DNA from: an uncultured virus (IMG/VR IMGVR_UViG_3300021197_001731)
Taxonomy: Duplodnaviria; Heunggongvirae; Uroviricota; Caudoviricetes
Strand: one strand, 5' to 3'
Virus record (IMG/VR): IMGVR_UViG_3300021197_001731
DNA length: 64,000 nt
The notes beneath the pieces are model-generated. The model was not told the origin of the DNA, searched no databases, and saw only the letters and a program-made list of their open reading frames with translations. The translations under genes were made by a program, and so were the position numbers. The stretch's first letter is position 1. The number at the start of each line of letters is the position of its first letter. Positions 1 through 64,000 of the stretch are shown piece after piece.

Positions 1-583
1 CCTGGCCCAAGTTTGGACCCCGGTGAATATTTCTCGATGTTTGTGTGGCTAATAAGCAGCTGTGGTGGATACAGCCGTCGCCCTCAATAGAGTTGAACCA
101 AGAGTTGGTTCCCTCCGACAGCTGACCCAGCCACTTCTGTAGCGTCAACAAACGAATAAACATCTCACACTCGTCATGCAGTTGCTGCTGGCCTGTAGAC
201 AAAGCAATGTCTCTGACTTCAGAGATAGTTGCTTCATCAACCTTTGGCTTACCAGTCTCAGTGACTTTGGTAAAGCGAGCACCACGGAATGTCTGCAGTG
301 CCCAAGCAATGTTCTGACGTGACGTTGGATTAAAGTCGGTCAGCCGAGTCATTGGTGCACCAGCTACATAACCTTTCTTTTTATCTGCACGCTTAGGTGT
401 AAACACCTTACCTGGCACATACAAATAGATTGATTTGATCTTGTGAGTAAGGTCATCAAACTCTTGCTGTAAATCGGTACGTACACGAACTGCGGCGTCG
501 GTATCAAATCTAAAGCCGCTTGCTTCTTGCTGAGCCATAAGCTCGGCCATCCGCATTTCTAAAGCAACGTAATCAGGCATCAT
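1..583 (-). CDS. Family A (T7 gp5-like) DNA polymerase, polymerase-domain half, truncated by the window edge
   Basis: Not in the ORF track. Manual translation from ATG 583/580 gives MPDYVALEMRMAELMAQQEASGFRFD...FNPTSRQNIAWAL...TETGKPKVDE...LQKWLGQLSEGTNSW...HRGPNLGQ, matching the T7-like PolA thumb/palm region. Confidence 0.92.
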   Translation of the reverse strand, partial: MMPDYVALEMRMAELMAQQEASGFRFDTDAAVRVRTDLQQEFDDLTHKIKSIYLYVPGKVFTPKRADKKKGYVAGAPMTRLTDFNPTSRQNIAWALQTFRGARFTKVTETGKPKVDEATISEVRDIALSTGQQQLHDECEMFIRLLTLQKWLGQLSEGTNSWFNSIEGDGCIHHSCLLATQTSRNIHRGPNLGQ

Positions 584-812
584 CTTTTTTGTCTTGGTTA
601 AATCCAAATGTCAGTTCTTTTTCCTTAGCCGCCCTGTCTGCTCGGTTCTTGTGTCCAAGCTTTGCTACAGACTCCATGACCTTGAGACAGTCCTCTGTAG
701 TAGAGCCGTCAGGCATGCGTGTGTGAACAATGTTGAATAGCGGAAAGAAAATCTCCGCTGCCTCTGTCATTTCTTCAGAGTTAAGTGGATCTGATTTCTT
801 AGGAATAGTCAT
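573..812 (-). CDS. Hypothetical 79-aa protein between the two halves of the DNA polymerase
   Basis: ORF overlaps the exonuclease stop and the polymerase start, consistent with translational coupling. Confidence 0.7.
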   Translation of the reverse strand: MTIPKKSDPLNSEEMTEAAEIFFPLFNIVHTRMPDGSTTEDCLKVMESVAKLGHKNRADRAAKEKELTFGFNQDKKDDA

Positions 813-1329
813 TCATTCTCCTTTGCAATAGTTCGTATAGCTTTACTGTTACTTTTGTATCTTGGATGCAATAGTCAAGCATCTCAGGAGTGTAAGTAGA
901 CCAGTCATTACTGGTGTTCTTAGCAAAGTCTCCTTTGAAGCACTTTAATCTATAGCCCCATGCTTCTAGGCTATGTGAGCCGTAGAGCCTTTGTGGCATT
1001 CCAATAGGTCTTCTTTCATAATCTCGCTCACTAATGTGAGGATAATACAAGCGAGACAGAGTAAGTGTGTCAAGGTAAGTACCTCTTGGCGCAAACTCTG
1101 GAAACTGTTCTTTAAGAAGTGGGACATCATATCCGAGAATATTGTGGCCAATAAGAACATCTGCTCGTTCAAGGGCTTTTACTCCTTGAATAACTGCACG
1201 TTCTGGCTTGTAGTCAAAGACTTCGGCTTCTTCTACGTTACCCATATCGCGAATCACAATGCAATGAATTGTGGATCCGACACGCAGTAATCCTGTGCTT
1301 TCTATATCAAATAATAGTTCAGTTGTCAT
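799..1329 (-). CDS. Stand-alone 3'-5' proofreading exonuclease domain of the T7-like DNA polymerase
   Basis: ExoI FDIES, ExoII GHNILGYD, HSLEAWGYRL and ExoIII YCIQD motifs as in the T7 gp5 N-terminus. Confidence 0.92.
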   Translation of the reverse strand: MTTELLFDIESTGLLRVGSTIHCIVIRDMGNVEEAEVFDYKPERAVIQGVKALERADVLIGHNILGYDVPLLKEQFPEFAPRGTYLDTLTLSRLYYPHISERDYERRPIGMPQRLYGSHSLEAWGYRLKCFKGDFAKNTSNDWSTYTPEMLDYCIQDTKVTVKLYELLQRRMNDYS

Positions 1330-1849
1330 AGATAGTTTCTACCGCTGGTTTTTCTGTGGATGGATCTGGATATAATTTTTTATCAATTTTGCGATTGGCA
1401 TGTTTGTTAACTGAGAGTCTGGGATCCTCATCTTCGAAATGAGGTTCAATAGCAATGTCCAGTTCACGTGCTAGCCGTGCTGCCCTACGGAACTCATCCT
1501 TGTAGTAAGGCTCCCAATCAGACGCCAGTACAACGATCTTCCGAATACCCATAATGTGTGCCTGAAAGACAGAGGCAGAGAAGGGATATCGCGTTGAATA
1601 GATAGTTGCACCAGTCATAGGAGTTCCTCGCTTGCATGCACCGGCAATGGCATAGCAAACAGGATCTATCTCCACATGAGAGTCAGTAAGCAGTGAGCGT
1701 CCGTCACCCATGATCTCTCGATCACGAACGATGACACAGCCGCCAGGGCAAGATGGATGTGTTGATGCAGCTCCAACTGCCTTAGCAATATCAATGAAAT
1801 GTTGCTCCTTATTTTTTATATAAGTGGGATCACCTTTGGGTGCTGTCAT
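1319..1849 (-). CDS. dCMP/cytidine deaminase-fold protein with degenerate Zn site
   Basis: FIDIAKAV...GCVIVRD...GATIYSTRYPF...GIRKIVV follows the dCMP deaminase pattern, but PCxxC is replaced by PFSAS. Start chosen at ATG 1849. Confidence 0.7.
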   Translation of the reverse strand: MTAPKGDPTYIKNKEQHFIDIAKAVGAASTHPSCPGGCVIVRDREIMGDGRSLLTDSHVEIDPVCYAIAGACKRGTPMTGATIYSTRYPFSASVFQAHIMGIRKIVVLASDWEPYYKDEFRRAARLARELDIAIEPHFEDEDPRLSVNKHANRKIDKKLYPDPSTEKPAVETIYDN

Positions 1850-1907
1850 ATCACATTTGAGAGTCGATACTCTTATATTAGGTAGTGAAACATATGATTG
1901 CGGATAC

Positions 1908-2264
1908 ATGGATTACTTCAAATTCACTAAAGACATGGAAGAATATGATGATTGGAATCGTATGAATGACAAAGCAAATTGGACTCGATTAAGTGAATTA
2001 GATGGCAAGCATTCGATCAATGATGCGTGGTTAGATTTTAGGGCTAGCGATCGTGTACATAGCCCTAGCCATTACACAGCAGGTAAGCAGGAAGTAATTG
2101 ATGTCATCGAAGACACCATCAAGAGTGCACCTGATGTAACACGAGGGATGCTTCAAGGGCAAGTAATGAAGTACCTAATGCGCTTATGGCTTAAGGACAA
2201 CCCGCTTGAAGATGCTAAGAAAGCACGTTGGTATCTCGATCGTTTGATTAGCAAAATGAGTTAA
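1908..2264 (+). CDS. DUF3310 / T7 gp1.7-like (putative nucleotide kinase) protein
   Basis: VHSPSHY...EVIDVI...GQVMKYLMR...KDNPLEDAKKARWYL signature. Likely start ATG 1908. Confidence 0.8.
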   Translation: MDYFKFTKDMEEYDDWNRMNDKANWTRLSELDGKHSINDAWLDFRASDRVHSPSHYTAGKQEVIDVIEDTIKSAPDVTRGMLQGQVMKYLMRLWLKDNPLEDAKKARWYLDRLISKMS

Positions 2265-2677
2265 CACCTTACAAATTTAAATATCCCATTCTCGCAAGTA
2301 AGAGTTTCATGCTCTTGCTTGTGGTCTAGTAGTTTGTTGATGATATAACCAGAAGCAATAGAAGTGTGCTTGAACTCAACTGTAATACCTTGATCGAAAC
2401 CTGGCAACTCTGGGTTATACCAATTTACAGGACGTAAGTATTCCCATGGATCGAGCCCCTGTGACACCCATGCATTTAGTTCCTCTAAGCGTTGAGCAGT
2501 CTTGATGATGTGAGCTTCATGAGCAATCTCAATCGGTAAAGACTTGAATTCATTATTGCTTAGCAGTGCATGCTTCCACATAAGCGTTCCATCCTTATGG
2601 ATCAGACGGCATGGATGCACGCGATTGCCTGAAGGCATCGTATAGAAAGCATCAGGAGAAATATGTCTACTCATCAC
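2261..2677 (-). CDS. Hypothetical protein
   Basis: 138-aa ORF coupled to the upstream gene. Confidence 0.6.
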   Translation of the reverse strand: MMSRHISPDAFYTMPSGNRVHPCRLIHKDGTLMWKHALLSNNEFKSLPIEIAHEAHIIKTAQRLEELNAWVSQGLDPWEYLRPVNWYNPELPGFDQGITVEFKHTSIASGYIINKLLDHKQEHETLTCENGIFKFVRC

Positions 2678-3342
2678 ACTTCTCCTCTGTGCTCTTCGTA
2701 GTGCTCTAAATCTTTGTACCAGTTATCACCAGCATACTCATTGTATATGACCCTACCAATGTCACGGAAGGTGTTATGGAATAGAGTAATCTTATCAATG
2801 TCGCTAATGGTTGCATCCAAAGGTGGGCCATAAATTAATACATTCCAGGTTGAAGGGCAAACTGGTTCAAAGCCCTTAGAAGTAGCGCGAAGTTGCTTAA
2901 CACGACGAAAAGGAATACAGACAGGATAATCCCATATAACCGGAGTCGCTCTGACGATTTCTGATGCACTAGTAAAAAATACGAAACTGTTTATGTGATT
3001 ATTGCGATACTCATTAATAGTTTTGTTTAACCACACACGAGTGTTTCGCACTGCACCCTTGGGTGCTACCCAGACATTTCCATGCCAGTGTTCTTGCAGT
3101 GGATTTGTTTCCAATGAAGGCACCGATGTTGCATCTACTAATACCTGTTGAACAGGATCAGAAGTGGGGTCATAGTCAATTGAGCCCATCACTTGACGAG
3201 CTCTTTCAATTAACTGGGGTGTTGGGTAGAGAGGAAGTTTTAAACCACTCTCTTTAAGCCTAGCTTGTAAATTCTGCTGCGAGCGCTCGGAAGCTTTCTT
3301 GGCTCCCACCTGCTTCGACTGCAAATGTTCTTGTTCCAGCAT
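2674..3342 (-). CDS. Phage N6-adenine DNA methyltransferase-like protein, catalytic motif degenerate
   Basis: YPTPQLIERARQVMGSIDYDPTS...WHGNVWVAPKG aligns by eye to phage Dam-type WYTP...IDLDPAS...W.G.VWLNPPY, but NPPY is absent. Confidence 0.65.
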   Translation of the reverse strand: MLEQEHLQSKQVGAKKASERSQQNLQARLKESGLKLPLYPTPQLIERARQVMGSIDYDPTSDPVQQVLVDATSVPSLETNPLQEHWHGNVWVAPKGAVRNTRVWLNKTINEYRNNHINSFVFFTSASEIVRATPVIWDYPVCIPFRRVKQLRATSKGFEPVCPSTWNVLIYGPPLDATISDIDKITLFHNTFRDIGRVIYNEYAGDNWYKDLEHYEEHRGEV

Positions 3343-3682
3343 TACTGATCAAGGTAATTAGTACATTTTTTGACCAGTCATTTTCATCAATCTCTTCCAG
3401 CAGCTTGCGCAGGAATTCAACTACATCACTATCCTCATTAGCTTCGGCAGTATTAATATCAGATTCCAAAGAAGTTCCTGACATAAATGTAGTTGAGTCG
3501 TTGCACAGATTGATTACTAATGAACCTGCACCTTCTGCAAGTACACCATTTGAGGCAATGTTAATTAGATCAGTAAGAATTAGTTCGGCAGTAGCAGCAA
3601 GAAACTTTTGCTCTTGCTCCTTCTCATCACCAAATTTATCTGATTGAATTAATTGTTGAAGTAGATCTGTGCGTCTAGACAT
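3260..3682 (-). CDS. Hypothetical acidic protein
   Basis: 140-aa ORF in the operon. Confidence 0.65.
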   Translation of the reverse strand: MSRRTDLLQQLIQSDKFGDEKEQEQKFLAATAELILTDLINIASNGVLAEGAGSLVINLCNDSTTFMSGTSLESDINTAEANEDSDVVEFLRKLLEEIDENDWSKNVLITLISNAGTRTFAVEAGGSQESFRALAAEFTS

Positions 3683-3714
3683 AATGTAATGACTCTTTTA
3701 ATAGGATAAGTAAA

Positions 3715-4530
3715 TTAAAACTCTGACGTGGGATCTTCGTCATCAGTTTGGTGATCTTCAGGCTGTTCAAATAGTCCAGGAGATTCTGGTTTTGTTTGAC
3801 TGATGTGTCGTCCTTGCAGCATGTCAACCATGACAGCTTCAAAGCGTTCGTCAAACATAGAGTTTGGGTTAAGGATGAGCTCTTCCCGTTGATCTAACCC
3901 TTCAGCTAACGCTATTTTTTCTTGTTCTTTCACTGCTTGCTGTATGACATACTCAGCTATTTGCTGTCTGAGTGTGTGTAGTTCACAAGCAAGTTCAAAA
4001 CTTTCTAGATAGCTATCATGATCTACAAATACCCCAATATTTTGAGGAATAAGATGAAAGGGATTACAGCAATACTTGTTGCCACAAGTAGTCTTAACAC
4101 CAGTGAAACCGAGATCACCCCATGTAAACCACATCGCAACACGTTGAGGATGGTGCTGCGTTGATGATGAGATGCCATGCCTTCTCCATGCAAATTGAGG
4201 TTGCTTAGTTCTCTTATTAATACATCCGTTCCATTCCCAGCATTCATCTGGATCACCCATGTCAACTAATGACCAGAATCTGAGTGCTTTGACTCGATTC
4301 TTTTTAAGTAACTTAGAAATATCAAAGGACATTCGCCCTTCACGTGCACCTGCTACACAGCGAACACAAGCCTGATGGCTGTCGTAGCGCATGCTGTGCG
4401 AGGAGAATCTGCCAAGGGAATGTCCTGAGTAAAGGCAGAGCTCTCCTTCTTCAGCTGTATTAGACATCTGTTTGACGCGCCTGCCATAAGCATGGCCGCC
4501 AACTTTTTTAGAAGGAACAGCTTCGGCCAT
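3715..4530 (-). CDS. Zn-binding HNH-like protein, probably inactive
   Basis: ECWEWNG...HHPQRVAM...KTTCGNKYCCNPFHL resembles the HNH_3 motif CW.W.G...HR...HxCxNxxCxNPxHL. Confidence 0.65.
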   Translation of the reverse strand: MAEAVPSKKVGGHAYGRRVKQMSNTAEEGELCLYSGHSLGRFSSHSMRYDSHQACVRCVAGAREGRMSFDISKLLKKNRVKALRFWSLVDMGDPDECWEWNGCINKRTKQPQFAWRRHGISSSTQHHPQRVAMWFTWGDLGFTGVKTTCGNKYCCNPFHLIPQNIGVFVDHDSYLESFELACELHTLRQQIAEYVIQQAVKEQEKIALAEGLDQREELILNPNSMFDERFEAVMVDMLQGRHISQTKPESPGLFEQPEDHQTDDEDPTSEF

Positions 4531-4766
4531 TAGAAAGATCCCTCTGGTTTTACATAAGTTCCACCATGAGCGGGGTATTGATCGTTCGTACCCAGTGATT
4601 CGAGTTGATTGTTAATCATGTACTCGTAACGAGTTGAGTTCTCGTATTTAATTCGAACTAGTTTTGAGCTCGGGGTGTAATACTCAGGTCGTCCAACAAC
4701 CAAAGCATCCATCCCATTAGTTTGTACACGGACACGCAGCCCAATCTTGATATCGGAAGCAAGCAT
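4530..4766 (-). CDS. Small hypothetical protein (possible SH3-like barrel)
   Basis: 78-aa ORF coupled to the downstream gene by a TAATG overlap. Confidence 0.6.
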   Translation of the reverse strand: MLASDIKIGLRVRVQTNGMDALVVGRPEYYTPSSKLVRIKYENSTRYEYMINNQLESLGTNDQYPAHGGTYVKPEGSF

Positions 4767-4795
4767 ATTAATACCTTATATATTGTTTAGTTTAA

Positions 4796-7030
4796 TTAGA
4801 AGTCGTTCAAAATATGGGATTCATCTAAAGGATCATCCTTTGGACGTTGCCAAATACGAATCGATTTAGATTTACCATTAGCATCTTTCCTGCTTGTTAC
4901 CAAGCGCCTCCACCCCATTGACTGAAGTACATCAGCAACACGGCGTCCTTCACGACGTGACTGGTTACGAGGGTCAAGCTCTAGTGCATGAGTAAGCACA
5001 TCGGCTGCAGTGACCTCTTGTTTGATTGCAACGTAAGCTCCAATCTTGTCTAACCAAGGATCTGGATCACCAAACTCTTGGATGTATTCAGAGATTGCAG
5101 CAATCTCACCACTGTTGAATTCATATCCAACGCCGCTACGGTAAGCATCTACCGCCGCTGCCCACAGACTATCTCGTTCTAGCTCTAATTGCTTCCAAGG
5201 AATCTGAAATCCTCCTGCAATTTCTAACGGAACAAATCGTCTGTTACCAGTACTGTCAACAAGGAATTGATTCCTATTGGTAGTACCGATCATCACAAAG
5301 CGCCGAGGCAGCTTGGATGGAAGGGATGCATATGGATAACGAACTTCATCAACACGACTAGTAATTAGGTTCTTAAAGTTTTCAATGTTCCTGACATTGA
5401 AGTAGTTATCAATCTCAGGGAGCTCAAGCAGCCATGCCATGTGAAGGCGGTACTGCTCTTTCATCAGTGTCTCTAAGGGAATAGTGATCTCTGCGAACAG
5501 GGCATCAGGTACCAAGTTCCTAGCGAACATGGATTTACCTACACCCTGAGCACCCACAAGAATGGGTAGCCAAGACATGGATGCACCTGGGTTATAAGCA
5601 CGAGCTACTGCACCGATCATCATGCGCTGCATGGCAAGAGTGGCTAGCTGATGCTTATTACCTAGGAAGACTTCTCCAATACGATCCCAATCTTTGTGAG
5701 GTATTGCATGAGCTGCACATCCATCTAAGTATTTAGTAATAGGGCAGTAGCCATTTTTACCTGCTGCATATTGAATAGCGGACTTGATACGTGGCTCAGG
5801 AATGAAGACTCCGTACTCACAAGCAAGCTTGGTAGTCATGATGTCTAGGTCATTACCTTCGAGCTGTACGACTTTCCCGTTGGGGTCGTCATACTCAATG
5901 GCATTAGTGAGTCTGTTCTTACGTAAACCAGTCAAGATTGATTTGACTTTGTCAACGTCAGCTTCACGCTCTTTCGCAGCGTCATCACTGCTTTTCTTTG
6001 GTCGCCCACGCTTGGCAACCTTTTTGGAATCCGGTAAGGGTTCCGGTTCGAACTGCATAGTTTCTCCTTTTGCTTGTCGTATAACCTCTTCAAAACTGAC
6101 TAACGGATCAGTCTCTGTATAACCAACCGCTCCACCAGATGCACCGAAGCGCATATCACGTGGAAGTTTACTAGTCCAATTAGGATCTTGCTTCTTTGCA
6201 AGCGAATATAGTTTAGTATGACCGGCATATTTGCCGAGACCTTTCCACTTAAATGCTCGAATATTTTCTTCTTTGTGACCATGGTGGCCGCGTATGACCC
6301 AGTCAACCCAGTCATCAAACAGAACGCCACCTACGCCAGCACAGGCTGCCATCACGGGCACGTAGTAAGACTCGTACTCGTCATCATCTGAGGGCCGTAG
6401 GAACTCACGAAGAAGCCACTGGCATCGTTTAACGTCGATGTCTTCACAGTCTGAATGTACAAACTCCGTAGGCTCGTCGTAATCAATATCAGCAAGCAGG
6501 AATGCAGGCACCAATGCACCATCATTGAGACGATGACGGGTAGCTGTATTGCCATACCAAAGCCGCTCAGGCTTTTGTCCACAGTTATCTTTAAGATCAT
6601 CAAGCTGCAGATCGGCAAGCAAGCGATTAACGATTAACCAATAAGCACCGCGATGCTGTCTAGATGATTCAAGATCAATCTCTAGTGCAAAGATTGCACG
6701 GAATCTATGTTCCTGTTCTGTGTGACTAGCAGATGTATATGTAGCAAGGCACCACTCTTTAGCAGTTGTAGTTGCCCAAAACTTATCTAGAGTAGTGTCG
6801 CCATCAAAGTCGATGACAATGATGTTGCTACCTGCTGCATTATCAGCACGCCTGTGTCGATCAATAAAATGAGTGGCGCACCAGCCGTAGCCATGCTCCA
6901 CCCATCCGAGTAGCCAGTCGATGCTGACTAATACATTTGACCAACCGCGAGCAACCAGTTGAGGGTTGCTTTTATTTTGGCAGTTCTTATTGACTGCTAC
7001 TTTCAGTATCTTTTGCACTCTCCATCTCAT
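4796..7030 (-). CDS. Primase (AEP/PriCT-like) fused to VirE/VapE-type P-loop helicase
   Basis: N-terminal IDFD and YTSASH...RFR primase motifs. Walker A GAQGVGKS and GTTN...FLVDSTGNRRF are typical of the VirE family. Exact start uncertain. Confidence 0.88.
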   Translation of the reverse strand: MRWRVQKILKVAVNKNCQNKSNPQLVARGWSNVLVSIDWLLGWVEHGYGWCATHFIDRHRRADNAAGSNIIVIDFDGDTTLDKFWATTTAKEWCLATYTSASHTEQEHRFRAIFALEIDLESSRQHRGAYWLIVNRLLADLQLDDLKDNCGQKPERLWYGNTATRHRLNDGALVPAFLLADIDYDEPTEFVHSDCEDIDVKRCQWLLREFLRPSDDDEYESYYVPVMAACAGVGGVLFDDWVDWVIRGHHGHKEENIRAFKWKGLGKYAGHTKLYSLAKKQDPNWTSKLPRDMRFGASGGAVGYTETDPLVSFEEVIRQAKGETMQFEPEPLPDSKKVAKRGRPKKSSDDAAKEREADVDKVKSILTGLRKNRLTNAIEYDDPNGKVVQLEGNDLDIMTTKLACEYGVFIPEPRIKSAIQYAAGKNGYCPITKYLDGCAAHAIPHKDWDRIGEVFLGNKHQLATLAMQRMMIGAVARAYNPGASMSWLPILVGAQGVGKSMFARNLVPDALFAEITIPLETLMKEQYRLHMAWLLELPEIDNYFNVRNIENFKNLITSRVDEVRYPYASLPSKLPRRFVMIGTTNRNQFLVDSTGNRRFVPLEIAGGFQIPWKQLELERDSLWAAAVDAYRSGVGYEFNSGEIAAISEYIQEFGDPDPWLDKIGAYVAIKQEVTAADVLTHALELDPRNQSRREGRRVADVLQSMGWRRLVTSRKDANGKSKSIRIWQRPKDDPLDESHILNDF

Positions 7031-7739
7031 GAAATTGTTGGGCTCTCTTCAAAAACTTTGCTTCGAATCTGTCCAGCTGATCGGTATCAATAAAGATACC
7101 TTGAGAGGTTTCTGGAGTAGAAACAATAATCAAAGCTACATCACATTTATATCCTGTTCGTTCAGCTAACGCGAGGCGGTAAGCCGCCATTTGCTGAGCG
7201 CACTTTTGATATTTCCTAAATCCACCAAAACCTAAACGGTCTCCTTTCTCAGGAAACACAGCAGAGTAAGGAGCGTTACTGGTTTTAAAGTCAGCAATTA
7301 TCTTTACTCCACCAATCTCTCCGATCAAGTCAGGACAACCAGCGTACAAATGTTCTGTTGACCAGACATATGCAACTTCGCGGTCATCACTTCTGAGGTG
7401 ATTCCAGTCAGGACGCAGAGGACGTTCCGACCAATGAAGTGTATCAAACCAATCTAGGTATGGTGTGATTCCATTCCAGAAGTCTTGATATTCTTCAGAA
7501 ACTCCGGGATCTAATCCACGGAGATAGTTTTCACAACCAAGGTGTATAGCTGAGCCTCGCGTTGAAGCCGCTTCTAATGCACCAGGGTTGTTCTTTTGCC
7601 AGTTACGTAATCCAGCTTTAGCCTTTTCAGTTTCCGTGGCAGACAGGACTGTAGTTACCGATGGCATATACAGACCTGAACAAAGGTACTTTCTATAGCC
7701 GCTCGGAGTTTGTATCCGATACGGCTTATCAGTAGTCAC
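6987..7739 (-). CDS. PD-(D/E)XK exonuclease (Cas4/RecB-like)
   Basis: PSVTTVL, RGSAIH, YAGCPD, IADFKTS and QMAAY motifs. Confidence 0.88.
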   Translation of the reverse strand: MTTDKPYRIQTPSGYRKYLCSGLYMPSVTTVLSATETEKAKAGLRNWQKNNPGALEAASTRGSAIHLGCENYLRGLDPGVSEEYQDFWNGITPYLDWFDTLHWSERPLRPDWNHLRSDDREVAYVWSTEHLYAGCPDLIGEIGGVKIIADFKTSNAPYSAVFPEKGDRLGFGGFRKYQKCAQQMAAYRLALAERTGYKCDVALIIVSTPETSQGIFIDTDQLDRFEAKFLKRAQQFHEMESAKDTESSSQ

Positions 7740-7887
7740 CCTCTTCTACCTGCTCTTGGAAGTTCTGCGAATACGTTGCGCCTGTATCTGTAACTGTGGT
7801 CTGCTCATGAAACATGGCATACAGTTGCCCCACTGCGTTCCCTACTGCTTCCGTTACCTGTCCAATTGCTTCGACACGCTGAGTCAT
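7729..7887 (-). CDS. C-terminal part of a hypothetical protein (5' end lies in the gap)
   Basis: Open frame from the gap to a stop overlapping the exonuclease start. Confidence 0.5.
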   Translation of the reverse strand: MTQRVEAIGQVTEAVGNAVGQLYAMFHEQTTVTDTGATYSQNFQEQVEEGDY

Positions 7888-7987
7888 NNNNNNNNNNNNN
7901 NNNNNNNNNNNNNNNNNNNNNNNNNNNNNNNNNNNNNNNNNNNNNNNNNNNNNNNNNNNNNNNNNNNNNNNNNNNNNNNNNNNNNNN
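7888..7987. other. Assembly gap (100 N)
   Basis: Run of N. Confidence 0.99.
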
Positions 7988-8682
7988 GTCCCTACATGGG
8001 CTCCACGTTTGTCGGTTCCACCAGCAGGAAGACCTTTCTCATCAACTTGTTTGCCATCGAAAGGATCTTTCCCTTCAAAGAAATTAGGTAACCAAATGGT
8101 GTCCTTCTCTTTGTCCCAAGTTGACTTAATCTTATCTGGCACCTTACGGACTTTCGGTAAGATGCTGTATGTAGTTTCCAGACCGGCTCCCTTACGGCTA
8201 ATCTTAATTGAAAAATTAGCAAGCCCGTCTTCCGTCCAAGTGTAGTCTTCAATTTCTTGAAGAATCTCTGTGAGTTGTTCCCTAAGTGACTTTTGTTCAA
8301 TGAATAGTACCTCTAAACGACCGCGAGCTGCACTTGTGCCAACCCATGCAAGGAATCGCCGTGGCTTGACATAAGTTCCATCGATTTTGGGTCGATCTGG
8401 CTTGGACCAATCGGTCTCTCGTGCGATATCTTCGGGCTGCCCAGGATGAGTGCGAGTAACAACGTAGCCGTTGAAACGCAAATCACCAGTCTTAGCATCA
8501 CGGCATTCGGATGCATATTGCCAACCGACGATTGCATGGCCTGTTTCGTAGCACCCGAGTAGTCGGAACTCTTCTGACTCTCCGTCTTTAAGACTGCTTG
8601 GTTTCCAATAAGGTTGTGGTTCTCTTGTTTCAATTTTATCTGTTTTTTCCAGCATTTCTGGAGGTAGGACTTGTAGCGCCAT
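7988..8682 (-). CDS. Putative ssDNA-binding/annealing protein, 3' end in the gap
   Basis: Start MALQVLPP at 8682. YWKP...FRLL...IKISRKGAGLETTYSILP resembles gp32-like/phage SSB proteins, and it sits next to the exonuclease. Confidence 0.55.
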
Positions 8683-8764
8683 ATTGATGTTATTTAGACT
8701 CTCCAAATATAAGTAATGCAATGGAAAAATGTGAGCTTAAAGTTATGCGAATGACCGATTCTTA

Positions 8765-9391
8765 TTAAGGCTTAGAAGTATTTGCGTAGTGTCCATACCA
8801 GATAACCAAGCTATAACGAGTACCTTCTCTAAGCATGTTGACTCGGTGCTCACATTTAGACGGGAAAATAACAAAGTCCCCGAACTTCATTTTGAAGATA
8901 CGAATGTTAGCGTTGCTGCCATCTTTAATAAATAACTCAGCACCGTCATACATTTCTGAGCAACTCAAACATACACTGATGCTTAGTTCTCTAACGAAAT
9001 CAGTTGCATCGTCATCATAATAGTCTTGATGCCAGTCGTAGTGATCAGTAACTTCATCGTAGATAGTGAATTGATATTCTGTAGCTAAGTCAGAAATGTT
9101 TAGATTAAAGTATCCTACGTTAATTTCTTCAACAAGTTTGTCAATAAGGTCCGTAGCTTCTTGAGATTTCGTCAGCCAATGTAGCTTGCCTTTCCTTATT
9201 TCTAAATTTAAGTCATCTCCATCTTCATCGTCTTCAGAATCTCCAATACATGCTATTGAGAATTTCTCTGCTTGAATAACTTCTTCAGCTATTATTGAAT
9301 CAATTTTTTCTGCCGTTTCAAGACTGAGCCTTCCACTGACAATATTGTCAGTTACTAAGTCAATATCAAAGGCTGGATAATCGGCAAACAT
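8765..9391 (-). CDS. 2OG-Fe(II) oxygenase (prolyl-4-hydroxylase-like)
   Basis: HxD (WHQD), RELSISVCL, YDGAEL, IFPS..EHRV and GTRYSLVIW motifs. Confidence 0.9.
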   Translation of the reverse strand: MFADYPAFDIDLVTDNIVSGRLSLETAEKIDSIIAEEVIQAEKFSIACIGDSEDDEDGDDLNLEIRKGKLHWLTKSQEATDLIDKLVEEINVGYFNLNISDLATEYQFTIYDEVTDHYDWHQDYYDDDATDFVRELSISVCLSCSEMYDGAELFIKDGSNANIRIFKMKFGDFVIFPSKCEHRVNMLREGTRYSLVIWYGHYANTSKP

Positions 9392-9446
9392 AGGTCTCTT
9401 TTTTTAACATTAAAAAAGGCCTCACAAGAGACCATTTTGGGTATAT

Positions 9447-10106
9447 TTAATAGTCAGGTACAGGATCTACTTCGCCGTACCCCTTTGCCTGACCCGTTGT
9501 TCGAGCTTGAGAGTTAGATCTCTCTTTTTCCTTGCGAGTAGTGAAGTCGTTTGCAACGATTGCACGGTAAGGGCTTGCGTCACCTTCCTTACGGTATTCA
9601 CGGAGATAGCCATGGACGCATATGCCGCGTCCACTACGGATTCGATCGCTGAGTTTGGATTTCCTGCTTTCATGGAGTTCCATAAAGAGCCAGGTAGTGA
9701 CGTCAGCGTTATCCAAAGTGGTTCCAATTTTGGTTGCGATTTGTCCATTCTTTCTTTCCTTGATGTCGTTAGATCCAAAGAATGCATTGCCCAATACAAC
9801 TTGATTGCAATACATATCTTGTGGGATGTTGAACTCAACAGTGGTTACCATCAGATCCAATGGCTGTGCAGTGTCTTCTGAAAACACAAGGTAGCCAGTG
9901 ATCAGTGCTCGATTACCTTTCTTCCATTCGAGGAACGAGTCAAGTTTGGGACCAGACCTGTCGTAACAGAGGACTCGGAGTTTGACCTCGTTGTCACCAC
10001 TGCCAGCGGGGATAACAGCATCAGCGCCGCGATAGTCCAACCCATAAGCATTGATCGGATCTGAAATAATGGATCTGAGTTCAACTGTGGCTGCGATAAA
10101 GTTCAT
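9447..10106 (-). CDS. Single-stranded DNA-binding protein with tandem OB folds
   Basis: Two SSB-like repeats (KKGNRALITGYL; RSGRGICVHGYLREY) and an acidic tail ending VDPVPDY. Confidence 0.65.
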   Translation of the reverse strand: MNFIAATVELRSIISDPINAYGLDYRGADAVIPAGSGDNEVKLRVLCYDRSGPKLDSFLEWKKGNRALITGYLVFSEDTAQPLDLMVTTVEFNIPQDMYCNQVVLGNAFFGSNDIKERKNGQIATKIGTTLDNADVTTWLFMELHESRKSKLSDRIRSGRGICVHGYLREYRKEGDASPYRAIVANDFTTRKEKERSNSQARTTGQAKGYGEVDPVPDY

Positions 10107-10142
10107 TATTGCCTATATATTTATCAGTCTTTAATATAAGCA

Positions 10143-10766
10143 TTATGTCCACATGGCGCGAGTTACAGTCGGCAATTCTGTATCAAGAATCTCTCCAATT
10201 TGCGCTGCAATTTGTGAGTGCTCTACTTGAGTTCCGTGGCTTGCACGGAGATCTATATAGTGTAGCCAACTTCGAATTGTGCCTGACATATACATCCTAG
10301 TTTTAGTACTTAATGGAAGGACATTACGTGCACATTCTTTAGCCACACCATAGGCGAGCAGCTTTTTGTACAGAGCGTTTGACCTGTCATTATGCAAGGA
10401 AATAATGTCTTGCAACTCTTCAGAAAGTTCATCTGGAAAATCGTCTATAGAATTTTGGCGATTTTGTAAGTCCTGTCTACGGAGTTTGGGTACATCTATT
10501 TCAGTGACTTCTGCATAGCGCTGAGAGAACTCTTGAAATGAGAACGATCTGTGCCTGAGGATTTGCGCTCCAATAGCTCGTGTAGTCTGGATCTCGACGC
10601 ACATGGACGCCATTTCGAATGGACTCCAGTGCTTGTGTTTGATGAGATATTTGATGAGACCTTCAACATTCGGATTATCCTCGTTAGCTGGATTTGAAAC
10701 TCTGGCAAGTTTGCCAATAAGTTTTTCGGCATCAGGTGTTACCCATACCAGTTTAGCGGTGTGCAT
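10143..10766 (-). CDS. thyX: Flavin-dependent thymidylate synthase
   Basis: HWSPFE and the ThyX motif QILRHRSFSFQEFSQRY; KECARNVLP. Confidence 0.97.
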   Translation of the reverse strand: MHTAKLVWVTPDAEKLIGKLARVSNPANEDNPNVEGLIKYLIKHKHWSPFEMASMCVEIQTTRAIGAQILRHRSFSFQEFSQRYAEVTEIDVPKLRRQDLQNRQNSIDDFPDELSEELQDIISLHNDRSNALYKKLLAYGVAKECARNVLPLSTKTRMYMSGTIRSWLHYIDLRASHGTQVEHSQIAAQIGEILDTELPTVTRAMWT

Positions 10767-10862
10767 TACTTGTGGGAATTAATGAGTACTCTTAATTGTT
10801 TGACAGTGCAAAGCTCTGCCTTAGTTTTGACAATAGCAATGAGCTTGTCAATGTATTCAGTT

Positions 10863-11063
10863 TTAGTCATTTAGTTTTGCATCTAATCTGTCTAGTTCTA
10901 AAATTTGACTGACGTGATACTTACGCCAATCATCGATAGCCAAGTTAAAGCCGGCAATAAGATTATCACTTACGTCTGGACTGTCATGCTGAACGTCAGC
11001 AATGATGTCAGCAAATTGCTTAGCGTAAAATGCAACTGTTCCGTATTCTACGTATTCTCTCAT
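10863..11063 (-). CDS. Hypothetical protein
   Basis: 66-aa coupled ORF. Confidence 0.6.
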   Translation of the reverse strand: MREYVEYGTVAFYAKQFADIIADVQHDSPDVSDNLIAGFNLAIDDWRKYHVSQILELDRLDAKLND

Positions 11064-11350
11064 GATTCTTCAGATTTAATTTTTCCGTATAGGTTTGGTC
11101 GTATTTTTCCGTAGCCAGACTGAATCTTAATCAACTCACCAATGCCTTTGAGCTTATCGTAATAAGCATCAAAAATATCTACCATTGTGTAGGCACGAAC
11201 TACATCATAAGCAAGATTGCCATTAATAATATAAGAAACGATATGGCAATCAGATGGTAAGTGGCTGTCCGCAAAGGTCTTAAGATTGATCTCTTGGTCT
11301 ACGATTTGGATTTTATTCTTTTCTTTTACGGTGAATTCAAGCGGTGGCAT
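11060..11350 (-). CDS. Hypothetical cyanophage protein
   Basis: 96-aa ORF with VDIFDAYYD...GYGKIRP, coupled to the RNR beta gene. Confidence 0.65.
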   Translation of the reverse strand: MPPLEFTVKEKNKIQIVDQEINLKTFADSHLPSDCHIVSYIINGNLAYDVVRAYTMVDIFDAYYDKLKGIGELIKIQSGYGKIRPNLYGKIKSEES

Positions 11351-12082
11351 TTATGCGTATTGCGGTAGATTTTGATTAGCAGTTTCAAAGAAAGCTGGCA
11401 TGCGTGATGCACGAGTATCAACTAGTCCTTCTGCTTTGCCTCTGGTGTAGAGCGAATCTGAATTCGCCAGCCAGAAGTTAGACGACAGATGCTTATGCTC
11501 CGCTTCCCCTTTGAGGGATTGAAGGCACCAAGCAACCGTAGCTCGCCTAAGGTTATTGAGGGTTTTGTCAGACTTAAGTCCAAGTGCTTCACACACGAGT
11601 GTGTTGGCGGCAACGTGGGTTTGTTCGTCTCTTGAGATATCAGCGCTTGTCGTGCGTAATCCTGTATCTCCCAGTCGTCGGAAGATGGGCAGTAAGACGA
11701 AGAAGACTGATCTCTCAAGTACCACAGCTTTGAGAACAGGATGGCGGTCCAACTCAAGCCAGGTTTTACAAATGTGTGCAGCTTCCTTTTCAAACCGAGG
11801 TGAGACCCCGTGTGCAGTAGCTGCGAAATTAAGGGCAATGTCATGTTTCTCTTCATCAACAACGTTAGAAGCAAGTAGTTCCTTACAGCCTTTAACGTCA
11901 GGCAAATCGCCCTTCATAGCGTCAGTAATAAAATCACCAACGGGAATCTCAAGACAACGCAGAGCTAATGCTCGTTGAATGACTTCTTCGCCACCATCAA
12001 GTAGCTGACCAGCTGATACTTGAACCGGAGTCCACGTACGCTTGCGCTGGTGAAGATGAATGTAGGGAGTTTCTGCTTTCAT
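11351..12082 (-). CDS. nrdB: Class I ribonucleotide reductase beta subunit (short cyanopodovirus type, ferritin-like)
   Basis: Two ExxH metal motifs (DEEKH, DEQTH) plus LEIPVGDFI and VLERSVFF; directly downstream of the alpha subunit. Confidence 0.82.
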   Translation of the reverse strand: MKAETPYIHLHQRKRTWTPVQVSAGQLLDGGEEVIQRALALRCLEIPVGDFITDAMKGDLPDVKGCKELLASNVVDEEKHDIALNFAATAHGVSPRFEKEAAHICKTWLELDRHPVLKAVVLERSVFFVLLPIFRRLGDTGLRTTSADISRDEQTHVAANTLVCEALGLKSDKTLNNLRRATVAWCLQSLKGEAEHKHLSSNFWLANSDSLYTRGKAEGLVDTRASRMPAFFETANQNLPQYA

Positions 12083-12099
12083 GGGATTAGGTATAAGGT

Positions 12100-13524
12100 T
12101 TATTCAGCGCAGCCAACACAGGCTGCAGGGTCATTAAAGATGTCGATGATGCCATCTTCGTCGTCGTCTCCATCGTTGAAGCCGAACATAGTTCCGAAGT
12201 CACCGTCTAAAGCAGCAAGAGCGTCATCTTTTGCCTGCGTGTTTTGCATAACTTGCAAGCTGTAGTACAGCGAAGTTTGCGGAGAATCAAGCCAAGCTTC
12301 AATAAAGTCATCGTCGTATTGAACAACGTCGCTCCATGAATTGAAACTATAGCCATGCGCAAGGCCGGTGCGTTTTAGCATTTCCATAATGCCATCGACT
12401 ACACGTTTGTAGTTGTCCCAGCCAACTGAATCAGCGGTTTCAACTTCTCCGTAATCGAATGTTTCGACACCGAATGTAGAGCTGTCCCTATCCACTGTGC
12501 GTCCGATTGGCGGTGCAATTTCGGGGGCCGTGGTATAGCCAGCTCGGTCTGTGTAACGGTAACTACAAGAGGCAGTTGGTGCAATAGCAAAGCAGCGATC
12601 CATGTTGGCTCGTTCTGCAATGGCTGCTGCTGAATCAACACCTAGCTGAAGTTCTTTAACTATCTTACGTGCTTCTGGAGTCGTAATATAATCACCTTCG
12701 GGATACAAATGAGCAGTAAGTGCTTCACCAAACTGTTCGTAAGTGACGTTCTCTAGAGCCAATAAGTTTGCCAGTCCAAGCATGCCTAGTCCTACCTGAC
12801 GATCTTCTTTTTGAGTGAGATACTCACCAGTTTTTTCGACACCTGTTTTAGAGTGCAGATCAATAAGCTCAGACATACCTGCAATAAATGCTGCAGGGAT
12901 ATCTTCAGGACGACAAGCGCCTAAATTTATATGTTCTAATAAGCACGTCCCTCGACTCTTGAGGAAAACCTCAAGGCAGACATTGGCATAAATACGTTCG
13001 CCATGTTGATCACTGCGGATCTTGGCTAGCCAGATATCGCCACGTGCAATACCTTTGAGGATTGCATCCTTGACTGCAGGCTTAGCCATATCCCACATAA
13101 CGTTTGATAGGTTGACGCAACGTTTTGCCCAAGGAATTTCATGTCTAGGCATGTTTACAAACTCAAGAATATCTTGATGATTGCAATCTAGATGGAGCAC
13201 CACAGCACCATTTTTGTACACGCCACCTCTACGTAGTTGTTCATTCAAACAGCTGTAGATTTTGCCAAATGAGCAAGGCCCAGAACTTACTAGTCCTTTG
13301 CCGTTGTCAGTACCAGCAGGTCGGATTTTAGATAGATGAACAGCAACCCCTGCCCCGAAGCGCAATCCGTGACTCACGTAGCGCCAGCTGGCCTCAAGTC
13401 CGTTAGGTCCCGTCATGCTGTCGTCAACAACAAAAACTGTGCAGCTGACAGGCAGGCGACTTGTTGGATCGTCGATCCAGTTTTGTACACGCCCAGTGCG
13501 TGCAATTACTTGCTTATTTTCCAT
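12100..13524 (-). CDS. nrdA: Ribonucleotide reductase alpha subunit (compact cyanopodovirus type)
   Basis: PVSCTV, catalytic NVCLE, GTCLL, QVGLG, IAPTASCS, SLYY and C-terminal CVGCAE. Confidence 0.93.
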   Translation of the reverse strand: MENKQVIARTGRVQNWIDDPTSRLPVSCTVFVVDDSMTGPNGLEASWRYVSHGLRFGAGVAVHLSKIRPAGTDNGKGLVSSGPCSFGKIYSCLNEQLRRGGVYKNGAVVLHLDCNHQDILEFVNMPRHEIPWAKRCVNLSNVMWDMAKPAVKDAILKGIARGDIWLAKIRSDQHGERIYANVCLEVFLKSRGTCLLEHINLGACRPEDIPAAFIAGMSELIDLHSKTGVEKTGEYLTQKEDRQVGLGMLGLANLLALENVTYEQFGEALTAHLYPEGDYITTPEARKIVKELQLGVDSAAAIAERANMDRCFAIAPTASCSYRYTDRAGYTTAPEIAPPIGRTVDRDSSTFGVETFDYGEVETADSVGWDNYKRVVDGIMEMLKRTGLAHGYSFNSWSDVVQYDDDFIEAWLDSPQTSLYYSLQVMQNTQAKDDALAALDGDFGTMFGFNDGDDDEDGIIDIFNDPAACVGCAE

Positions 13525-13957
13525 TGGTGTCGTAGTAATTAAGTTGAGGTTTTGGTAGGCAGTCGCCTAGATTGGGCGGTAAATAAGATGGACCTTTGAG
13601 GACCTTCCCGTCTTCTCTGTAAATCGGCTTTCCTTGTTCATCTAGTTTACTGAGATTAGACTCATAAACGAGCTGCATAGCCTTATCCAAATCAATACCA
13701 TAAGTAGCAGCAAATTGATAGCAAACAAAGACAAGGTCTGATAATTCCTTGACAAGTTCTTCTCTCCGATTTGTATTTTCTGGATCTGCATAGCATTCAT
13801 CTGCAGCAGTCATAAACTCTTGGCCTTCTTCAGCTATTAATCGCAGCTGCATATCCCATAAATTCTTTTTAATAAATCCAAATCTAGAAATATTCTCAAG
13901 AATTTCTTGTTTAAAGATCTCTCTAAACTTGCATGCTTGTTCTAACAATGTCATCAC
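13514..13957 (-). CDS. MazG-like / PRA-PH nucleoside triphosphate pyrophosphohydrolase
   Basis: LIAEE..E...KELSDLVFV...VYESNLSKL...REDGKVLKGP. Confidence 0.88.
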   Translation of the reverse strand: MMTLLEQACKFREIFKQEILENISRFGFIKKNLWDMQLRLIAEEGQEFMTAADECYADPENTNRREELVKELSDLVFVCYQFAATYGIDLDKAMQLVYESNLSKLDEQGKPIYREDGKVLKGPSYLPPNLGDCLPKPQLNYYDTNGK

Positions 13958-14181
13958 TTTTCCCTCAAGGTAATGCGTCCTCTTGTTAAATCAAAGGGAC
14001 TAAGTTCTACGCTAACTCGATCACCAACTAACAGCTGGATCTTTCGTGTAACTAATTTACCAGATGCTCTACACAAGCATTTATGTTCTGCTGGGTCGTC
14101 GAGTTCGACATTAAAGAATCCGTTGCCGCTCTCCTTAAAGATGACACCCCTTGCTTCAATGACATTTGCTTTTTTGCTCAT
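13954..14181 (-). CDS. infA: Translation initiation factor IF-1 homologue
   Basis: VIEARGVI...F.VEL...CRASGK...IQLLVGDRVSVELSPFDLTRGRITLR matches IF-1 (SGK...I.IL.GD.V.VELSPYDLT.GRI..R). Confidence 0.9.
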   Translation of the reverse strand: MSKKANVIEARGVIFKESGNGFFNVELDDPAEHKCLCRASGKLVTRKIQLLVGDRVSVELSPFDLTRGRITLREK

Positions 14182-14328
14182 ATTCTTTTACTGATTTGAA
14201 ATATAGTTTGTTGTACTTAACGATCATCTCGTTAATTACTTCGCGGTCGTCAACCTCGTTAATTGATGTTAGATGCTGTGAGCATCCATGTAGTTCACCA
14301 ATGAGGAGCAAGTATTGTTCCGGCTGCA

Positions 14329-14535
14329 TTAAAACCCTTTGACTGTGTTGTGCTTCTTTTTGTCTTTTTTGTAAAGATTAGATGGACCAATTTTACAAAG
14401 TTGCTCATCACTTTCCCTAGCAAGAATAGTACACATTTGGTCTACTGCCATAGCAAATATACCAGCATGAGAAAGCTTACTAACCATGTGATGAGAGAGA
14501 TCAAATATGAACTCTTCACGTTCGTTTTCTGTCAT
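14329..14535 (-). CDS. Hypothetical protein
   Basis: 68-aa coupled ORF. Confidence 0.55.
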   Translation of the reverse strand: MTENEREEFIFDLSHHMVSKLSHAGIFAMAVDQMCTILARESDEQLCKIGPSNLYKKDKKKHNTVKGF

Positions 14536-14879
14536 TCGGGATGAGCGTATGTATATGCATCTAGCGTTGCTTGGAGGTGCTCAATAATTGAGTTAGCACC
14601 TACAAACCGTTCGACAGATTGTTCAAAATAATCACAGTCTTCGTCTCCGTCATCATCTAATTGACAGGAGACTTCCTCATGAACGACAACGAGTGTTGGT
14701 GACAGCTCCACCGATAAGTCCTCCGCAAGCGCTGTAAAGCTGCCTGAGGGTGCTTTAAGAGGGACAAAGTCCAACTCAGCTGCTTCATCTTGCGTGAGAG
14801 TTTTGACGTGCTCTTTGAGACGATTGCAAGGAGCACACCCGTCTTGGGTAAAAACATAAAGCTTGTAGTTTTTCATCAT
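14532..14879 (-). CDS. Thioredoxin/glutaredoxin-fold protein
   Basis: FTQDGCAPC CxxC motif and PTLVV cis-Pro strand. Confidence 0.8.
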   Translation of the reverse strand: MMKNYKLYVFTQDGCAPCNRLKEHVKTLTQDEAAELDFVPLKAPSGSFTALAEDLSVELSPTLVVVHEEVSCQLDDDGDEDCDYFEQSVERFVGANSIIEHLQATLDAYTYAHPE

Positions 14880-14882
14880 GAA

Positions 14883-15191
14883 TTAGGCAGGGGTACCGTC
14901 GGTGTAATAAAAACCACCGATACAGTTGTCTTCATTCGATATTACTAAATGCCGCGCATGTTGATAACATTTCATTCCCATATGATAGGAAATCATGACT
15001 GGGTCACCAACATTTACGGTATCAAGTTTCTCGCACATGATTAAACGTATTGCAGGTGGCTTGCGCTTGTACTGAATCTCTGCGTCATAAGCAAGATGTT
15101 GATCCTCATTAAATGTGTTTGGATTGAAAACAGTTCGAATTTTGGGAGCAGACACAGGGATTGCTTCCATTTCAGCCATGAGTTTTTTCAA
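14883..15191 (-). CDS. Hypothetical protein
   Basis: 102-aa ORF in the minus-strand operon. Confidence 0.5.
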   Translation of the reverse strand: MKKLMAEMEAIPVSAPKIRTVFNPNTFNEDQHLAYDAEIQYKRKPPAIRLIMCEKLDTVNVGDPVMISYHMGMKCYQHARHLVISNEDNCIGGFYYTDGTPA

Positions 15192-15323
15192 ATTCTTCTT
15201 CTTCTAGGTAAATACAAAAGTCGTCAAAGTCCATCGGTCCAAGCCAGTCATCATATAGATACTGGGGAGTGGGATCAAAGTCATCGAGATACGACTCATA
15301 GTGATCTCGCTTGTCTTGTTCAG

Positions 15324-15542
15324 TCATGATCTTCCATAAGGATCAGGTGTCCAGTGAAATGCAATGTTTGAAGCATCTTCCATAAATGCTTCTTCTAGTT
15401 CCGCGTAACCCTTGTCAGACAAGTCATCTTGCAAATGAGGAGTGTTGTCTATATAGACAGGAACGAGTTCTTCTATATGACGCATGAGTGAGTTTGCAAG
15501 ATACGCTCGAAAGCGTGTCTGTTCTTGTGCTGTAAGTTTCAT
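15324..15542 (-). CDS. Hypothetical protein
   Basis: 72-aa ORF. Confidence 0.55.
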   Translation of the reverse strand: MKLTAQEQTRFRAYLANSLMRHIEELVPVYIDNTPHLQDDLSDKGYAELEEAFMEDASNIAFHWTPDPYGRS

Positions 15543-15678
15543 TGGTTTGTAATTAGACGGTAAGTTGTACGACGCTTGCCATTAGCCAAACGTCGATTCA
15601 GCAAGGCCAATTCTTTTTTGGCAAGCTCTTCGTCTTCAAAGGATTCTTTAGTTACCCAGACTTGTTGTTGAATGTGAA

Positions 15679-16059
15679 TCATGAGTTAGGCAGGTGCAGT
15701 TTTAGCGGAGGTAGATACTTTTTCTCAGCAAGGTACACTTCGACTTCCTGGCGCTGATCGCTAGTGAGATAACCAAACATGATGTTGAGTATCTGGTTGA
15801 GATAGTGCGTAGGAAATTCTGGTGAGTCTTGGGCCAGTGCTGCGTGGCACAGGAGTACGACATCGAGCACGTCATAGTCGGGCAGTTTTTCAACGTTCAT
15901 TGTTAATTGGATGTATTCGGTGGGATTTTCTGCAAAGTAATCAAGTAGTTCAAGAAGCCGAAATGCTGTTATGTGCTCCGCATCAATAGATAATTGGAGG
16001 AGCACACTGTTGAGATAACGTCTAGCAGCCAGCAGTTCGGTAACTGCTCGTGACGTCAT
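15679..16059 (-). CDS. Hypothetical protein
   Basis: 126-aa coupled ORF. Confidence 0.55.
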   Translation of the reverse strand: MTSRAVTELLAARRYLNSVLLQLSIDAEHITAFRLLELLDYFAENPTEYIQLTMNVEKLPDYDVLDVVLLCHAALAQDSPEFPTHYLNQILNIMFGYLTSDQRQEVEVYLAEKKYLPPLKLHLPNS

Positions 16060-16286
16060 TCGTCTTCTTCTTCCTCTTCTTCTTTCTTTTGTAATAGCAA
16101 TTGAGTTTGCGCATATTCAGAAACACAGCCATCGACAATCCATTCGAGAGTCTCAGATTCGAGCTGATCTAATGCCATTGCACAGACAGAAAGCCGGATA
16201 GGCATTGTCATTTGTGGATAGTTGTCAATTAGATAAGCATCAATATCAAAGATGTATTCACGCTCATAGTCATTTTTTACAGGCAT
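16056..16286 (-). CDS. Hypothetical acidic protein
   Basis: 76-aa coupled ORF with a poly-Glu tail. Confidence 0.55.
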   Translation of the reverse strand: MPVKNDYEREYIFDIDAYLIDNYPQMTMPIRLSVCAMALDQLESETLEWIVDGCVSEYAQTQLLLQKKEEEEEEDE

Positions 16287-16933
16287 CAGAAATCCTCCTT
16301 TTCTGTTTCAACAGGCAAGGCTCGCAAGTCGTCTAGAACAATGACTTCAGTGGGAACACCAGAGATTTCTGCAGAAAGAATTTCTACTGCATCAGTAACG
16401 CTTCTAATGATGCCTTCTTTGTCTCTGTCAGAACGCAGGTCAAGGAGCTGCTCATACATATGATTGTCAGAAACACGCTCGCCATCTAGGTAAATATTGG
16501 CAAATGATGGACGCATGCCTTGATCACCGCGCTTGGACCAGAAGGTAAAGGGTGTATTGAAGTCATACATTGTTGAGCCCATGATGCCCATAAGTGCCGT
16601 GACTACAGCTTGTGACCACATGGTTTCTACACCAGAGCTAAAGCAAAGCTTGGAGCCGCTAGGGCTACGAAGCTTGAGATTGAGTTTTGATGCTTTGAAT
16701 GTGCCAATGTCATGTACAACTTCAATGCCATAGCAGACAACATCTTTGAATGTTTGTAGTGGCTTGCCATTTGCTTGATTAACAAGAGCAATAGGCTTGG
16801 AGTCTTCGTACCGAAAAAATACAGCGTCAGATTCTTTCATTACACCAACTCCAATAAGTAGGTCGTAATCAACTGGTGCTGATGAACCACCAGTAAATTC
16901 AGTGAGAATTGAGGCAGGATTAGCGATTGTCAT
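16286..16933 (-). CDS. Hypothetical protein
   Basis: 215-aa ORF directly downstream of a hairpin element; ends in an acidic-Phe tail (EKEDF). Confidence 0.65.
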   Translation of the reverse strand: MTIANPASILTEFTGGSSAPVDYDLLIGVGVMKESDAVFFRYEDSKPIALVNQANGKPLQTFKDVVCYGIEVVHDIGTFKASKLNLKLRSPSGSKLCFSSGVETMWSQAVVTALMGIMGSTMYDFNTPFTFWSKRGDQGMRPSFANIYLDGERVSDNHMYEQLLDLRSDRDKEGIIRSVTDAVEILSAEISGVPTEVIVLDDLRALPVETEKEDF

Positions 16934-16958
16934 ATTAAAAAGTAAGTGAATGCCATAT

Positions 16959-16991
16959 AGGCAATAGGAAATAAAGGACCCATTAGGGTCC
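16959..16991 (-). promoter_or_regulatory. Hairpin-plus-pentamer element
   Basis: AGGCA, then 18 nt to the loop of GGACCC-ATTA-GGGTCC. Confidence 0.75.
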
Positions 16992-17164
16992 GTATATCAG
17001 CGGTTTCGAGCAGGATCTAAAGCAGTTAACCGATTAGCTTCTGCTTGGCAGCGATCAGCCACCAATTGATAAACCTCTTGTGGGTTATCAGCTTCGTGTT
17101 CTCGAATTAATTGCACCAGGAAATGCATAAACAATTCTGTTAGCTCTCTTGTATTTGTCATTCG

Positions 17165-17332
17165 TCAGGCTGCTGCTAGTTCTCCTGCCATCTCAGCCAA
17201 CTTGGCTGTAGCACGACATTGAAGGACAATCCAGGCAAGCTCTCCTGATAGTTGATTTGTGTCGCAGAAATATTCGATTGTGTCGTCTATCAAACCTTCC
17301 AGCTCGGACAGCTGGTCGCGTGATAATTGCAT
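17165..17332 (-). CDS. Small hypothetical protein
   Basis: MQLSRDQL... downstream of hairpin GCGCCC-ATTA-GGGCGC (17384-17399). Confidence 0.55.
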   Translation of the reverse strand: MQLSRDQLSELEGLIDDTIEYFCDTNQLSGELAWIVLQCRATAKLAEMAGELAAA

Positions 17333-17419
17333 TCGTGAGAAATATAAGTGTTCAGGCCCATCGCCGGGCACAACATAAATATAGCGCCCATTAGGGCGCA
17401 ATGGCTATGACATTAATAC

Positions 17420-18039
17420 TTATTTTTTCAAGTTGTAATCAATTGATTTTGTTCGTTCAGCAAATTTTCCTTCTTTTCTACGACCTTGATATACATTCGC
17501 TTTAGAAGGAGCTCTTTCAGTTCCGTAGTAATGAGATGAGTAACTCGGAGATGGTGATGGTGATGGTTTAGGAGATGGAGAAGGTGAAGGAGAAGGTGAT
17601 GGAGATGGTTTAGGTCCCGGCATAGGCATATTCATACGCATAGGCATCTTCATAGGCATATTCATCATCATATTCATCATCATATTCATAGGCATCTTCA
17701 TAGGCATGAACATAGGCATGAACATAGGCATATTCATTCCAGGCATCTTCATAGGCATTGTCATCTTCATACCTGGCATCTTCATAGGCATGAACATAGG
17801 CATGAACATAGGCATATTCATTCCAGGCATATTCATTCCAGGCATNNNNNNNNNNNNNNNNNNNNNNNNNNNNNNNNNNNNNNNNNNNNNNNNNNNNNNN
17901 NNNNNNNNNNNNNNNNNNNNNNNNNNNNNNNNNNNNNNNNNNNNNTAGGTGAAGGCCTAGGTGAAGGCCTAGGTGAAGGTCTAGGTGAAGGTCTAGGCAT
18001 AGGCATGCTCATGCCCATCATCATGTTTCTTCTACCCAT
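17420..18039 (-). CDS. Met/Pro-rich low-complexity protein (probably one ORF spanning the N gap)
   Basis: MGRRNMMMGMSMPMP(RPSP)n, then the gap, then (MPGMN/MPMF/MPMK)n and (SP)n. Confidence 0.55.
17846..17945. other. Assembly gap (100 N) inside tandem repeats
   Basis: Run of N. Confidence 0.99.
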
Positions 18040-18042
18040 AAC

Positions 18043-18426
18043 CTATTCCTCAAATGTGGTGTCTCCAACTCCGTAATCTAAAGTTAATTCGGAGCCTGCG
18101 TGTATTGTTTTAATGGCATAAAATACCATACATTCATTGTAGTCATCAATGTAATAGTTTATATTACCTCCATCGTCAGTATGGTTATACAGTGCTGCAT
18201 GACCAAAGCCAATTACAGAGTATTCATCAGAGAATGCATAACAATGTGAGTGTATTACAGCTTCGTCTGTTTCTTCGTAAGGCAAATAAAGCATAGGAGA
18301 TTCTTCTATTAAATCTCCCTCCTTGAAGTCCTCGTTAGTGAAGACTCCATATCGATGTATGTTTGATTTTTTAATACAAAGACTAGGACTGGCAAACAAG
18401 TTAGTCTTGCTAAGATTTGGATTCAT
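18043..18426 (-). CDS. SET-domain protein (putative protein-lysine methyltransferase)
   Basis: IKKSNIHRYGVFT..DFKEGDLIE, YNH, and FYAIKTIHAGSELTLDYG are the canonical SET motifs. Confidence 0.88.
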   Translation of the reverse strand: MNPNLSKTNLFASPSLCIKKSNIHRYGVFTNEDFKEGDLIEESPMLYLPYEETDEAVIHSHCYAFSDEYSVIGFGHAALYNHTDDGGNINYYIDDYNECMVFYAIKTIHAGSELTLDYGVGDTTFEE

Positions 18427-18510
18427 ATGAAAAAAGTAGTTCCTTTTGATTTTAAAAGAAACTACTTATTTTTATGACTATTAATCAAATAAACTCAAGC
18501 TTATCTAATA

Positions 18511-18825
18511 TCAGCGACGTGCACGACGTGTGGTTTGACGCCTAGTTCTACGAGCTGCTGCACGTGCTTGGCCTGCTGAAGTATTGCGAGCTTTTACACG
18601 AGAAGAATTCTTGCCGTAAGTTTTACCGCCACGCATCATAGACTTGACTGCTCCAGAAGCAGTTTTGCGTGTAGCTGACTTAACTCCACCACCTGCAGTA
18701 CGACGACTTGTACGTGTAGATCCATCAGCATTAGTACGCTTACGACGAGTAATACCGCCTCGGCCTGCACGTTCTTGAACAGTAGCGCCAGATTTTGTCC
18801 TGCGCGTAGTAGTAGGTCGTCGCAT
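18511..18825 (-). CDS. Highly basic Arg/Thr-rich (protamine/histone-like) protein
   Basis: 104 aa, very Arg/Lys-rich, almost no acidic residues. Confidence 0.65.
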   Translation of the reverse strand: MRRPTTTRRTKSGATVQERAGRGGITRRKRTNADGSTRTSRRTAGGGVKSATRKTASGAVKSMMRGGKTYGKNSSRVKARNTSAGQARAAARRTRRQTTRRARR

Positions 18826-18875
18826 GATTAATTACAATCTAATTCTCTTAAATTGTATCAACTAATATTACTTAA

Positions 18876-19067
18876 TCACCAAAGTCCTGGAATCATTTGT
18901 CCTGTTACTGCATAACTTCCAATTGCTGCGATGATGCCGAGCATTGCTAAGCGTCCGTTGAGTTTTTCAGCTTTAGTGTTGTGGTCCATGGTGATCTCCA
19001 TAATTTGCATTTGTGGTTCTTTGGCGTAGATATTTGTTCTGCCGCCGTCCTCTATAATTGTCGTCAT
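18876..19067 (-). CDS. hli: High-light inducible protein
   Basis: AEKLNGRLAMLG...TGQMIPG motif. Confidence 0.95.
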   Translation of the reverse strand: MTTIIEDGGRTNIYAKEPQMQIMEITMDHNTKAEKLNGRLAMLGIIAAIGSYAVTGQMIPGLW

Positions 19068-19178
19068 TTTTCTTGTAATGTTTTGTTAAGCTTCTTAAGT
19101 ATAACCTCGAACTCTTGGTAACGAGGATTCTTAATTGAGATATTGTTTTGCATATAGAGAACTACTGCAGCGCGTATA

Positions 19179-19625
19179 TCATTCAACTGTTCTTGAGTTA
19201 GTTCTTCCATCGGAATTCCTAAGTATGTAATCTATGAGCCTTTGTAAATGCTCTGGACTGTCTTCGACAAGTCCTAGAACAATATTACAGTCTTTGCATA
19301 GTAATTGTCGAACATCACCTGTTACATGGTTGTGATCCACACACCATTGGTTGTGCTTTCCTCCAGGTCTTGAAGTACCGCAGCAGGCACACTTGGAGCC
19401 TTGAGCAAGCACCATCCGATTGAAAGTAGCAAGAGTGATGCCGTAACGACGCTGCAAATGTAAATCTCTTGATCGCTCTGGGTCTCGGGTAGCCTTAACC
19501 CTTGTTTTAGCACATTTTTTACACTCATGATGTCTAGCATTGGGATCTTTATCTGATTTTCTGCCAGTCTTATAAAACTCAGTTAAAGGTTTTATCTCAT
19601 GACATTTATTACATTTTCTATTCAT
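19179..19625 (-). CDS. Endonuclease VII-family free-standing (homing-type) endonuclease
   Basis: N-terminal CxxC...CxxC; RYGITL..F..M...QGSKCACC...VDHNHVTGDVRQLLCKDCN. Confidence 0.88.
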   Translation of the reverse strand: MNRKCNKCHEIKPLTEFYKTGRKSDKDPNARHHECKKCAKTRVKATRDPERSRDLHLQRRYGITLATFNRMVLAQGSKCACCGTSRPGGKHNQWCVDHNHVTGDVRQLLCKDCNIVLGLVEDSPEHLQRLIDYILRNSDGRTNSRTVE

Positions 19626-19676
19626 TTAAAAAGGCCCACCTAAGTGAGCCTAACTAAACTAATTGTGAGATGAGAG

Positions 19677-20762
19677 TTATCCGATAGAAGGTGCAGATAG
19701 AGCAACTTCAGTGGTCTTAGCAGTAGCCAAGTCCAATGGATAGTTATGAGCGTTACGTTCATGCATCACCTCCATTCCTAGTCCAGCACGGTTCAGAATG
19801 TCAGCCCACGTAGGGATGGGACGGCTTTGTGAATCAAGAATAGATTCATTAAAATTAAGACCATTGAGGTTGAAGGCCATGGTTGACACGCCAAGGGCGG
19901 TGAACCAGATGCCAACGACCGGCCAGCTTGCGAGGAAGAAGTGCAGTGAACGGGAGTTGTTGAACGAAGCGTATTGGAAAATCAAGCGACCGAAGTAGCC
20001 ATGAGCAGCGACGATGTTATACGTCTCTTCCTCTTGTCCAAACTTGTAGCCATAGTTCTGAGACTCAGTCTCTGTGGTCTCCCGGACCAAAGATGATGTA
20101 ACAAGAGAGCCATGCATAGCACTGAATAGACTGCCGCCGAAGACACCAGCTACTCCCAGCATGTGGAAGGGGTGCATGAGGATGTTGTGCTCTGCTTGGA
20201 ATACCAACATGTAGTTGAACGTACCGGAGATACCAAGTGGCATAGCATCAGAGAATGAACCTTGACCAAAGGGATAAACGAGAAAGACTGCGGATGCAGC
20301 TGCAACAGGTGCAGAGTAAGCAACGCAGATCCATGGGCGCATACCTAACCGGTAGCTAAGTTCCCATTCTCGTCCCATGTAAGCGAAGATACCGATAAGG
20401 AAGTGGAAGACAACAAGTTGGAATGGGCCTCCGTTATAGAGCCACTCGTCCAGTGAAGCCGCTTCCCAGATTGGGTAAAAATGCAAACCGATTGCGTTTG
20501 AAGACGGGACAACTGCTCCTGAAATAATGTTATTTCCGTAAAGGAGCGATCCAGCAACTGGTTCACGAATGCCATCGATATCTACAGGTGGTGCGCCAAC
20601 GAAGGCGATAATGAAGCAAATGGTTGCAGCAAGCAACGTAGGAATCATCAAGATGCCAAACCAGCCCACATAGAGGCGGTTGTCAGTTGATGTTACCCAC
20701 TTGCAAAACTGCTCCCAATTAGACTGCACGCCAGAAGCGCCAGTAAGAATTGTTGAAGCCAT
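19677..20762 (-). CDS. psbA: Photosystem II D1 protein
   Basis: Full-length, intron-less D1 (NRLYVGWFG...[13 protein letters not shown]) with Mn-cluster ligands retained. Confidence 0.99.
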
Positions 20763-21080
20763 TAAATTAATGCGGTGTTTTGTTTATTGGGTAATACTCA
20801 GGTGTGGTTAACCTTACTTAGTAATCATACATTTAATGTCAGGAAATAATGACAGTAAATATACTTAAAGATTAAGATCTCGTGTTCTAATCTTGTAGTC
20901 TAGCCGATAATCACGGGCCTGCTTACGTTCTTTCAGCTCATGCTCTAGGTGAGCGCAAAATCCTTTAGTTGATGGATGTTTAATAGTCTTTGACATTCTT
21001 TTCTCCTGTTTTACAACAGTCAGGAGCAGGGAATGCTCCCAACTTGTATATACTTTATCAGTGAATTCGCACAGATAAGA

Positions 21081-21422
21081 TTAAATATAAGTAAAGCTTA
21101 CATAATCTACACCGGGTCCAGTTAATCCAATTGCCTCAGCAGCACCACGAGATAAGTCGAGCTCACGAGCCCCAATGTACGGACCACGATCGTTAATTCG
21201 GACGTTGATACATCCTTGATAACAGACCTGTAGTCGCGTTCCAAAAGGGAGCGTCTTATGTGCTGCGGTAAGTCCCATTTGGTCATACACTTCTCCGTTC
21301 GCGGTGAGGCGACCGTGAAAGCCTGGTCCATACCAACTGGTGAGCATAGAGCCACCAGCGGATACGGATGTAGACAGAGCCAATAAAAGGGCACTAGAAG
21401 TGCAAAGAATTTTAGATAACAT
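21081..21422 (-). CDS. rlpA: RlpA-like DPBB lytic transglycosylase with signal peptide
   Basis: SWYGPGFHGRLTANGE, TAAHKTLPFGT, VRINDRGPY and DLSRGAA. Confidence 0.92.
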   Translation of the reverse strand: MLSKILCTSSALLLALSTSVSAGGSMLTSWYGPGFHGRLTANGEVYDQMGLTAAHKTLPFGTRLQVCYQGCINVRINDRGPYIGARELDLSRGAAEAIGLTGPGVDYVSFTYI

Positions 21423-21498
21423 AGGTTACTCATATTATTTATTAAACCTTAAGTTAACAAATAGGGAACACATTTACGTGCTCCCAATTGTATAACTA

Positions 21499-21735
21499 TC
21501 ACTCGGGATAGAGTGGGTCGTTGTTTTTATCGAATACATAAGTATTCTCTGGAGAAGACTCACGCCACGCATACTTAATGTGATCCCATTGAATGTCATA
21601 AACATCCATAGGAGCATTTACAAGTTCATCACGAGTGACAGACTCAAGTAATGCGTCGTGGTCTTCTGGTAGTTCATCACGTTCAACGGTGATGCGGAAT
21701 GAAGTAGTCACTTCATATTCAATATCTATTTTCAT
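21499..21735 (-). CDS. Hypothetical protein
   Basis: 78-aa coupled ORF. Confidence 0.55.
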   Translation of the reverse strand: MKIDIEYEVTTSFRITVERDELPEDHDALLESVTRDELVNAPMDVYDIQWDHIKYAWRESSPENTYVFDKNNDPLYPE

Positions 21736-22706
21736 TAGGCAGTGACAAGATCACGTGCGATAGCAAAGGCTTTCTTGCTGATGACAGCACCAGCACCGAA
21801 TGTGCCACGTGCAAACTGAGCACGTGTTTTTGCGGCAGTGACGCCACGAGTGCTTGTTTCTACTTGAGTAATAGCATTTAAGCCATTCCACAGTGAGAAT
21901 GATGCAAACTCTGAGCCATAGCCAGCACGGAATGCTTGCTCTAGCTTTTGACGCTTGCGGAATACATCACCTTCGCTGATGTTGTAGACCTCGTCAGCAA
22001 ACTCGTTAAAGCCGCTGGCACTCATATGTGTACGTGAGAATTCACGCATCAGGTCACACTCAGCAGTGAAGTCTTGCCGAGCCACATCGATACTCTCGAT
22101 AAGAGCATCAAAGTTAGCGTTAGCAGTGCCTTTGTGAGTGATGCTTGATTGAGCGCCACTCTCGTTGAGAGCAGCAGTCAATGTGTTCTGACAGACAACA
22201 CGGATGTTGGTGAACTTTGCACCACAACCAGTCTTGCCGTCATGTCCTAGATAGCCGACAATGCGACGTTTTACTGTGTCACCAGGGACGATGTCCGTCT
22301 CCGCACCACGGAGTGTGGCGGTAAAACAGACTTTGGCCCCGTCTGATAGAACGATGACGCAGTCCATGTCTGCCTCTTCGCGGATAAACTCCGCCATGCG
22401 AAGCAGCGATTCATTTTGAACGATTTCGTACTGCTTGGTGACAACACCGAGCAAGGCTTGGGTGTCAGTACGGACAACTCCGAAGTGACCTGTCGGCTGA
22501 TAGCAAACTCGTCCTGGCAAGTAGCCGTTGGACTCTGAGTCAAAGACGTGAGTTGGGAGTTTGAGTTCTCGCTTCTCGACAGAAAATAGTGCGTCTGCTG
22601 TTTCAAACGCCTCTCGCGCTGGAAGCGTGCCAGGGGTGACAACCCCAAGCCCGTGCCATGCACGTTCGCCATTGCCGAGCCAGCCAGATGTGAAATTTGC
22701 GGGCAT
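21735..22706 (-). CDS. DUF932/DUF945 phage-plasmid family protein
   Basis: AWHGLG, VRTDT..LLGVV...YEIVQN, GHDG and IRVVCQNTL. Start at ATG 22706, downstream of a hairpin element. Confidence 0.85.
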   Translation of the reverse strand: MPANFTSGWLGNGERAWHGLGVVTPGTLPAREAFETADALFSVEKRELKLPTHVFDSESNGYLPGRVCYQPTGHFGVVRTDTQALLGVVTKQYEIVQNESLLRMAEFIREEADMDCVIVLSDGAKVCFTATLRGAETDIVPGDTVKRRIVGYLGHDGKTGCGAKFTNIRVVCQNTLTAALNESGAQSSITHKGTANANFDALIESIDVARQDFTAECDLMREFSRTHMSASGFNEFADEVYNISEGDVFRKRQKLEQAFRAGYGSEFASFSLWNGLNAITQVETSTRGVTAAKTRAQFARGTFGAGAVISKKAFAIARDLVTA

Positions 22707-22725
22707 TGATTTGTAGCCATGTATT

Positions 22726-22758
22726 GGACATAAATGATTAGAGACCCCGTTAGGGGTC
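22726..22758 (-). promoter_or_regulatory. Hairpin-plus-pentamer element
   Basis: GGACA, then 18 nt to the loop of GACCCC-GTTA-GGGGTC. Confidence 0.75.
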
Positions 22759-22883
22759 ACCTAAAGTATGCCTATTAATTGAGAAATGGCTATCTAGTAA
22801 AAAGAATTTTGGATGGAATAAAGATATAACCATGTCTAGACATTTATCGTCCTAAGTTTTGTTAAGTGAATAAGCAAAAAAAA

Positions 22884-23201
22884 TTAGCCGGTCAAATCAA
22901 TAAAGGCAGACACTTTTTCTGAAAGCTGCCAGGAGCCTTCATAAACTCCGGCTCTACATGCAGTGACATGCTCACAAGCGAAGCATGGATGACCATAACA
23001 ATCTTTGGTTAATCGCTTATCAAGCATTATTGACCTGAAGGTAAATACAGAGTTTATATATCCGCAAATTTGTGAGTGCTTTTGCATAGACGCTCTCGTG
23101 GACTCGTACATGACTTCAGACATAGTCATGCCCCAGGCATTGGCGTAGTCTTTCAAAAGTGCATGGCACTTGTCCGGCATCTGTACTTGAATTTTTTTCA
23201 T
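22884..23201 (-). CDS. Ribbon-helix-helix-like regulator with C-terminal Cys/His cluster (paralog 1)
   Basis: KKIQVQMPD...LKDYANAWGMTMSEVM followed by CYGxxCxxCxHxxAC. Confidence 0.65.
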   Translation of the reverse strand: MKKIQVQMPDKCHALLKDYANAWGMTMSEVMYESTRASMQKHSQICGYINSVFTFRSIMLDKRLTKDCYGHPCFACEHVTACRAGVYEGSWQLSEKVSAFIDLTG

Positions 23202-23217
23202 GAGTTGGTATGTATGT

Positions 23218-23535
23218 TCAGATTGAACCTTTTAAGAGATGTTGATGTTCATCGGCAATTTCCCAGAGACTTTTATAAAGCCCTGTTCTACAAGCCACCT
23301 GGTGCTTACAGCAACGACATAAATAGCCATAACAAGCTTTAGCCACTCTTTTATCGAGGGTTGCGCCATGTTTTTCCAGTAGCTGCTCAGAAAGCTGGCA
23401 GACATTACTAGAAGAATGTATGTGCTGCTTTACAGCTTCATACATAAGCTCGCCCATTGTCATTCCCCAGTAAGCGCAGTATTCCTTTAGAACAGCTGCA
23501 AAGGGGTCATCGACCTTGACGTCGATACGCTGCAT
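23218..23535 (-). CDS. Ribbon-helix-helix-like regulator with C-terminal Cys/His cluster (paralog 2)
   Basis: RIDVKVDD...LKEYCAYWGMTMGELM followed by CYGxxCxxCxHxxAC. Confidence 0.65.
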   Translation of the reverse strand: MQRIDVKVDDPFAAVLKEYCAYWGMTMGELMYEAVKQHIHSSSNVCQLSEQLLEKHGATLDKRVAKACYGYLCRCCKHQVACRTGLYKSLWEIADEHQHLLKGSI

Positions 23536-23611
23536 AAGCGATTATGCCGATGCCAATTAAATTACAGAATAATGGGTACGAATAGAGCAAAATTTTCGAA
23601 ATTTGACTCGG

Positions 23612-23779
23612 TTAAGTTTCGTTAAGTGCTTCATTTTTAGCTATACCTTTTTGTCGTATATACATTTTTATGGCTTCACACATGACATCTTGCATGGTGA
23701 CGCCGTTTAAAACGGAATATATCTTGAGATCCTTATGCAAGTCCTCAGGCAGGACTGCGGTTACACGCTTGTCAGTGAT
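23612..23779 (-). CDS. Small RHH (ParG-like) protein with apparent ATC start
   Basis: Manual translation ITDKRVTAVLPEDLHKDLKIYSVLNGVTMQDVMCEAIKMYI...; AGGAGG lies 9 nt upstream of the ATC. Confidence 0.6.
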   Translation of the reverse strand: MTDKRVTAVLPEDLHKDLKIYSVLNGVTMQDVMCEAIKMYIRQKGIAKNEALNET

Positions 23780-23872
23780 AAGACAGGTCCTCCTACGGTC
23801 ATTCTAGGTAGAAATGCCTTGAGTTACGCAATTCCCATTTTCATGAGAAAGCAGTTTTACATTTGAAGAGAA

Positions 23873-24116
23873 CGTAGCAGCCTGAAAACCTTGTTTTTTT
23901 GCTTGTATTCAGCTGCAAGGCAAGAGAACTGGTCAAAACGTACCCCAATAAAATCATGGGAAAACTACGTTTGCTACGCTTCTTCCTTATATATCTCTTT
24001 TTTAATGCACTCCCTCTATTTTTTAATGGTTATATAGGGAATTAGCGTAGTTAGCGTAGCTTTTTAAGTAGTGGGTACTAAAAAACCCAGCACTTGACTG
24101 GGCTTTGGCTGCTACG
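23873..24116. repeat. Origin-like element A (inverted CTACG/CGTAG pairs around an AT-rich core)
   Basis: CTACG at 23965, 23974 and 24112; CGTAG at 23873, 24046 and 24055. Confidence 0.55.
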
Positions 24117-24822
24117 CAATGGTTGGTCTAAATTGAAAGATATCTTTTACGTTGTCTTTATAGTCCCCTGCATATTGTTGAGCAAGCTCATTGACGTCAG
24201 TAGTAGGTCGATAGGGGTTTGCTTCTTCAGAATTAAAAGCCATATCTTGAAAATTGCTCTTGTAAGGAGACAAATTTCCTCCAGCTCCATAACCTTCTTC
24301 CCAATCTTTAAGGATCCCTGCTTGTTTCAAAAGCTCGGGTGAAGGCTCATATGGCTCTTCAGGTGTATCAGGCGTAATAGCAGTATCAGTTTGTTCGTCG
24401 TCAACTTTCATAGATGAAATCAAATCATCCCTGCTTTTTGCAAAAAGATCCTGAGCAATTTGTGCAGAGTCATTTGCAGAATTAACTTTATTAATATCTA
24501 ATTCTTTGTTGCCATATTTTTGCATAGCTCGAAGAGCACTAGTGACTTCAGACATATTGCTGATGCCACTACCTAAATCTTTAAAATGTTTGTTATCAAC
24601 ATCGCGTCCATATTTCATGGATTCACGTACGTCGTAATCATTTGCTAAAGCACGAGCAATCGCGGCTTCCTCAGCTTCAGCGTCATATCCACCACGACCA
24701 GTAATTTCAGTTTGACGATCATCAATACGGTCAAGACCGTATTCTTTCATTAACTTCGCACGAGTTGCTTCTTTCTGGCTCCAATTCTGCGCATCCCAAT
24801 TTTTAATCTTACTTCTAGCCAT
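24112..24822 (-). CDS. Hypothetical protein (virion-internal-like composition)
   Basis: 236-aa ORF. Confidence 0.65.
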   Translation of the reverse strand: MARSKIKNWDAQNWSQKEATRAKLMKEYGLDRIDDRQTEITGRGGYDAEAEEAAIARALANDYDVRESMKYGRDVDNKHFKDLGSGISNMSEVTSALRAMQKYGNKELDINKVNSANDSAQIAQDLFAKSRDDLISSMKVDDEQTDTAITPDTPEEPYEPSPELLKQAGILKDWEEGYGAGGNLSPYKSNFQDMAFNSEEANPYRPTTDVNELAQQYAGDYKDNVKDIFQFRPTIA

Positions 24823-24844
24823 GACACAATTTATAGATATAAAT

Positions 24845-25042
24845 CTATTTTACTTGGTCTGAAGTTGACTTTTTAGGTTTGTAGTACAGGGGTTCATCGA
24901 GATAATCGCAGACAAGTTCTGCTAGGTCCCAATAGTGAGTAAACCAGTCAGCTATTAGTCCTGAGTGGGGTAGTACGTGATATCGATATTCGACATCATC
25001 TATTTCGTCAAGAATTTTGTCGCGTAGTTCCTGCTTGTTCAT
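24845..25042 (-). CDS. Hypothetical protein
   Basis: 65-aa ORF. Confidence 0.5.
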   Translation of the reverse strand: MNKQELRDKILDEIDDVEYRYHVLPHSGLIADWFTHYWDLAELVCDYLDEPLYYKPKKSTSDQVK

Positions 25043-25169
25043 ATTTAGAGTCTAAGCATAAATAGTATTTAGTGCCGACTATTGGCTCTAGTTACTTATT
25101 CAAATTAAATAGAATTAAGTAGTAGATAGTGATACTTATGTGAATACATAATCATAGGTATAGATGTGA

Positions 25170-25946
25170 GTGTTTAATCGTAGGGATTTTGTAAATTCAG
25201 ATAAATATAGTGGTCGTGATCACGATGTTTTAACGCAGAGCCCTCATTTATTTAAACGTTCAAATACTCAGAGAAGCTCTTTGAGCACACAGTTAAATAA
25301 ACTAATGCCTGTAACTAAAGTTAGTGGGCTTAGTGATGAAGAGCGTCTTGAGAACAAAAAGATTCAGTCACTTTTAAGACCTCAAGCGGGTGAGGAAGTC
25401 CATCATCAAAACGGTTTGGGACTTATAGGTACAGTTTTAGATAATGCTGATGACGAAGGTAAAGATTACATATATAGATTGCTTGAGCATAATGATATTC
25501 CTATAGGAGATAATATTTTAAATCTTATTAATTTGGATAGGGCGGGTCACGATGAACTTCATGCTTTTGCTCAAGAGCAAGGGCTAGAAATCATGCGTAA
25601 TGGTACGGTTGGTCTTGCCAAAAGATTATCAGAATCAAAAAATATTGAAGAGACATTAGAATATTTACAGGATTATATTGATTATGGGGTGCCTCTTTTG
25701 CGTGAAAAACAAGATGAAATCATTGCAGCAAGTGAAATGTCTAAAGGTAAACGGTTTGCAGACGCAAGAGTTTTAGACGAGTACAACAAACTAACAGCTG
25801 GTGCAGGGCTACGTTCCGATAGTCCAGGTACTAGCCGTGAGCGCGTTCTGCATATTGATAGTGGTGGTGGTGATGTTTCTATTGGAGAAGGCGTATTGCG
25901 TTCTAATGGTAAGAACGGCAACGGGAATAGTAACGGTAAACATTGA
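25170..25946 (+). CDS. Hypothetical protein with HNH-like motif
   Basis: EVHH...NLINL....HDELH. Start uncertain. Confidence 0.55.
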   Translation: MFNRRDFVNSDKYSGRDHDVLTQSPHLFKRSNTQRSSLSTQLNKLMPVTKVSGLSDEERLENKKIQSLLRPQAGEEVHHQNGLGLIGTVLDNADDEGKDYIYRLLEHNDIPIGDNILNLINLDRAGHDELHAFAQEQGLEIMRNGTVGLAKRLSESKNIEETLEYLQDYIDYGVPLLREKQDEIIAASEMSKGKRFADARVLDEYNKLTAGAGLRSDSPGTSRERVLHIDSGGGDVSIGEGVLRSNGKNGNGNSNGKH

Positions 25947-26179
25947 TTTAGGATAGATTTTCCCAACAGCTTAAATATTTCTCAGTAGGGATCAACATAG
26001 TTTCTATGGCTGGAATGTAAGTCGTTGATATTTGGTCTACGTCCATATAATCAACAGTCATGACGCCAGGGCTGCTTTCAATTGCGCCAACGATAAAGAC
26101 TGACAAAAGTAATGAGCACATATTTATTGCATGTATAGATCACTAAAAAATAGGCTAGCCAATAGGCCAGCCTTTTGTG

Positions 26180-26413
26180 TCAGATAATTGGAAGGTTTGA
26201 TTCGATTGTTTGAATCGCCTCGCGCAATGTTGCACCTGCATAACCAGATGCACCTGAGTAAAACTCAGTCGGCTCTGCATGTATGTCCTCTTGTGATTGA
26301 GGCCAGCTAATAGGCCGTGCCTTGCGACAATAGCCTTCAGAGAGACGCATCATGGTTAGCAGATGATCAAGTTGGTGTCTAGGAATAGAGACCATCTCAA
26401 ATTCGAAGTTCAT
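26180..26413 (-). CDS. Hypothetical protein
   Basis: MNFEFEM... downstream of the hairpin element at 26428-26460. Confidence 0.55.
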   Translation of the reverse strand: MNFEFEMVSIPRHQLDHLLTMMRLSEGYCRKARPISWPQSQEDIHAEPTEFYSGASGYAGATLREAIQTIESNLPII

Positions 26414-26472
26414 GTGTGCCGTGTATGGGACACAAAGAACTAAACCGCCCATTAGGGCGGAATCGTTTCAAA

Positions 26473-26544
26473 CGACCCATGCGAGATTTGAACTCGCGAT
26501 ACCACCGTGACAGGGTGGCGTGATAACCACTTCACTAATGGGTC
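26473..26544 (-). tRNA. tRNA-Asp (GTC), CCA not encoded
   Basis: Reverse complement GACCCATTAGTGAAGTGGTTATCACGCCACCCTGTCACGGTGGTATCGCGAGTTCAAATCTCGCATGGGTCG folds as a cloverleaf with anticodon GTC and a TTCAA T-loop. Confidence 0.93.
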
Positions 26545-26663
26545 TAATGGAGTGTGGGTATAAGGATTCCAAAAATCATGCCTAGGCAGTACATAGCCAG
26601 GCCATAAATTACAGTCGTTTCCTTCATAGTAAATCTACTCGATGTCTTTAATTTAGTGGTGAT

Positions 26664-27215
26664 TTATAGTCCATAGGGAAATACTTGTTCAGGATGTGCA
26701 TCCCAGTATTTATCATTTTTTCTGAGATGGACGGCGTCGATGCCTTGCATGTGAGCGCCTTGAATGTTGTAAGGAGAGTCATCGAATAGGGTTCCGACTT
26801 GGCGGTAATCTTCTTGTAGTTTTTGAAGCATTGCTTGCTTAGCAACACCGGATGGTTCACCACCAGTGCTTAGCATGATTTGATCAAACGGTACGTTGTG
26901 CCGTTGTAACCATTCGATAGTCTCTTGAAGGCGTTCAGCCGGACGTGCTGTAGCGATAGCAATACGGTCGCCCTTGCTTGCAAGTAATTGCGCAAGTTCT
27001 ACGACTGCTTCGTCAGCAGGAAAGTCACGTGCAGCGTCAAAGAACTGATCTTTAGTCAGACCAGTGTTGTCAAAGCCTTCAGGCTTACGAGTAAGAGTGT
27101 CATCTACATCAAATGCATGAACGATTGCCTGTTTATCAGCAGGGGTTAGTTCAGCGCCCTTGAAAAGATCGGCGGCAAATCGTCTCATATCTCTATTTAA
27201 GTAGATATTATTCAT
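26664..27215 (-). CDS. HAD-superfamily phosphatase (PNKP 3'-phosphatase-like)
   Basis: FDVDDTL, ATAR, K and FDDSPYN HAD motifs. Confidence 0.85.
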   Translation of the reverse strand: MNNIYLNRDMRRFAADLFKGAELTPADKQAIVHAFDVDDTLTRKPEGFDNTGLTKDQFFDAARDFPADEAVVELAQLLASKGDRIAIATARPAERLQETIEWLQRHNVPFDQIMLSTGGEPSGVAKQAMLQKLQEDYRQVGTLFDDSPYNIQGAHMQGIDAVHLRKNDKYWDAHPEQVFPYGL

Positions 27216-27259
27216 TGTAGTAATGTTGATAAAATTAATAGATATAAGTCATATGTAAT

Positions 27260-28423
27260 ATGTCAAGAATTAGTCTTGCTAAACAGTTAGGTGGAGATCG
27301 TTTGGAAGCAGCTGCAGATGCACTGTTAAACGACCTGACTGGATCTACTCGATATGGCAAGACGAGGGAGATGGATTATGTGTTCCCTAGTGATCGGTTG
27401 ACTGCAGATAATGTTGAAGAGAGTATTACCCGTCTTGGTGCACGCAACCCCGCAAAGCTCACATATGGGCCTGATGGCAGCATCGTGGGAATTGAGGGAG
27501 GTGACGTTATACGCAACAAGAAGGGAGGGATCAACATTGATCAGGTGCCGTCCCCCTATGGGAGGGACTACGTCAAGTACAGCCCTTCAGTCGTCGATAG
27601 CACTACAAGTGAACTAGTAGAAGCTCAGTTGTATCCAGAGCGCTTTACAGGCGCTACAGGCCAGCTAGGAGCTGCAAGAGATATGGGCTTGGCCCACAGG
27701 TACAACGACTACGACCGATACAGGGCAATTAATGACCGTATGGAGGTCACACCAGAAGCATTGGCGCGGTTTGGTGCAGTAGTGACCAAAGGAAAGGCAG
27801 ATAAGCCAATCGCGGCAGCAATGTCAGGTGGAGGTGCAATCCTCGGAAGTCGGGGAGACACCGTATTGATTCCAGGGACAGACAAGGTATTCAGTTCATT
27901 ACCCAGTGGGGAGAAGGCTGCTTATTTAGGTGAGAGGGGAGATGTCTTTCTTAATCAGTGGCTACAGCAAAAGGGTGGTTCGATGGGAACAGCACAGTCA
28001 GTGATATTCCCTCCTGGGCGACCTAGCCATATGGACCACATTCAATCGCTGTCCAGCAGCATTGATGCGAAAGGTCCAGCAGGGTGGGGTTATAGCGATG
28101 ATCCAACTAACTTCAGCTACTTGGACGCTGACTACAACGTCAATACAAAGCTGAACTACGACTTACAGACGGTGCATCAGCTCGGTCGTCTAGCGGACAC
28201 CATGCGTCAAGACGGATATGGAGCACGACTACCGAAGAACCTCACTGATAAGGAGTTAAGCGATCCAGACCGTAAACGTCTGACTCAGAACGAGGCTATT
28301 GGTGAGTTGGTCATGAAGACCATTCCACCTACAGCAGACACACGGGAACTGGAGTACGCCTTGGGGATGCTCCGTCAAGCAGAGCGTGAGCAAATGCAGT
28401 GGAATGGTGGGTTAGCTAGCTGA
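27260..28423 (+). CDS. Hypothetical protein with C-terminal HNH-like motif
   Basis: HMDHIQSLS...DDPTNFSYL...N..K. Confidence 0.65.
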   Translation: MSRISLAKQLGGDRLEAAADALLNDLTGSTRYGKTREMDYVFPSDRLTADNVEESITRLGARNPAKLTYGPDGSIVGIEGGDVIRNKKGGINIDQVPSPYGRDYVKYSPSVVDSTTSELVEAQLYPERFTGATGQLGAARDMGLAHRYNDYDRYRAINDRMEVTPEALARFGAVVTKGKADKPIAAAMSGGGAILGSRGDTVLIPGTDKVFSSLPSGEKAAYLGERGDVFLNQWLQQKGGSMGTAQSVIFPPGRPSHMDHIQSLSSSIDAKGPAGWGYSDDPTNFSYLDADYNVNTKLNYDLQTVHQLGRLADTMRQDGYGARLPKNLTDKELSDPDRKRLTQNEAIGELVMKTIPPTADTRELEYALGMLRQAEREQMQWNGGLAS

Positions 28424-28819
28424 ACTCATCCATCCCTTGCATAAATTGAAGGGTAGGGCCGTATGCGGCTCGGATCTCGCGTGTTAGTGCTTTGAGCTTT
28501 AAGGCGTTGTGCACAGCAGTAGCTGTAGATATTGCGGATTGATCGCGTGCTTTCGCAGCATTATTAACAGTCTGTTGAATGGATGCTAAATCTGATAAAC
28601 GCTCTCTATTGAAGTTCATAATCGTCAAACAGATGGAAAGTCAGCAGCAGTAAACGGAACAGTTCGTCCATATGCAGCTGCCATGTCACGTTCCGTCTGA
28701 CGAGCAATGATTTCTTGAGCTTCTTCTTGACGAAGTTTCATAAGTTGTTCATTTCGTTTCATTGTCTCTGACATTGCTTGCATAATGCGGTTATCACCGG
28801 CAAAGCGATCGATATTCAT
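28416..28819 (-). CDS. Two small paralogous proteins (28625-28819 and 28416-28628)
   Basis: Both end with AAYG(P/R)T(L/V)xF. Confidence 0.55.
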
Positions 28820-28844
28820 AGCAAAAGCACACGGTATTTATATT

Positions 28845-29063
28845 CTAAAGTTTTCCAGAAACTACAGAACTATGAGGTACTGAAGTGTATCCGTCAAACT
28901 CACCCTTGAGGACGGGGATGTGGATATTTTCTGTGACCCATCGGCAGCCTTCTTCTGTTGGTCCAGTGACCATGCGGTCACCAGACTTAAGGACAGAAGT
29001 ATAAAGGCCAAACCTTGACTTTTCGATTGAAAACTCATATGTTTCCTTAGCTTTTCTAGGCAT
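28845..29063 (-). CDS. Hypothetical protein
   Basis: 72-aa ORF ending VVSGKL. Confidence 0.6.
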   Translation of the reverse strand: MPRKAKETYEFSIEKSRFGLYTSVLKSGDRMVTGPTEEGCRWVTENIHIPVLKGEFDGYTSVPHSSVVSGKL

Positions 29064-29137
29064 GTGTATATTTAAGCTCTGTCTAGTTTAGTAAGAAATG
29101 CAAAAAAGTGGCCCTCATTAGAGGACCACATTGATCA

Positions 29138-29557
29138 TTAAGCTACAGGTTCGAGAGCAGGAGCTTCGTCAACAACGACGTCACCTTCGTCTTCTTTCTT
29201 GAGAGGACCGTAGCCACCACTCAAAACAACAGCGTTGCTAAGTTTGAGCTCAGGGCGACGGCGGAATGCAGAAGTACCAGTCTTTTTGTCAACGTAGGTT
29301 TCAGAGAAACCAGACACGTGACCAGTGACGGTGATACGACGTCCAGGGACCAACTTGCCTTTTTTAAAATCAGCAAGCAACCCGTTGTTACTATTGATTT
29401 TGATGGAGACTGCTTCTGCATCATTGATAAGCTCAGAGAGCACAGTCAAGGAGAGAAACTCTCCATACTGACCGTCAACTACTTCAGCAAATGACACTCG
29501 ACCAGTGATGGTAAGAGCATTGAACTGAGCGAAGGTACGGTCGTAGGAAGTTGTCAT
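29138..29557 (-). CDS. SSB-like OB-fold protein (second copy)
   Basis: NALTITGRV...L..GRRITVTGHV and an acidic tail. Confidence 0.6.
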   Translation of the reverse strand: MTTSYDRTFAQFNALTITGRVSFAEVVDGQYGEFLSLTVLSELINDAEAVSIKINSNNGLLADFKKGKLVPGRRITVTGHVSGFSETYVDKKTGTSAFRRRPELKLSNAVVLSGGYGPLKKEDEGDVVVDEAPALEPVA

Positions 29558-29617
29558 GAGAAAGAACTCATATAAAGAACACGAGAAAAAAGAGGACCCA
29601 TTAGGGTCCGTAGGTTG

Positions 29618-30013
29618 TTACTCACAACAAGGTGTGGGTATGACAGTGAAGTCGTCATCGCAGACACCGACTGTTGTCAGGATGTTCATGATTGCCTGGA
29701 ACTTTCCGGCATCTTTTGCCCATCCGATTGCAGTAGTTGTTTGACCATCTTCAACAAGACGTTCAGCAGCTTTTGTGTGCCATTCCATAAGGCTATGGAT
29801 GATCTCACAGGCAGCAAGCTTGTGCACAATGGGGTGATTGATCTCGTCAGTCATCTCAGAGAGCTTGTCACGGACAACTTCTGAGACTTGGTCTGCAGTA
29901 TGTCCGGCATAAGAAGCGCCTGCTTCTTTATCTACGGGCTCTACTTCTTGTTGAGCTGTGATCATCAAATCTGCAAGATCTTCGAAAGAGATGCTGTCAG
30001 GTGTAGCAGACAT
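29618..30013 (-). CDS. Hypothetical protein
   Basis: 131-aa ORF bracketed by two hairpin elements. Confidence 0.65.
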   Translation of the reverse strand: MSATPDSISFEDLADLMITAQQEVEPVDKEAGASYAGHTADQVSEVVRDKLSEMTDEINHPIVHKLAACEIIHSLMEWHTKAAERLVEDGQTTTAIGWAKDAGKFQAIMNILTTVGVCDDDFTVIPTPCCE

Positions 30014-30200
30014 ATTTTATGCGTAAAGAACATTAGAAACTCAAGGACCCATTAGGGTCCAAAGTTCTATCTGTGAGCTACTTGCTTAGCAATACGGATG
30101 TATTGTTTGCGCTTGTTAGCAAGATAATTAGCCACAATGATGTTCATAATCTTTATGTATAGGACATAAGCGAAAAAAGCCCCCGTGAGGGGGCATAGGT

Positions 30201-30446
30201 TCAAACTTCTGCTAAAAAGGCACCAAAGTCGTGTAGTTTCTCGCCACAGATGGCAAGGACTAATCCGACATTGTTTACGCCTTTACGGCAGCGTTGTCCG
30301 ACATCATTCCAATCAATTGATTTAACAGCAGATACTGCGTCATCAATTGGAGGAAATGCGGGTGTCTTACTTGCATAAGCACGTTCTTCAGCAATATCAA
30401 AAGACTCGTCGAGACTTACTGCATTTGCTGTTGAGATAATAGTCAT
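30201..30446 (-). CDS. Hypothetical protein
   Basis: 81-aa ORF bracketed by hairpin elements. Confidence 0.6.
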   Translation of the reverse strand: MTIISTANAVSLDESFDIAEERAYASKTPAFPPIDDAVSAVKSIDWNDVGQRCRKGVNNVGLVLAICGEKLHDFGAFLAEV

Positions 30447-31254
30447 TGATAATTATCAAAGGACAACAGCGGTAAAAGGCCCCATTAGGGGCCTCGTGAT
30501 CTTAGTGATGAGGTCGGCGGCATAGCCACTCATCTGATTCCATCATCGCTTCACGGATGATGTATGCACGACGTGCCCGTTCTTCGGAAAGCTCTTGATA
30601 TTCAAGAGTACCGGGGAAGTCATGCGGATCCAGAGGTAATTCAGTCATACCTATATTGTTATGGACAATAGAGTCAAAACCCCCCATTAGGGGGGTCTTA
30701 TGTGTTACTCAGACGAGCGCAGCACAGAAGTGTGCATGCTCAGCGTCAGAAATGAAATCACCGATTGCTTCGTTGACAAGAGGTACAGAACCATCGTTTA
30801 GATAGGCGTACTCCTCTTCTTTCGTGAGGTAGCTGAAGGCGTCTTCGTTCTGAGCAACTACAAGACTGATGCCAGGTACCAGTGTGTCACTGATGATCTG
30901 GAAGTCGAAAGTAGTCGCCATAAAGACAGAACTGATGAAGAACATCAATTCTTAGAGGACCCATTAGGGTCCTAGGCTGTCCATTCTTCGGAAGCTTCAG
31001 GCAACAAATCGTGCTCTATTTGGAGCTCGTTGATTGTTTCCTTAAGCTGATCGGCAGCACGTTCATATGCGAGTAGTCTCTTTTGTAGGACAGCGATTTC
31101 ATCCGCTGCTTGTTTCTGTCTGAGCTCTGCATATTTGGCATCTGAGATGACATAGACATCTCCGCCAAAGGGGATTTGAGCCATATCGTTTATCAAATGA
31201 AAGGGTGAGAGGTTATAGAAGGACATCCTGCTTCTTTATATATACCGGACTTTA

Positions 31255-31521
31255 CTAAGATAGACTGTCCAGGTCTCTACGTTGGTGAGTAGAACCGTCC
31301 TGGTTCTTGGTAATTTCCCGAACCATGTCGTCGTAGAAGTCGTCGCCAAACTGTCGTCGAATCTTCTTCTCTAAGTCTTCTCCACCAAGTACAGATACAT
31401 CGTTATAGATGATCTGATGAAGGTAGGATAGTGCCTTATGGTGAGACATACTTTCCACTACAGCGGAAGCATATTCTTCCTTAGCTCTCATGAGCTCTCG
31501 TCCTGTTAATGCAGTCATCAC
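31255..31521 (-). CDS. Hypothetical protein
   Basis: 88-aa ORF. Confidence 0.55.
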   Translation of the reverse strand: MMTALTGRELMRAKEEYASAVVESMSHHKALSYLHQIIYNDVSVLGGEDLEKKIRRQFGDDFYDDMVREITKNQDGSTHQRRDLDSLS

Positions 31522-31953
31522 TGATATCGTCCGTTAGATGTACGGTTGCGCTTGAAGCTATAAGTTGCAACTGTAGCTGTAGCAAACAGTCCCAACATTC
31601 CAATGATAGCCAGGATGATTGTAGATGAGTCGTATGTAATCATTAGATGATGATATAAAGAACATGTATAAATAGACCACCCATTAGGGTGGATATTCTT
31701 ATGGTGTAACGACTGCTATATCCTCCTTAGGGAAGATGAATGGCAGTAGAACCATAGGGAATGCTAGCACTTCTATGTGGAGACCCACGGTAATTGCTGC
31801 ATAGATTGGTAGTAGAACTTTCATACTCTGTGTATAGATAACACAGAAGAAAAGAGAGCTTGTTAATGCTCTAGTTCACGGTATGAGTATCGTCTTAATT
31901 ATTTCTTAATAAGCCTAATATAATACAATGAGGGTACTGATAGTTACATAGTA

Positions 31954-32358
31954 ATGCGTAGAACTCCCGCCTATCGAATGGCAGCATCACAGCCAGTGAT
32001 AGATGATATTATCGACATGGAGCAGGTACAGCCAGGCATACTGTCGCAACTGTTGGAAAAGATCCGCGAGATTGACGACAAATATGCAAGGGGAGTACGT
32101 GACAGGGTAATGGTAGATAGTCCCCAAGGTAATGTTGACACTATGAGAAACACTGTGGGAGCAGTGATAGGTACACCATTGGGACATGGACTACCGGAAG
32201 TCGTAGGTGATCCACGGATGATTGATCAGATAGCAAGGTATGCAGTACCTGCTGCTTCTGCAGGAGTGAGGTATGGAATCCCACTAGCAGCAGCAAGCAC
32301 ATTGGCAGATGCAACCGGTGACTTTTACGATTACATCAGTGAGTACGGCGAAGCATGA
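31954..32358 (+). CDS. Hypothetical protein, antisense within the early array
   Basis: 134 aa; TACAAT at 31924 upstream; contains the RMAA motif. Confidence 0.65.
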   Translation: MRRTPAYRMAASQPVIDDIIDMEQVQPGILSQLLEKIREIDDKYARGVRDRVMVDSPQGNVDTMRNTVGAVIGTPLGHGLPEVVGDPRMIDQIARYAVPAASAGVRYGIPLAAASTLADATGDFYDYISEYGEA

Positions 32359-33361
32359 CTAAAAAACCCCCCGTAAGGGGGGAAGTAAGCTCAAGCCGCA
32401 GAGGCGGAGGGAGCAGAAGTGTCAGAGCCTTTGGCGTCTGCGTTGGCATTCATGTTATTGATAGCCTTCTTAGCTGAGTAGAAGGAACCACCGAATGCGA
32501 TGCTATCGATGCCACCATCAGCGTGTACTACGCCAATGTCAAAGACGTCGTAGTCGAAATTCTGAGTGTCCGTAGGAACACGGTCGAATAGACGGAGAGA
32601 CAGGTCAGTACCAGGAATGCGAATCATAGATTTGTATGTATAGAACAATGCCGTATAGGCAAGAAGAAATAGAGAGCGCGTTAGCGCTCATCAGTTGTGT
32701 GCTCTGAGGCTATGCATCGAGAGCTGTCACCCAGTACTTGTACCAAGGCCAGTCACGTTGATAACGTTGACGCAGAGCTGATGCTCTTTCATATGACATT
32801 GGAGGGTAGGTCATAGCTGAGACTTGACCGTTACGCTCAACGAGTAGTTGATACATGAGTGAGATATATAGAGAACACGAAGAAATAACCCCCGCGTTAG
32901 CAGGGGAACTGTGTTTAGAAAGGGATTTCATCGAACTCAGCTTTCTCCATAGGCTGATCCAGGAAGAGTGGGTACTCTTCATCAGGAGCATTACAGTCAT
33001 AGTTGTAGACAACGCCAACGTAGTTGCCGTTCTCGTCTATGTACGTGTAGCCAGTGTTACCAAACTGTTGAAGGAAGATCATGATGTAATTATGAGAAGA
33101 ACACAGTGAAATAGACCACCCATTTGGGTGGCCATTGTTGTTAGAAGATAAGGTTGTTAATTTGCTGTGATGAGGGGACATAGTCGAGACGAACGTCGTC
33201 CCAGTCCTCGAAGGACTTAGCAAATGACTTAGCTTCTTGATACGAGTCAAAGCATTCACGTACAGCGTTGAAGCTGTCGTAACCGCTGATCTCGTAGAAG
33301 GTGACTGTGTACATCTGAATGATGTAAAGAACACTCACAGGCACAGAGCGCGTTAGCGCTC

Positions 33362-34069
33362 AATAACCCTCACGAGTTCCCTTCGTGGTAGGTGTGGTAG
33401 GTTCACACAACACATAGGCCGAGAGACATCTAATGTTACGCACAAGTTCTAACGTAAGTTATGAACGACAGTTAGACAACTGAAGTAACTGGTGCTTACA
33501 AATGTGAACGCAAGACAAGAACGAACACAACACAATAGTTAACATAATATGTTGAACTAAAGATATTGTGTGAGTTCTACTTGCGTGAACAGAAGAATAA
33601 ACGTGAGCTCAATTGCGTAAGCAATTACGAGCGAGCAACAGTAGTAATGAGCGAGCGAAGCGAGCGGGTGAAACCTTGTGCTCTACTAGTTTATTTTTTT
33701 TGTTCCACCGGCCGATCGGGAACAGAGGGTATTAAACATGTCTAAAATTTTGTACCATTTTTAGCCGCCTATAGAGGGTTTTCCCTGCCGATGTATAGAT
33801 AGACTTTATATTTTAGTTTTCCACAATCACTACAACTACGTTGTATGGCTGTGTGACGTATTGACAAATTACTGAAAAGTCTGCCTGATTCTGCCTGTTT
33901 TAGAGTCGAGCAGCAAAGCTACACAAACTACCGTAGTTTTCTATATACCTTCTTTTTAATCCCTAGCCCTCTCTCCTCCTATGTAATTTATTCAGAAAGG
34001 GTTAGATAGGACCGTAGCTAGCGTAGTTTTGTAGTTTGTAGAATAGTTAAAGCGTTTAAAGATGATGAG
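33362..34069. other. Non-coding divergence region (candidate genome end/packaging/origin region)
   Basis: About 700 bp without an ORF between the divergent arms, with inverted repeats and CTAC/GTAG repeats. Confidence 0.55.
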
Positions 34070-35338
34070 ATGGATCCCCGTAACTCAATAGTGCCAGCAG
34101 TGCAGAAAATAACCACTAATTTACGTGTACCTGGCGGAATACCTGGTGCAGGCATTGCAATGTTTGGGGCTCGCGGTGGGAACTTCGGTTTAATAGATAA
34201 ACCAATTGACAGACTTACGGGAGAGATTGTAAGAGGTGCTATGACAATACTTGGAAAAGATACAAAAGACTTTAGTAGATATTTAAATGGTGAAGCTGTT
34301 GTACGAAATATTGGTGGTACGTCCTATAACATTTCTACACCCGAAGGACAGCGTGGATATAAAAAAGCTATGGAAGCTGGTAAAAAAACATCTGTACCAC
34401 AAGAGCGTGGTCGGATAGAAACGGAAAGAGAGAACATCAATAAGGTTCGACAAAAGGGTACTGCTCTAAGTCCTATGGCGGGAGCAAACCAGATGCTCGA
34501 AAACCTAGAAGTAACTACTCAGAGGTATGGCAAATTTCAAAGTAACGACCTGCCTGGTTCTAACTATTCTCCAGAAGTGGAAAAAGCCTTATCAAAAATC
34601 TATGACTCAGAAACATTACATAGGTTTGATGGCGATGCAAACGATATTAAGTTGTCAGAGGATTTGTTTATTGATAGAAGTGGCGTGGAAGGTGAAGGAT
34701 CTTTCTACGCAGACGACCTAAATTATGATGACCTTAACTCTATAGACACGATGATGGGCGAAGGTTCTCCATTTTTAGTGCGAAATGGCGGCATTTCTAC
34801 GACAAGTCAAGTAAATCCGCAAAATAAAAACGGAACACGTGCACGATATGACCAAGAATTCTTGAACAGTGGTAAAAATAGCCAGGCTGGCCTTCGAGCT
34901 GCTGATGCATCAAAGGGATTACTCTATGCATCTGGTCAATACTGGCGTGAAAACCCTAATGCTGGACAGGATGGGGAAAAAGATTTTCTAAAAATTGATA
35001 AAGATGAATATAAGGCTATTAAAAATAGTGATATGGGAGCTCAAGACTTTCTATCAAGCAAGTTGGAGCAAACAAAACAAACATTCAAGCCAGATCTCAC
35101 TGGTCAAAGTGATAGTGTCAGAGATGCAGTCGGATTAACTGCTGATCCTTACAGATTTACTACAGAAGGACCAGTTGATGAACGTTCAGCAAGATATGGT
35201 GAAAGTATTGTAGGCAATATAGATGAAGTCGAAGCTGAATTGCCATACACAACTACTCCACCCAAAGTAATTACTCAAAAATATTTTGATGATCTAGATG
35301 CAGGCAAGTTAACAGGACGTAATCCACTTTTTAGATAA
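34070..35338 (+). CDS. Hypothetical (putative internal virion) protein
   Basis: 422-aa ORF, first gene of the plus-strand arm. Confidence 0.65.
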   Translation: MDPRNSIVPAVQKITTNLRVPGGIPGAGIAMFGARGGNFGLIDKPIDRLTGEIVRGAMTILGKDTKDFSRYLNGEAVVRNIGGTSYNISTPEGQRGYKKAMEAGKKTSVPQERGRIETERENINKVRQKGTALSPMAGANQMLENLEVTTQRYGKFQSNDLPGSNYSPEVEKALSKIYDSETLHRFDGDANDIKLSEDLFIDRSGVEGEGSFYADDLNYDDLNSIDTMMGEGSPFLVRNGGISTTSQVNPQNKNGTRARYDQEFLNSGKNSQAGLRAADASKGLLYASGQYWRENPNAGQDGEKDFLKIDKDEYKAIKNSDMGAQDFLSSKLEQTKQTFKPDLTGQSDSVRDAVGLTADPYRFTTEGPVDERSARYGESIVGNIDEVEAELPYTTTPPKVITQKYFDDLDAGKLTGRNPLFR

Positions 35339-35379
35339 TAAAAACTATCTACAATAACAATAGGTTTGTAGATAGTATT

Positions 35380-38247
35380 GTGAGCACACTTGAATTTAAT
35401 GGTGGTCTTAATAATCGCCGTATTGTTACTACTGGGAACATCACTGCTAGTAATGATCCGGCTCAATTAAAGCATGATCTAAATGAACAACTGATCAAAG
35501 GTGCTGAGGTGCTTGCTGCAGGTGATCTTCTCGGAATGCCTAAGGATGAGGCTATGGAGAAGTATAGAGAGAAGCAAAGAGAGGAATATCTACAAAAGAC
35601 GATGGGACGAGAGGCATATCTGAAATATAAGGGGAAAGATTTCGCCGTTAACGTAGAGGATGACGACCTTGTACGTGATTCAAGGAATTATGAGCGTGGA
35701 TTCCAAAAGGAAATGCCACAACGTGAGGCAGATGTATTTTCAGATGCAGAATTTGGTACGAATGAAGCAGATCTCCAGCAAGTAAGTTCAGATCGTGTTG
35801 AAAGTATCCAACAACAGGACCAATCCGGGTTAGGTCGGTCAGATCGTGTCGATAAGAAGTTCCGTGGAGCGCGAAGAGACAATCTACCTTACAAAGTCAA
35901 TGTCAATCTGGATGATTCATTTGAATTAGACGGAACACCGCGTGGATTCGTTAGTGGTCAAGCTCAACCAGGACAAATTGTCCCAAGAGGGCTGCGTGAA
36001 GCTGCAATTTTGCAGGATGCAGAGCTGACAGACCAAAAACGCTCTCTGCCTATGTATCAGTCATACAGAAACCGACCAAGCAGGCGTAATTTTGGAACAG
36101 TATTGAAAGATGCTAATGATGACGTAGTAAAAGAGCGATTATCACGGGTTAAGCGTGCTCGATCTGCTGGTCAGACACTAAATCCTGAAGACATCATCTC
36201 AGTAGATAAATTTGATACGGCAAGGCGAGGTCGCGAGCGTGGAATCGGTAATGACGGTCCTGAAGAGATGCGTCGTGTCCGCAATACTCCGTCTCGTGCA
36301 CAGATTGGACCGGGCAGTGCTTATAACCGTCTAGTAAAGGGAATTGAGAACGGAACAGTCGCACCGACTGAAGAAAACTTCCGTTTATTGGATCGGATGC
36401 TTGAATCTGCTGATCCACAGTCAGCTGCACGTAATACAAGAATCCGTGGTTGGAAATTAGTACAAGAATCACGTCCTGTTGGTATTGAGTCTTCTGAGCG
36501 ACAGGCACGCAGTCGCAAACAGGCTGAACAAGATGTTGTACGTAATTTAATTGCAAGTCAGGGCAGTACTCCTGAAATGATTGGTGAAACAGTCATGTCC
36601 GATGAAGCATGGAAGGCTAAAGCACAAAAAGTAATCCCATCACTGCCTGTTCGATCCCAAGCTGACAACATCAGTGGCAATCCTGTTTACCAGATGGTGA
36701 ATCAGTCTGGTCAAGTAGTTGGACACAGTGATGGTACGAGTTTCCTAGGTGAAGTGAATGATCCAACCAATTCACAGATGCTGAATGCTCCGACACCAGC
36801 AGATAAAAGTTTGATGAGCTTTATTACTGAGAATTTGAATCCAGATTCAAAAGGTGGCGACTTTGATGTCAATATTGGACAAGCTACAACTACATTCACT
36901 GATCGTGCACGAGCACTAACAAAAGGAAGGTTTGGAACTGAAGTTCAAACACTGCCACGTGGTATTCGAAGCTTTACTGATGCAAGTCAAGTGATGGGTC
37001 GCATCATTCAAGAAGGTCAAGCACAAGGCACTTCATTCAGTAGAAATAATCCTGATAATCCAACACAACCACTAAAAGTCCCACCAGGTGTAACGCCGAC
37101 AGTTAGTGACTTGATGAGCACTATGAATATTGATACTAAAGAGCAAAAACAATTAGCTAATGCTTTATACATGATGTCATTGGCAGAAGGTCAAGCAGTA
37201 AACCAAGAAGGTAAGCAGCGATATGCAGAACGGCGTGGTTCTTATCAACCTGTGTATCGTCCAAATGCACAACGTGGGAATGTGAATCTTGATTTACGTA
37301 GCCAGGGAATTGCTGCAGTCGATCTGCCTGATCAGAACATTACTTTTGATAGTCCAGCAGGACGTTTTTACGATGGTGCTGAGGTTGCATATCTCCCAAA
37401 TTCCAAACGTCAAGTGATTGATGGTCAAAGTGTATATGTACAAGCAGCTCTTAGAAACCTAGAAGGGAATTTAGATCCTGAAACTCGTGCCCCATTTATT
37501 GGTGCTACAAAAGAAGACGGTGAAGGACGCCAGCAGTATAGAAAAGGTTTTGGTAAAGATGTATCTATTGAAGAAGGATATTCGGCAATGGAAAGAGCAC
37601 GTAATAAAAAAACAGGTAAAAAGTTTGATCAACGAAGAGTAAACCTTGATATCGCTAGAGCACGTGGAGTAGAGGAGCGTACAGAACGAATGTACGAAGA
37701 TCAAATGGTTCGTCAAATCATGCAGGAAGTAGATAGCCGTAAAGCTGATGAACGCTTTAGGCAGGATGTAAATATGAGCTTTGAACGTGAACGTATGGAA
37801 GAGCGAGTTCTTAAGCAGGGACTTGCTGGGGGCAATGCTTTGAACACTGAAATCCAGACAATCAAACCTGCACCTGTACAACGCTCAATTGCTCCTGACC
37901 CCTGGGCACAGCCCGGTCCAGATAGTCAGCCAATGGTTAATGCAGGTGGAGGAATGGGAGGACAACCTCCACGTCGTCCAGTAGCTGCACTGCCTTATGG
38001 ATTCTCAGACGGTAATGAGCAAGGTCCTGATCTAGAACGTAAGCGTGGTCCAGGATATAAAACAACGTTAGGTCCAGGTAATGCACAAGGACGAGTAGAA
38101 CGTCGTCTACGTCAAATGGAGAATATTCGTACCAATCCTAAGTACCAACGTGGACGCCGCATTGCTTATGGAGTTGGAGGTGCTACTGCATTAGGTAGTA
38201 TCCTAGGTATAGGCAATGATGACGAACGTGAGGAGCGTTACCAATGA
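35380..38247 (+). CDS. Large hypothetical (putative internal virion/ejection) protein
   Basis: 955 aa, Cys-free, R/Q/G-rich, with a hydrophobic C-terminal segment. Confidence 0.65.
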   Translation: MSTLEFNGGLNNRRIVTTGNITASNDPAQLKHDLNEQLIKGAEVLAAGDLLGMPKDEAMEKYREKQREEYLQKTMGREAYLKYKGKDFAVNVEDDDLVRDSRNYERGFQKEMPQREADVFSDAEFGTNEADLQQVSSDRVESIQQQDQSGLGRSDRVDKKFRGARRDNLPYKVNVNLDDSFELDGTPRGFVSGQAQPGQIVPRGLREAAILQDAELTDQKRSLPMYQSYRNRPSRRNFGTVLKDANDDVVKERLSRVKRARSAGQTLNPEDIISVDKFDTARRGRERGIGNDGPEEMRRVRNTPSRAQIGPGSAYNRLVKGIENGTVAPTEENFRLLDRMLESADPQSAARNTRIRGWKLVQESRPVGIESSERQARSRKQAEQDVVRNLIASQGSTPEMIGETVMSDEAWKAKAQKVIPSLPVRSQADNISGNPVYQMVNQSGQVVGHSDGTSFLGEVNDPTNSQMLNAPTPADKSLMSFITENLNPDSKGGDFDVNIGQATTTFTDRARALTKGRFGTEVQTLPRGIRSFTDASQVMGRIIQEGQAQGTSFSRNNPDNPTQPLKVPPGVTPTVSDLMSTMNIDTKEQKQLANALYMMSLAEGQAVNQEGKQRYAERRGSYQPVYRPNAQRGNVNLDLRSQGIAAVDLPDQNITFDSPAGRFYDGAEVAYLPNSKRQVIDGQSVYVQAALRNLEGNLDPETRAPFIGATKEDGEGRQQYRKGFGKDVSIEEGYSAMERARNKKTGKKFDQRRVNLDIARARGVEERTERMYEDQMVRQIMQEVDSRKADERFRQDVNMSFERERMEERVLKQGLAGGNALNTEIQTIKPAPVQRSIAPDPWAQPGPDSQPMVNAGGGMGGQPPRRPVAALPYGFSDGNEQGPDLERKRGPGYKTTLGPGNAQGRVERRLRQMENIRTNPKYQRGRRIAYGVGGATALGSILGIGNDDEREERYQ

Positions 38248-38558
38248 AGTTCTCAAGAGAAAACATTAAACAGGGACTATTAAATCAACAAGCCTCTATT
38301 GAAACTCCCGATAGCTTTGCCACGATTGATGGTGCGACAGTTCCTGGACAAAGTATGGAACTTTCAAGTGCGCATCAGCGAATGGCTGGTCAGCAAGGTG
38401 CACGTGCATTAGCAATGATGAATAACCCCGAAGAGCAAGCCCGTACTGAAGGTTGGATGAATATGTTCAGACTAAGTAATCAAGGTGCAGACTTTGATCA
38501 GGCGAGAAAGATGGCTATGGCACCACCACCACCACCTGGAAGTGAAGGTATGACTTAA
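38244..38558 (+). CDS. Hypothetical protein
   Basis: 104-aa coupled ORF containing RMAG. Confidence 0.6.
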   Translation: MKFSRENIKQGLLNQQASIETPDSFATIDGATVPGQSMELSSAHQRMAGQQGARALAMMNNPEEQARTEGWMNMFRLSNQGADFDQARKMAMAPPPPPGSEGMT

Positions 38559-38615
38559 GACAAATATTCAACCAAGCTAAAATAAATAAGAGATTAAAAT
38601 TACTGCCAAAATAAT

Positions 38616-39197
38616 ATGTCACTATCACTATTAGCCAGGGCAGCAGGTTTAGCTAAAGGCTTAGTCTTCGGAGCAAAAGGTGTAAAGGGTGCTCAAGCGG
38701 CTCAAGCTGCAGCTCGTGGATTGAAGTATCGCAATATGGCTGGTCAAGCGTTAGTTGATTACATGGGTAATGATCCGAATATGAATATGGCCACTAAAGT
38801 TGCGGTCAATTTTGGACCTGATATTTTCTTTGGTGGTGTACAAGGTGCAATGACACCAGGTGATCTAGGAGACAAATTAATTGCAGGTGTATCAACAGGT
38901 GTAGGCGGTGCACTAGGTGGTGTAGGTGCTGTATCCGCATTAGGTAAATATAAAAACAATCCTGGCCTAAGGATGATGGCTGAATTCGGAGGAGGTTATG
39001 GAGGAGATATGCTTGGACAAATGGGTGGCGATGTGGCGCTAAGAGCCAAAGGTGGCGGCACCACACCATGGGAAAAGTTGCAGCAAAGTAGTGATCAAGA
39101 ATATCGAGCAATGCTTGAAAGAGAGATGCTTGCTCAGTACGGCATTGGCGGATATAACACTTTAGATCCATTCCTTAGTCAGAACGGGTTAGGGTAA
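38616..39197 (+). CDS. Gly-rich putative membrane-interacting virion protein
   Basis: Glycine-zipper-like GxxxG helices. Confidence 0.6.
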   Translation: MSLSLLARAAGLAKGLVFGAKGVKGAQAAQAAARGLKYRNMAGQALVDYMGNDPNMNMATKVAVNFGPDIFFGGVQGAMTPGDLGDKLIAGVSTGVGGALGGVGAVSALGKYKNNPGLRMMAEFGGGYGGDMLGQMGGDVALRAKGGGTTPWEKLQQSSDQEYRAMLEREMLAQYGIGGYNTLDPFLSQNGLG

Positions 39198-40363
39198 TGA
39201 GAGAAGGACGTATTAAAAATATTCTTGAAACACTTCAGCGAGTTAAGTCTGGTGCAGTATCAGCATTCGGTGAAGGTAAGGAAGATCATCGTGCTGCACT
39301 AAAGCGTGGCTTAGAAGCTCAAGGGATTGAAACTGATTCCACAATGTGGGAACAGATGATGGGTTCAAACGCCACAGTCACGAGAGCACGTGAACTGATG
39401 GGTATCGCAGACCCTGCACAGGTACAAGCACGCAAGAACATGGGCCTAGGGCTCTCAGAAGACAAGGCAACGCGGATCGGACAAGTTCTGGGGACGCTTG
39501 GTTCTGATGTGGTCCAAGACCGTGGAAGGAGCGTATGGTGGCTACTTAATGCACCACAGGCAACAGCAAACGTCCTACAAGACCTTGCACTCAAGAAGCA
39601 TGCGCCAAACTTATATAAAGCTGACGTAGTTCCAGGAGTGAACACTTTTAAAACCGCTGTCCGAGAAGGTCTAGTTGATGCTGAAAGTGGACTAAATAAA
39701 AAAGGCGTAACTACTCGGAAAGTACAGGTAGGCAAGAACAAAGGTGGAGAACCTAAGTTCCGTACTGAATACAGGAAGCGTCGTTACGAACCTGGCATTG
39801 TGGATGCACTAGCAATCCCAGCTGGACTTGCGGTAAACAGTTCTATTGGTTTACTCAATCCATTCGGTGGACAGGAAGGTTATAAGGCTGTATTCGAAAG
39901 TGAAGAAGATCCAAGTAAGACATCGAATGTACTTGGAGAAGTTGCAGCTAAGTATGTCCTAGGTAAGACTGGTAACTTGCTCCCATGGGATGAATTTAAG
40001 AAAGTACGACCTGACGTATCGAAGGGTGAGTACATGGCATATAAAGCATTCAAGTTTGATAACGATGCTGACCTCAACCCACTAGATGGAGATCTCGTAG
40101 GACCAGCTGGTGTAATCAAGTACACCGATGAAGGCATTCACGGACCTGAGGTTCAGTTCCTTGGTAGGAGTCTTCCAATCGCTACGGGCATCATGCCAAC
40201 TGCAGCAGCAATTGCAGGTACTGCATATGGAGCTCGTCGTGGGCCTGGTCGTGGGTTAGCAGCAGGATTACTATCGTCAGGAGCAGCGATGCTCACAGGA
40301 AACATTATCGAAGATGAACGTCGTCGTCGTAATGCTGAATCTAACGGTATTGATACAATCTAA
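39197..40363 (+). CDS. Hypothetical (putative internal virion) protein
   Basis: 388 aa with C-terminal Gly/Ala hydrophobic helices. Confidence 0.65.
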   Translation: MREGRIKNILETLQRVKSGAVSAFGEGKEDHRAALKRGLEAQGIETDSTMWEQMMGSNATVTRARELMGIADPAQVQARKNMGLGLSEDKATRIGQVLGTLGSDVVQDRGRSVWWLLNAPQATANVLQDLALKKHAPNLYKADVVPGVNTFKTAVREGLVDAESGLNKKGVTTRKVQVGKNKGGEPKFRTEYRKRRYEPGIVDALAIPAGLAVNSSIGLLNPFGGQEGYKAVFESEEDPSKTSNVLGEVAAKYVLGKTGNLLPWDEFKKVRPDVSKGEYMAYKAFKFDNDADLNPLDGDLVGPAGVIKYTDEGIHGPEVQFLGRSLPIATGIMPTAAAIAGTAYGARRGPGRGLAAGLLSSGAAMLTGNIIEDERRRRNAESNGIDTI

Positions 40364-40380
40364 AGATAAGGATTAATGAC

Positions 40381-40806
40381 ATGACTGCATACGCTGGTGG
40401 CCCACAAATTCAAAATTATTTAGATCCTAATAGGCCAGACTACGGGGCAATACTTTTATCAGGAGCAGAGTCTACAAGTGCTTTGGAGCAAGCATTAATG
40501 AAATTAAATGCAGATGTACAAGGAACAGAACTAATGAGTGATGCACGAGTAAAGGCAGCAAAGATGGGAGCTGATGATGCTTCAAGAATTGCAGGAGCAA
40601 AAACGTTTGCAGCAGGCATTGGAGCAGCAGGTCAAGCGGCTGGTGGATTTATTAGTGCTATTCCTTTGCCTGGTAGTGGTGGTACAGGAGAAGTAATTGG
40701 TTTAGGCGATGGCTTTAATATAGGTAAAGGTCAAGCTGGATTAGATCCTGCTGTGGATCTTGATCGCTACTTATACAGTAGTCCGTTATCCAGTATCACG
40801 GCATAG
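40381..40806 (+). CDS. Putative internal virion protein (paralog family member)
   Basis: Shares the PD/N...I...A....(A/S)DA...AK helical region with ORFs 40838 and 42235. Confidence 0.55.
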   Translation: MTAYAGGPQIQNYLDPNRPDYGAILLSGAESTSALEQALMKLNADVQGTELMSDARVKAAKMGADDASRIAGAKTFAAGIGAAGQAAGGFISAIPLPGSGGTGEVIGLGDGFNIGKGQAGLDPAVDLDRYLYSSPLSSITA

Positions 40807-40837
40807 TTAAACTAAATATAGGAATTACTGTATAAAC

Positions 40838-41539
40838 ATGGCACGTCAAGCTCCTAGTATTTTTGGTTTTACAGGCAAAAGCGGTAACGTTAAAAAACCT
40901 GATTTTTGGGGACTCAGTACAGCAGGTACTACAACAAGTGCGGGTAGTGCAGCAAATACTGTAAGTGTCGGTTCTATATTTAGTGGACTTAGAGAGAACT
41001 CACCAGATCACGAAGATATTGTCAAGAGAATGGAACGAATGCGTATGGAGGAAAATATAGCATCACAAACAGCTAGTGCTTTCATGGCAAAGGCAGGCAT
41101 TGAGGCTGACGCAACAATGGATATTGCAAAATTTCAATCAAAAGCCGCAAGAGATCAAGCAGATGCGACTAAGAAGGGTTCAATCTTTAGTGCAATCGGA
41201 AGTATTGCTTCTGCAGCAGCTCCATTGCTTTTAGCTTCAGATGAAGATACTAAACATACAATTGATAGTTTAGAAAATGCATGTGAAACTCTTCGTCAAT
41301 TAAGACCTGTCACCTTCTACTACAAAGAAGAGTACAGCCAAAATCCAGAGCGTATGCACTATGGATTTATTGCGCAGGAATATCAGAAGGTAATGCCTGA
41401 TGCAACCTATACAGATCCAACGACTGGAAAGCTTTGCATTGATCCTATTGAATTGATCGGACTACTTGTACGTGCTAACCAGGAACTAGAAAAACGTGTT
41501 ACTCGGATGGAAGTAAAACAAGTATTAGCAACTGTGTAA
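40838..41539 (+). CDS. Virion protein with C-terminal peptidase S74 intramolecular chaperone domain
   Basis: SDEDTKHTI...LRPVTFYYK...HYGFIAQE....MPDA...LLVRANQEL. Confidence 0.85.
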   Translation: MARQAPSIFGFTGKSGNVKKPDFWGLSTAGTTTSAGSAANTVSVGSIFSGLRENSPDHEDIVKRMERMRMEENIASQTASAFMAKAGIEADATMDIAKFQSKAARDQADATKKGSIFSAIGSIASAAAPLLLASDEDTKHTIDSLENACETLRQLRPVTFYYKEEYSQNPERMHYGFIAQEYQKVMPDATYTDPTTGKLCIDPIELIGLLVRANQELEKRVTRMEVKQVLATV

Positions 41540-41568
41540 AATAGTAAAAGATATTGCGTTAGAGAACG

Positions 41569-42234
41569 ATGCTGGGATTTTTAGCGGGAGGTGCAAATGT
41601 AGCTTCTAAAGTTGGACTTGGTGGACGTTTACTACAAGGTGCAGGTAAAGCACTTACAGTAGGAGGACTTGGATATGGTGTGTATGAACTAAGTCAGATA
41701 CCAAAAAACATTCGAGAAGATATTTTATCGACAGACTATAATCCAGAGACGGATAAGTATGATACAAATCCGATTCAAAACTTTTTTATTGATGAAGGCT
41801 CACTTGTAGCAGAAAAGAATAAACGTCTCAAGAATGTAGCCATGAAGAGTGGATACATTGAGAGAATGCAAGCAGCCGACCCAAGCTTAGTTTATAAGCC
41901 TGGGATGACAGAAGAGCAATTTATCAATACATATGCAGAACCTATACGACGAATAAATGCTCTGGCTACAGCTGAGACAAATAAGATTATCAATAAGCCC
42001 GCAACTGACAGAGAACAATCACGTTACGAGAATAAAGAACGTAGGTTGGATGAACAAAGACTGGATCTCCTGACACAGCAGTCAAACAATTTAGAATACC
42101 AACGGTCACGTGATCGTAGAGCTGATATGCAGTACAACGAAAATCTTGCTCGTCTAGACCGTAAAGATCGTAAGGCTGCTATCTCAAGTGCAACAGCAGG
42201 TCTAGCTGCCCTAGCAGCTGCATTTGCTATTTGA
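41569..42234 (+). CDS. Hypothetical coiled-coil protein with hydrophobic termini
   Basis: 221-aa ORF. Confidence 0.6.
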   Translation: MLGFLAGGANVASKVGLGGRLLQGAGKALTVGGLGYGVYELSQIPKNIREDILSTDYNPETDKYDTNPIQNFFIDEGSLVAEKNKRLKNVAMKSGYIERMQAADPSLVYKPGMTEEQFINTYAEPIRRINALATAETNKIINKPATDREQSRYENKERRLDEQRLDLLTQQSNNLEYQRSRDRRADMQYNENLARLDRKDRKAAISSATAGLAALAAAFAI

Positions 42235-43227
42235 TTAAAGCTGTCCAATAAGACTATTCAAATACGCGGTTTCCGCCGCACCGTATTTATCACTAGGACC
42301 AATCCAAGGTGAAATATTTCCAATACGTTTAGCATGACTTAAGAATATCGCATCTTGTGTCGCTTCATTAAATGGAGTGTCCATTGGCAATCCCATTTTT
42401 GTGACCTCCTCTTTAAGAGTAGGACCAATAAACTGATAACGTCCTACAGCATGTAAGCCACCATCATTACGCCATTGCTGATCAGTGATTGAATAATCAT
42501 CGTAACCCGACTGTCGCTTAAGTACTTCGCCAAGGGTCATACTTGTTAAAGACTTACCAAACTCCTTTTCGTGCGATCCATATTTACCTAATATTTCTCG
42601 ACCACCCTTGGCACCGCCTTGATTAAATGCATCGTATCCCCAGTCTCCTGATTCTGGACCAGCAATTTTATCAGCAAGAATTTTACTATTACCTGTTAAT
42701 GTAGAACCTTTTTGGGTACTTACTGGTAACGATGTTGTAGATGAAATTGATTCTGTTGAAGGCTCCGACTTCGTACCATAACCTTCCTTCATACGGGTTT
42801 CGATTTCACCCCGTCGTTTATTAATTAAAGCTGTCTGATTGTTGTAGTAAGCATCATCTCCACCGAGTTCTCGCTTCTGACGTTTCTCCTCTCCAAACAG
42901 TGCTCCAGCCTCAGTAGCCATTTGTCCTGCTACAGCAAGTGCACCAGCCTTACGTTTAGCTGATTTAAGTTTAGATGCAGAATCAATTTGCATCTTCTTA
43001 GCTTTCACATCTGCGTCAGCAGTAAGACGTGTTGCAGCTACCTCAGCTTGGTTTTTAATAGTGGCTAGCTTTTCTTTCTTTTTTAGCTCTGCATTAGTTA
43101 GAGCAATCTCACCCATATTCGGTGCGCTTCTACGTGCTGCTAAGAAGGAACGAAGAGTGTCGTCAGCAACTGCCTTGCCTGCCTGTGAATAATTACCTTG
43201 TGCACCGATACCTTGAAACTTGATCAT
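42235..43227 (-). CDS. Virion-associated lysozyme-like (muramidase/transglycosylase) protein
   Basis: IAGPESG..GYDAFN...LTSMTLGEV...HAVGRYQFIGPTL...FNEATQD. Confidence 0.8.
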   Translation of the reverse strand: MIKFQGIGAQGNYSQAGKAVADDTLRSFLAARRSAPNMGEIALTNAELKKKEKLATIKNQAEVAATRLTADADVKAKKMQIDSASKLKSAKRKAGALAVAGQMATEAGALFGEEKRQKRELGGDDAYYNNQTALINKRRGEIETRMKEGYGTKSEPSTESISSTTSLPVSTQKGSTLTGNSKILADKIAGPESGDWGYDAFNQGGAKGGREILGKYGSHEKEFGKSLTSMTLGEVLKRQSGYDDYSITDQQWRNDGGLHAVGRYQFIGPTLKEEVTKMGLPMDTPFNEATQDAIFLSHAKRIGNISPWIGPSDKYGAAETAYLNSLIGQL

Positions 43228-43293
43228 ATCGATTAAACATCTGATATGGCTATTCTAACTTTTGTAGAATATAAGAAATGAGTATCAAATAAA

Positions 43294-45336
43294 ATGGCTT
43301 CTGTCGATCCAAAGTATATGCCAACGATGGGCGGTGGGTATGGGAAAGATATCAGTAAATTGAACCCGCCGGGTGGATTTAAGTGTCCGTCTCCAGATGA
43401 ATTAATCTTGCTAAGTGATGGATCTCAGAAACGTGCTGGTGATCTTGTTGTAGGCGACACTGTTAAAACTCGCCATGAAAAAACTAATGAAATTAATAAT
43501 TTTGCAGTTAGTTATGTAGAAATTATTCCTAACACAAAAAGGTGTAAGTTAAACTTCGAGCTTAACTCACTTGTTTGTTCTTATAGTCATAAGCTACTTG
43601 TTGGTACAGAATGGAAGACGGCAGAAGACCTAATTTTTGGTGATATTGTTTCAGGTCAAGCTTTTTTGGGTACTGAACCTGTAGAAGATGGGGATGTTGT
43701 TCTTATAACAGTCGAAGATGCTCATACATATATAGTCAATGGACTTTTATCACACAACAAAAGTCTTCCCATAAACACTGAAGTACAGCCAGGCAAATAT
43801 AAGGATCCAAGGTATTTGACCAATTCATGTCCATCTCCAGACGAATTAATCCTTCTAAGTAACGGATTACAGAAACGTGCTGGTGAAATAATTGTTGGCG
43901 ATTCTGTTAAAACACGTCATGAACTAACTGACAAGGTAAGTAATTTTCCAGTTAGTTATGTAGAGATTATTCCAAATTCCAAAAGATGTAAACTTACATT
44001 TGAATTCAACTCACTTGTTTGTTCATATAGTCATAAACTGCTTGTTGGTACAGAATGGAAGACAGCAGAAGACCTAATTTTTGGTGATGTTGTTTCAGGT
44101 CAAGCCTTTTTGGGTACTGAACCTGTAGAAGATGGAGATGTTGTCCTTATAACAGTCGAAGATGCTCATACATATATTGTTAATGGACTTCAGTCTCATA
44201 ACAAAAGACCAGCACCACCAAAGGATCCGGGGCGAGGTAACCCTCCAGTTGCTCCAACCAAGAGTGGAAGTTCATCCGGTAGTGGTGCAGGCGGCGGCCC
44301 TTCTGGTGGTAAACCTTTCTATTCGGGCCAAGGTCCAACGCCTTCTGTAAACCCGACTGCTCCACCTAACGCAGGAACGCAAACAGGATCATTTGATTTC
44401 AAAAAAATCATGGATTCGTTTTATAACTATAAACCTAAAGAAGATGGCGATGCCACTGATATGCAGAAGCAAGCATATCAAGGAAACATGGTTCAGTCAA
44501 TCCTTGATAGTCAATTAGCACAACAACTTGGGCAATATAACGCAGGGTTGGCTCAAGACAATATGACGCATCAAGCTGATCTTGAGCAACGAAATCAGTC
44601 AGGGCTAATGGCAGATGAGTTTGCTTATGGCATGGCTGGTATGGATGCCCAATTTAAATATGGTGAGCAAGGACAGCAGAATCAGCACGAACGTGATATT
44701 GGAATGCTGTCCGCAACTGGTGAGGAACAAAGACTTAATCTCGCAGCACAGGGTGATCAAGATCGACTGGGTCAGATTGTTACCGGTGAGCAAAATCGTT
44801 TGACCAATGATCTGAATAACAAATCATCCGAAGCAATTGCATCCGGTAGGTACTCAGCAGACACAACAATTGCATCAACACAAGCTGATGCTAGTAAGTA
44901 TGGATCTAAAGAAGCAGCTGATGCTAGTAAGTATGGTTCACAGGCATCAAAAGATGCAAGTATTTACGGTTCGGATAGGTCAGCCCAATCGAGCATGTAT
45001 GGATCGGACAAATCCGCAGAAGCAAGTATCTATGGTTCCGCTGCAAGTAAAGATGCAAGTATCTATGGATCACAAGCATCAAAAGATGCAAGTATCTATG
45101 GATCTGATGCATCTAAGACATCTAGCATGTATGGGTCTGATAAATCCGCTCAGGCCAGTATGTATGGAGCAGATAAATCTCTTGAAGGTTCAAAATATAG
45201 TACAGACGGAACTATCCGCAATACTCGTGCGACAGGAGATGAAACTCGTAAGACTATGAATACCGAACAACAATTAAAAGCTAAGGAACGCGCTGGTATG
45301 CACAAGTACGCACGTGGTACAGCGAGGGCTATGTAA
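43294..45336 (+). CDS. Putative DNA-pilot/ejection protein with two N-terminal Hint (intein-like) domains and 11-aa repeats
   Basis: Two 125-aa C...SH...HTY.VNG..SHN units, a Gln-rich coiled region and (AS.YGSxxSxx)n repeats. Confidence 0.8.
   Translation: MASVDPKYMPTMGGGYGKDISKLNPPGGFKCPSPDELILLSDGSQKRAGDLVVGDTVKTRHEKTNEINNFAVSYVEIIPNTKRCKLNFELNSLVCSYSHKLLVGTEWKTAEDLIFGDIVSGQAFLGTEPVEDGDVVLITVEDAHTYIVNGLLSHNKSLPINTEVQPGKYKDPRYLTNSCPSPDELILLSNGLQKRAGEIIVGDSVKTRHELTDKVSNFPVSYVEIIPNSKRCKLTFEFNSLVCSYSHKLLVGTEWKTAEDLIFGDVVSGQAFLGTEPVEDGDVVLITVEDAHTYIVNGLQSHNKRPAPPKDPGRGNPPVAPTKSGSSSGSGAGGGPSGGKPFYSGQGPTPSVNPTAPPNAGTQTGSFDFKKIMDSFYNYKPKEDGDATDMQKQAYQGNMVQSILDSQLAQQLGQYNAGLAQDNMTHQADLEQRNQSGLMADEFAYGMAGMDAQFKYGEQGQQNQHERDIGMLSATGEEQRLNLAAQGDQDRLGQIVTGEQNRLTNDLNNKSSEAIASGRYSADTTIASTQADASKYGSKEAADASKYGSQASKDASIYGSDRSAQSSMYGSDKSAEASIYGSAASKDASIYGSQASKDASIYGSDASKTSSMYGSDKSAQASMYGADKSLEGSKYSTDGTIRNTRATGDETRKTMNTEQQLKAKERAGMHKYARGTARAM
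43384..44202 (+). repeat. Direct duplication of a 375-bp Hint-coding unit (43384-43758 and 43828-44202)
   Basis: Highly similar DNA and protein, separated by 69 bp. Confidence 0.92.
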
Positions 45337-45875
45337 TGACAACTACTAAATCAAAAACTGGTAAGGTCTATTTAAATACCGTTGACCAATGGTTGGATAA
45401 CATCCCTGCTTCTGATAGTGAGGACTTTAAAGAATTTGCTGAGATGACTCCATCAATCATTGAGATTTGGGTATATTCAGGAGTTGTTGGATATGAAGGT
45501 ACATTTAACGACCTAAGCCGATGGGTCAAAATGAAATACAAAAAGTTAGATCGTCGTGGAATTCTTAACAGTGAAATTAGTGCCCTTCACTCCGATATAC
45601 AAGAACTTAGAATGGCTATTACCTCAGGAGAAATCAAAGGAGATAACGGTGCTGCCAGGTTGGCGGCCCTGGAAAAAGAGCTTCGTTCTCACATTGAAGT
45701 CTCCGAACGAATCAATAAGTCTACTGATAAACGCGGGCTCGTCTTGGCCGGAGCAGACAGGGTGATGCGTGAAATGACAAGTATTTTTAAAGACGATCCA
45801 CAATTTGCTGAGCCTATTGAAAATGCTATAAATGCAGTATGGGCAAAAGTCTATAGTGAGGTGAGTAATGCATGA
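45336..45875 (+). CDS. Hypothetical protein, possible terminase small subunit
   Basis: Helical 179-aa protein close upstream of TerL; call is positional only. Confidence 0.5.
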   Translation: MTTTKSKTGKVYLNTVDQWLDNIPASDSEDFKEFAEMTPSIIEIWVYSGVVGYEGTFNDLSRWVKMKYKKLDRRGILNSEISALHSDIQELRMAITSGEIKGDNGAARLAALEKELRSHIEVSERINKSTDKRGLVLAGADRVMREMTSIFKDDPQFAEPIENAINAVWAKVYSEVSNA

Positions 45876-46143
45876 TTTAGAACTGCCAGAACTTCCTGGT
45901 TATATCCCTAGTGTTGATATTCAAGAACTTCGTCGTCAGGAATATTTAGATAACCGGCTACCATCAATGCCTGGTGTAAGTATTGAAAAATACTTTATGA
46001 CAGATAGACAAGCAGAAGCAGCAGCATTGGCTGAGGCAATTGGTATTGCTTATGAAGAAGATAGACAGCGTGCAATTATTATGCGAGCAAAGATGAGAGC
46101 TGAAGAACGCATTGCTCAAAGGTATGCTGAAGAAGGTTATTAA
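45868..46143 (+). CDS. Hypothetical protein
   Basis: 91-aa ORF. Confidence 0.55.
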   Translation: MHDLELPELPGYIPSVDIQELRRQEYLDNRLPSMPGVSIEKYFMTDRQAEAAALAEAIGIAYEEDRQRAIIMRAKMRAEERIAQRYAEEGY

Positions 46144-46170
46144 AAGCTAGACTGATAGAAAAGTATCAGT

Positions 46171-47709
46171 ATGGCAATTGCAAGTTCTTCATTAGCATTT
46201 AAACGAGCTGCCTTAATGACAGCTACAAAAGTTACATCAAAACCACCATCTCCTGAAGTACTTAGGGCTCGCGACGACTTTAAGGATTTTTGTGTATATA
46301 TGGGAAAAGCTCCAGCACATCACATGATGGAGTGGCATACAGAACTATGTACTGGTCAAGATAGTGAGTGTCTATTAGGAATAGCAGGACCTAATACATC
46401 TATTCTTGCACCACGTGGTTCAGCTAAAAGCACTGTGCTTGGTTTGTTTGCTGCGTGGATGATTGGTAGACATACAGCAGCTAAAAAGATGCTAAGGGTG
46501 TTGTATATCGCATACATGGTAGATATCAGTCGTGCAAAGTCTGCAACTATTAAAGGAATACTTACAAGTAACAAGTACAGAGAAATCTTTCCAATGGTGA
46601 GGTTAAGTAAAATAAAACGTTCGGACGAATATTGGTCAATTGATTATGATTTTGCGGGTATTGATACGGCAGGCGAGGAAGCTTTTACAGTTGCGTGTGG
46701 TGGTCTCAAAGGTGCAATCACCTCTAAACGATCACAGCTGGTGCTTATTGATGACCCTATCAAATCTGCCGCTTCGATCAACAACCCAGACATTCGCCGT
46801 GAGATGGAGCAAACGTGGTCTAACGTTATCGCACCAACGATGTTCCAAGGTGCACGGGCTATCTGTTTGGGAACCCGCTTTCACTTTGACGATGTTCACG
46901 CAACTCTGTTTACTCCCAAGCACAACTGGAAGCAAATAGTCCAAAAGGCTGTAATAACAGATGCTGAAGGTAGACAACGTTCCTATTGGCCTGAGTTCTG
47001 GTCAATGAAATATCTCAATGAAAGAAAACTTGAAAACCGTACAGCATTTGCATACCAGTATTTAAATACAGCCGTTCGTAACACGGATGTAGGAATCTCA
47101 CCTGAACTGATTGTTAGAGCTGAAGTACCTGAAGACTATGACTGCCTTGGCGTTGGAATTGACTTGAGTGCTGGACTATCAGAGAAGAATGATTGGACAG
47201 TCTTCACACTTGGTGGCATCAAAGAAGGCAAGATTTATTTGATTGATCAAAGACGTGAGCGAACCATGGGAAACATGGACAAGATGGACACGCTTTGCGA
47301 AATGCTTGCTGACTGGAACATCCTGGTTGAAAACGATGAAGGTCAGTTCTTTCCAACTATGTCACCATGCATAATCTGGCCTGAAGCAGTTGCGTATCAA
47401 ACTTCCTTTGAAGGTGACTTCAAACGAATCATGCATGAGAACCGTGCTTTATATAATCTGACTGTTTCACCAGTCAAGGGATTTAAGGGAGACAAACTTG
47501 CGAGACTAAGAGGAGTACTCGGCTTATATGAAAACAAAAGAGTTGTTTGGAACAAGTGGAGAAAGTGGAATGTACTTGAAGAAGAGCTATTAAACTTTGG
47601 GCACTCACAACATGATGATGCTGTTGACAGCATGGTATTAGTTATGGGTGGACTACTAAGAAGAGGTAGTTTACAAATTGACTACAATAGTGACAGCTTT
47701 AGTTTATAA
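46171..47709 (+). CDS. terL: Terminase large subunit
   Basis: APRGSAKST, LIDDPIK, GTRFH.DD, GIDLS and HDDAVDS motifs. Confidence 0.95.
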   Translation: MAIASSSLAFKRAALMTATKVTSKPPSPEVLRARDDFKDFCVYMGKAPAHHMMEWHTELCTGQDSECLLGIAGPNTSILAPRGSAKSTVLGLFAAWMIGRHTAAKKMLRVLYIAYMVDISRAKSATIKGILTSNKYREIFPMVRLSKIKRSDEYWSIDYDFAGIDTAGEEAFTVACGGLKGAITSKRSQLVLIDDPIKSAASINNPDIRREMEQTWSNVIAPTMFQGARAICLGTRFHFDDVHATLFTPKHNWKQIVQKAVITDAEGRQRSYWPEFWSMKYLNERKLENRTAFAYQYLNTAVRNTDVGISPELIVRAEVPEDYDCLGVGIDLSAGLSEKNDWTVFTLGGIKEGKIYLIDQRRERTMGNMDKMDTLCEMLADWNILVENDEGQFFPTMSPCIIWPEAVAYQTSFEGDFKRIMHENRALYNLTVSPVKGFKGDKLARLRGVLGLYENKRVVWNKWRKWNVLEEELLNFGHSQHDDAVDSMVLVMGGLLRRGSLQIDYNSDSFSL

Positions 47710-47715
47710 AGAGGC

Positions 47716-48312
47716 ATGTCAAAACTAAAAAATAGAATGGCCGGGAAAAAGCTAGACGAACGCTTTGGCGAAGGCTTTACAGATCGCGTAAAAGGCGATG
47801 GAATGCAGGAACCTACTAAACAGGGTTATTCCAGACGAGAATTGCTTGCTGAATTCCGTGAACGTCCAGACGGTGTAAAAATCGATGAAGGTGATGGAAA
47901 CCTCGTTGATAAATACCAAGGTCTTGTAGATTCAGGCAGTCGCTTTAATAGACAAGCTCAGGACTATCTTGAGGGACACGGTGTTGTGTTTAACCGACCT
48001 GAAGATATTGATGAGTCTGAAGATATTGATTTTGTTACTGATGAGCCTATGGAACAGCTCCCAGTTGAATATGCTCCAGATGTTCCAACATTCTCCTCTG
48101 CACCGATTCAATCAATCGTAAGTAGTGGAGAAGGTGGAATGAATATTAATCAGGATAATGATATCAGCAATTTGATCTATGGAAATGACAATAATGTTTC
48201 CAACTATCAAAATAATGCTATTGGTGATTCTATGAATATTGGAGATGGACTATACGCCAAGCGAGATCCAATGGGTTTCAAGAATATGTTCATGCAAAAT
48301 CTATTTAACTGA
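47716..48312 (+). CDS. Hypothetical protein with Asn/Gln-rich NINQDND region
   Basis: 198-aa ORF. Confidence 0.6.
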   Translation: MSKLKNRMAGKKLDERFGEGFTDRVKGDGMQEPTKQGYSRRELLAEFRERPDGVKIDEGDGNLVDKYQGLVDSGSRFNRQAQDYLEGHGVVFNRPEDIDESEDIDFVTDEPMEQLPVEYAPDVPTFSSAPIQSIVSSGEGGMNINQDNDISNLIYGNDNNVSNYQNNAIGDSMNIGDGLYAKRDPMGFKNMFMQNLFN

Positions 48313-48322
48313 GGACTGAATC

Positions 48323-49768
48323 ATGGCTACTAGAAAAGCGAGAAAGGCACGTAGAGCGGAACGAAGAGCTGCTAGTCCCTCACCTCGTCCCTCACCTCGT
48401 CCCTCACCACGGAGTGCACCAAGTCCTGCACCCCGTCGTGCACGTGCGTCAAGTCCTTCACAACGGCCAGGGAAAGCTAAAGCGCAAACTCAGTTAAACA
48501 ATAGAGTTCAAAAAATTCGCAGTAAGGCAAGGGATGCCAGAAAAAGTGGTGATACTTCTCGCGAAAGTGGGTTAAGGGCAAGAATTGCTGGTAAGCAAGT
48601 AAGGCATGCAAAAAATCAACTCGCTACGGCTCAAGCTGCTGGTAATACCAGACGTGCAGGTCGTTTTGAAAATCGTGTTCAGAATTTAAAAACAAAGAGA
48701 AACGAAAGGCGTCAAAACTCGTTTAATTCACAACAGAATGTCAATAGTGCTGCAAATTTTGATTTTACAAAACATTCCGGCAAGCGAGTCGGAGTAAGAG
48801 AACTGGGACATCTAAGACGTGACAAAGGATTCTCAAAAGCTGATATTGCAGATGCTGCTAATAATAGTGGTCTAAAAATTGGTAAACGGGCACAAAAACG
48901 TCTTAATAAGTGGTCTTCCGCTAAAGATAGAGCTAATGGAACACCTACTGAACCAAACGTAAATGTTCCGGTTGCACCACAAATCACACAAACAATCACA
49001 CAACCAACTCCTACTCCTACACCAACTCCAACGCAACCAACTCCTAACCCAACGGTTACTCCTAATCCAACGGTTACTCCTAATCCAACGGTAATTAAAG
49101 ATCCAATAATAATTCCAGAACCGGGTCCTAACCCAACCATTGTTACTCCCCAACCAACCGTTCCACCCATTCAGCCAAATCCTTATGTAAATGATATTGA
49201 TGATAGTTTTAATAACTTTGATGATAGCTTCAACAATACCAATGATCAAGATGTTGACTACACACAAGATTTGAATATTAATCAAGACAATGACATCAAC
49301 AATGAGGTTACTGGTGACGGCAACTACATAAATAATCAGCAAGATAATTCCATTCGTAACTATGGTGGGGATCAGCGAGTCTTTAATTATCAAAGCAATG
49401 GTTATGGTAGCGGAGGTCAAGGACTAGATACTCCTGTTTCTGCAGCAACCATGGGTGGTTTTTATTCACCTAGTGATAGTCATGGTGCAAATGCTGCGCG
49501 TCTTGATCGTCGAATTACTATGGGAAATGATTATGCCAAGAACAATATGAATACAGGTCATATTGCTCAAGGTGCTATGCATATGGCAAGAAATAATCGA
49601 ACTATTGATCCAGCCAAGATGGATGCACGAATTCAAGGTCGCGCTCAAGCAAGTAAAGCTCAGGCTTACATGATGGGTAACTCCATCTATGGTGATCTTG
49701 CAGGTTTTAAACCTCAGTGGAATCAACCACAGTCCCCTAAGAAAACACAAATGCCTAATTTCGGTTAG
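48323..49768 (+). CDS. Protein with basic SP/R-rich N-terminus, PT linker and Asn-rich C-terminus
   Basis: (SPRP)n, (PT)n/(PNPTVT)n and NINQDNDINN. Confidence 0.65.
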   Translation: MATRKARKARRAERRAASPSPRPSPRPSPRSAPSPAPRRARASSPSQRPGKAKAQTQLNNRVQKIRSKARDARKSGDTSRESGLRARIAGKQVRHAKNQLATAQAAGNTRRAGRFENRVQNLKTKRNERRQNSFNSQQNVNSAANFDFTKHSGKRVGVRELGHLRRDKGFSKADIADAANNSGLKIGKRAQKRLNKWSSAKDRANGTPTEPNVNVPVAPQITQTITQPTPTPTPTPTQPTPNPTVTPNPTVTPNPTVIKDPIIIPEPGPNPTIVTPQPTVPPIQPNPYVNDIDDSFNNFDDSFNNTNDQDVDYTQDLNINQDNDINNEVTGDGNYINNQQDNSIRNYGGDQRVFNYQSNGYGSGGQGLDTPVSAATMGGFYSPSDSHGANAARLDRRITMGNDYAKNNMNTGHIAQGAMHMARNNRTIDPAKMDARIQGRAQASKAQAYMMGNSIYGDLAGFKPQWNQPQSPKKTQMPNFG

Positions 49769-49817
49769 TACATTAAATAATATTTAATCGATAGACTAAT
49801 AGAAAAGAGAAAGTAGT

Positions 49818-52100
49818 ATGAATCAATCAGGAGATAACGGATTCAATCAAATCCTCACCGCTGCTAAAGAGCGGCGTGGGGACTTGTCCGTTGACACAAT
49901 GATTGTCAGTTCTCATTTGTCACAGATGAGGATGTTCATGCTACGTCGTGGTATTGAATTTTATGCGGAACAAGATAGCTATGGCTATCGAAAGGAGTTT
50001 CTTGCCAAAGTCTGCGAGCAGAATATGCTCGATATGAAATTAGATAGTATTGTTGATTACTTCTTGTGTGATGGTCAAGGGTTGTTTTACTTCCGTCCAT
50101 CTGGAGACGATTATCAACTTCTTTATTTCCCGAAAGAAAACTATAGAGCCTATAGAGATCAAGAAGGAAATCTAAGTAGTGTCATATTGCGTTATACCTT
50201 TAACGTACAAGAGAATAAAGGCTTTGATAACAATCCAATGAGCAACCAGCGTGGTGGCAAAAAGAAATATATTAAGCTGCAGGTCTATAAAGATCGAATT
50301 GAGCAAACAATTTCTGATGAGAAGATTGAGTTTGAAAACTCATTAGGAGGACCACAAGTCTCATTGCCCGGTCAAGTTGAAACACTTACAAATAGCCTCG
50401 GCTTTATTCCAGCAGTTGAAATCTATAATTACATGGATTGCACTGGTGAAGCTGCTGGTAACGGTGAGTTTGAATGGTTGTCAAATCAAATCATGTACCA
50501 CAATGAGTTGGTACAGAACGTACGTAAGAACCTGAAGTTCTTTGGTAATCCGACACTGATTTCCAGTCGTCCCAAACAAGACATCATTGAAAGTGGTGAT
50601 GAAAATACCTTCCGTCCAACCATCAGTTCTCAGGCAGGATTTAGTGCGATTGGTCGTTCTAGTACACGTGTAAGCGAACCGTTTGGTGGTGCTTCCATGC
50701 TTGATGGTCAAATCAGAGTACCTAGAGTTATTGCCAACCTGGAGCCAACAGATCGTATTAGCTACCTTACTCCTGACAGTGTTAGTGGTGATCAAAACAT
50801 GTATGTCAAACAATACCGTCAAGAAATTCGTCTAGCACTTGGTGGTGTTGATGATCTTGATTTTCAAGCAGCTGGCACTGCATATGAAATCAAGACTCTT
50901 TATGGACGTGTTGCAGCAACAGCTGAAAAGAAAGCACGTGCAATGTTTACGTATGGTCTATGTCGCCTGTTTGCATTAATGATCTCCCACGAAGAACGTA
51001 TGTTCAACGAGAGTTTTAGCGTAGCGATTGGATTAGAAAAACCTGTTATTCCTCTTGTTGAAGATTATCCAAATCCAGAGGAATATGAAAAGCAGAATGA
51101 AAAATACAGAAAGAACTTCGCTAAGTATGAGCGCTTAAAGAATGAAGCGCTGAGCGCTATACTTGAGGGAGGCGAAATGCCCCCTGGTGTAACTGGACTT
51201 ATTCCAGATGGAAGCACACAAGTTGACTGGCGTTGGATGGGTGAAGTCTTTGAAGATAGCTCTGATGAGATCCTTCAAAACTCTATCGTTGTCCGAAACC
51301 TGCAAGAAGCAGGCGTTGGATCAATTGAAGCACTGAAGTACCTCTTCCCAAGTAAAACTGACGAAGAACGTTCAGCAATGCTAAGTGGATTTCCATTCAG
51401 AGTTGTTCAACAAACACAACAAAGTATTTCTCAATTCATTGGATTACTTGGCAATTTATATCAGTTGCCACATCCACAAACACCGGATAAGCCTTTGGCA
51501 TCCGACCCGAACCTAGATATCACTGGGTTCTTATACAGATCATTAGATTATTTACGTAAGGAGTTAAGTTACAGTGGAAAGTACAAACCAAGTAGCAACG
51601 ACACAGGCATCAGTAAGCTCTCCGATGCAGACATCCGCCGCTCCGGTCTCGGCAGGGCAGTACGCGACGAGCGCACCCCAGACATTCCAGGGCTCACCAA
51701 TGGGCCAGGCACCTCAGGCTCCGGTTTACCAGGCGCAGGCCCAGGTAGCGCAGGCTTCGGCACCGGCACAGGCCAGCAATCCATGGCAGGAGGCGTTTCA
51801 GGCACTGAGCGCAAGTTTGAATACAAGCAGCCCCTCCCAGGCCCAGGTTCCATCCTCGGCGTATCAAACACCGACGCCTCAGGCACTTATCCAGGCTCCG
51901 TTGGCTTCGGTTCCCCAAACCCAGCAGCAAGCCCAGTATTCGGATCACCGGACTTACAGTCCCCAAGCTTCAACCCAGGCTTATCAGCAGCAGGCTTACC
52001 AGCAGCAGCTGGCAGCACAGGAGGCGTACCAAGCGCAGCAAATGCAGGCTCCGCAGGTAAACGACGGGTATCTAAGTCAAATCAGCGACGAAAGTCTTGA
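49818..52100 (+). CDS. Portal protein (with long low-complexity C-terminal tail)
   Basis: Size, position between TerL and scaffold/MCP, and NSLGFIPAVEI and EIKTLYG segments. Confidence 0.72.
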   Translation: MNQSGDNGFNQILTAAKERRGDLSVDTMIVSSHLSQMRMFMLRRGIEFYAEQDSYGYRKEFLAKVCEQNMLDMKLDSIVDYFLCDGQGLFYFRPSGDDYQLLYFPKENYRAYRDQEGNLSSVILRYTFNVQENKGFDNNPMSNQRGGKKKYIKLQVYKDRIEQTISDEKIEFENSLGGPQVSLPGQVETLTNSLGFIPAVEIYNYMDCTGEAAGNGEFEWLSNQIMYHNELVQNVRKNLKFFGNPTLISSRPKQDIIESGDENTFRPTISSQAGFSAIGRSSTRVSEPFGGASMLDGQIRVPRVIANLEPTDRISYLTPDSVSGDQNMYVKQYRQEIRLALGGVDDLDFQAAGTAYEIKTLYGRVAATAEKKARAMFTYGLCRLFALMISHEERMFNESFSVAIGLEKPVIPLVEDYPNPEEYEKQNEKYRKNFAKYERLKNEALSAILEGGEMPPGVTGLIPDGSTQVDWRWMGEVFEDSSDEILQNSIVVRNLQEAGVGSIEALKYLFPSKTDEERSAMLSGFPFRVVQQTQQSISQFIGLLGNLYQLPHPQTPDKPLASDPNLDITGFLYRSLDYLRKELSYSGKYKPSSNDTGISKLSDADIRRSGLGRAVRDERTPDIPGLTNGPGTSGSGLPGAGPGSAGFGTGTGQQSMAGGVSGTERKFEYKQPLPGPGSILGVSNTDASGTYPGSVGFGSPNPAASPVFGSPDLQSPSFNPGLSAAGLPAAAGSTGGVPSAANAGSAGKRRVSKSNQRRKS

Positions 52101-52596
52101 AGTCCTTGAGCACTTTGGTGCTGAAGCTCCTTCCCTTCTGAACACCTATGCATGTGCCGTTGAGGATGCCCTCATCGAGCAAGTACAGCGTGGTCAGTCC
52201 CAGTCCCTCATGCTTGAAGCAGCTGGTGAAGAGCGTGCAGCAATGAACCTCATGCTGACCGACCCAGACGTTCTTGCTGATTACGTCAACGATTTCTACG
52301 GCCCTGAAGGTCCATATCCAACTGAGACTCCTCAAGAGGCATATGAGCGTCAGCAGTACGAAGCTTATGACCAGTTCGAAGCTGAAATCGAAGCACAAGA
52401 AATGGGTCAAGTACCACCCGCCTTCCAACGTTCCGTAATGGAAATGCCTACACCCGGTCGCCAGCAGAACCCTGCTAACGACTTCTGGGGTGGGTTTAGC
52501 GAAATGATGGATCAGAATCCTGAGAACGCATGGCAGTACCTCTCCCAGGCACAGCCCGGCATGCTCTCTACCAAGATGCTTGTTCAGGACACCTGA
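51574..52596 (+). CDS. Putative capsid scaffolding protein
   Basis: GTG start after AAGGAG; Q/A/P-rich N-terminus and acidic helical C-terminus. Confidence 0.62.
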   Translation: MESTNQVATTQASVSSPMQTSAAPVSAGQYATSAPQTFQGSPMGQAPQAPVYQAQAQVAQASAPAQASNPWQEAFQALSASLNTSSPSQAQVPSSAYQTPTPQALIQAPLASVPQTQQQAQYSDHRTYSPQASTQAYQQQAYQQQLAAQEAYQAQQMQAPQVNDGYLSQISDESLEVLEHFGAEAPSLLNTYACAVEDALIEQVQRGQSQSLMLEAAGEERAAMNLMLTDPDVLADYVNDFYGPEGPYPTETPQEAYERQQYEAYDQFEAEIEAQEMGQVPPAFQRSVMEMPTPGRQQNPANDFWGGFSEMMDQNPENAWQYLSQAQPGMLSTKMLVQDT

Positions 52597-52660
52597 TAAG
52601 TAACATGAGGGGATACTTAGATGTATCCCCTACAATATAAGTATTAGTTAGTAATTGAAA

Positions 52661-53149
52661 ATGCAAAGAATTTCTCCTTTTACTATTGCAGAAGAAATGC
52701 TGCAAAATGCATCAGCTCAGCGTAATCAAGGTGGAATGACGCGTACGTCAGCACCACTTGGTCCGCAAGCGATGGCTGCACCTAGCCCATACACAGATGT
52801 ACGTGCTGCTGACGACGCACAGGCGTATAACAACTCCAGAATGATGGAGCAGAACATCAATCAAAATACTTTTACTGCAATGCAGCAGGCAGGGGTTGAT
52901 GCAAAGCGTGGTATCCAGAAGGAACAGCTTGCACTAGATAATCAAGAATATAAAGCCAATGCATTACTTACACAGCGCACAGGTGAAGTCCTAAGCATGA
53001 TGAATTCTCCAGCCACGCTGGCTATGGGCAATATGTCACCACTACAAATGAATGCATTCCGTGCTGATATTGCAACCGGCAAAGCAATGGCAATGGGCGT
53101 CAATCCAGATTTAGTTATGAATCAAGTCAACGAACAACGTTACGGTTAA
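52661..53149 (+). CDS. Hypothetical protein
   Basis: M/Q/N-rich ORF. Confidence 0.6.
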   Translation: MQRISPFTIAEEMLQNASAQRNQGGMTRTSAPLGPQAMAAPSPYTDVRAADDAQAYNNSRMMEQNINQNTFTAMQQAGVDAKRGIQKEQLALDNQEYKANALLTQRTGEVLSMMNSPATLAMGNMSPLQMNAFRADIATGKAMAMGVNPDLVMNQVNEQRYG

Positions 53150-53186
53150 TTTATTACAATAAAGAGAGTTCTTGTAGATAGTTATT

Positions 53187-53477
53187 GTGCGTTTAGCAGG
53201 ACAAGAAACACAACACGATCCTGAGGTATTCCAAACAATTTGGAAACATCTCAAAACTGATGGTGTGCCAGATCAAGCCGCCAACCAAATGACAGCTGAG
53301 ATGCTCACTCATGGTGAAGACTTTGAAAGTAGTATAGAAAAGTATCAGCAGTACGAAGATAACTATCGCTCTAAAGGATTTAACGAACATGCTGCACAAG
53401 CTATGGCAGTCGAAGCATTAGAAGGAAGGGAAGAAGCGCCGAGGGAAAGTATTAGATTTGCTCGCACTCATGCTTGA
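53187..53477 (+). CDS. Hypothetical protein with duplicated G....AA.QM/AM.A/VE helices
   Basis: 96 aa; starts MRLAG. Confidence 0.6.
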   Translation: MRLAGQETQHDPEVFQTIWKHLKTDGVPDQAANQMTAEMLTHGEDFESSIEKYQQYEDNYRSKGFNEHAAQAMAVEALEGREEAPRESIRFARTHA

Positions 53478-53525
53478 CTAAATATAAAATAGGGACTACA
53501 TTTAATATATAGACAAGAGAATAAT

Positions 53526-54464
53526 ATGTCAGCAAAAATTTCAGGTGATTCCGTACGCTCGTATCTGCGTGACATCGGACGAATCCCACTACTTGAGCAT
53601 GACGAAGAAATCTTACTTGGTCGTCAAGTACAGCGAATGATGGAAATCAAAGCATGTGAGGATCTACTTCATAATCCATCTCAAGAGGACCTAGCTGCAT
53701 CACTTGAGATCACAACAAAAGAACTTAAACGTGAGATGCGTGCTGGTAAAAAAGCCAAAGACAAAATGGTTACAGCAAACTTACGATTAGTTGTGTCAGT
53801 AGCTAAGAAATATACAAAACGGAATATGGAATTGCTTGATATTATTCAAGAAGGAACAATTGGGTTGGTACGAGGTGTTGAAAAGTTTGATCCTGGTCGT
53901 GGCTACAAGTTCAGTACTTATGCATATTGGTGGATTAGACAAGGCATTACTCGGGCGATTGCAGAGAAATCACGTGCAATACGCTTGCCGATCCACGTCA
54001 CTGAGAATCTCAACAAGCTTAAGAAAGCCCAGCGTGAATTAAGTCAACTAAATGGTGAACTACCCAATGTCTTTCAATTAGCTGAACACTTAGAACTTAC
54101 AGTTGATGAGATTAAGGATTTGATGTGTAAGGCAAGACAACCAACTTCACTTGAAATCAAGATTGGCGAGAACCGAGATACAGCATTGATTGACTTACTA
54201 GAAGACGAAAGCCAGCTGCCTGACATGTTGATTGAACGTCAGTTCATTAAAGAAGATATTAGAGAATTAATTAGAGAACTGCCTGAAATGCAAGCTGCTG
54301 TAATCTCTATGCGTTACGGAATAGGTGAAGAAATCTTAGAACCAATGTCTATGACTGCTATTGGCCAAGTCCTTAATATGAGCCGTGATCGTGTACGTAC
54401 TTTGGAACAGAAAGCAGTAAGAGGGCTTAGAGAGAATAATGAGCAAATTAGTAATTATCTCTAA
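53526..54464 (+). CDS. RNA polymerase sigma factor, cyanobacterial RpoD-like (group 2 type)
   Basis: DSVRSYLRDIGRIPLL, ANLRLVVSVAKKY, GYKFSTYAYWWIRQGITRA and the region 4 HTH SRDRVRTLE. Confidence 0.95.
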   Translation: MSAKISGDSVRSYLRDIGRIPLLEHDEEILLGRQVQRMMEIKACEDLLHNPSQEDLAASLEITTKELKREMRAGKKAKDKMVTANLRLVVSVAKKYTKRNMELLDIIQEGTIGLVRGVEKFDPGRGYKFSTYAYWWIRQGITRAIAEKSRAIRLPIHVTENLNKLKKAQRELSQLNGELPNVFQLAEHLELTVDEIKDLMCKARQPTSLEIKIGENRDTALIDLLEDESQLPDMLIERQFIKEDIRELIRELPEMQAAVISMRYGIGEEILEPMSMTAIGQVLNMSRDRVRTLEQKAVRGLRENNEQISNYL

Positions 54465-54497
54465 TTACAATAAGAGTAGGTATCAAGACCACATGCG

Positions 54498-55181
54498 ATG
54501 AATGTTACACAACAGATAATTAATACTGAGCAAGGCTATGGTGGTTCTCCCAAAGCAAATCCTGAGTATTATTCAACAAATAAAACCCTTGACTATGCAA
54601 AGGGCTCTAACAGTTTAATAAACGCACGTTCTGAGATAATTACTTCTGTCCCTACAACCTTTGCCTACAAGGACTCAGTTGGCTTGTTTGGTGCAGAGAA
54701 TGTATTCATTAAAGTAGATTTAGATATACAAAGCGGCAAAGGTTTCTATCAAAACGTCCCGTCACTTCTTGACAACGGATATTACAGTATTTATGTAGAC
54801 ACAACTGACCCTGATATTGATTTCTATTATGACCCTGCAGAGATGGATTTTGCTCGCGAGTTCTTTCCTGAAAATAGTTTTGAACCTACAACATTAAATG
54901 ATAACCTTGATAACATCAGGCATCCGGTAGTAAGTGTATCTGTAAATAATTTAAAGACTGGAAACAAGTTTGTCGATGCTTGGTTTGATGTTCGGTTGTA
55001 CACCAAAGATCGTATTGAGCATCCATACGACACCTTATATATTGATCCGAAAAGCTATTTCTATATTGGTTTTCATGCCAGAAATACAAGACGACTGCCG
55101 TACAACGTGAGCATGACAGTCGGTGATTCGTATATTGCAGAACAAGATTTAACTAGTGAGCAGCGGCGCTACCTCGTCTAG
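54498..55181 (+). CDS. Hypothetical (putative structural) protein
   Basis: 227-aa beta-rich ORF. Confidence 0.6.
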   Translation: MNVTQQIINTEQGYGGSPKANPEYYSTNKTLDYAKGSNSLINARSEIITSVPTTFAYKDSVGLFGAENVFIKVDLDIQSGKGFYQNVPSLLDNGYYSIYVDTTDPDIDFYYDPAEMDFAREFFPENSFEPTTLNDNLDNIRHPVVSVSVNNLKTGNKFVDAWFDVRLYTKDRIEHPYDTLYIDPKSYFYIGFHARNTRRLPYNVSMTVGDSYIAEQDLTSEQRRYLV

Positions 55182-55636
55182 CTTTCCTCTTCGTCTGTTT
55201 CTTCAACAACCTCAGGCTCAGGCTCAGGCTCAGGTGCGGGAGGAGTAGGCAAGGGGCTGATAGTGCGTTTTAGTACACTGCCACCAGAAATTTTGGAGAA
55301 CTGATATTCAACCAAAAGATCATTGCTACCTTCACCAAATACAGCTACGCGATCAATAGCCCCCTTACTTTTTTGCGGGAAAGAGAAATTGCCATAGCCA
55401 TCATGACGAATTTCCATCGTGACTGGACCAATGTATGGAACAACCAAACGTACAGATTCACCGTTGTCCAAAGCTACATTAAAGATCGCTGCTTCGATAT
55501 ATTGAATGGTTCCTTTTTTATTCCACCAACGTGGGAAGCGATGTACTGATCCACGATTGGGCAGGACTAGCTGCATCTCTGTACCAGTGTGATCGACAAC
55601 GTCAGTGCCACCCTTGTAAACAAGTTTATCGGCCAT
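55178..55636 (-). CDS. Hypothetical protein with PE-repeat tail
   Basis: 152-aa ORF. Confidence 0.6.
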   Translation of the reverse strand: MADKLVYKGGTDVVDHTGTEMQLVLPNRGSVHRFPRWWNKKGTIQYIEAAIFNVALDNGESVRLVVPYIGPVTMEIRHDGYGNFSFPQKSKGAIDRVAVFGEGSNDLLVEYQFSKISGGSVLKRTISPLPTPPAPEPEPEPEVVEETDEEES

Positions 55637-55645
55637 TAGTTTTAC

Positions 55646-56032
55646 TTAAATACCTTCTTCTATTTTAGTCATCTTTTCATCGGCACGTTTTGACCATTGA
55701 AGATTATCTGCTCGACAATCTTTTTTGTCACTATTAATATGTTTCACAACACTACACCCCTTTAGTCGTCCGTATGGAGTTGGTGGTAAACCAAGAAATG
55801 CAAATGCTACAAGTGTGTGTACAGGAATAGTAATTAATTTCCTGCGCCCAATCCTTTGAGTCAAGTTAACAACCGGATACCCACCCTTACTAATCTTCTG
55901 TTTAAGGATCCTTTCAATCCTTCCTTTTGTACTTTTAATAAGACCTTTCTGGTTTACATAGTACTCAATGCAGCATTCAAAACCAGGCAATGTATGTACT
56001 GGTACCCATTCATTATTGTCTATAAAATCCAT
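55646..56032 (-). CDS. NUMOD4-HNH homing endonuclease-like protein
   Basis: EWVPV...YYVN..G.IKS...GYPVVNL...VHTLVAFAF...VKHINSDKKDCRADNLQW. Confidence 0.78.
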   Translation of the reverse strand: MDFIDNNEWVPVHTLPGFECCIEYYVNQKGLIKSTKGRIERILKQKISKGGYPVVNLTQRIGRRKLITIPVHTLVAFAFLGLPPTPYGRLKGCSVVKHINSDKKDCRADNLQWSKRADEKMTKIEEGI

Positions 56033-56146
56033 ATAACCAAGTATTCTGGGGTATCTAAATATTATTATAGCGGTATTTATTAACATCAGTATATGTGACT
56101 AGTCGAAGTCACTTATAAACCTTTTAGCTTACGGAGTTAGAAATCC

Positions 56147-57295
56147 ATGTGGATTGATAATGACTTTCCTAAGCTCCTTGGTGCAGAGCTTTACCGCCCT
56201 CACCCTGCCTACATCATTGAGATGGCAGTTGAGCCGGTAGTTGTCCACGATTTCTCAAAGCAGCCTGGTCAGACCGTGCAGCTTGATCGTTATCGTTTCT
56301 GGGGCAAGCCTGGCACCAAGGAGTCCCGTGAGCGGACAGCCGATCAAACCCTCGGCACCGCTTCAGCTCGCAACATCGTCAAGGACAAGGTCCTTGTGAC
56401 TCTGCGTGAGTACACCGGCCCTGCCGATACCCGCGACACAGCACAGCCTTCTACCTTCAAAGTTGCTCGCGAAACCCTGATCACCGCTCAGCGTTTGCTG
56501 CTTGATACCGGCAACCTGAACGTGTTCCACCAGTCGATCGGTAGCTTGACGCTGCTTGACGACTATCGCCGTTGGCGCGACCGCGTCTTTGCTAACGAAC
56601 TGCTGAAAGCAGAAGCAAATGGCAAAGCTGATAAAGAGCAAGGTGGCTACTACCTTCCTGGCGACAAAGTCAAAGGCGCAACTGGCGGCACCTTGGGTGT
56701 TACCTATGCGACTGGCGAGTCTGCCAAGTTCGATGTAACTACTGACCTTCTCGAAGTTGTTAAGGACATGCGTAAGCGCAACGTCCCCACCTTCGCTGAT
56801 GGTTACTACCGCTGCATCGTGGACCCCACTGCAATGATGCACCTGCGTCAGAACAGCGACTTCCGCGAAATCGCACGTTATCCAGGCACTGGCATGGTCA
56901 ACCCCATGTCACCCAACCAGGCACCCAACGCAAACTTCTACCAAGGAATGGGTCCTGCTTACGGCCAAGCTGGCTTTGTTGCTGGTCAACCCGTAATGCC
57001 TACTGGCTTCCTCTTTGAGGGTGTCCGTTGGTTCGAGTCCACCAACCTGCCCGAAACGTCTTACAACCTGATTGTGACCGACGCTGCTGCTGGTGCTGCT
57101 GATTACACAGCTTCCCAGTTGATCTTCTTCGGCCCTCAAGCTGTGGGTGTGGGTATTGGTGGTAACAATGCACAGATTCTGTTGAACAACAACGACGACT
57201 TCAGTCGTTTCATCATCATGATCTGGAGCTTGTTCGCCGGTTTTGAAGTACTTAATAAGGACTTCATCACGGTTGGTTACTCTTTCGTATATTGA
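56147..57295 (+). CDS. Major capsid protein
   Basis: 382 aa with strong codon bias; QPGQTVQL, VTLREY and FEGVRWFES fit an HK97-fold MCP. Followed by one gene and a terminator. Confidence 0.85.
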   Translation: MWIDNDFPKLLGAELYRPHPAYIIEMAVEPVVVHDFSKQPGQTVQLDRYRFWGKPGTKESRERTADQTLGTASARNIVKDKVLVTLREYTGPADTRDTAQPSTFKVARETLITAQRLLLDTGNLNVFHQSIGSLTLLDDYRRWRDRVFANELLKAEANGKADKEQGGYYLPGDKVKGATGGTLGVTYATGESAKFDVTTDLLEVVKDMRKRNVPTFADGYYRCIVDPTAMMHLRQNSDFREIARYPGTGMVNPMSPNQAPNANFYQGMGPAYGQAGFVAGQPVMPTGFLFEGVRWFESTNLPETSYNLIVTDAAAGAADYTASQLIFFGPQAVGVGIGGNNAQILLNNNDDFSRFIIMIWSLFAGFEVLNKDFITVGYSFVY

Positions 57296-57311
57296 TAGGA
57301 GCTAACTAACT

Positions 57312-57881
57312 ATGTCCGTAATTTTTCCCGGTAATTATGTCGCACACTTGAACGCATATCGCGATCAAGGTGTGTTCGCACTCCCAGGCGTTGAGTTCTA
57401 TCAGGTCGTCGGTGCTGCAATTGTTGATGCCAACATTTCAAGCTCCGGTACCCTCACGCCTCAAGTTCAGTCACCTGACCTCCGTCAGGATGACAAGCCA
57501 CGCTTGAACAAGTCAGTGACTGTTCCTGCTGGTGCTGTTGTATATCGCACGGCTATTAACACCGTCAACCTGTCCTCTACAGGCACCTCTACGGTGGCTG
57601 TTGATGGTTTGACAACCGCTGGCCTGGAAGCATCCTTGGCCGCTGCTGGTGGTGTTTATCCTGCCGCTGGTGGCAAGACAACTTTCGATGGTTTCGCAAC
57701 GACTTCTAGTGAGTCTTCTGCTGCCACGATCACTATCGCTCACTCAGGTGCTTTGAACCTGGTTGATACTGATAGCTGCGCCGCTGTGATTGTTGAAGTC
57801 TGCTACTTCTTGTCTGCAGACGGCCCTGATTCAGACGACCTTTCCCTCCCTTATAAGACGGAAGCTGGACAAGGTTATTGA
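57312..57881 (+). CDS. Putative capsid decoration/minor capsid protein
   Basis: Directly after MCP, with the same codon bias. Confidence 0.6.
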   Translation: MSVIFPGNYVAHLNAYRDQGVFALPGVEFYQVVGAAIVDANISSSGTLTPQVQSPDLRQDDKPRLNKSVTVPAGAVVYRTAINTVNLSSTGTSTVAVDGLTTAGLEASLAAAGGVYPAAGGKTTFDGFATTSSESSAATITIAHSGALNLVDTDSCAAVIVEVCYFLSADGPDSDDLSLPYKTEAGQGY

Positions 57882-57900
57882 TAACTTAGTCCGACATTAT

Positions 57901-57927
57901 AAGCGTCTCTTAGGAGGCGCTTTTTTT
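57901..57927 (+). terminator. Rho-independent terminator
   Basis: AAGCGTCTC-TTAG-GAGGCGC followed by a T-tract. Confidence 0.85.
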
Positions 57928-57961
57928 GTGTCTATAATAATGGGGTACGGTATAAATAGTA

Positions 57962-58393
57962 ATGAGTAATCTTTTTCAGGATCAAAAAACAGGCAAGCTT
58001 GTTGAGTTTATTAATAAGCACGATAAGGAATATGCAATGGTCAGAGACGCTGGAGGAAATATTGCTTATGTATGTCTTGATTCATTAGTTCCCTATGACA
58101 AAGACAAAGGACGTCTGACCAAAGTGGCTGCTCCTCAGATTCAACCTGAGCCCGAAGAAGAGCTACCAGTGCCCGTCGTACCTATTGAAGATACACGCCT
58201 AAATCTAAACATGGCACCAGCAGAGCAGATTGCAAAAAGACTGCCTGGTGTTGGCTATGCCACAGCAAAACGGATTGTTGAACTGCGGATGTCATTGAGT
58301 GGTGAGCGCTTTAATAACCTCAAACAGTTGGAAAATATTCCCCGCGTCAACTGGGATCAACTTATTGAAGAAGACCTAATCTTTATTAGTTAA
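57962..58393 (+). CDS. Helix-hairpin-helix (ComEA-like) DNA-binding protein
   Basis: LNLNMAPAEQI...LPGVGYATAKRIVELR...FNNLKQL. Confidence 0.8.
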   Translation: MSNLFQDQKTGKLVEFINKHDKEYAMVRDAGGNIAYVCLDSLVPYDKDKGRLTKVAAPQIQPEPEEELPVPVVPIEDTRLNLNMAPAEQIAKRLPGVGYATAKRIVELRMSLSGERFNNLKQLENIPRVNWDQLIEEDLIFIS

Positions 58394-58421
58394 ACTAGGG
58401 TTAGTGTTATTGAGAAGATAA

Positions 58422-58820
58422 ATGCTAACAGTACAGGAAGCACTATTGTTCCAAGCTGCTAAAGCTGAGCAGGATCGAATTGATGCGCAAGGAACTGCTG
58501 GTGTAATTGGAGGAATGACCGGTGCTGTTCTTGGAACTACCGGTGGAATGATTCCTCACAGTATTGGTAAGCAGATTAATAAAGTAAGAGGACGTACACC
58601 AGCCCAATTTAAACCAGGGCCACGTATGGCAGGTGGTCTAACTGGTCTGATCCTTGGTGGAGCTCTAGGTGCAGGTACTGCAGCAGTAATGAAGCAAGGC
58701 AACCCTGCCGCAAACGTACTTGCCAAGATTCAAGCTAAAGGTGAACTGACCGAATACGACGAGTACCAGCTTCAGCAAGTGCTTCGTGATATTTACAGCA
58801 ATCAATCGAGGATGGCGTAA
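58422..58820 (+). CDS. Gly-rich putative membrane/virion protein
   Basis: Two GxxxG hydrophobic segments. Confidence 0.6.
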   Translation: MLTVQEALLFQAAKAEQDRIDAQGTAGVIGGMTGAVLGTTGGMIPHSIGKQINKVRGRTPAQFKPGPRMAGGLTGLILGGALGAGTAAVMKQGNPAANVLAKIQAKGELTEYDEYQLQQVLRDIYSNQSRMA

Positions 58821-59317
58821 TGGAATTAGATGATTATCTAAAATCCAAAACTAGATTTCACCTAGGATATAACTCAGGTGCACAGCTACCAGCTGGAGAT
58901 CGTTCTAGGCTTGAAGAAGCAATGGCACTTGTGCCTGATGAACTTTGGTATAACGAGATTGTTTATCACATCAAACGTTGCGATAACGCTTGGAAAGTAA
59001 GTGCATACCTACCTGACGACATCCTAGATCCAACAGGTCAAGGCATCGTCAACTTCTCACGTCAAGAGATTATTTCAGGAGATGTTCAACGCACCATCTC
59101 ACAATCAGATCCGTTAAAAGGTGATGAGTACTTCCGTGAAATCTATTTACGAGAATGCGATCGATTGGCTGAGACTTTGTATGTTGCTAATTATCGTCGT
59201 CCTGAAGTACGGCGTTATGCCTTTGACCGTTCTGGTGCTGAGTTTATCTTGGCTGTGCCTGGTCCTGCAGACACTGCAGTAGGTTCAAGAATTGTTTTAC
59301 ATAATACTTGGCGATAA
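58820..59317 (+). CDS. Putative head-tail adaptor/connector protein
   Basis: KTRFHLGY N-terminus and position after the MCP block. Confidence 0.5.
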   Translation: MELDDYLKSKTRFHLGYNSGAQLPAGDRSRLEEAMALVPDELWYNEIVYHIKRCDNAWKVSAYLPDDILDPTGQGIVNFSRQEIISGDVQRTISQSDPLKGDEYFREIYLRECDRLAETLYVANYRRPEVRRYAFDRSGAEFILAVPGPADTAVGSRIVLHNTWR

Positions 59318-59352
59318 AGTAGAATATATCTAGGATATATAGCAAGAAGGTT

Positions 59353-59709
59353 ATGACACAAAAAATCACGATGGGTAGTCGCCTAAGTGATAGGCAAAGA
59401 GCTATTGATGCTGAAAATGCAATGCGTCAGTACGGTGGATACAATCCTAATGCTGGTGATATCCCTGCAGTACAGCCATCTGCACCATCATCAACAGCAA
59501 ATGCACCTGCTGATGATCCAATGGATCGAACAGGTAGTGTTGCCCTAGGTACATCAGGTACAGAGGAACCAAATCAATCTTCTGAACAATTCCAATCAAC
59601 CGCACTAAATGATCGCTTGGCGAACATTCAAAGAGGCATTGAACGGAGTGAAGGTAATGCATATAACTCTGGCTATAACAATCGTTCAGTAACTGGGAGC
59701 TTAGGCTAA
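59353..59709 (+). CDS. Hypothetical protein
   Basis: 118-aa ORF. Confidence 0.55.
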   Translation: MTQKITMGSRLSDRQRAIDAENAMRQYGGYNPNAGDIPAVQPSAPSSTANAPADDPMDRTGSVALGTSGTEEPNQSSEQFQSTALNDRLANIQRGIERSEGNAYNSGYNNRSVTGSLG

Positions 59710-60230
59710 TGAGTAGACGATCAAACTCTAAAAATTTAGATCCAATGCGCTTTGCACCAGAAGCAAAGTCACTATCCAATCTGCCTGGATCACCGGAGAA
59801 TACCAATCCGATGAACATGCGAACTGCAGGTCAAGAAAGTACTCCTCCTATTGGTGGATCAAGTATCTATAACGACTCCAACCAGAATGGTGTCTACCCA
59901 CAGATGGGATCAGCGGTACTTAATCCAATGCAGTACACGCCAACTCAGATGCATAACATGCCAACAGGTCAAAAGTTGAATGCTGGTTTTAACTATGGCC
60001 AACAACCACAGCCATCAGCAAATGCTGGTGACCCAATGGAAGGAATGCGTCTTGGTCAAAACGCACAAATGAAAGGCTTAATGGCACATCCTTATCTCGG
60101 AATGACAGGATCACCCGTGATTATTCCTGGAGCTATGGATCCAAGTCTCCCAGGCCAAGGTCAACCGTTGATGCAACCTATGATCACAGTAGACGGACAA
60201 AACAATTCTAAGAAAGGAGCTAAAGCGTAA
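59709..60230 (+). CDS. Hypothetical P/M/G-rich protein
   Basis: 173-aa coupled ORF. Confidence 0.55.
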   Translation: MSRRSNSKNLDPMRFAPEAKSLSNLPGSPENTNPMNMRTAGQESTPPIGGSSIYNDSNQNGVYPQMGSAVLNPMQYTPTQMHNMPTGQKLNAGFNYGQQPQPSANAGDPMEGMRLGQNAQMKGLMAHPYLGMTGSPVIIPGAMDPSLPGQGQPLMQPMITVDGQNNSKKGAKA

Positions 60231-60718
60231 TGGCTACTACAGCAACTAATAAACAACCCTTACTTGTTGATCGTGTTTTTCATAAAGCGGTCAGTGCTAT
60301 GTCATTGGCATCTGGTTCAGCTACATCCCTAGACATTGAAGGAACTAATCAATCCGCAGTGCTTGTGGACTGCAGTGCTAACGATGGTGCTGTTGTGGAA
60401 GACTTATATGTCATCGCACGTACAAGCACAGCTCAAGCCTATACAGCTCTCTTCTATCTAAGTTCTGCGGTTGATTACCTACGTCCAACAGAAGGTGTGT
60501 ATGTGGGTAAGTTGACAAGCTCAACGACTGCCGCTGCTAAAACATCAGCTACTGATCTTCCAAAAGTTCTTGCACCTCTTGCACATGTTGGATCTGATGC
60601 ACAAGTCCGTGCACTTTACATTCCTAAGGGAAATGTACTCTGGTGCACTCTTCAGTTAGCAGGATCAGTCAACACTACTGATACTCCAATCATTGCAGCG
60701 CAAGGCGGCTTCTATTAA
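60230..60718 (+). CDS. Putative tail structural protein
   Basis: TNKQPLLVDR...QGGFY, beta-rich. Confidence 0.55.
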   Translation: MATTATNKQPLLVDRVFHKAVSAMSLASGSATSLDIEGTNQSAVLVDCSANDGAVVEDLYVIARTSTAQAYTALFYLSSAVDYLRPTEGVYVGKLTSSTTAAAKTSATDLPKVLAPLAHVGSDAQVRALYIPKGNVLWCTLQLAGSVNTTDTPIIAAQGGFY

Positions 60719-60722
60719 GGCA

Positions 60723-62486
60723 ATGCCTAGAAAGAAAAATGGATATGGAAACTTTAATGTAAACAATATAAAAGGTGTAAACAGTTCGTTTGACAAGGGG
60801 AAAGGATCAGCATCTGCAGGTAACTATCCTGCAGTCCGATCATTTGGGTCCACAATAACCAGAAGTGCTATTGAGCAATACAACTTAGAAAGTACATGGA
60901 GCAGATGGAGACGTGGTCTTGAATATTATTACCAAGGTGCATACCTAGACTTCACACAAACAGATGCTGTGCTTTATCAAGGAACAGCCTTTGAAGTTCC
61001 TGTAACATTTATTGGTCAGCGCTTTGCAACTAAGAACGCAGACAGTAGAACTCATTATGCAATTCGACGTGAGGTTGATCAAAATCAACAGTTAGGTGTA
61101 ATCGTTGAAAGATATAACGATGAATATGCATACCCCGAATACAAGCGTGCAAAAGAAATCTGGCTAAAAGTTGACACGTCAGCGGGCTATTCAGACGATT
61201 TACTTTTACGATCAGTTGGTGAGCGAATAACTGATGGCGTAACTGCTGCGAATATTTCATGGGTGCTCACATCTGCTAAGCACCCTGCAGTGTATCTAGG
61301 TAAATCACAAGCAAAAGGAGTAGTAGCAGTAACGACTGTCTCATTGAGTGATGTATTAGCAACTAAATTTATTACTAACAACAATGGAGATATCCAGTCA
61401 CTAGTAGGTGAAGCAGTCAATATGCCTGACTTCTATCAAAATAGAACGATCAGCGCCTTAGATAAATTTACAGATTATCCATATGAGTTCCGTGTAAATC
61501 TTACAGAAACAATAACTAGCGCGTCAATTCAAATTCTAGATACTAGTACAGGACTGCCACCAACGCTAGGTGAAATCAATACTGCAAATCAAATTTTTAG
61601 CACAACAACTGCAACCAGTTCATTGGAAGGCGACTTTGTCTATGAGAAGGAACGATATCAACGGTTCTTTGGACAGCAGTATTTAACAGCTGATTTGGTT
61701 AGATCTGAGTTGACACAGCTCGCATACGGAGTATTACCTTGGAGCATTCAATCAGTTAAAGCTGATGTCGCAAATAACGAACTAACAATTACATCTGAAC
61801 CGTTTCAAAGCAGTCTGCAATTATATACACCTAGTGAAACACATCGATATATAATTATGCCAGAAAAAGGATTCACAATTAAGACTCCAGACGAAGATGA
61901 AGATGGTAATTACAAACATGCACCACCAATGCCTGGAGAAAAACTTTGGGAAAAAATTGACTTAGCGGTAGACCCATGGATAGACGAAATATTTTCAAAC
62001 AATCAACCCTTGTCTATATCAGAGATCTATACCTGTAGTTGTCCAGCCTATCTTCATGCTGTATTGCGGAACCCTGAATCAACTGATGATGATGGCAAAA
62101 AGATTAACAGACAGCAACGTCTTCCAACACCTACTGCAAAAGGTGCTTCAACTTATGAAGCCAATGGATTGCTAAAAACAGTAGGCATTGCGGAGTCATG
62201 GGCCACAGATGAATACAAAAAAAGCTTTAAGGTTTGCAAGCACACCATCGCTGCAATGTTTATCGACAAGGTACGAGTAATGGAACCTAATACATTTCCA
62301 AGTGCTGATGCTCGTGAGAAGTTTGAAGCAAAATTAGCCAAAGACATTGAGGAAGTTGCTGAAGAATTTACGGCACAGTTAAGACGATCGGAGATGACTC
62401 AAATAGAAGTTATATATGCGCTAGCAGAGGCGTTAAACCTTGATGACGTAGAAATTGGTTATGTGTTATTAACAAGTAAATTCTAA
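60723..62486 (+). CDS. Putative tail-region protein with SWIM-type zinc finger
   Basis: YTCSCPAY...CKH motif; start ATG 60723. Confidence 0.6.
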   Translation: MPRKKNGYGNFNVNNIKGVNSSFDKGKGSASAGNYPAVRSFGSTITRSAIEQYNLESTWSRWRRGLEYYYQGAYLDFTQTDAVLYQGTAFEVPVTFIGQRFATKNADSRTHYAIRREVDQNQQLGVIVERYNDEYAYPEYKRAKEIWLKVDTSAGYSDDLLLRSVGERITDGVTAANISWVLTSAKHPAVYLGKSQAKGVVAVTTVSLSDVLATKFITNNNGDIQSLVGEAVNMPDFYQNRTISALDKFTDYPYEFRVNLTETITSASIQILDTSTGLPPTLGEINTANQIFSTTTATSSLEGDFVYEKERYQRFFGQQYLTADLVRSELTQLAYGVLPWSIQSVKADVANNELTITSEPFQSSLQLYTPSETHRYIIMPEKGFTIKTPDEDEDGNYKHAPPMPGEKLWEKIDLAVDPWIDEIFSNNQPLSISEIYTCSCPAYLHAVLRNPESTDDDGKKINRQQRLPTPTAKGASTYEANGLLKTVGIAESWATDEYKKSFKVCKHTIAAMFIDKVRVMEPNTFPSADAREKFEAKLAKDIEEVAEEFTAQLRRSEMTQIEVIYALAEALNLDDVEIGYVLLTSKF

Positions 62487-62523
62487 TCAAATACAATAGA
62501 TAAAGAAACATGTGAGTGTAGTT

Positions 62524-64000
62524 GTGACCTCAAGTAATGAAAACTACCAAGGCGTATTGGATGCTATTAATGAACTACGTGCACGTAATGGCGAGTCTGC
62601 TCAAAACAATCCACCAAACTGGAAAGGTATTATTAATGCCTTACAGTCACTAAACAAATGGGGACAGGTAGAAAACGGAGATACTCCACCAGGATATGTA
62701 CCTGATTACGATTCAGGAGGCAGCATAACCGGCAGTCACTACAATCCACAGCCTGATAATGGTCGTCTGTGGTTTGATATACGATCGGGCCGTCTGCTTA
62801 TTTGGCAAGATGATGGTTGGTATCAAACTAACGGTGCTGACGGTCTACCATTCTTTGCTACCTCTGCTCCTGCTTCAGAAGTCCCAGGTGCACTTTGGTT
62901 TAATACAGCAAACTTAAATCTATATATCTATGATGGCAGCAACTGGATCTTAATTTCAAGTCCTACAGGCGCAACAACCACAACAGCACTCCCATTAACC
63001 TCAGCAGAAAGTAACTTATTCCCTGTTCCCGCTAATATACAAACGCAGAATCAAGCCAATACTTACTTTATTGGAGCTGTATCTACACTACAAACCAACG
63101 TTACAGCGTTGCAAACAGAACAAGCTGCACCTATCTCAGCTTCTGCACCTAGCGCAACAACAGCTGGTGAGTTTTGGTTTAATAGTACAACGTTAGAACT
63201 AAGGGTGTCTTACGGAGGAGCATGGGTGCCTGCTTCTCTGCCGTTAACGGATGATACAGATTTTGTAGCACTGAGTACTACTGTTACCAACAACTACACA
63301 ACCACAACCAATCTGATTACAGCATCTAATGTTCGCATCACAGCACTAGAGAATGCACCACTACGTACGTTAACGCTTGCAGTCGATACTAATGAAAAAG
63401 CAATTGTACTAAATGATAGTGCTGCAACAAATACTCAAGTTAAGTTTTTGGGTACAAATGGAATTGGTATAACAGTAACAGCTTCAGATATAACAGTCGA
63501 TGCTGCTGGTGTTCTTACAGCTGCCAGTGGATTAATTACAGCAACTGGATGGGGGACAGCAATTACTAACCTGACAACCAGGACCACCGCTTTAGAGACA
63601 GATGTAACTACTTTGCAGAATACACCAGTTGTATCAGTTAGTGCATTCAATACGCTAAATACCACCGTTAGTGGCTTACCTACAACCTCTGACTTGAACC
63701 TGAAAGTTGACAAAAGTAGTCCATCATTTACTACCGACGTAGACTTCAATAACAATCGCTTACTTCAAGTAGGCACAGCTACTGCATCAACAGATGGCGT
63801 AAACAAGGCGTATGCGGACGCAATCAAAACGTATGCAGATAATACTTTTATTACTCAAACGACCAGTACATTAGGCAACCTAATTATTAGTCGTACAAAT
63901 CTAAGTGCGCCTGCTCTTGATTTCTCAGGATCTCATACTAATAGTTTTGAAGCATTTAAATTCAAGACATATGGTGGATCAGGAACGGTCACATTTGGTG
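62524..64000 (+). CDS. Tail fibre-like protein, truncated by the window edge
   Basis: Not in the ORF track. GTG start; ENYQGVLDAI, NWKGIINAL, repeated G.LWF...L.I..W units and T/A-rich coiled segments. Confidence 0.75.
   Translation, partial: MTSSNENYQGVLDAINELRARNGESAQNNPPNWKGIINALQSLNKWGQVENGDTPPGYVPDYDSGGSITGSHYNPQPDNGRLWFDIRSGRLLIWQDDGWYQTNGADGLPFFATSAPASEVPGALWFNTANLNLYIYDGSNWILISSPTGATTTTALPLTSAESNLFPVPANIQTQNQANTYFIGAVSTLQTNVTALQTEQAAPISASAPSATTAGEFWFNSTTLELRVSYGGAWVPASLPLTDDTDFVALSTTVTNNYTTTTNLITASNVRITALENAPLRTLTLAVDTNEKAIVLNDSAATNTQVKFLGTNGIGITVTASDITVDAAGVLTAASGLITATGWGTAITNLTTRTTALETDVTTLQNTPVVSVSAFNTLNTTVSGLPTTSDLNLKVDKSSPSFTTDVDFNNNRLLQVGTATASTDGVNKAYADAIKTYADNTFITQTTSTLGNLIISRTNLSAPALDFSGSHTNSFEAFKFKTYGGSGTVTFG

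Follow-up and report, generated by a model that had tools for sequence, protein, structure and literature searches.

Results

A repeated unit between small early genes

The window (the whole stretch of 64,000 nucleotides analysed here) comes from an uncultured marine cyanophage of the S-EIV1 lineage that carries psbA. Its small early genes are separated by 17 copies of an element, all of them in gene sense, on the minus strand, within 16944-33365. On the sense strand each unit runs from a GC hairpin through a T-rich run and a 12-nt spacing to the box TGTYCT(W)TAYAT and then an ATG. The units and the features associated with them are as follows, with E values from the covariance model described below.

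33314-33365, minus: unit 33329; hairpin GAGCGC-TAAC-GCGCTC (33346-33361), box TGTTCTTTACAT, ATG 33314, E 8.5e-9; first unit past the non-coding divergent region, with no upstream gene needing termination
33084-33135, minus: unit 33099; hairpin CCACCC-AAAT-GGGTGG, box TGTTCTTCTCAT, E 1e-9
32858-32909, minus: unit 32873; hairpin CCCCTGC-TAAC-GCGGGGG with one mismatch, box TGTTCTCTATAT, E 1.3e-8
32642-32693, minus: unit 32657; hairpin GAGCGC-TAAC-GCGCTC, variant box TGCCTATACGGCA, E 1.3e-7
32636-32647, minus: normal box TGTTCTATACAT, 14 nt downstream of the variant box of unit 32657; ATG 32627
32367-32382, unstranded: box-less hairpin CCCCCC-TTAC-GGGGGG, T runs on both sides, E 0.041; a terminator only, between the convergent genes 31954-32358 (plus) and 32391-32627 (minus)
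31824-31875, minus: unit 31839; hairpin GAGC(AT)-TAAC-(AA)GCTC, box TGTTATCTATAC, ATG 31824, E 1.2e-8
31645-31696, minus: unit 31660; hairpin CCACCC-TAAT-GGGTGG, box TGTTCTTTATAT, ATG 31643, E 9.4e-12
30925-30976, minus: unit 30940; hairpin AGGACCC-TAAT-GGGTCCT, box TGTTCTTCATCA, E 2.8e-8
30648-30699, minus: unit 30663; hairpin ACCCCCC-TAAT-GGGGGGT, box TGTCCATAACAA, E 5.8e-9
30446-30497, minus: unit 30461; hairpin AGGCCCC-TAAT-GGGGCCT, box TGTCCTTTGATA, ATG 30446, E 2.2e-8
30147-30198, minus: unit 30162; hairpin GCCCCC-TCAC-GGGGGC, TTTTTT, box TGTCCTATACAT, E 1.3e-10
30013-30064, minus: unit 30028; hairpin GGACCC-TAAT-GGGTCC, box TGTTCTTTACGC, ATG 30013, E 4e-11
29562-29613, minus: unit 29577; hairpin GGACCC-TAAT-GGGTCC, TCTTTTTT, box TGTTCTTTATAT, ATG 29557, E 7e-12
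29108-29129, minus: terminator-like hairpin GTGGTCCTC-TAAT-GAGGGCCAC, TTTTTT, E 0.35; no box, a TTAAATATAC-type motif instead, upstream of ATG 29063
26413-26464, minus: unit 26428; hairpin CCGCCC-TAAT-GGGCGG immediately 3′ of tRNA-Asp (26473-26544), box TGTCCCATACAC, E 4e-11
26123-26174, minus: unit 26138; 9-bp hairpin AGGCTGGCC-TATT-GGCTAGCCT, box TGATCTATACAT, ATG 26121, E 1.9e-8
22711-22762, minus: unit 22726; hairpin GACCCC-TAAC-GGGGTC, box TGTCCAATACAT, E 6.3e-11; heads the gene unit from the DUF932 gene (21735-22706) towards psbA
17352-17403, minus: unit 17366, deviant; hairpin GCGCCC-TAAT-GGGCGC, E 3.1e-6
16944-16995, minus: unit 16959; hairpin GGACCC-TAAT-GGGTCC, variant box TGCCTATATGGCA, ATG 16933, E 7.9e-9

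The first-pass annotation had listed 17 positions, and an element was found at every one. The pentamer that it had described on the plus strand is a conserved motif, but the sense strand is the minus strand and the box is longer, TGTYCT plus WTAYAT. The copies at 16959 and 32657 have TGCCTATAYGGCA in place of the box. Unit 17366, earlier described as off by one, is indeed irregular, though through a deviant box, with GTGCC and a second GC hairpin where the box is expected.

A covariance model trained on the 17 copies and searched with filters off returned exactly these copies at E ≤ 3.1e-6. As they match their own model by construction, the informative part is that no other match comes close; the next best (E 0.041, 32335-32386) has a hairpin of similar form but lacks the box. 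The pattern CCTAAYGG-N16-TGYYC, with at most one mismatch, gave 11 matches, on the minus strand only, against a mean of 0.26 and a maximum of 2 in 100 dinucleotide-preserving shuffles.

The two halves of the unit

Pairing in the stem is nearly complete. In the 17 window copies 99.0% of cells are paired and both sides have changed at 6/6 pairs, which bears out the covarying stem proposed earlier, and in 71 distinct copies from six genomes the figure is 99.1%, again with both-side changes at 6/6 pairs. RNAalifold returned the identical 6-bp helix. A U-rich run lies directly 3′ of this stable hairpin, with T at spacer positions 1 and 3 in 63 of 68 unique copies. In the sense direction 12 of the 17 unit hairpins classify as intrinsic terminators, five fail the T-tract rule, and the region 16000-35000 holds 43 terminator-like sites versus 13.0 ± 4.2 in shuffles; the earlier view that these are not ordinary terminators finds no support.

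Among the 68 unique copies, the box letters are T1 in 63, G2 in 62, T3 in 55, Y4 in 64, C5 in 53 and T6 in 52. The 3′ part, WTAYAT, is weaker, with T8, A9, A11 and T12 in only 40-43 copies, and the sixth position of the TAYAT part is T in just eight, so that the usual final T is missing. Counted to its A, the ATG follows the T of TGT at an offset of 19 nt most commonly (26/68) and of 18-24 nt in 48/68; offsets 16-19, before the ATG, are G-poor (6-9 G of 68). A start codon follows each of the 17 window copies, as the first-pass annotation had it for most. We rejected the box as a canonical sigma-70 promoter: TAYAT lacks its usual final T, and 16-18 bp upstream of it, where the variable stem arm lies, no -35 partner is conserved in the 68 copies. 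Sigma-70-like promoter matches are not enriched either (30 versus 38.2 ± 6.9 in shuffles).

None of the examined genes that come behind another gene with no hairpin in between is preceded by TGTYCT; the box thus marks unit heads only and is not a general translation signal. Hairpin and box are separable modules, since hairpins occur alone (32367-32382) or with another start motif (29108-29129); the latter case shows that the hairpin module can accompany another start signal.

Conservation among relatives

A scan of related contigs with the covariance model, as had been proposed, found units with the same 12-nt spacing in five IMG/VR genomes (G002-G006), with 21, 23, 14, 17 and 5 matches, respectively, at E ≤ 1. 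All 78 matches at E ≤ 0.01 are on the gene strand. Arm and loop are genome-specific (GCCGGY-TAAC in G005, GCCCCC-TCC/TCT in G004, GCCNNC-TTTC in G006) and the loop varies from 3 to 5 nt across the six genomes, while the 12-nt spacing stays constant. The 18-nt spacing described earlier resolves into the 6-bp 3′ arm and this spacer. In a model-free count, with hairpins that have TGTYY within 30 nt as denominators, stem end and TGTYY lie 12 (or 11) nt apart in 11/11 cases in the window, 10/13 in G004, 5/11 in G005 and 4/4 in G006. As the window, G002 and G003 are closely related, their counts are not independent. Two independent modules would not require a fixed spacing, yet it is retained despite differing hairpins.

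Probable recombination seams

Gene content and order between units differ among genomes of ~90% identity, a possibility raised in the first-pass annotation, and so do the gene maps of the window, G002 and G003. Insertions, deletions and a gene-order change end at units; cassette 33078-33334 lies on the opposite side of its neighbour in G002. Alignment ends fall within 5 nt of a unit in 8/14 cases against G002 and 3/6 against G003, compared with a background of 12.6% of positions, an enrichment that counts for less than these figures imply, because whole-gene breakpoints must be intergenic and the spacers are nearly all unit.

Alignments end at 33078 and 33103 (G002) at unit 33099, at 32909 (G002) and 32908 and 32853 (G003) at unit 32873, where G003 carries ~467 extra bases, at 32361 at the box-less hairpin, and at 31878 against both G002 and G003 at unit 31839. 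The 299-base stretch between units 30162 and 30461 is missing in relatives, with a G002 alignment end at 30474. The RNA-library evidence consists of assembled contigs, which cannot show RNA ends. In all four runs of one sample such contigs pass from 30180 in one hairpin to 30480 in the other, over four shared letters. Other joints or loose ends of these contigs lie at 33097, 33105 and 33117 (unit 33099), and the box-less hairpin has a loose end at 32383 and a joint at 32388. Loose ends also occur at 32692 (unit 32657) and 26463 (unit 26428), and one contig diverges at 31692 (unit 31660).

Sigma factor and polymerase search

Two features outside the array bear on the reading of the box.

53474-53502, plus: canonical promoter TTGACT-N17-TACATT, 23 nt upstream of the sigma gene ATG
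53526-54464, plus: gene of a phage sigma-70-family factor with regions 1.2, 2, 3 and 4

The sigma gene had gone unmentioned in the first-pass annotation. Only one of the 11 strict canonical promoter matches in the window is intergenic just before a gene, and this is the one at the sigma gene. It is kept in 14 relatives, with both T's of the -10 TAnnnT invariant and the A in at least 90%; unlike the box, the promoters of the sigma and capsid genes have an invariant TAnnnT or TAnnAT. The regions of the factor that read DNA show no variation among 12 relatives, and fixed residues set them apart from host SigA (SRDRVRTLE versus TRERIRQIE in region 4.2). The window and G002-G006 carry the sigma gene together with the box, and S-EIV1, G007, G008, G009 (85% complete) and the fragments G010 and G011 have neither. 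S-EIV1 has a non-canonical 23-nt box of its own, in six copies.

Neither the window, in agreement with the first-pass annotation, nor the remainder of a complete relative yielded a recognisable phage RNA polymerase. PHROGs and Pfam searches of ORFs of at least 150 aa (24+19+11+6 proteins, including all 11 of the G002 stretch outside the window and most of the window's) recognised no N4-like or two-barrel enzyme, and among ORFs of at least 200 aa a DxDGD motif occurs only in the primase. Of the polymerase or recombinase that the first-pass annotation had advised looking for elsewhere in the genome, the G002 stretch outside the window yielded only the latter, a tyrosine integrase; diverged copies (34-36% identity) are present in G003, G005 and G006.

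Discussion

The units are probably terminator-plus-promoter joints between the transcription units of the early arm that also act as recombination seams. The first half, a tetraloop hairpin with a 6-bp GC stem followed by TYTWTTT, would be the Rho-independent terminator of the preceding gene, and the second half, TGTYCT with the weaker TAYAT and with the T of TGT ~19 nt ahead of an ATG, would be the start signal of the next. With both, the majority of the small early genes, singly or in short groups, would sit in insulated cassettes of their own. Since 17-23 copies of the same ~50-nt sequence share one orientation, cassettes could be deleted, inserted and re-ordered by homologous recombination between copies, which may also keep the hairpins within one genome alike. 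PeSLs are described as cassettes made of a promoter and a stem-loop terminator, where T4-type phages swap ORFans (PMC2839356; PMC4122927), and the units resemble them as joints that double as seams. Among the three options offered earlier the PeSL-like one fits best, given the conserved spacing, the differing gene content and order and the alignment ends on elements. Unit 33329, with a hairpin but no gene upstream, counts against this reading, as do the constant spacing between the two halves, the five hairpins that fail the T-tract rule and a box with neither a -35 partner nor the usual final T.

Unit 33329 is better accommodated if hairpin, 12-nt ruler and TGTYCT form one signal for a phage-directed transcription machine, for which the most concrete candidate is the host core enzyme with the phage sigma factor; we consider this quite unlikely. 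The spacing that outlasts changes of arms, loop sequence and loop length in six genomes speaks for it, as do a non-canonical box in a phage with canonical promoters elsewhere, the promoter and the invariant, SigA-distinct reading regions of the sigma factor, and its co-occurrence with the box. However, that co-occurrence probably reflects a single evolutionary split and is effectively one observation, within-genome recombination copying alone could preserve the spacing, and a -35-type element, to be expected from a region 4.2 that is intact and does not vary, is not conserved. The box of S-EIV1, which lacks the sigma gene, implies another reader in the lineage. An N4-style hairpin promoter, as once suggested, fits poorly with the negative polymerase search and with a box ~20 nt from the loop centre.

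Alternatively, the early arm may be transcribed as long precursors, the hairpin and U-rich run being a processing (for example an RNase E cut in the U run) or 3′-end stabilising site and the box a Shine-Dalgarno-independent translation start region of genes uncoupled by the intervening hairpin. The near-fixed distance from box to ATG, the G-poor bases before it, the Shine-Dalgarno sequences seen in few genes of this phage and the U-rich run all agree with this. RNA-library contigs also span several units (e.g., 28307-31697), which is not proof of single transcripts as they may derive from DNA. Against it, the genes at 29063, 28819, 27215 and 24822, behind long hairpin-less spacers, are translated without the box and have a different AT-rich motif in its place, and the minus strand of 33362-34070 holds no canonical promoter to feed a precursor. 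A second hairpin around the box gains no support (outer pairs 44.0% paired versus 43.4% in shuffles, equalled by 198 of 500), and the element has no Rfam match. We regard this explanation as unlikely.

It is highly improbable that the hairpins are structure-recognised, attC-like sites at which the phage tyrosine recombinase shuffles single genes, even though the cassettes hold single genes in one orientation, are bounded by hairpins that keep structure rather than sequence, and occur in genomes with an integrase. The integrase is distant from the array, and G004 (100% complete by CheckV), with 14 units at E ≤ 1, gives no match to it. Integron attC sites are 57-141 bp, imperfect and with extrahelical bases, in contrast to the perfect 6-bp stems of 16 nt seen here, and the 30180/30480 crossover fits plain homologous exchange over shared letters.

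The earlier interpretation is thus partly supported, and the terminator-plus-promoter joint remains our preferred reading. If TAYAT is a -10 element, transcripts would begin at or a few bases from the ATG and have no leader or almost none. What is new is that the sole well-placed canonical promoter of the window precedes the sigma gene and that this gene co-occurs with the box in relatives; the phage sigma factor is a candidate reader of one non-canonical promoter class of the phage.

Phage identity and genome layout

Judged by its terminase large subunit, the window is an uncultured marine relative of S-EIV1, the nearest cultured phage, since this protein is 54.2% identical to its S-EIV1 counterpart over 98% of its length, with every other cultured phage below 25%, and no cultured phage gave a nucleotide match to positions 29000–34000. 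Besides the terminase, PHROG matches name a primase-helicase, a ribonucleotide reductase, a portal-like virion protein, a major head protein, an endolysin, a sigma factor and psbA. Relatives of the portal-like protein are encoded by at least 598 IMG/VR stretches and relatives of the sigma factor also by at least 598; for the protein at 34070–35338, the pattern route found no IMG/VR relative. The genus-level group that includes S-EIV1 makes up 3.3% of mapped cyanophage reads in the data set of one study (PMC5332604).

Leftward genes occupy the minus strand from ~33,300 down to base 1, and rightward genes begin at 34,070. Alignment to G002, a complete relative of 83,953 bp with ~90% identity in the alignment, equates the non-coding divergent region at 33,362–34,070 with the record ends. 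G002 has a 304-bp terminal repeat, which may be an effect of circular assembly only. Another record, G001, gave nothing but short fragments with 77–97% identity to the window. Features of the window are as follows.

7888–7987 and 17846–17945, runs of 100 N
16944–33365, minus strand, array of 17 hairpin and box units
17420–17845, gene interrupted by the second N run, with internal repeats (many overlapping alignments against the relative G003)
18043–18426, SET-domain gene near psbA
19179–19625, endonuclease VII (junction resolvase) gene near psbA
19677–20762, psbA (PHROG match)
21081–21422, DPBB_1 (lytic transglycosylase-like) gene near psbA
21735–22706, DUF932 gene near psbA
25170–25946, 27260–28423 and 31954–32358, plus strand, three ORFs of unknown function within the leftward early arm, the last closed by a two-way hairpin at 32367–32382
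43294–45336, 680-aa protein of unknown family
53526–54464, plus strand, sigma-70-family gene

The 680-aa protein probably contains an intein, because it gives sub-threshold intein/Hint signals (Hom_end_hint and Intein_splicing).

Anatomy of the repeated unit

The hairpin with a pentamer at a fixed distance that the first-pass annotation had listed before early genes is present at all 17 of its sites. A simple pattern matched 11 times in the window, always on the minus strand, against 0.26 matches expected. The covariance model that had been proposed, built from the 17 copies, retrieves the same 17 at E ≤ 3.1e-6 with no comparable site besides, the next-best match (E 0.041) being a box-less hairpin between two convergent genes. 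Covariation of the stem was also borne out: pairing is 99.0% over six pairs, all six pairs show two-sided changes, and RNAalifold predicts the same helix. At the Rfam gathering score, tRNA-Asp was the sole match in the window and no family matched the unit. An exact-pattern scan of IMG/VR with CCCTAATGGG-N14-TGTYC returned 59 loci, each with a single match and none with multiple copies, a result that we regard as uninformative.

Read on the sense strand, each unit starts just past the preceding stop codon with a GC stem of 6 bp, extending up to 9 bp, and a loop that is TAAT in nine window copies, TAAC in five and another sequence in three. Letter counts for the remainder come from 68 unique copies pooled from six genomes. 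The 12-nt spacer opens T-Y-T-W-T-T-T, with T at positions 1 and 3 in 63/68 copies, and leads into the TGTYCT box (T 63, G 62, T 55, Y 64, C 53, T 52), whose start lies 20 nt from the centre of the hairpin loop. A weaker W-T-A-Y-A-T follows the box, its letters reaching 40–43 of the 68. The A of the ATG stands 19 nt past the T of TGT in 26/68 copies and 18–24 nt past it in 48/68; for six copies the script found no ATG-led ORF, and another six with an ATG offset of 8–13 are probably false starts inside the box. Bases just before the ATG (offsets 16–19) are G-poor and lack a Shine-Dalgarno sequence.

A second hairpin around the box (TGT-YCNWT-ACA with flanks) was considered and rejected. It appears in about nine of the 17 minimum-energy folds, and over 71 distinct copies the whole helix is 58.0% paired, but its four outer pairs are paired at the shuffle level (44.0% against 43.4%, with 198 of 500 shuffles as high). 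TGT..AYA is thus a conserved sequence that is unsupported as a helix.

Distribution in relatives and the 12-nt spacer

At E ≤ 1 the model matched 21, 23, 14, 17 and 5 times in the IMG/VR relatives G002, G003, G004, G005 and G006, respectively; at E ≤ 0.01 there were 78 matches in the stretches fetched, without exception on the strand of the genes. Hairpins differ from genome to genome (GCCGGY-TAAC in G005, GCCCCC with 3-nt loops in G004, GCCNNC-TTTC in G006), so that orthologous positions carry genome-specific hairpins.

The fixed spacing described in the first-pass annotation as 18 nt, here 12 nt from stem end to box, is kept in these relatives. All 78 model-fitted matches have a 12-nt spacer. 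In a count made independently of the model, from perfect hairpins to the next TGTYY and restricted to hairpins with that motif within 30 nt, the distance was 12 (or 11) nt for 11/11 hairpins in the window, 10/13 in G004, 5/11 in G005 and 4/4 in G006; 14 of 25 window hairpins had no TGTYY within 30 nt.

No unit was found in S-EIV1, and the more distant records G007–G011 gave no model match at E ≤ 0.1. Among G007–G009 and S-EIV1, the records scanned for it, the 12-mer was no commoner than its reversed control. S-EIV1 has instead six copies of another, 23-nt box before leftward genes, NGTCCYRAGYATGACN'YTAAAST, in which the outer pair N/N' covaries (T-A, G-C, C-G, A-T) in 6/6 copies. They lie on the minus strand of the S-EIV1 record, L001, at the following positions.

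43013, minus strand, 23-nt box
39529, minus strand, 23-nt box
38810, minus strand, 23-nt box
33603, minus strand, 23-nt box
30514, minus strand, 23-nt box
25920, minus strand, 23-nt box

Like the unit, this box belongs to the same lineage and stands before leftward early genes, and it includes GTCC as well as a short inverted repeat (NGTC...GACN'). It differs from the unit in having six copies, no preceding GC hairpin with a T run, 50–60 nt to the ATG and no sigma gene in its genome.

The hairpin half resembles a terminator

Between 16,000 and 35,000 there are 43 terminator-like sites, compared with 13.0 ± 4.2 in shuffles. The hairpin forms in all 17 minimum-energy folds, 12 of the 17 pass the tool's intrinsic-terminator rule in the sense direction, and in 17/17 units this stem-loop form lies beside the start signal in an intergenic spacer before a small ORF. 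With intrinsic (Rho-independent) terminators the hairpin shares a GC-rich stem of 6–9 bp, a loop of 3–5 nt, an immediate T-rich run, the sense direction and a place directly after stop codons. The resemblance of the first half of the unit to a terminator is well supported by its sequence. Unlike intrinsic terminators, however, the hairpin is fused to a conserved box at a fixed 12 nt, keeps its loop within the genome (TAAT or TAAC in 14/17 copies) and in one unit has no upstream gene at all. The hairpin is a separable module, because similar hairpins stand alone between convergent genes (32367–32382) and one at 29108–29129 precedes a different, AT-rich start motif.

The box half as a probable start signal

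Where a gene in the surveyed set comes after another with no hairpin between them, TGTYCT is missing upstream; the box heads units only and is therefore not a general translation signal. Its placement fits the start signal of one promoter class, and we regard a promoter role, predicted from sequence, as probable. If TAYAT were the −10 element, transcription would start on or next to the ATG.

This start half is unlike the standard promoters of cyanobacteria. Sigma-70-like promoter matches are no more frequent than in shuffles (30 versus 38.2 ± 6.9), the stretch 16–18 bp upstream of TAYAT holds no −35 element, and only 8/68 copies have T as the sixth base of the putative −10. A canonical sigma-70 reading of the box was rejected on the missing −35 at 16–18 bp and on the T run, which is too close (13 bp). 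Readings as a LexA, NtcA, MotA-box, sigma-54 or ECF site were also considered and appear unlikely, the geometry of the box misfitting their consensus sequences.

Outside the units, the phage does use canonical promoters. A strict scan of the 64 kb (TTG-type −35 with 5/6 matches, 16–18 bp spacer, TAnnnT) gave 11 matches, none of them in a unit and only one intergenic and just before a gene. This sole well-placed match, TTGACT-N17-TACATT, lies 23 nt before the sigma gene, and 14 relatives retain its −35, the distance between its two elements and three bases of the −10 (T, A and final T).

Genes after long hairpin-free spacers have a TATAAATA- or CTAAATAT-like motif instead of the box. The distance from the late-type motif CTAAATAT to the −10 is not fixed in two hand-aligned promoters, and the motif thus cannot be assigned to sigma region 4. 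A second start motif, AT-rich and of CTAAATATA or TATAAATA type, recalls T4 late promoters and precedes structural genes as well as some leftward ones; the matching places in S-EIV1 hold TAAAATAAA. Its window sites are as follows.

38590–38600, AT-rich start motif
40810–40820, AT-rich start motif
49775–49790, AT-rich start motif
53480–53495, AT-rich start motif
56055–56070, AT-rich start motif
57955–57965, AT-rich start motif
before 28819, minus strand, AT-rich start motif
before 29063, minus strand, AT-rich start motif
before 24822, minus strand, AT-rich start motif

In the leader of the major head gene (55990–56149) the hairpin GTGACT-AAGTCGAA-GTCAC is conserved, and relatives show compensatory changes in it; the leader also has a GGAG Shine-Dalgarno sequence, a feature seldom seen in this phage, and, upstream, a conserved TAnnAT.

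Candidate readers of the box

Early promoters of coliphage N4 are read by a virion RNA polymerase of the T7-like superfamily and consist of small, structure-conserved hairpins before early genes, with the start ~11 nt from the loop centre. The units resemble them as small hairpins before early genes near the genome end in which structure and not stem sequence is conserved. They differ in the terminator-like T run after the hairpin, the box ~20 nt from the loop centre, the mostly 4-nt loops and the number of copies (17–23 versus a handful), and no N4-type polymerase was recognised among the scanned proteins. The first-pass annotation had seen no RNA polymerase in the window and suggested looking in the rest of the genome; neither the window (24 + 19 proteins) nor the remaining 20 kb of G002 (11 + 6 proteins) has a recognised one among the scanned ORFs of at least 150 aa, in a set that includes several large proteins without a family, such as the 502- and 586-aa proteins of G002 and the 955-aa protein at 35380–38247, for which the ESM Atlas gave no usable match. 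A scan for DxDGD found the primase motif only.

The sole transcription factor recognised is the phage sigma, which has regions 1.2, 2, 3 and 4 and is closest among solved structures to cyanobacterial SigA (E 2.8e-73); the best 80 of its at least 598 IMG/VR relatives share 78–98% identity. Its residues that read the −10 and extended −10 are those of the host, whereas region 4.2 reads SRDRVRTLE versus TRERIRQIE in the host and is invariant in 12 relatives. Promoters of phage sigma factors such as phiEco32 gp36 have a single conserved box without a −35 element, and the system here is similar in that many genes are headed by one such box and the phage sigma gene is likely expressed by the unmodified host enzyme. 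It differs in that this sigma keeps an intact, invariant region 4 and is linked to the box by co-occurrence only. Sigma and box occur together in the window and in G002–G006, and both are missing from S-EIV1, G007, G008, G009 and the fragments G010 and G011, a pattern that probably reflects one evolutionary event. The intact region 4 points to a promoter of two boxes, unlike the unit, and S-EIV1 has a non-canonical box without any sigma. We therefore judge the phage sigma a possible reader of the box, at rather low odds, and give roughly equal odds to the host holoenzyme by itself and to a phage factor that escaped recognition.

It is improbable, although worth stating, that hairpin, 12-nt ruler and TGTYCT box together make up a single, novel type of promoter, activated by a sigma cascade, whose units double as recombination seams. 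Unmodified host polymerase would transcribe the phage sigma from the one well-placed canonical promoter of the genome; the sigma, with its rewritten −35-reading helix, would then direct polymerase to hairpin-anchored single-box promoters; and firing at or next to the ATG would yield leaderless messages for some twenty host-takeover genes.

Units as probable recombination seams

Shuffling of gene content between elements, anticipated in the first-pass annotation, was found: in a crude map of ORF families (ATG-led ORFs of at least 35 codons, chosen greedily), the window, G002 and G003 have different genes between their units near the genome end. Between 26,000 and 33,400, alignment ends fall within 5 nt of a unit in 8/14 cases against G002 and 3/6 against G003 (11/20 in total), and only 12.6% of positions lie that close; these counts compare close kin, whole-gene changes must end between genes, and the spacers here are almost entirely units. 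G002 lacks 30,193–30,473, which is one gene and one unit, and the cassette at 33,078–33,334 lies on the opposite side of its neighbour in G002. The main exceptions among the alignment ends flank tRNA-Asp, where relatives hold an extra gene of ~160 codons. At 26545–26548, beside this tRNA, ~520–540 extra bases are present in G002, G003 and the RNA-library contigs and absent from the window, and the ~160-codon gene family occurs elsewhere in G005.

In contigs assembled from four RNA-library runs, all of a single sample, position 30,180 is joined to 30,480, one hairpin to another, across four shared letters, and other RNA-library contigs diverge at hairpin edges (31,692, 32,383, 26,463 and 32,692). 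These are assembled contigs, in which starts, ends and strand are unreadable and uncovered parts uninformative; adapter-tagged contig ends at 31730, 31746, 31892, 32747, 33286 and 26628 do not coincide with boxes or hairpins. Judged from sequence comparison, the behaviour of the units as seams is well supported.

A tyrosine integrase gene is present in G002 (L187:554–1399, outside the window stretch), G003, G005 and G006, but it lies far from the array, and there was no match in G008 or in G004, although the latter has 14 units. The copies in G003, G005 and G006 show only 34–36% identity, though G002 and G003 are otherwise ~90% alike. By the integron attC test, no integron-type tyrosine recombinase is linked to the array.

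Relation to PeSLs and significance

The closest described system is the promoter-early stem-loop (PeSL) of T4-type phages, in published descriptions a composite of stem-loop terminator and early promoter that recurs in front of ORFans and marks the places where relatives exchange genes (PMC2839356, Arbiol et al., 2010; PMC4122927, Comeau et al., 2014). As far as those descriptions go, both systems place an intergenic stem-loop terminator and then a start signal before small non-essential ORFs; insertions, deletions and replacements between close relatives end in the elements of both; and in both each phage pair has its own typical stem-loop sequence. PeSL promoters are described as sigma-70-like (TTGACA-N17-TATAAT, TTTACW-N17-TAYWAT or TTGYVH-N17-TAWWAT with an AT-rich upstream region; PMC2839356, PMC4122927), whereas the unit has no −35 box, conserves TGTYCT and reaches its ATG after ~19 nt, and its phage is of the S-EIV1 lineage and not of T4 type. 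In design and behaviour the unit works like a PeSL, yet it is a variant and not a member, because neither is its promoter sigma-70-like nor its host genome of T4 type, both of which define PeSLs. Promoter and terminator activity and mini-circles are reported from experiment for PeSLs, whereas the units here are known from sequence alone. The literature searched, from which the genome paper on S-EIV1 (PMC4542036) was absent, yielded no account of units like these in S-EIV1-like phages.

The unit is a real, conserved and functionally coherent feature, to which this analysis adds the sigma-cascade lead, a measurement of the 12-nt ruler made without the model and the dismissal of a second hairpin. 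The phage clade that carries it is abundant in the sea and bears psbA, and its early genes, which decide host takeover, are all unknown ORFs. If the unit is a compact, portable stop-plus-start joint, it would account both for the separate expression of each of these genes and for the speed with which the phage swaps them. Because the start half is unlike standard cyanobacterial promoters, identifying the reader of the box would bring to light a mechanism of transcription so far unreported in cyanophages.
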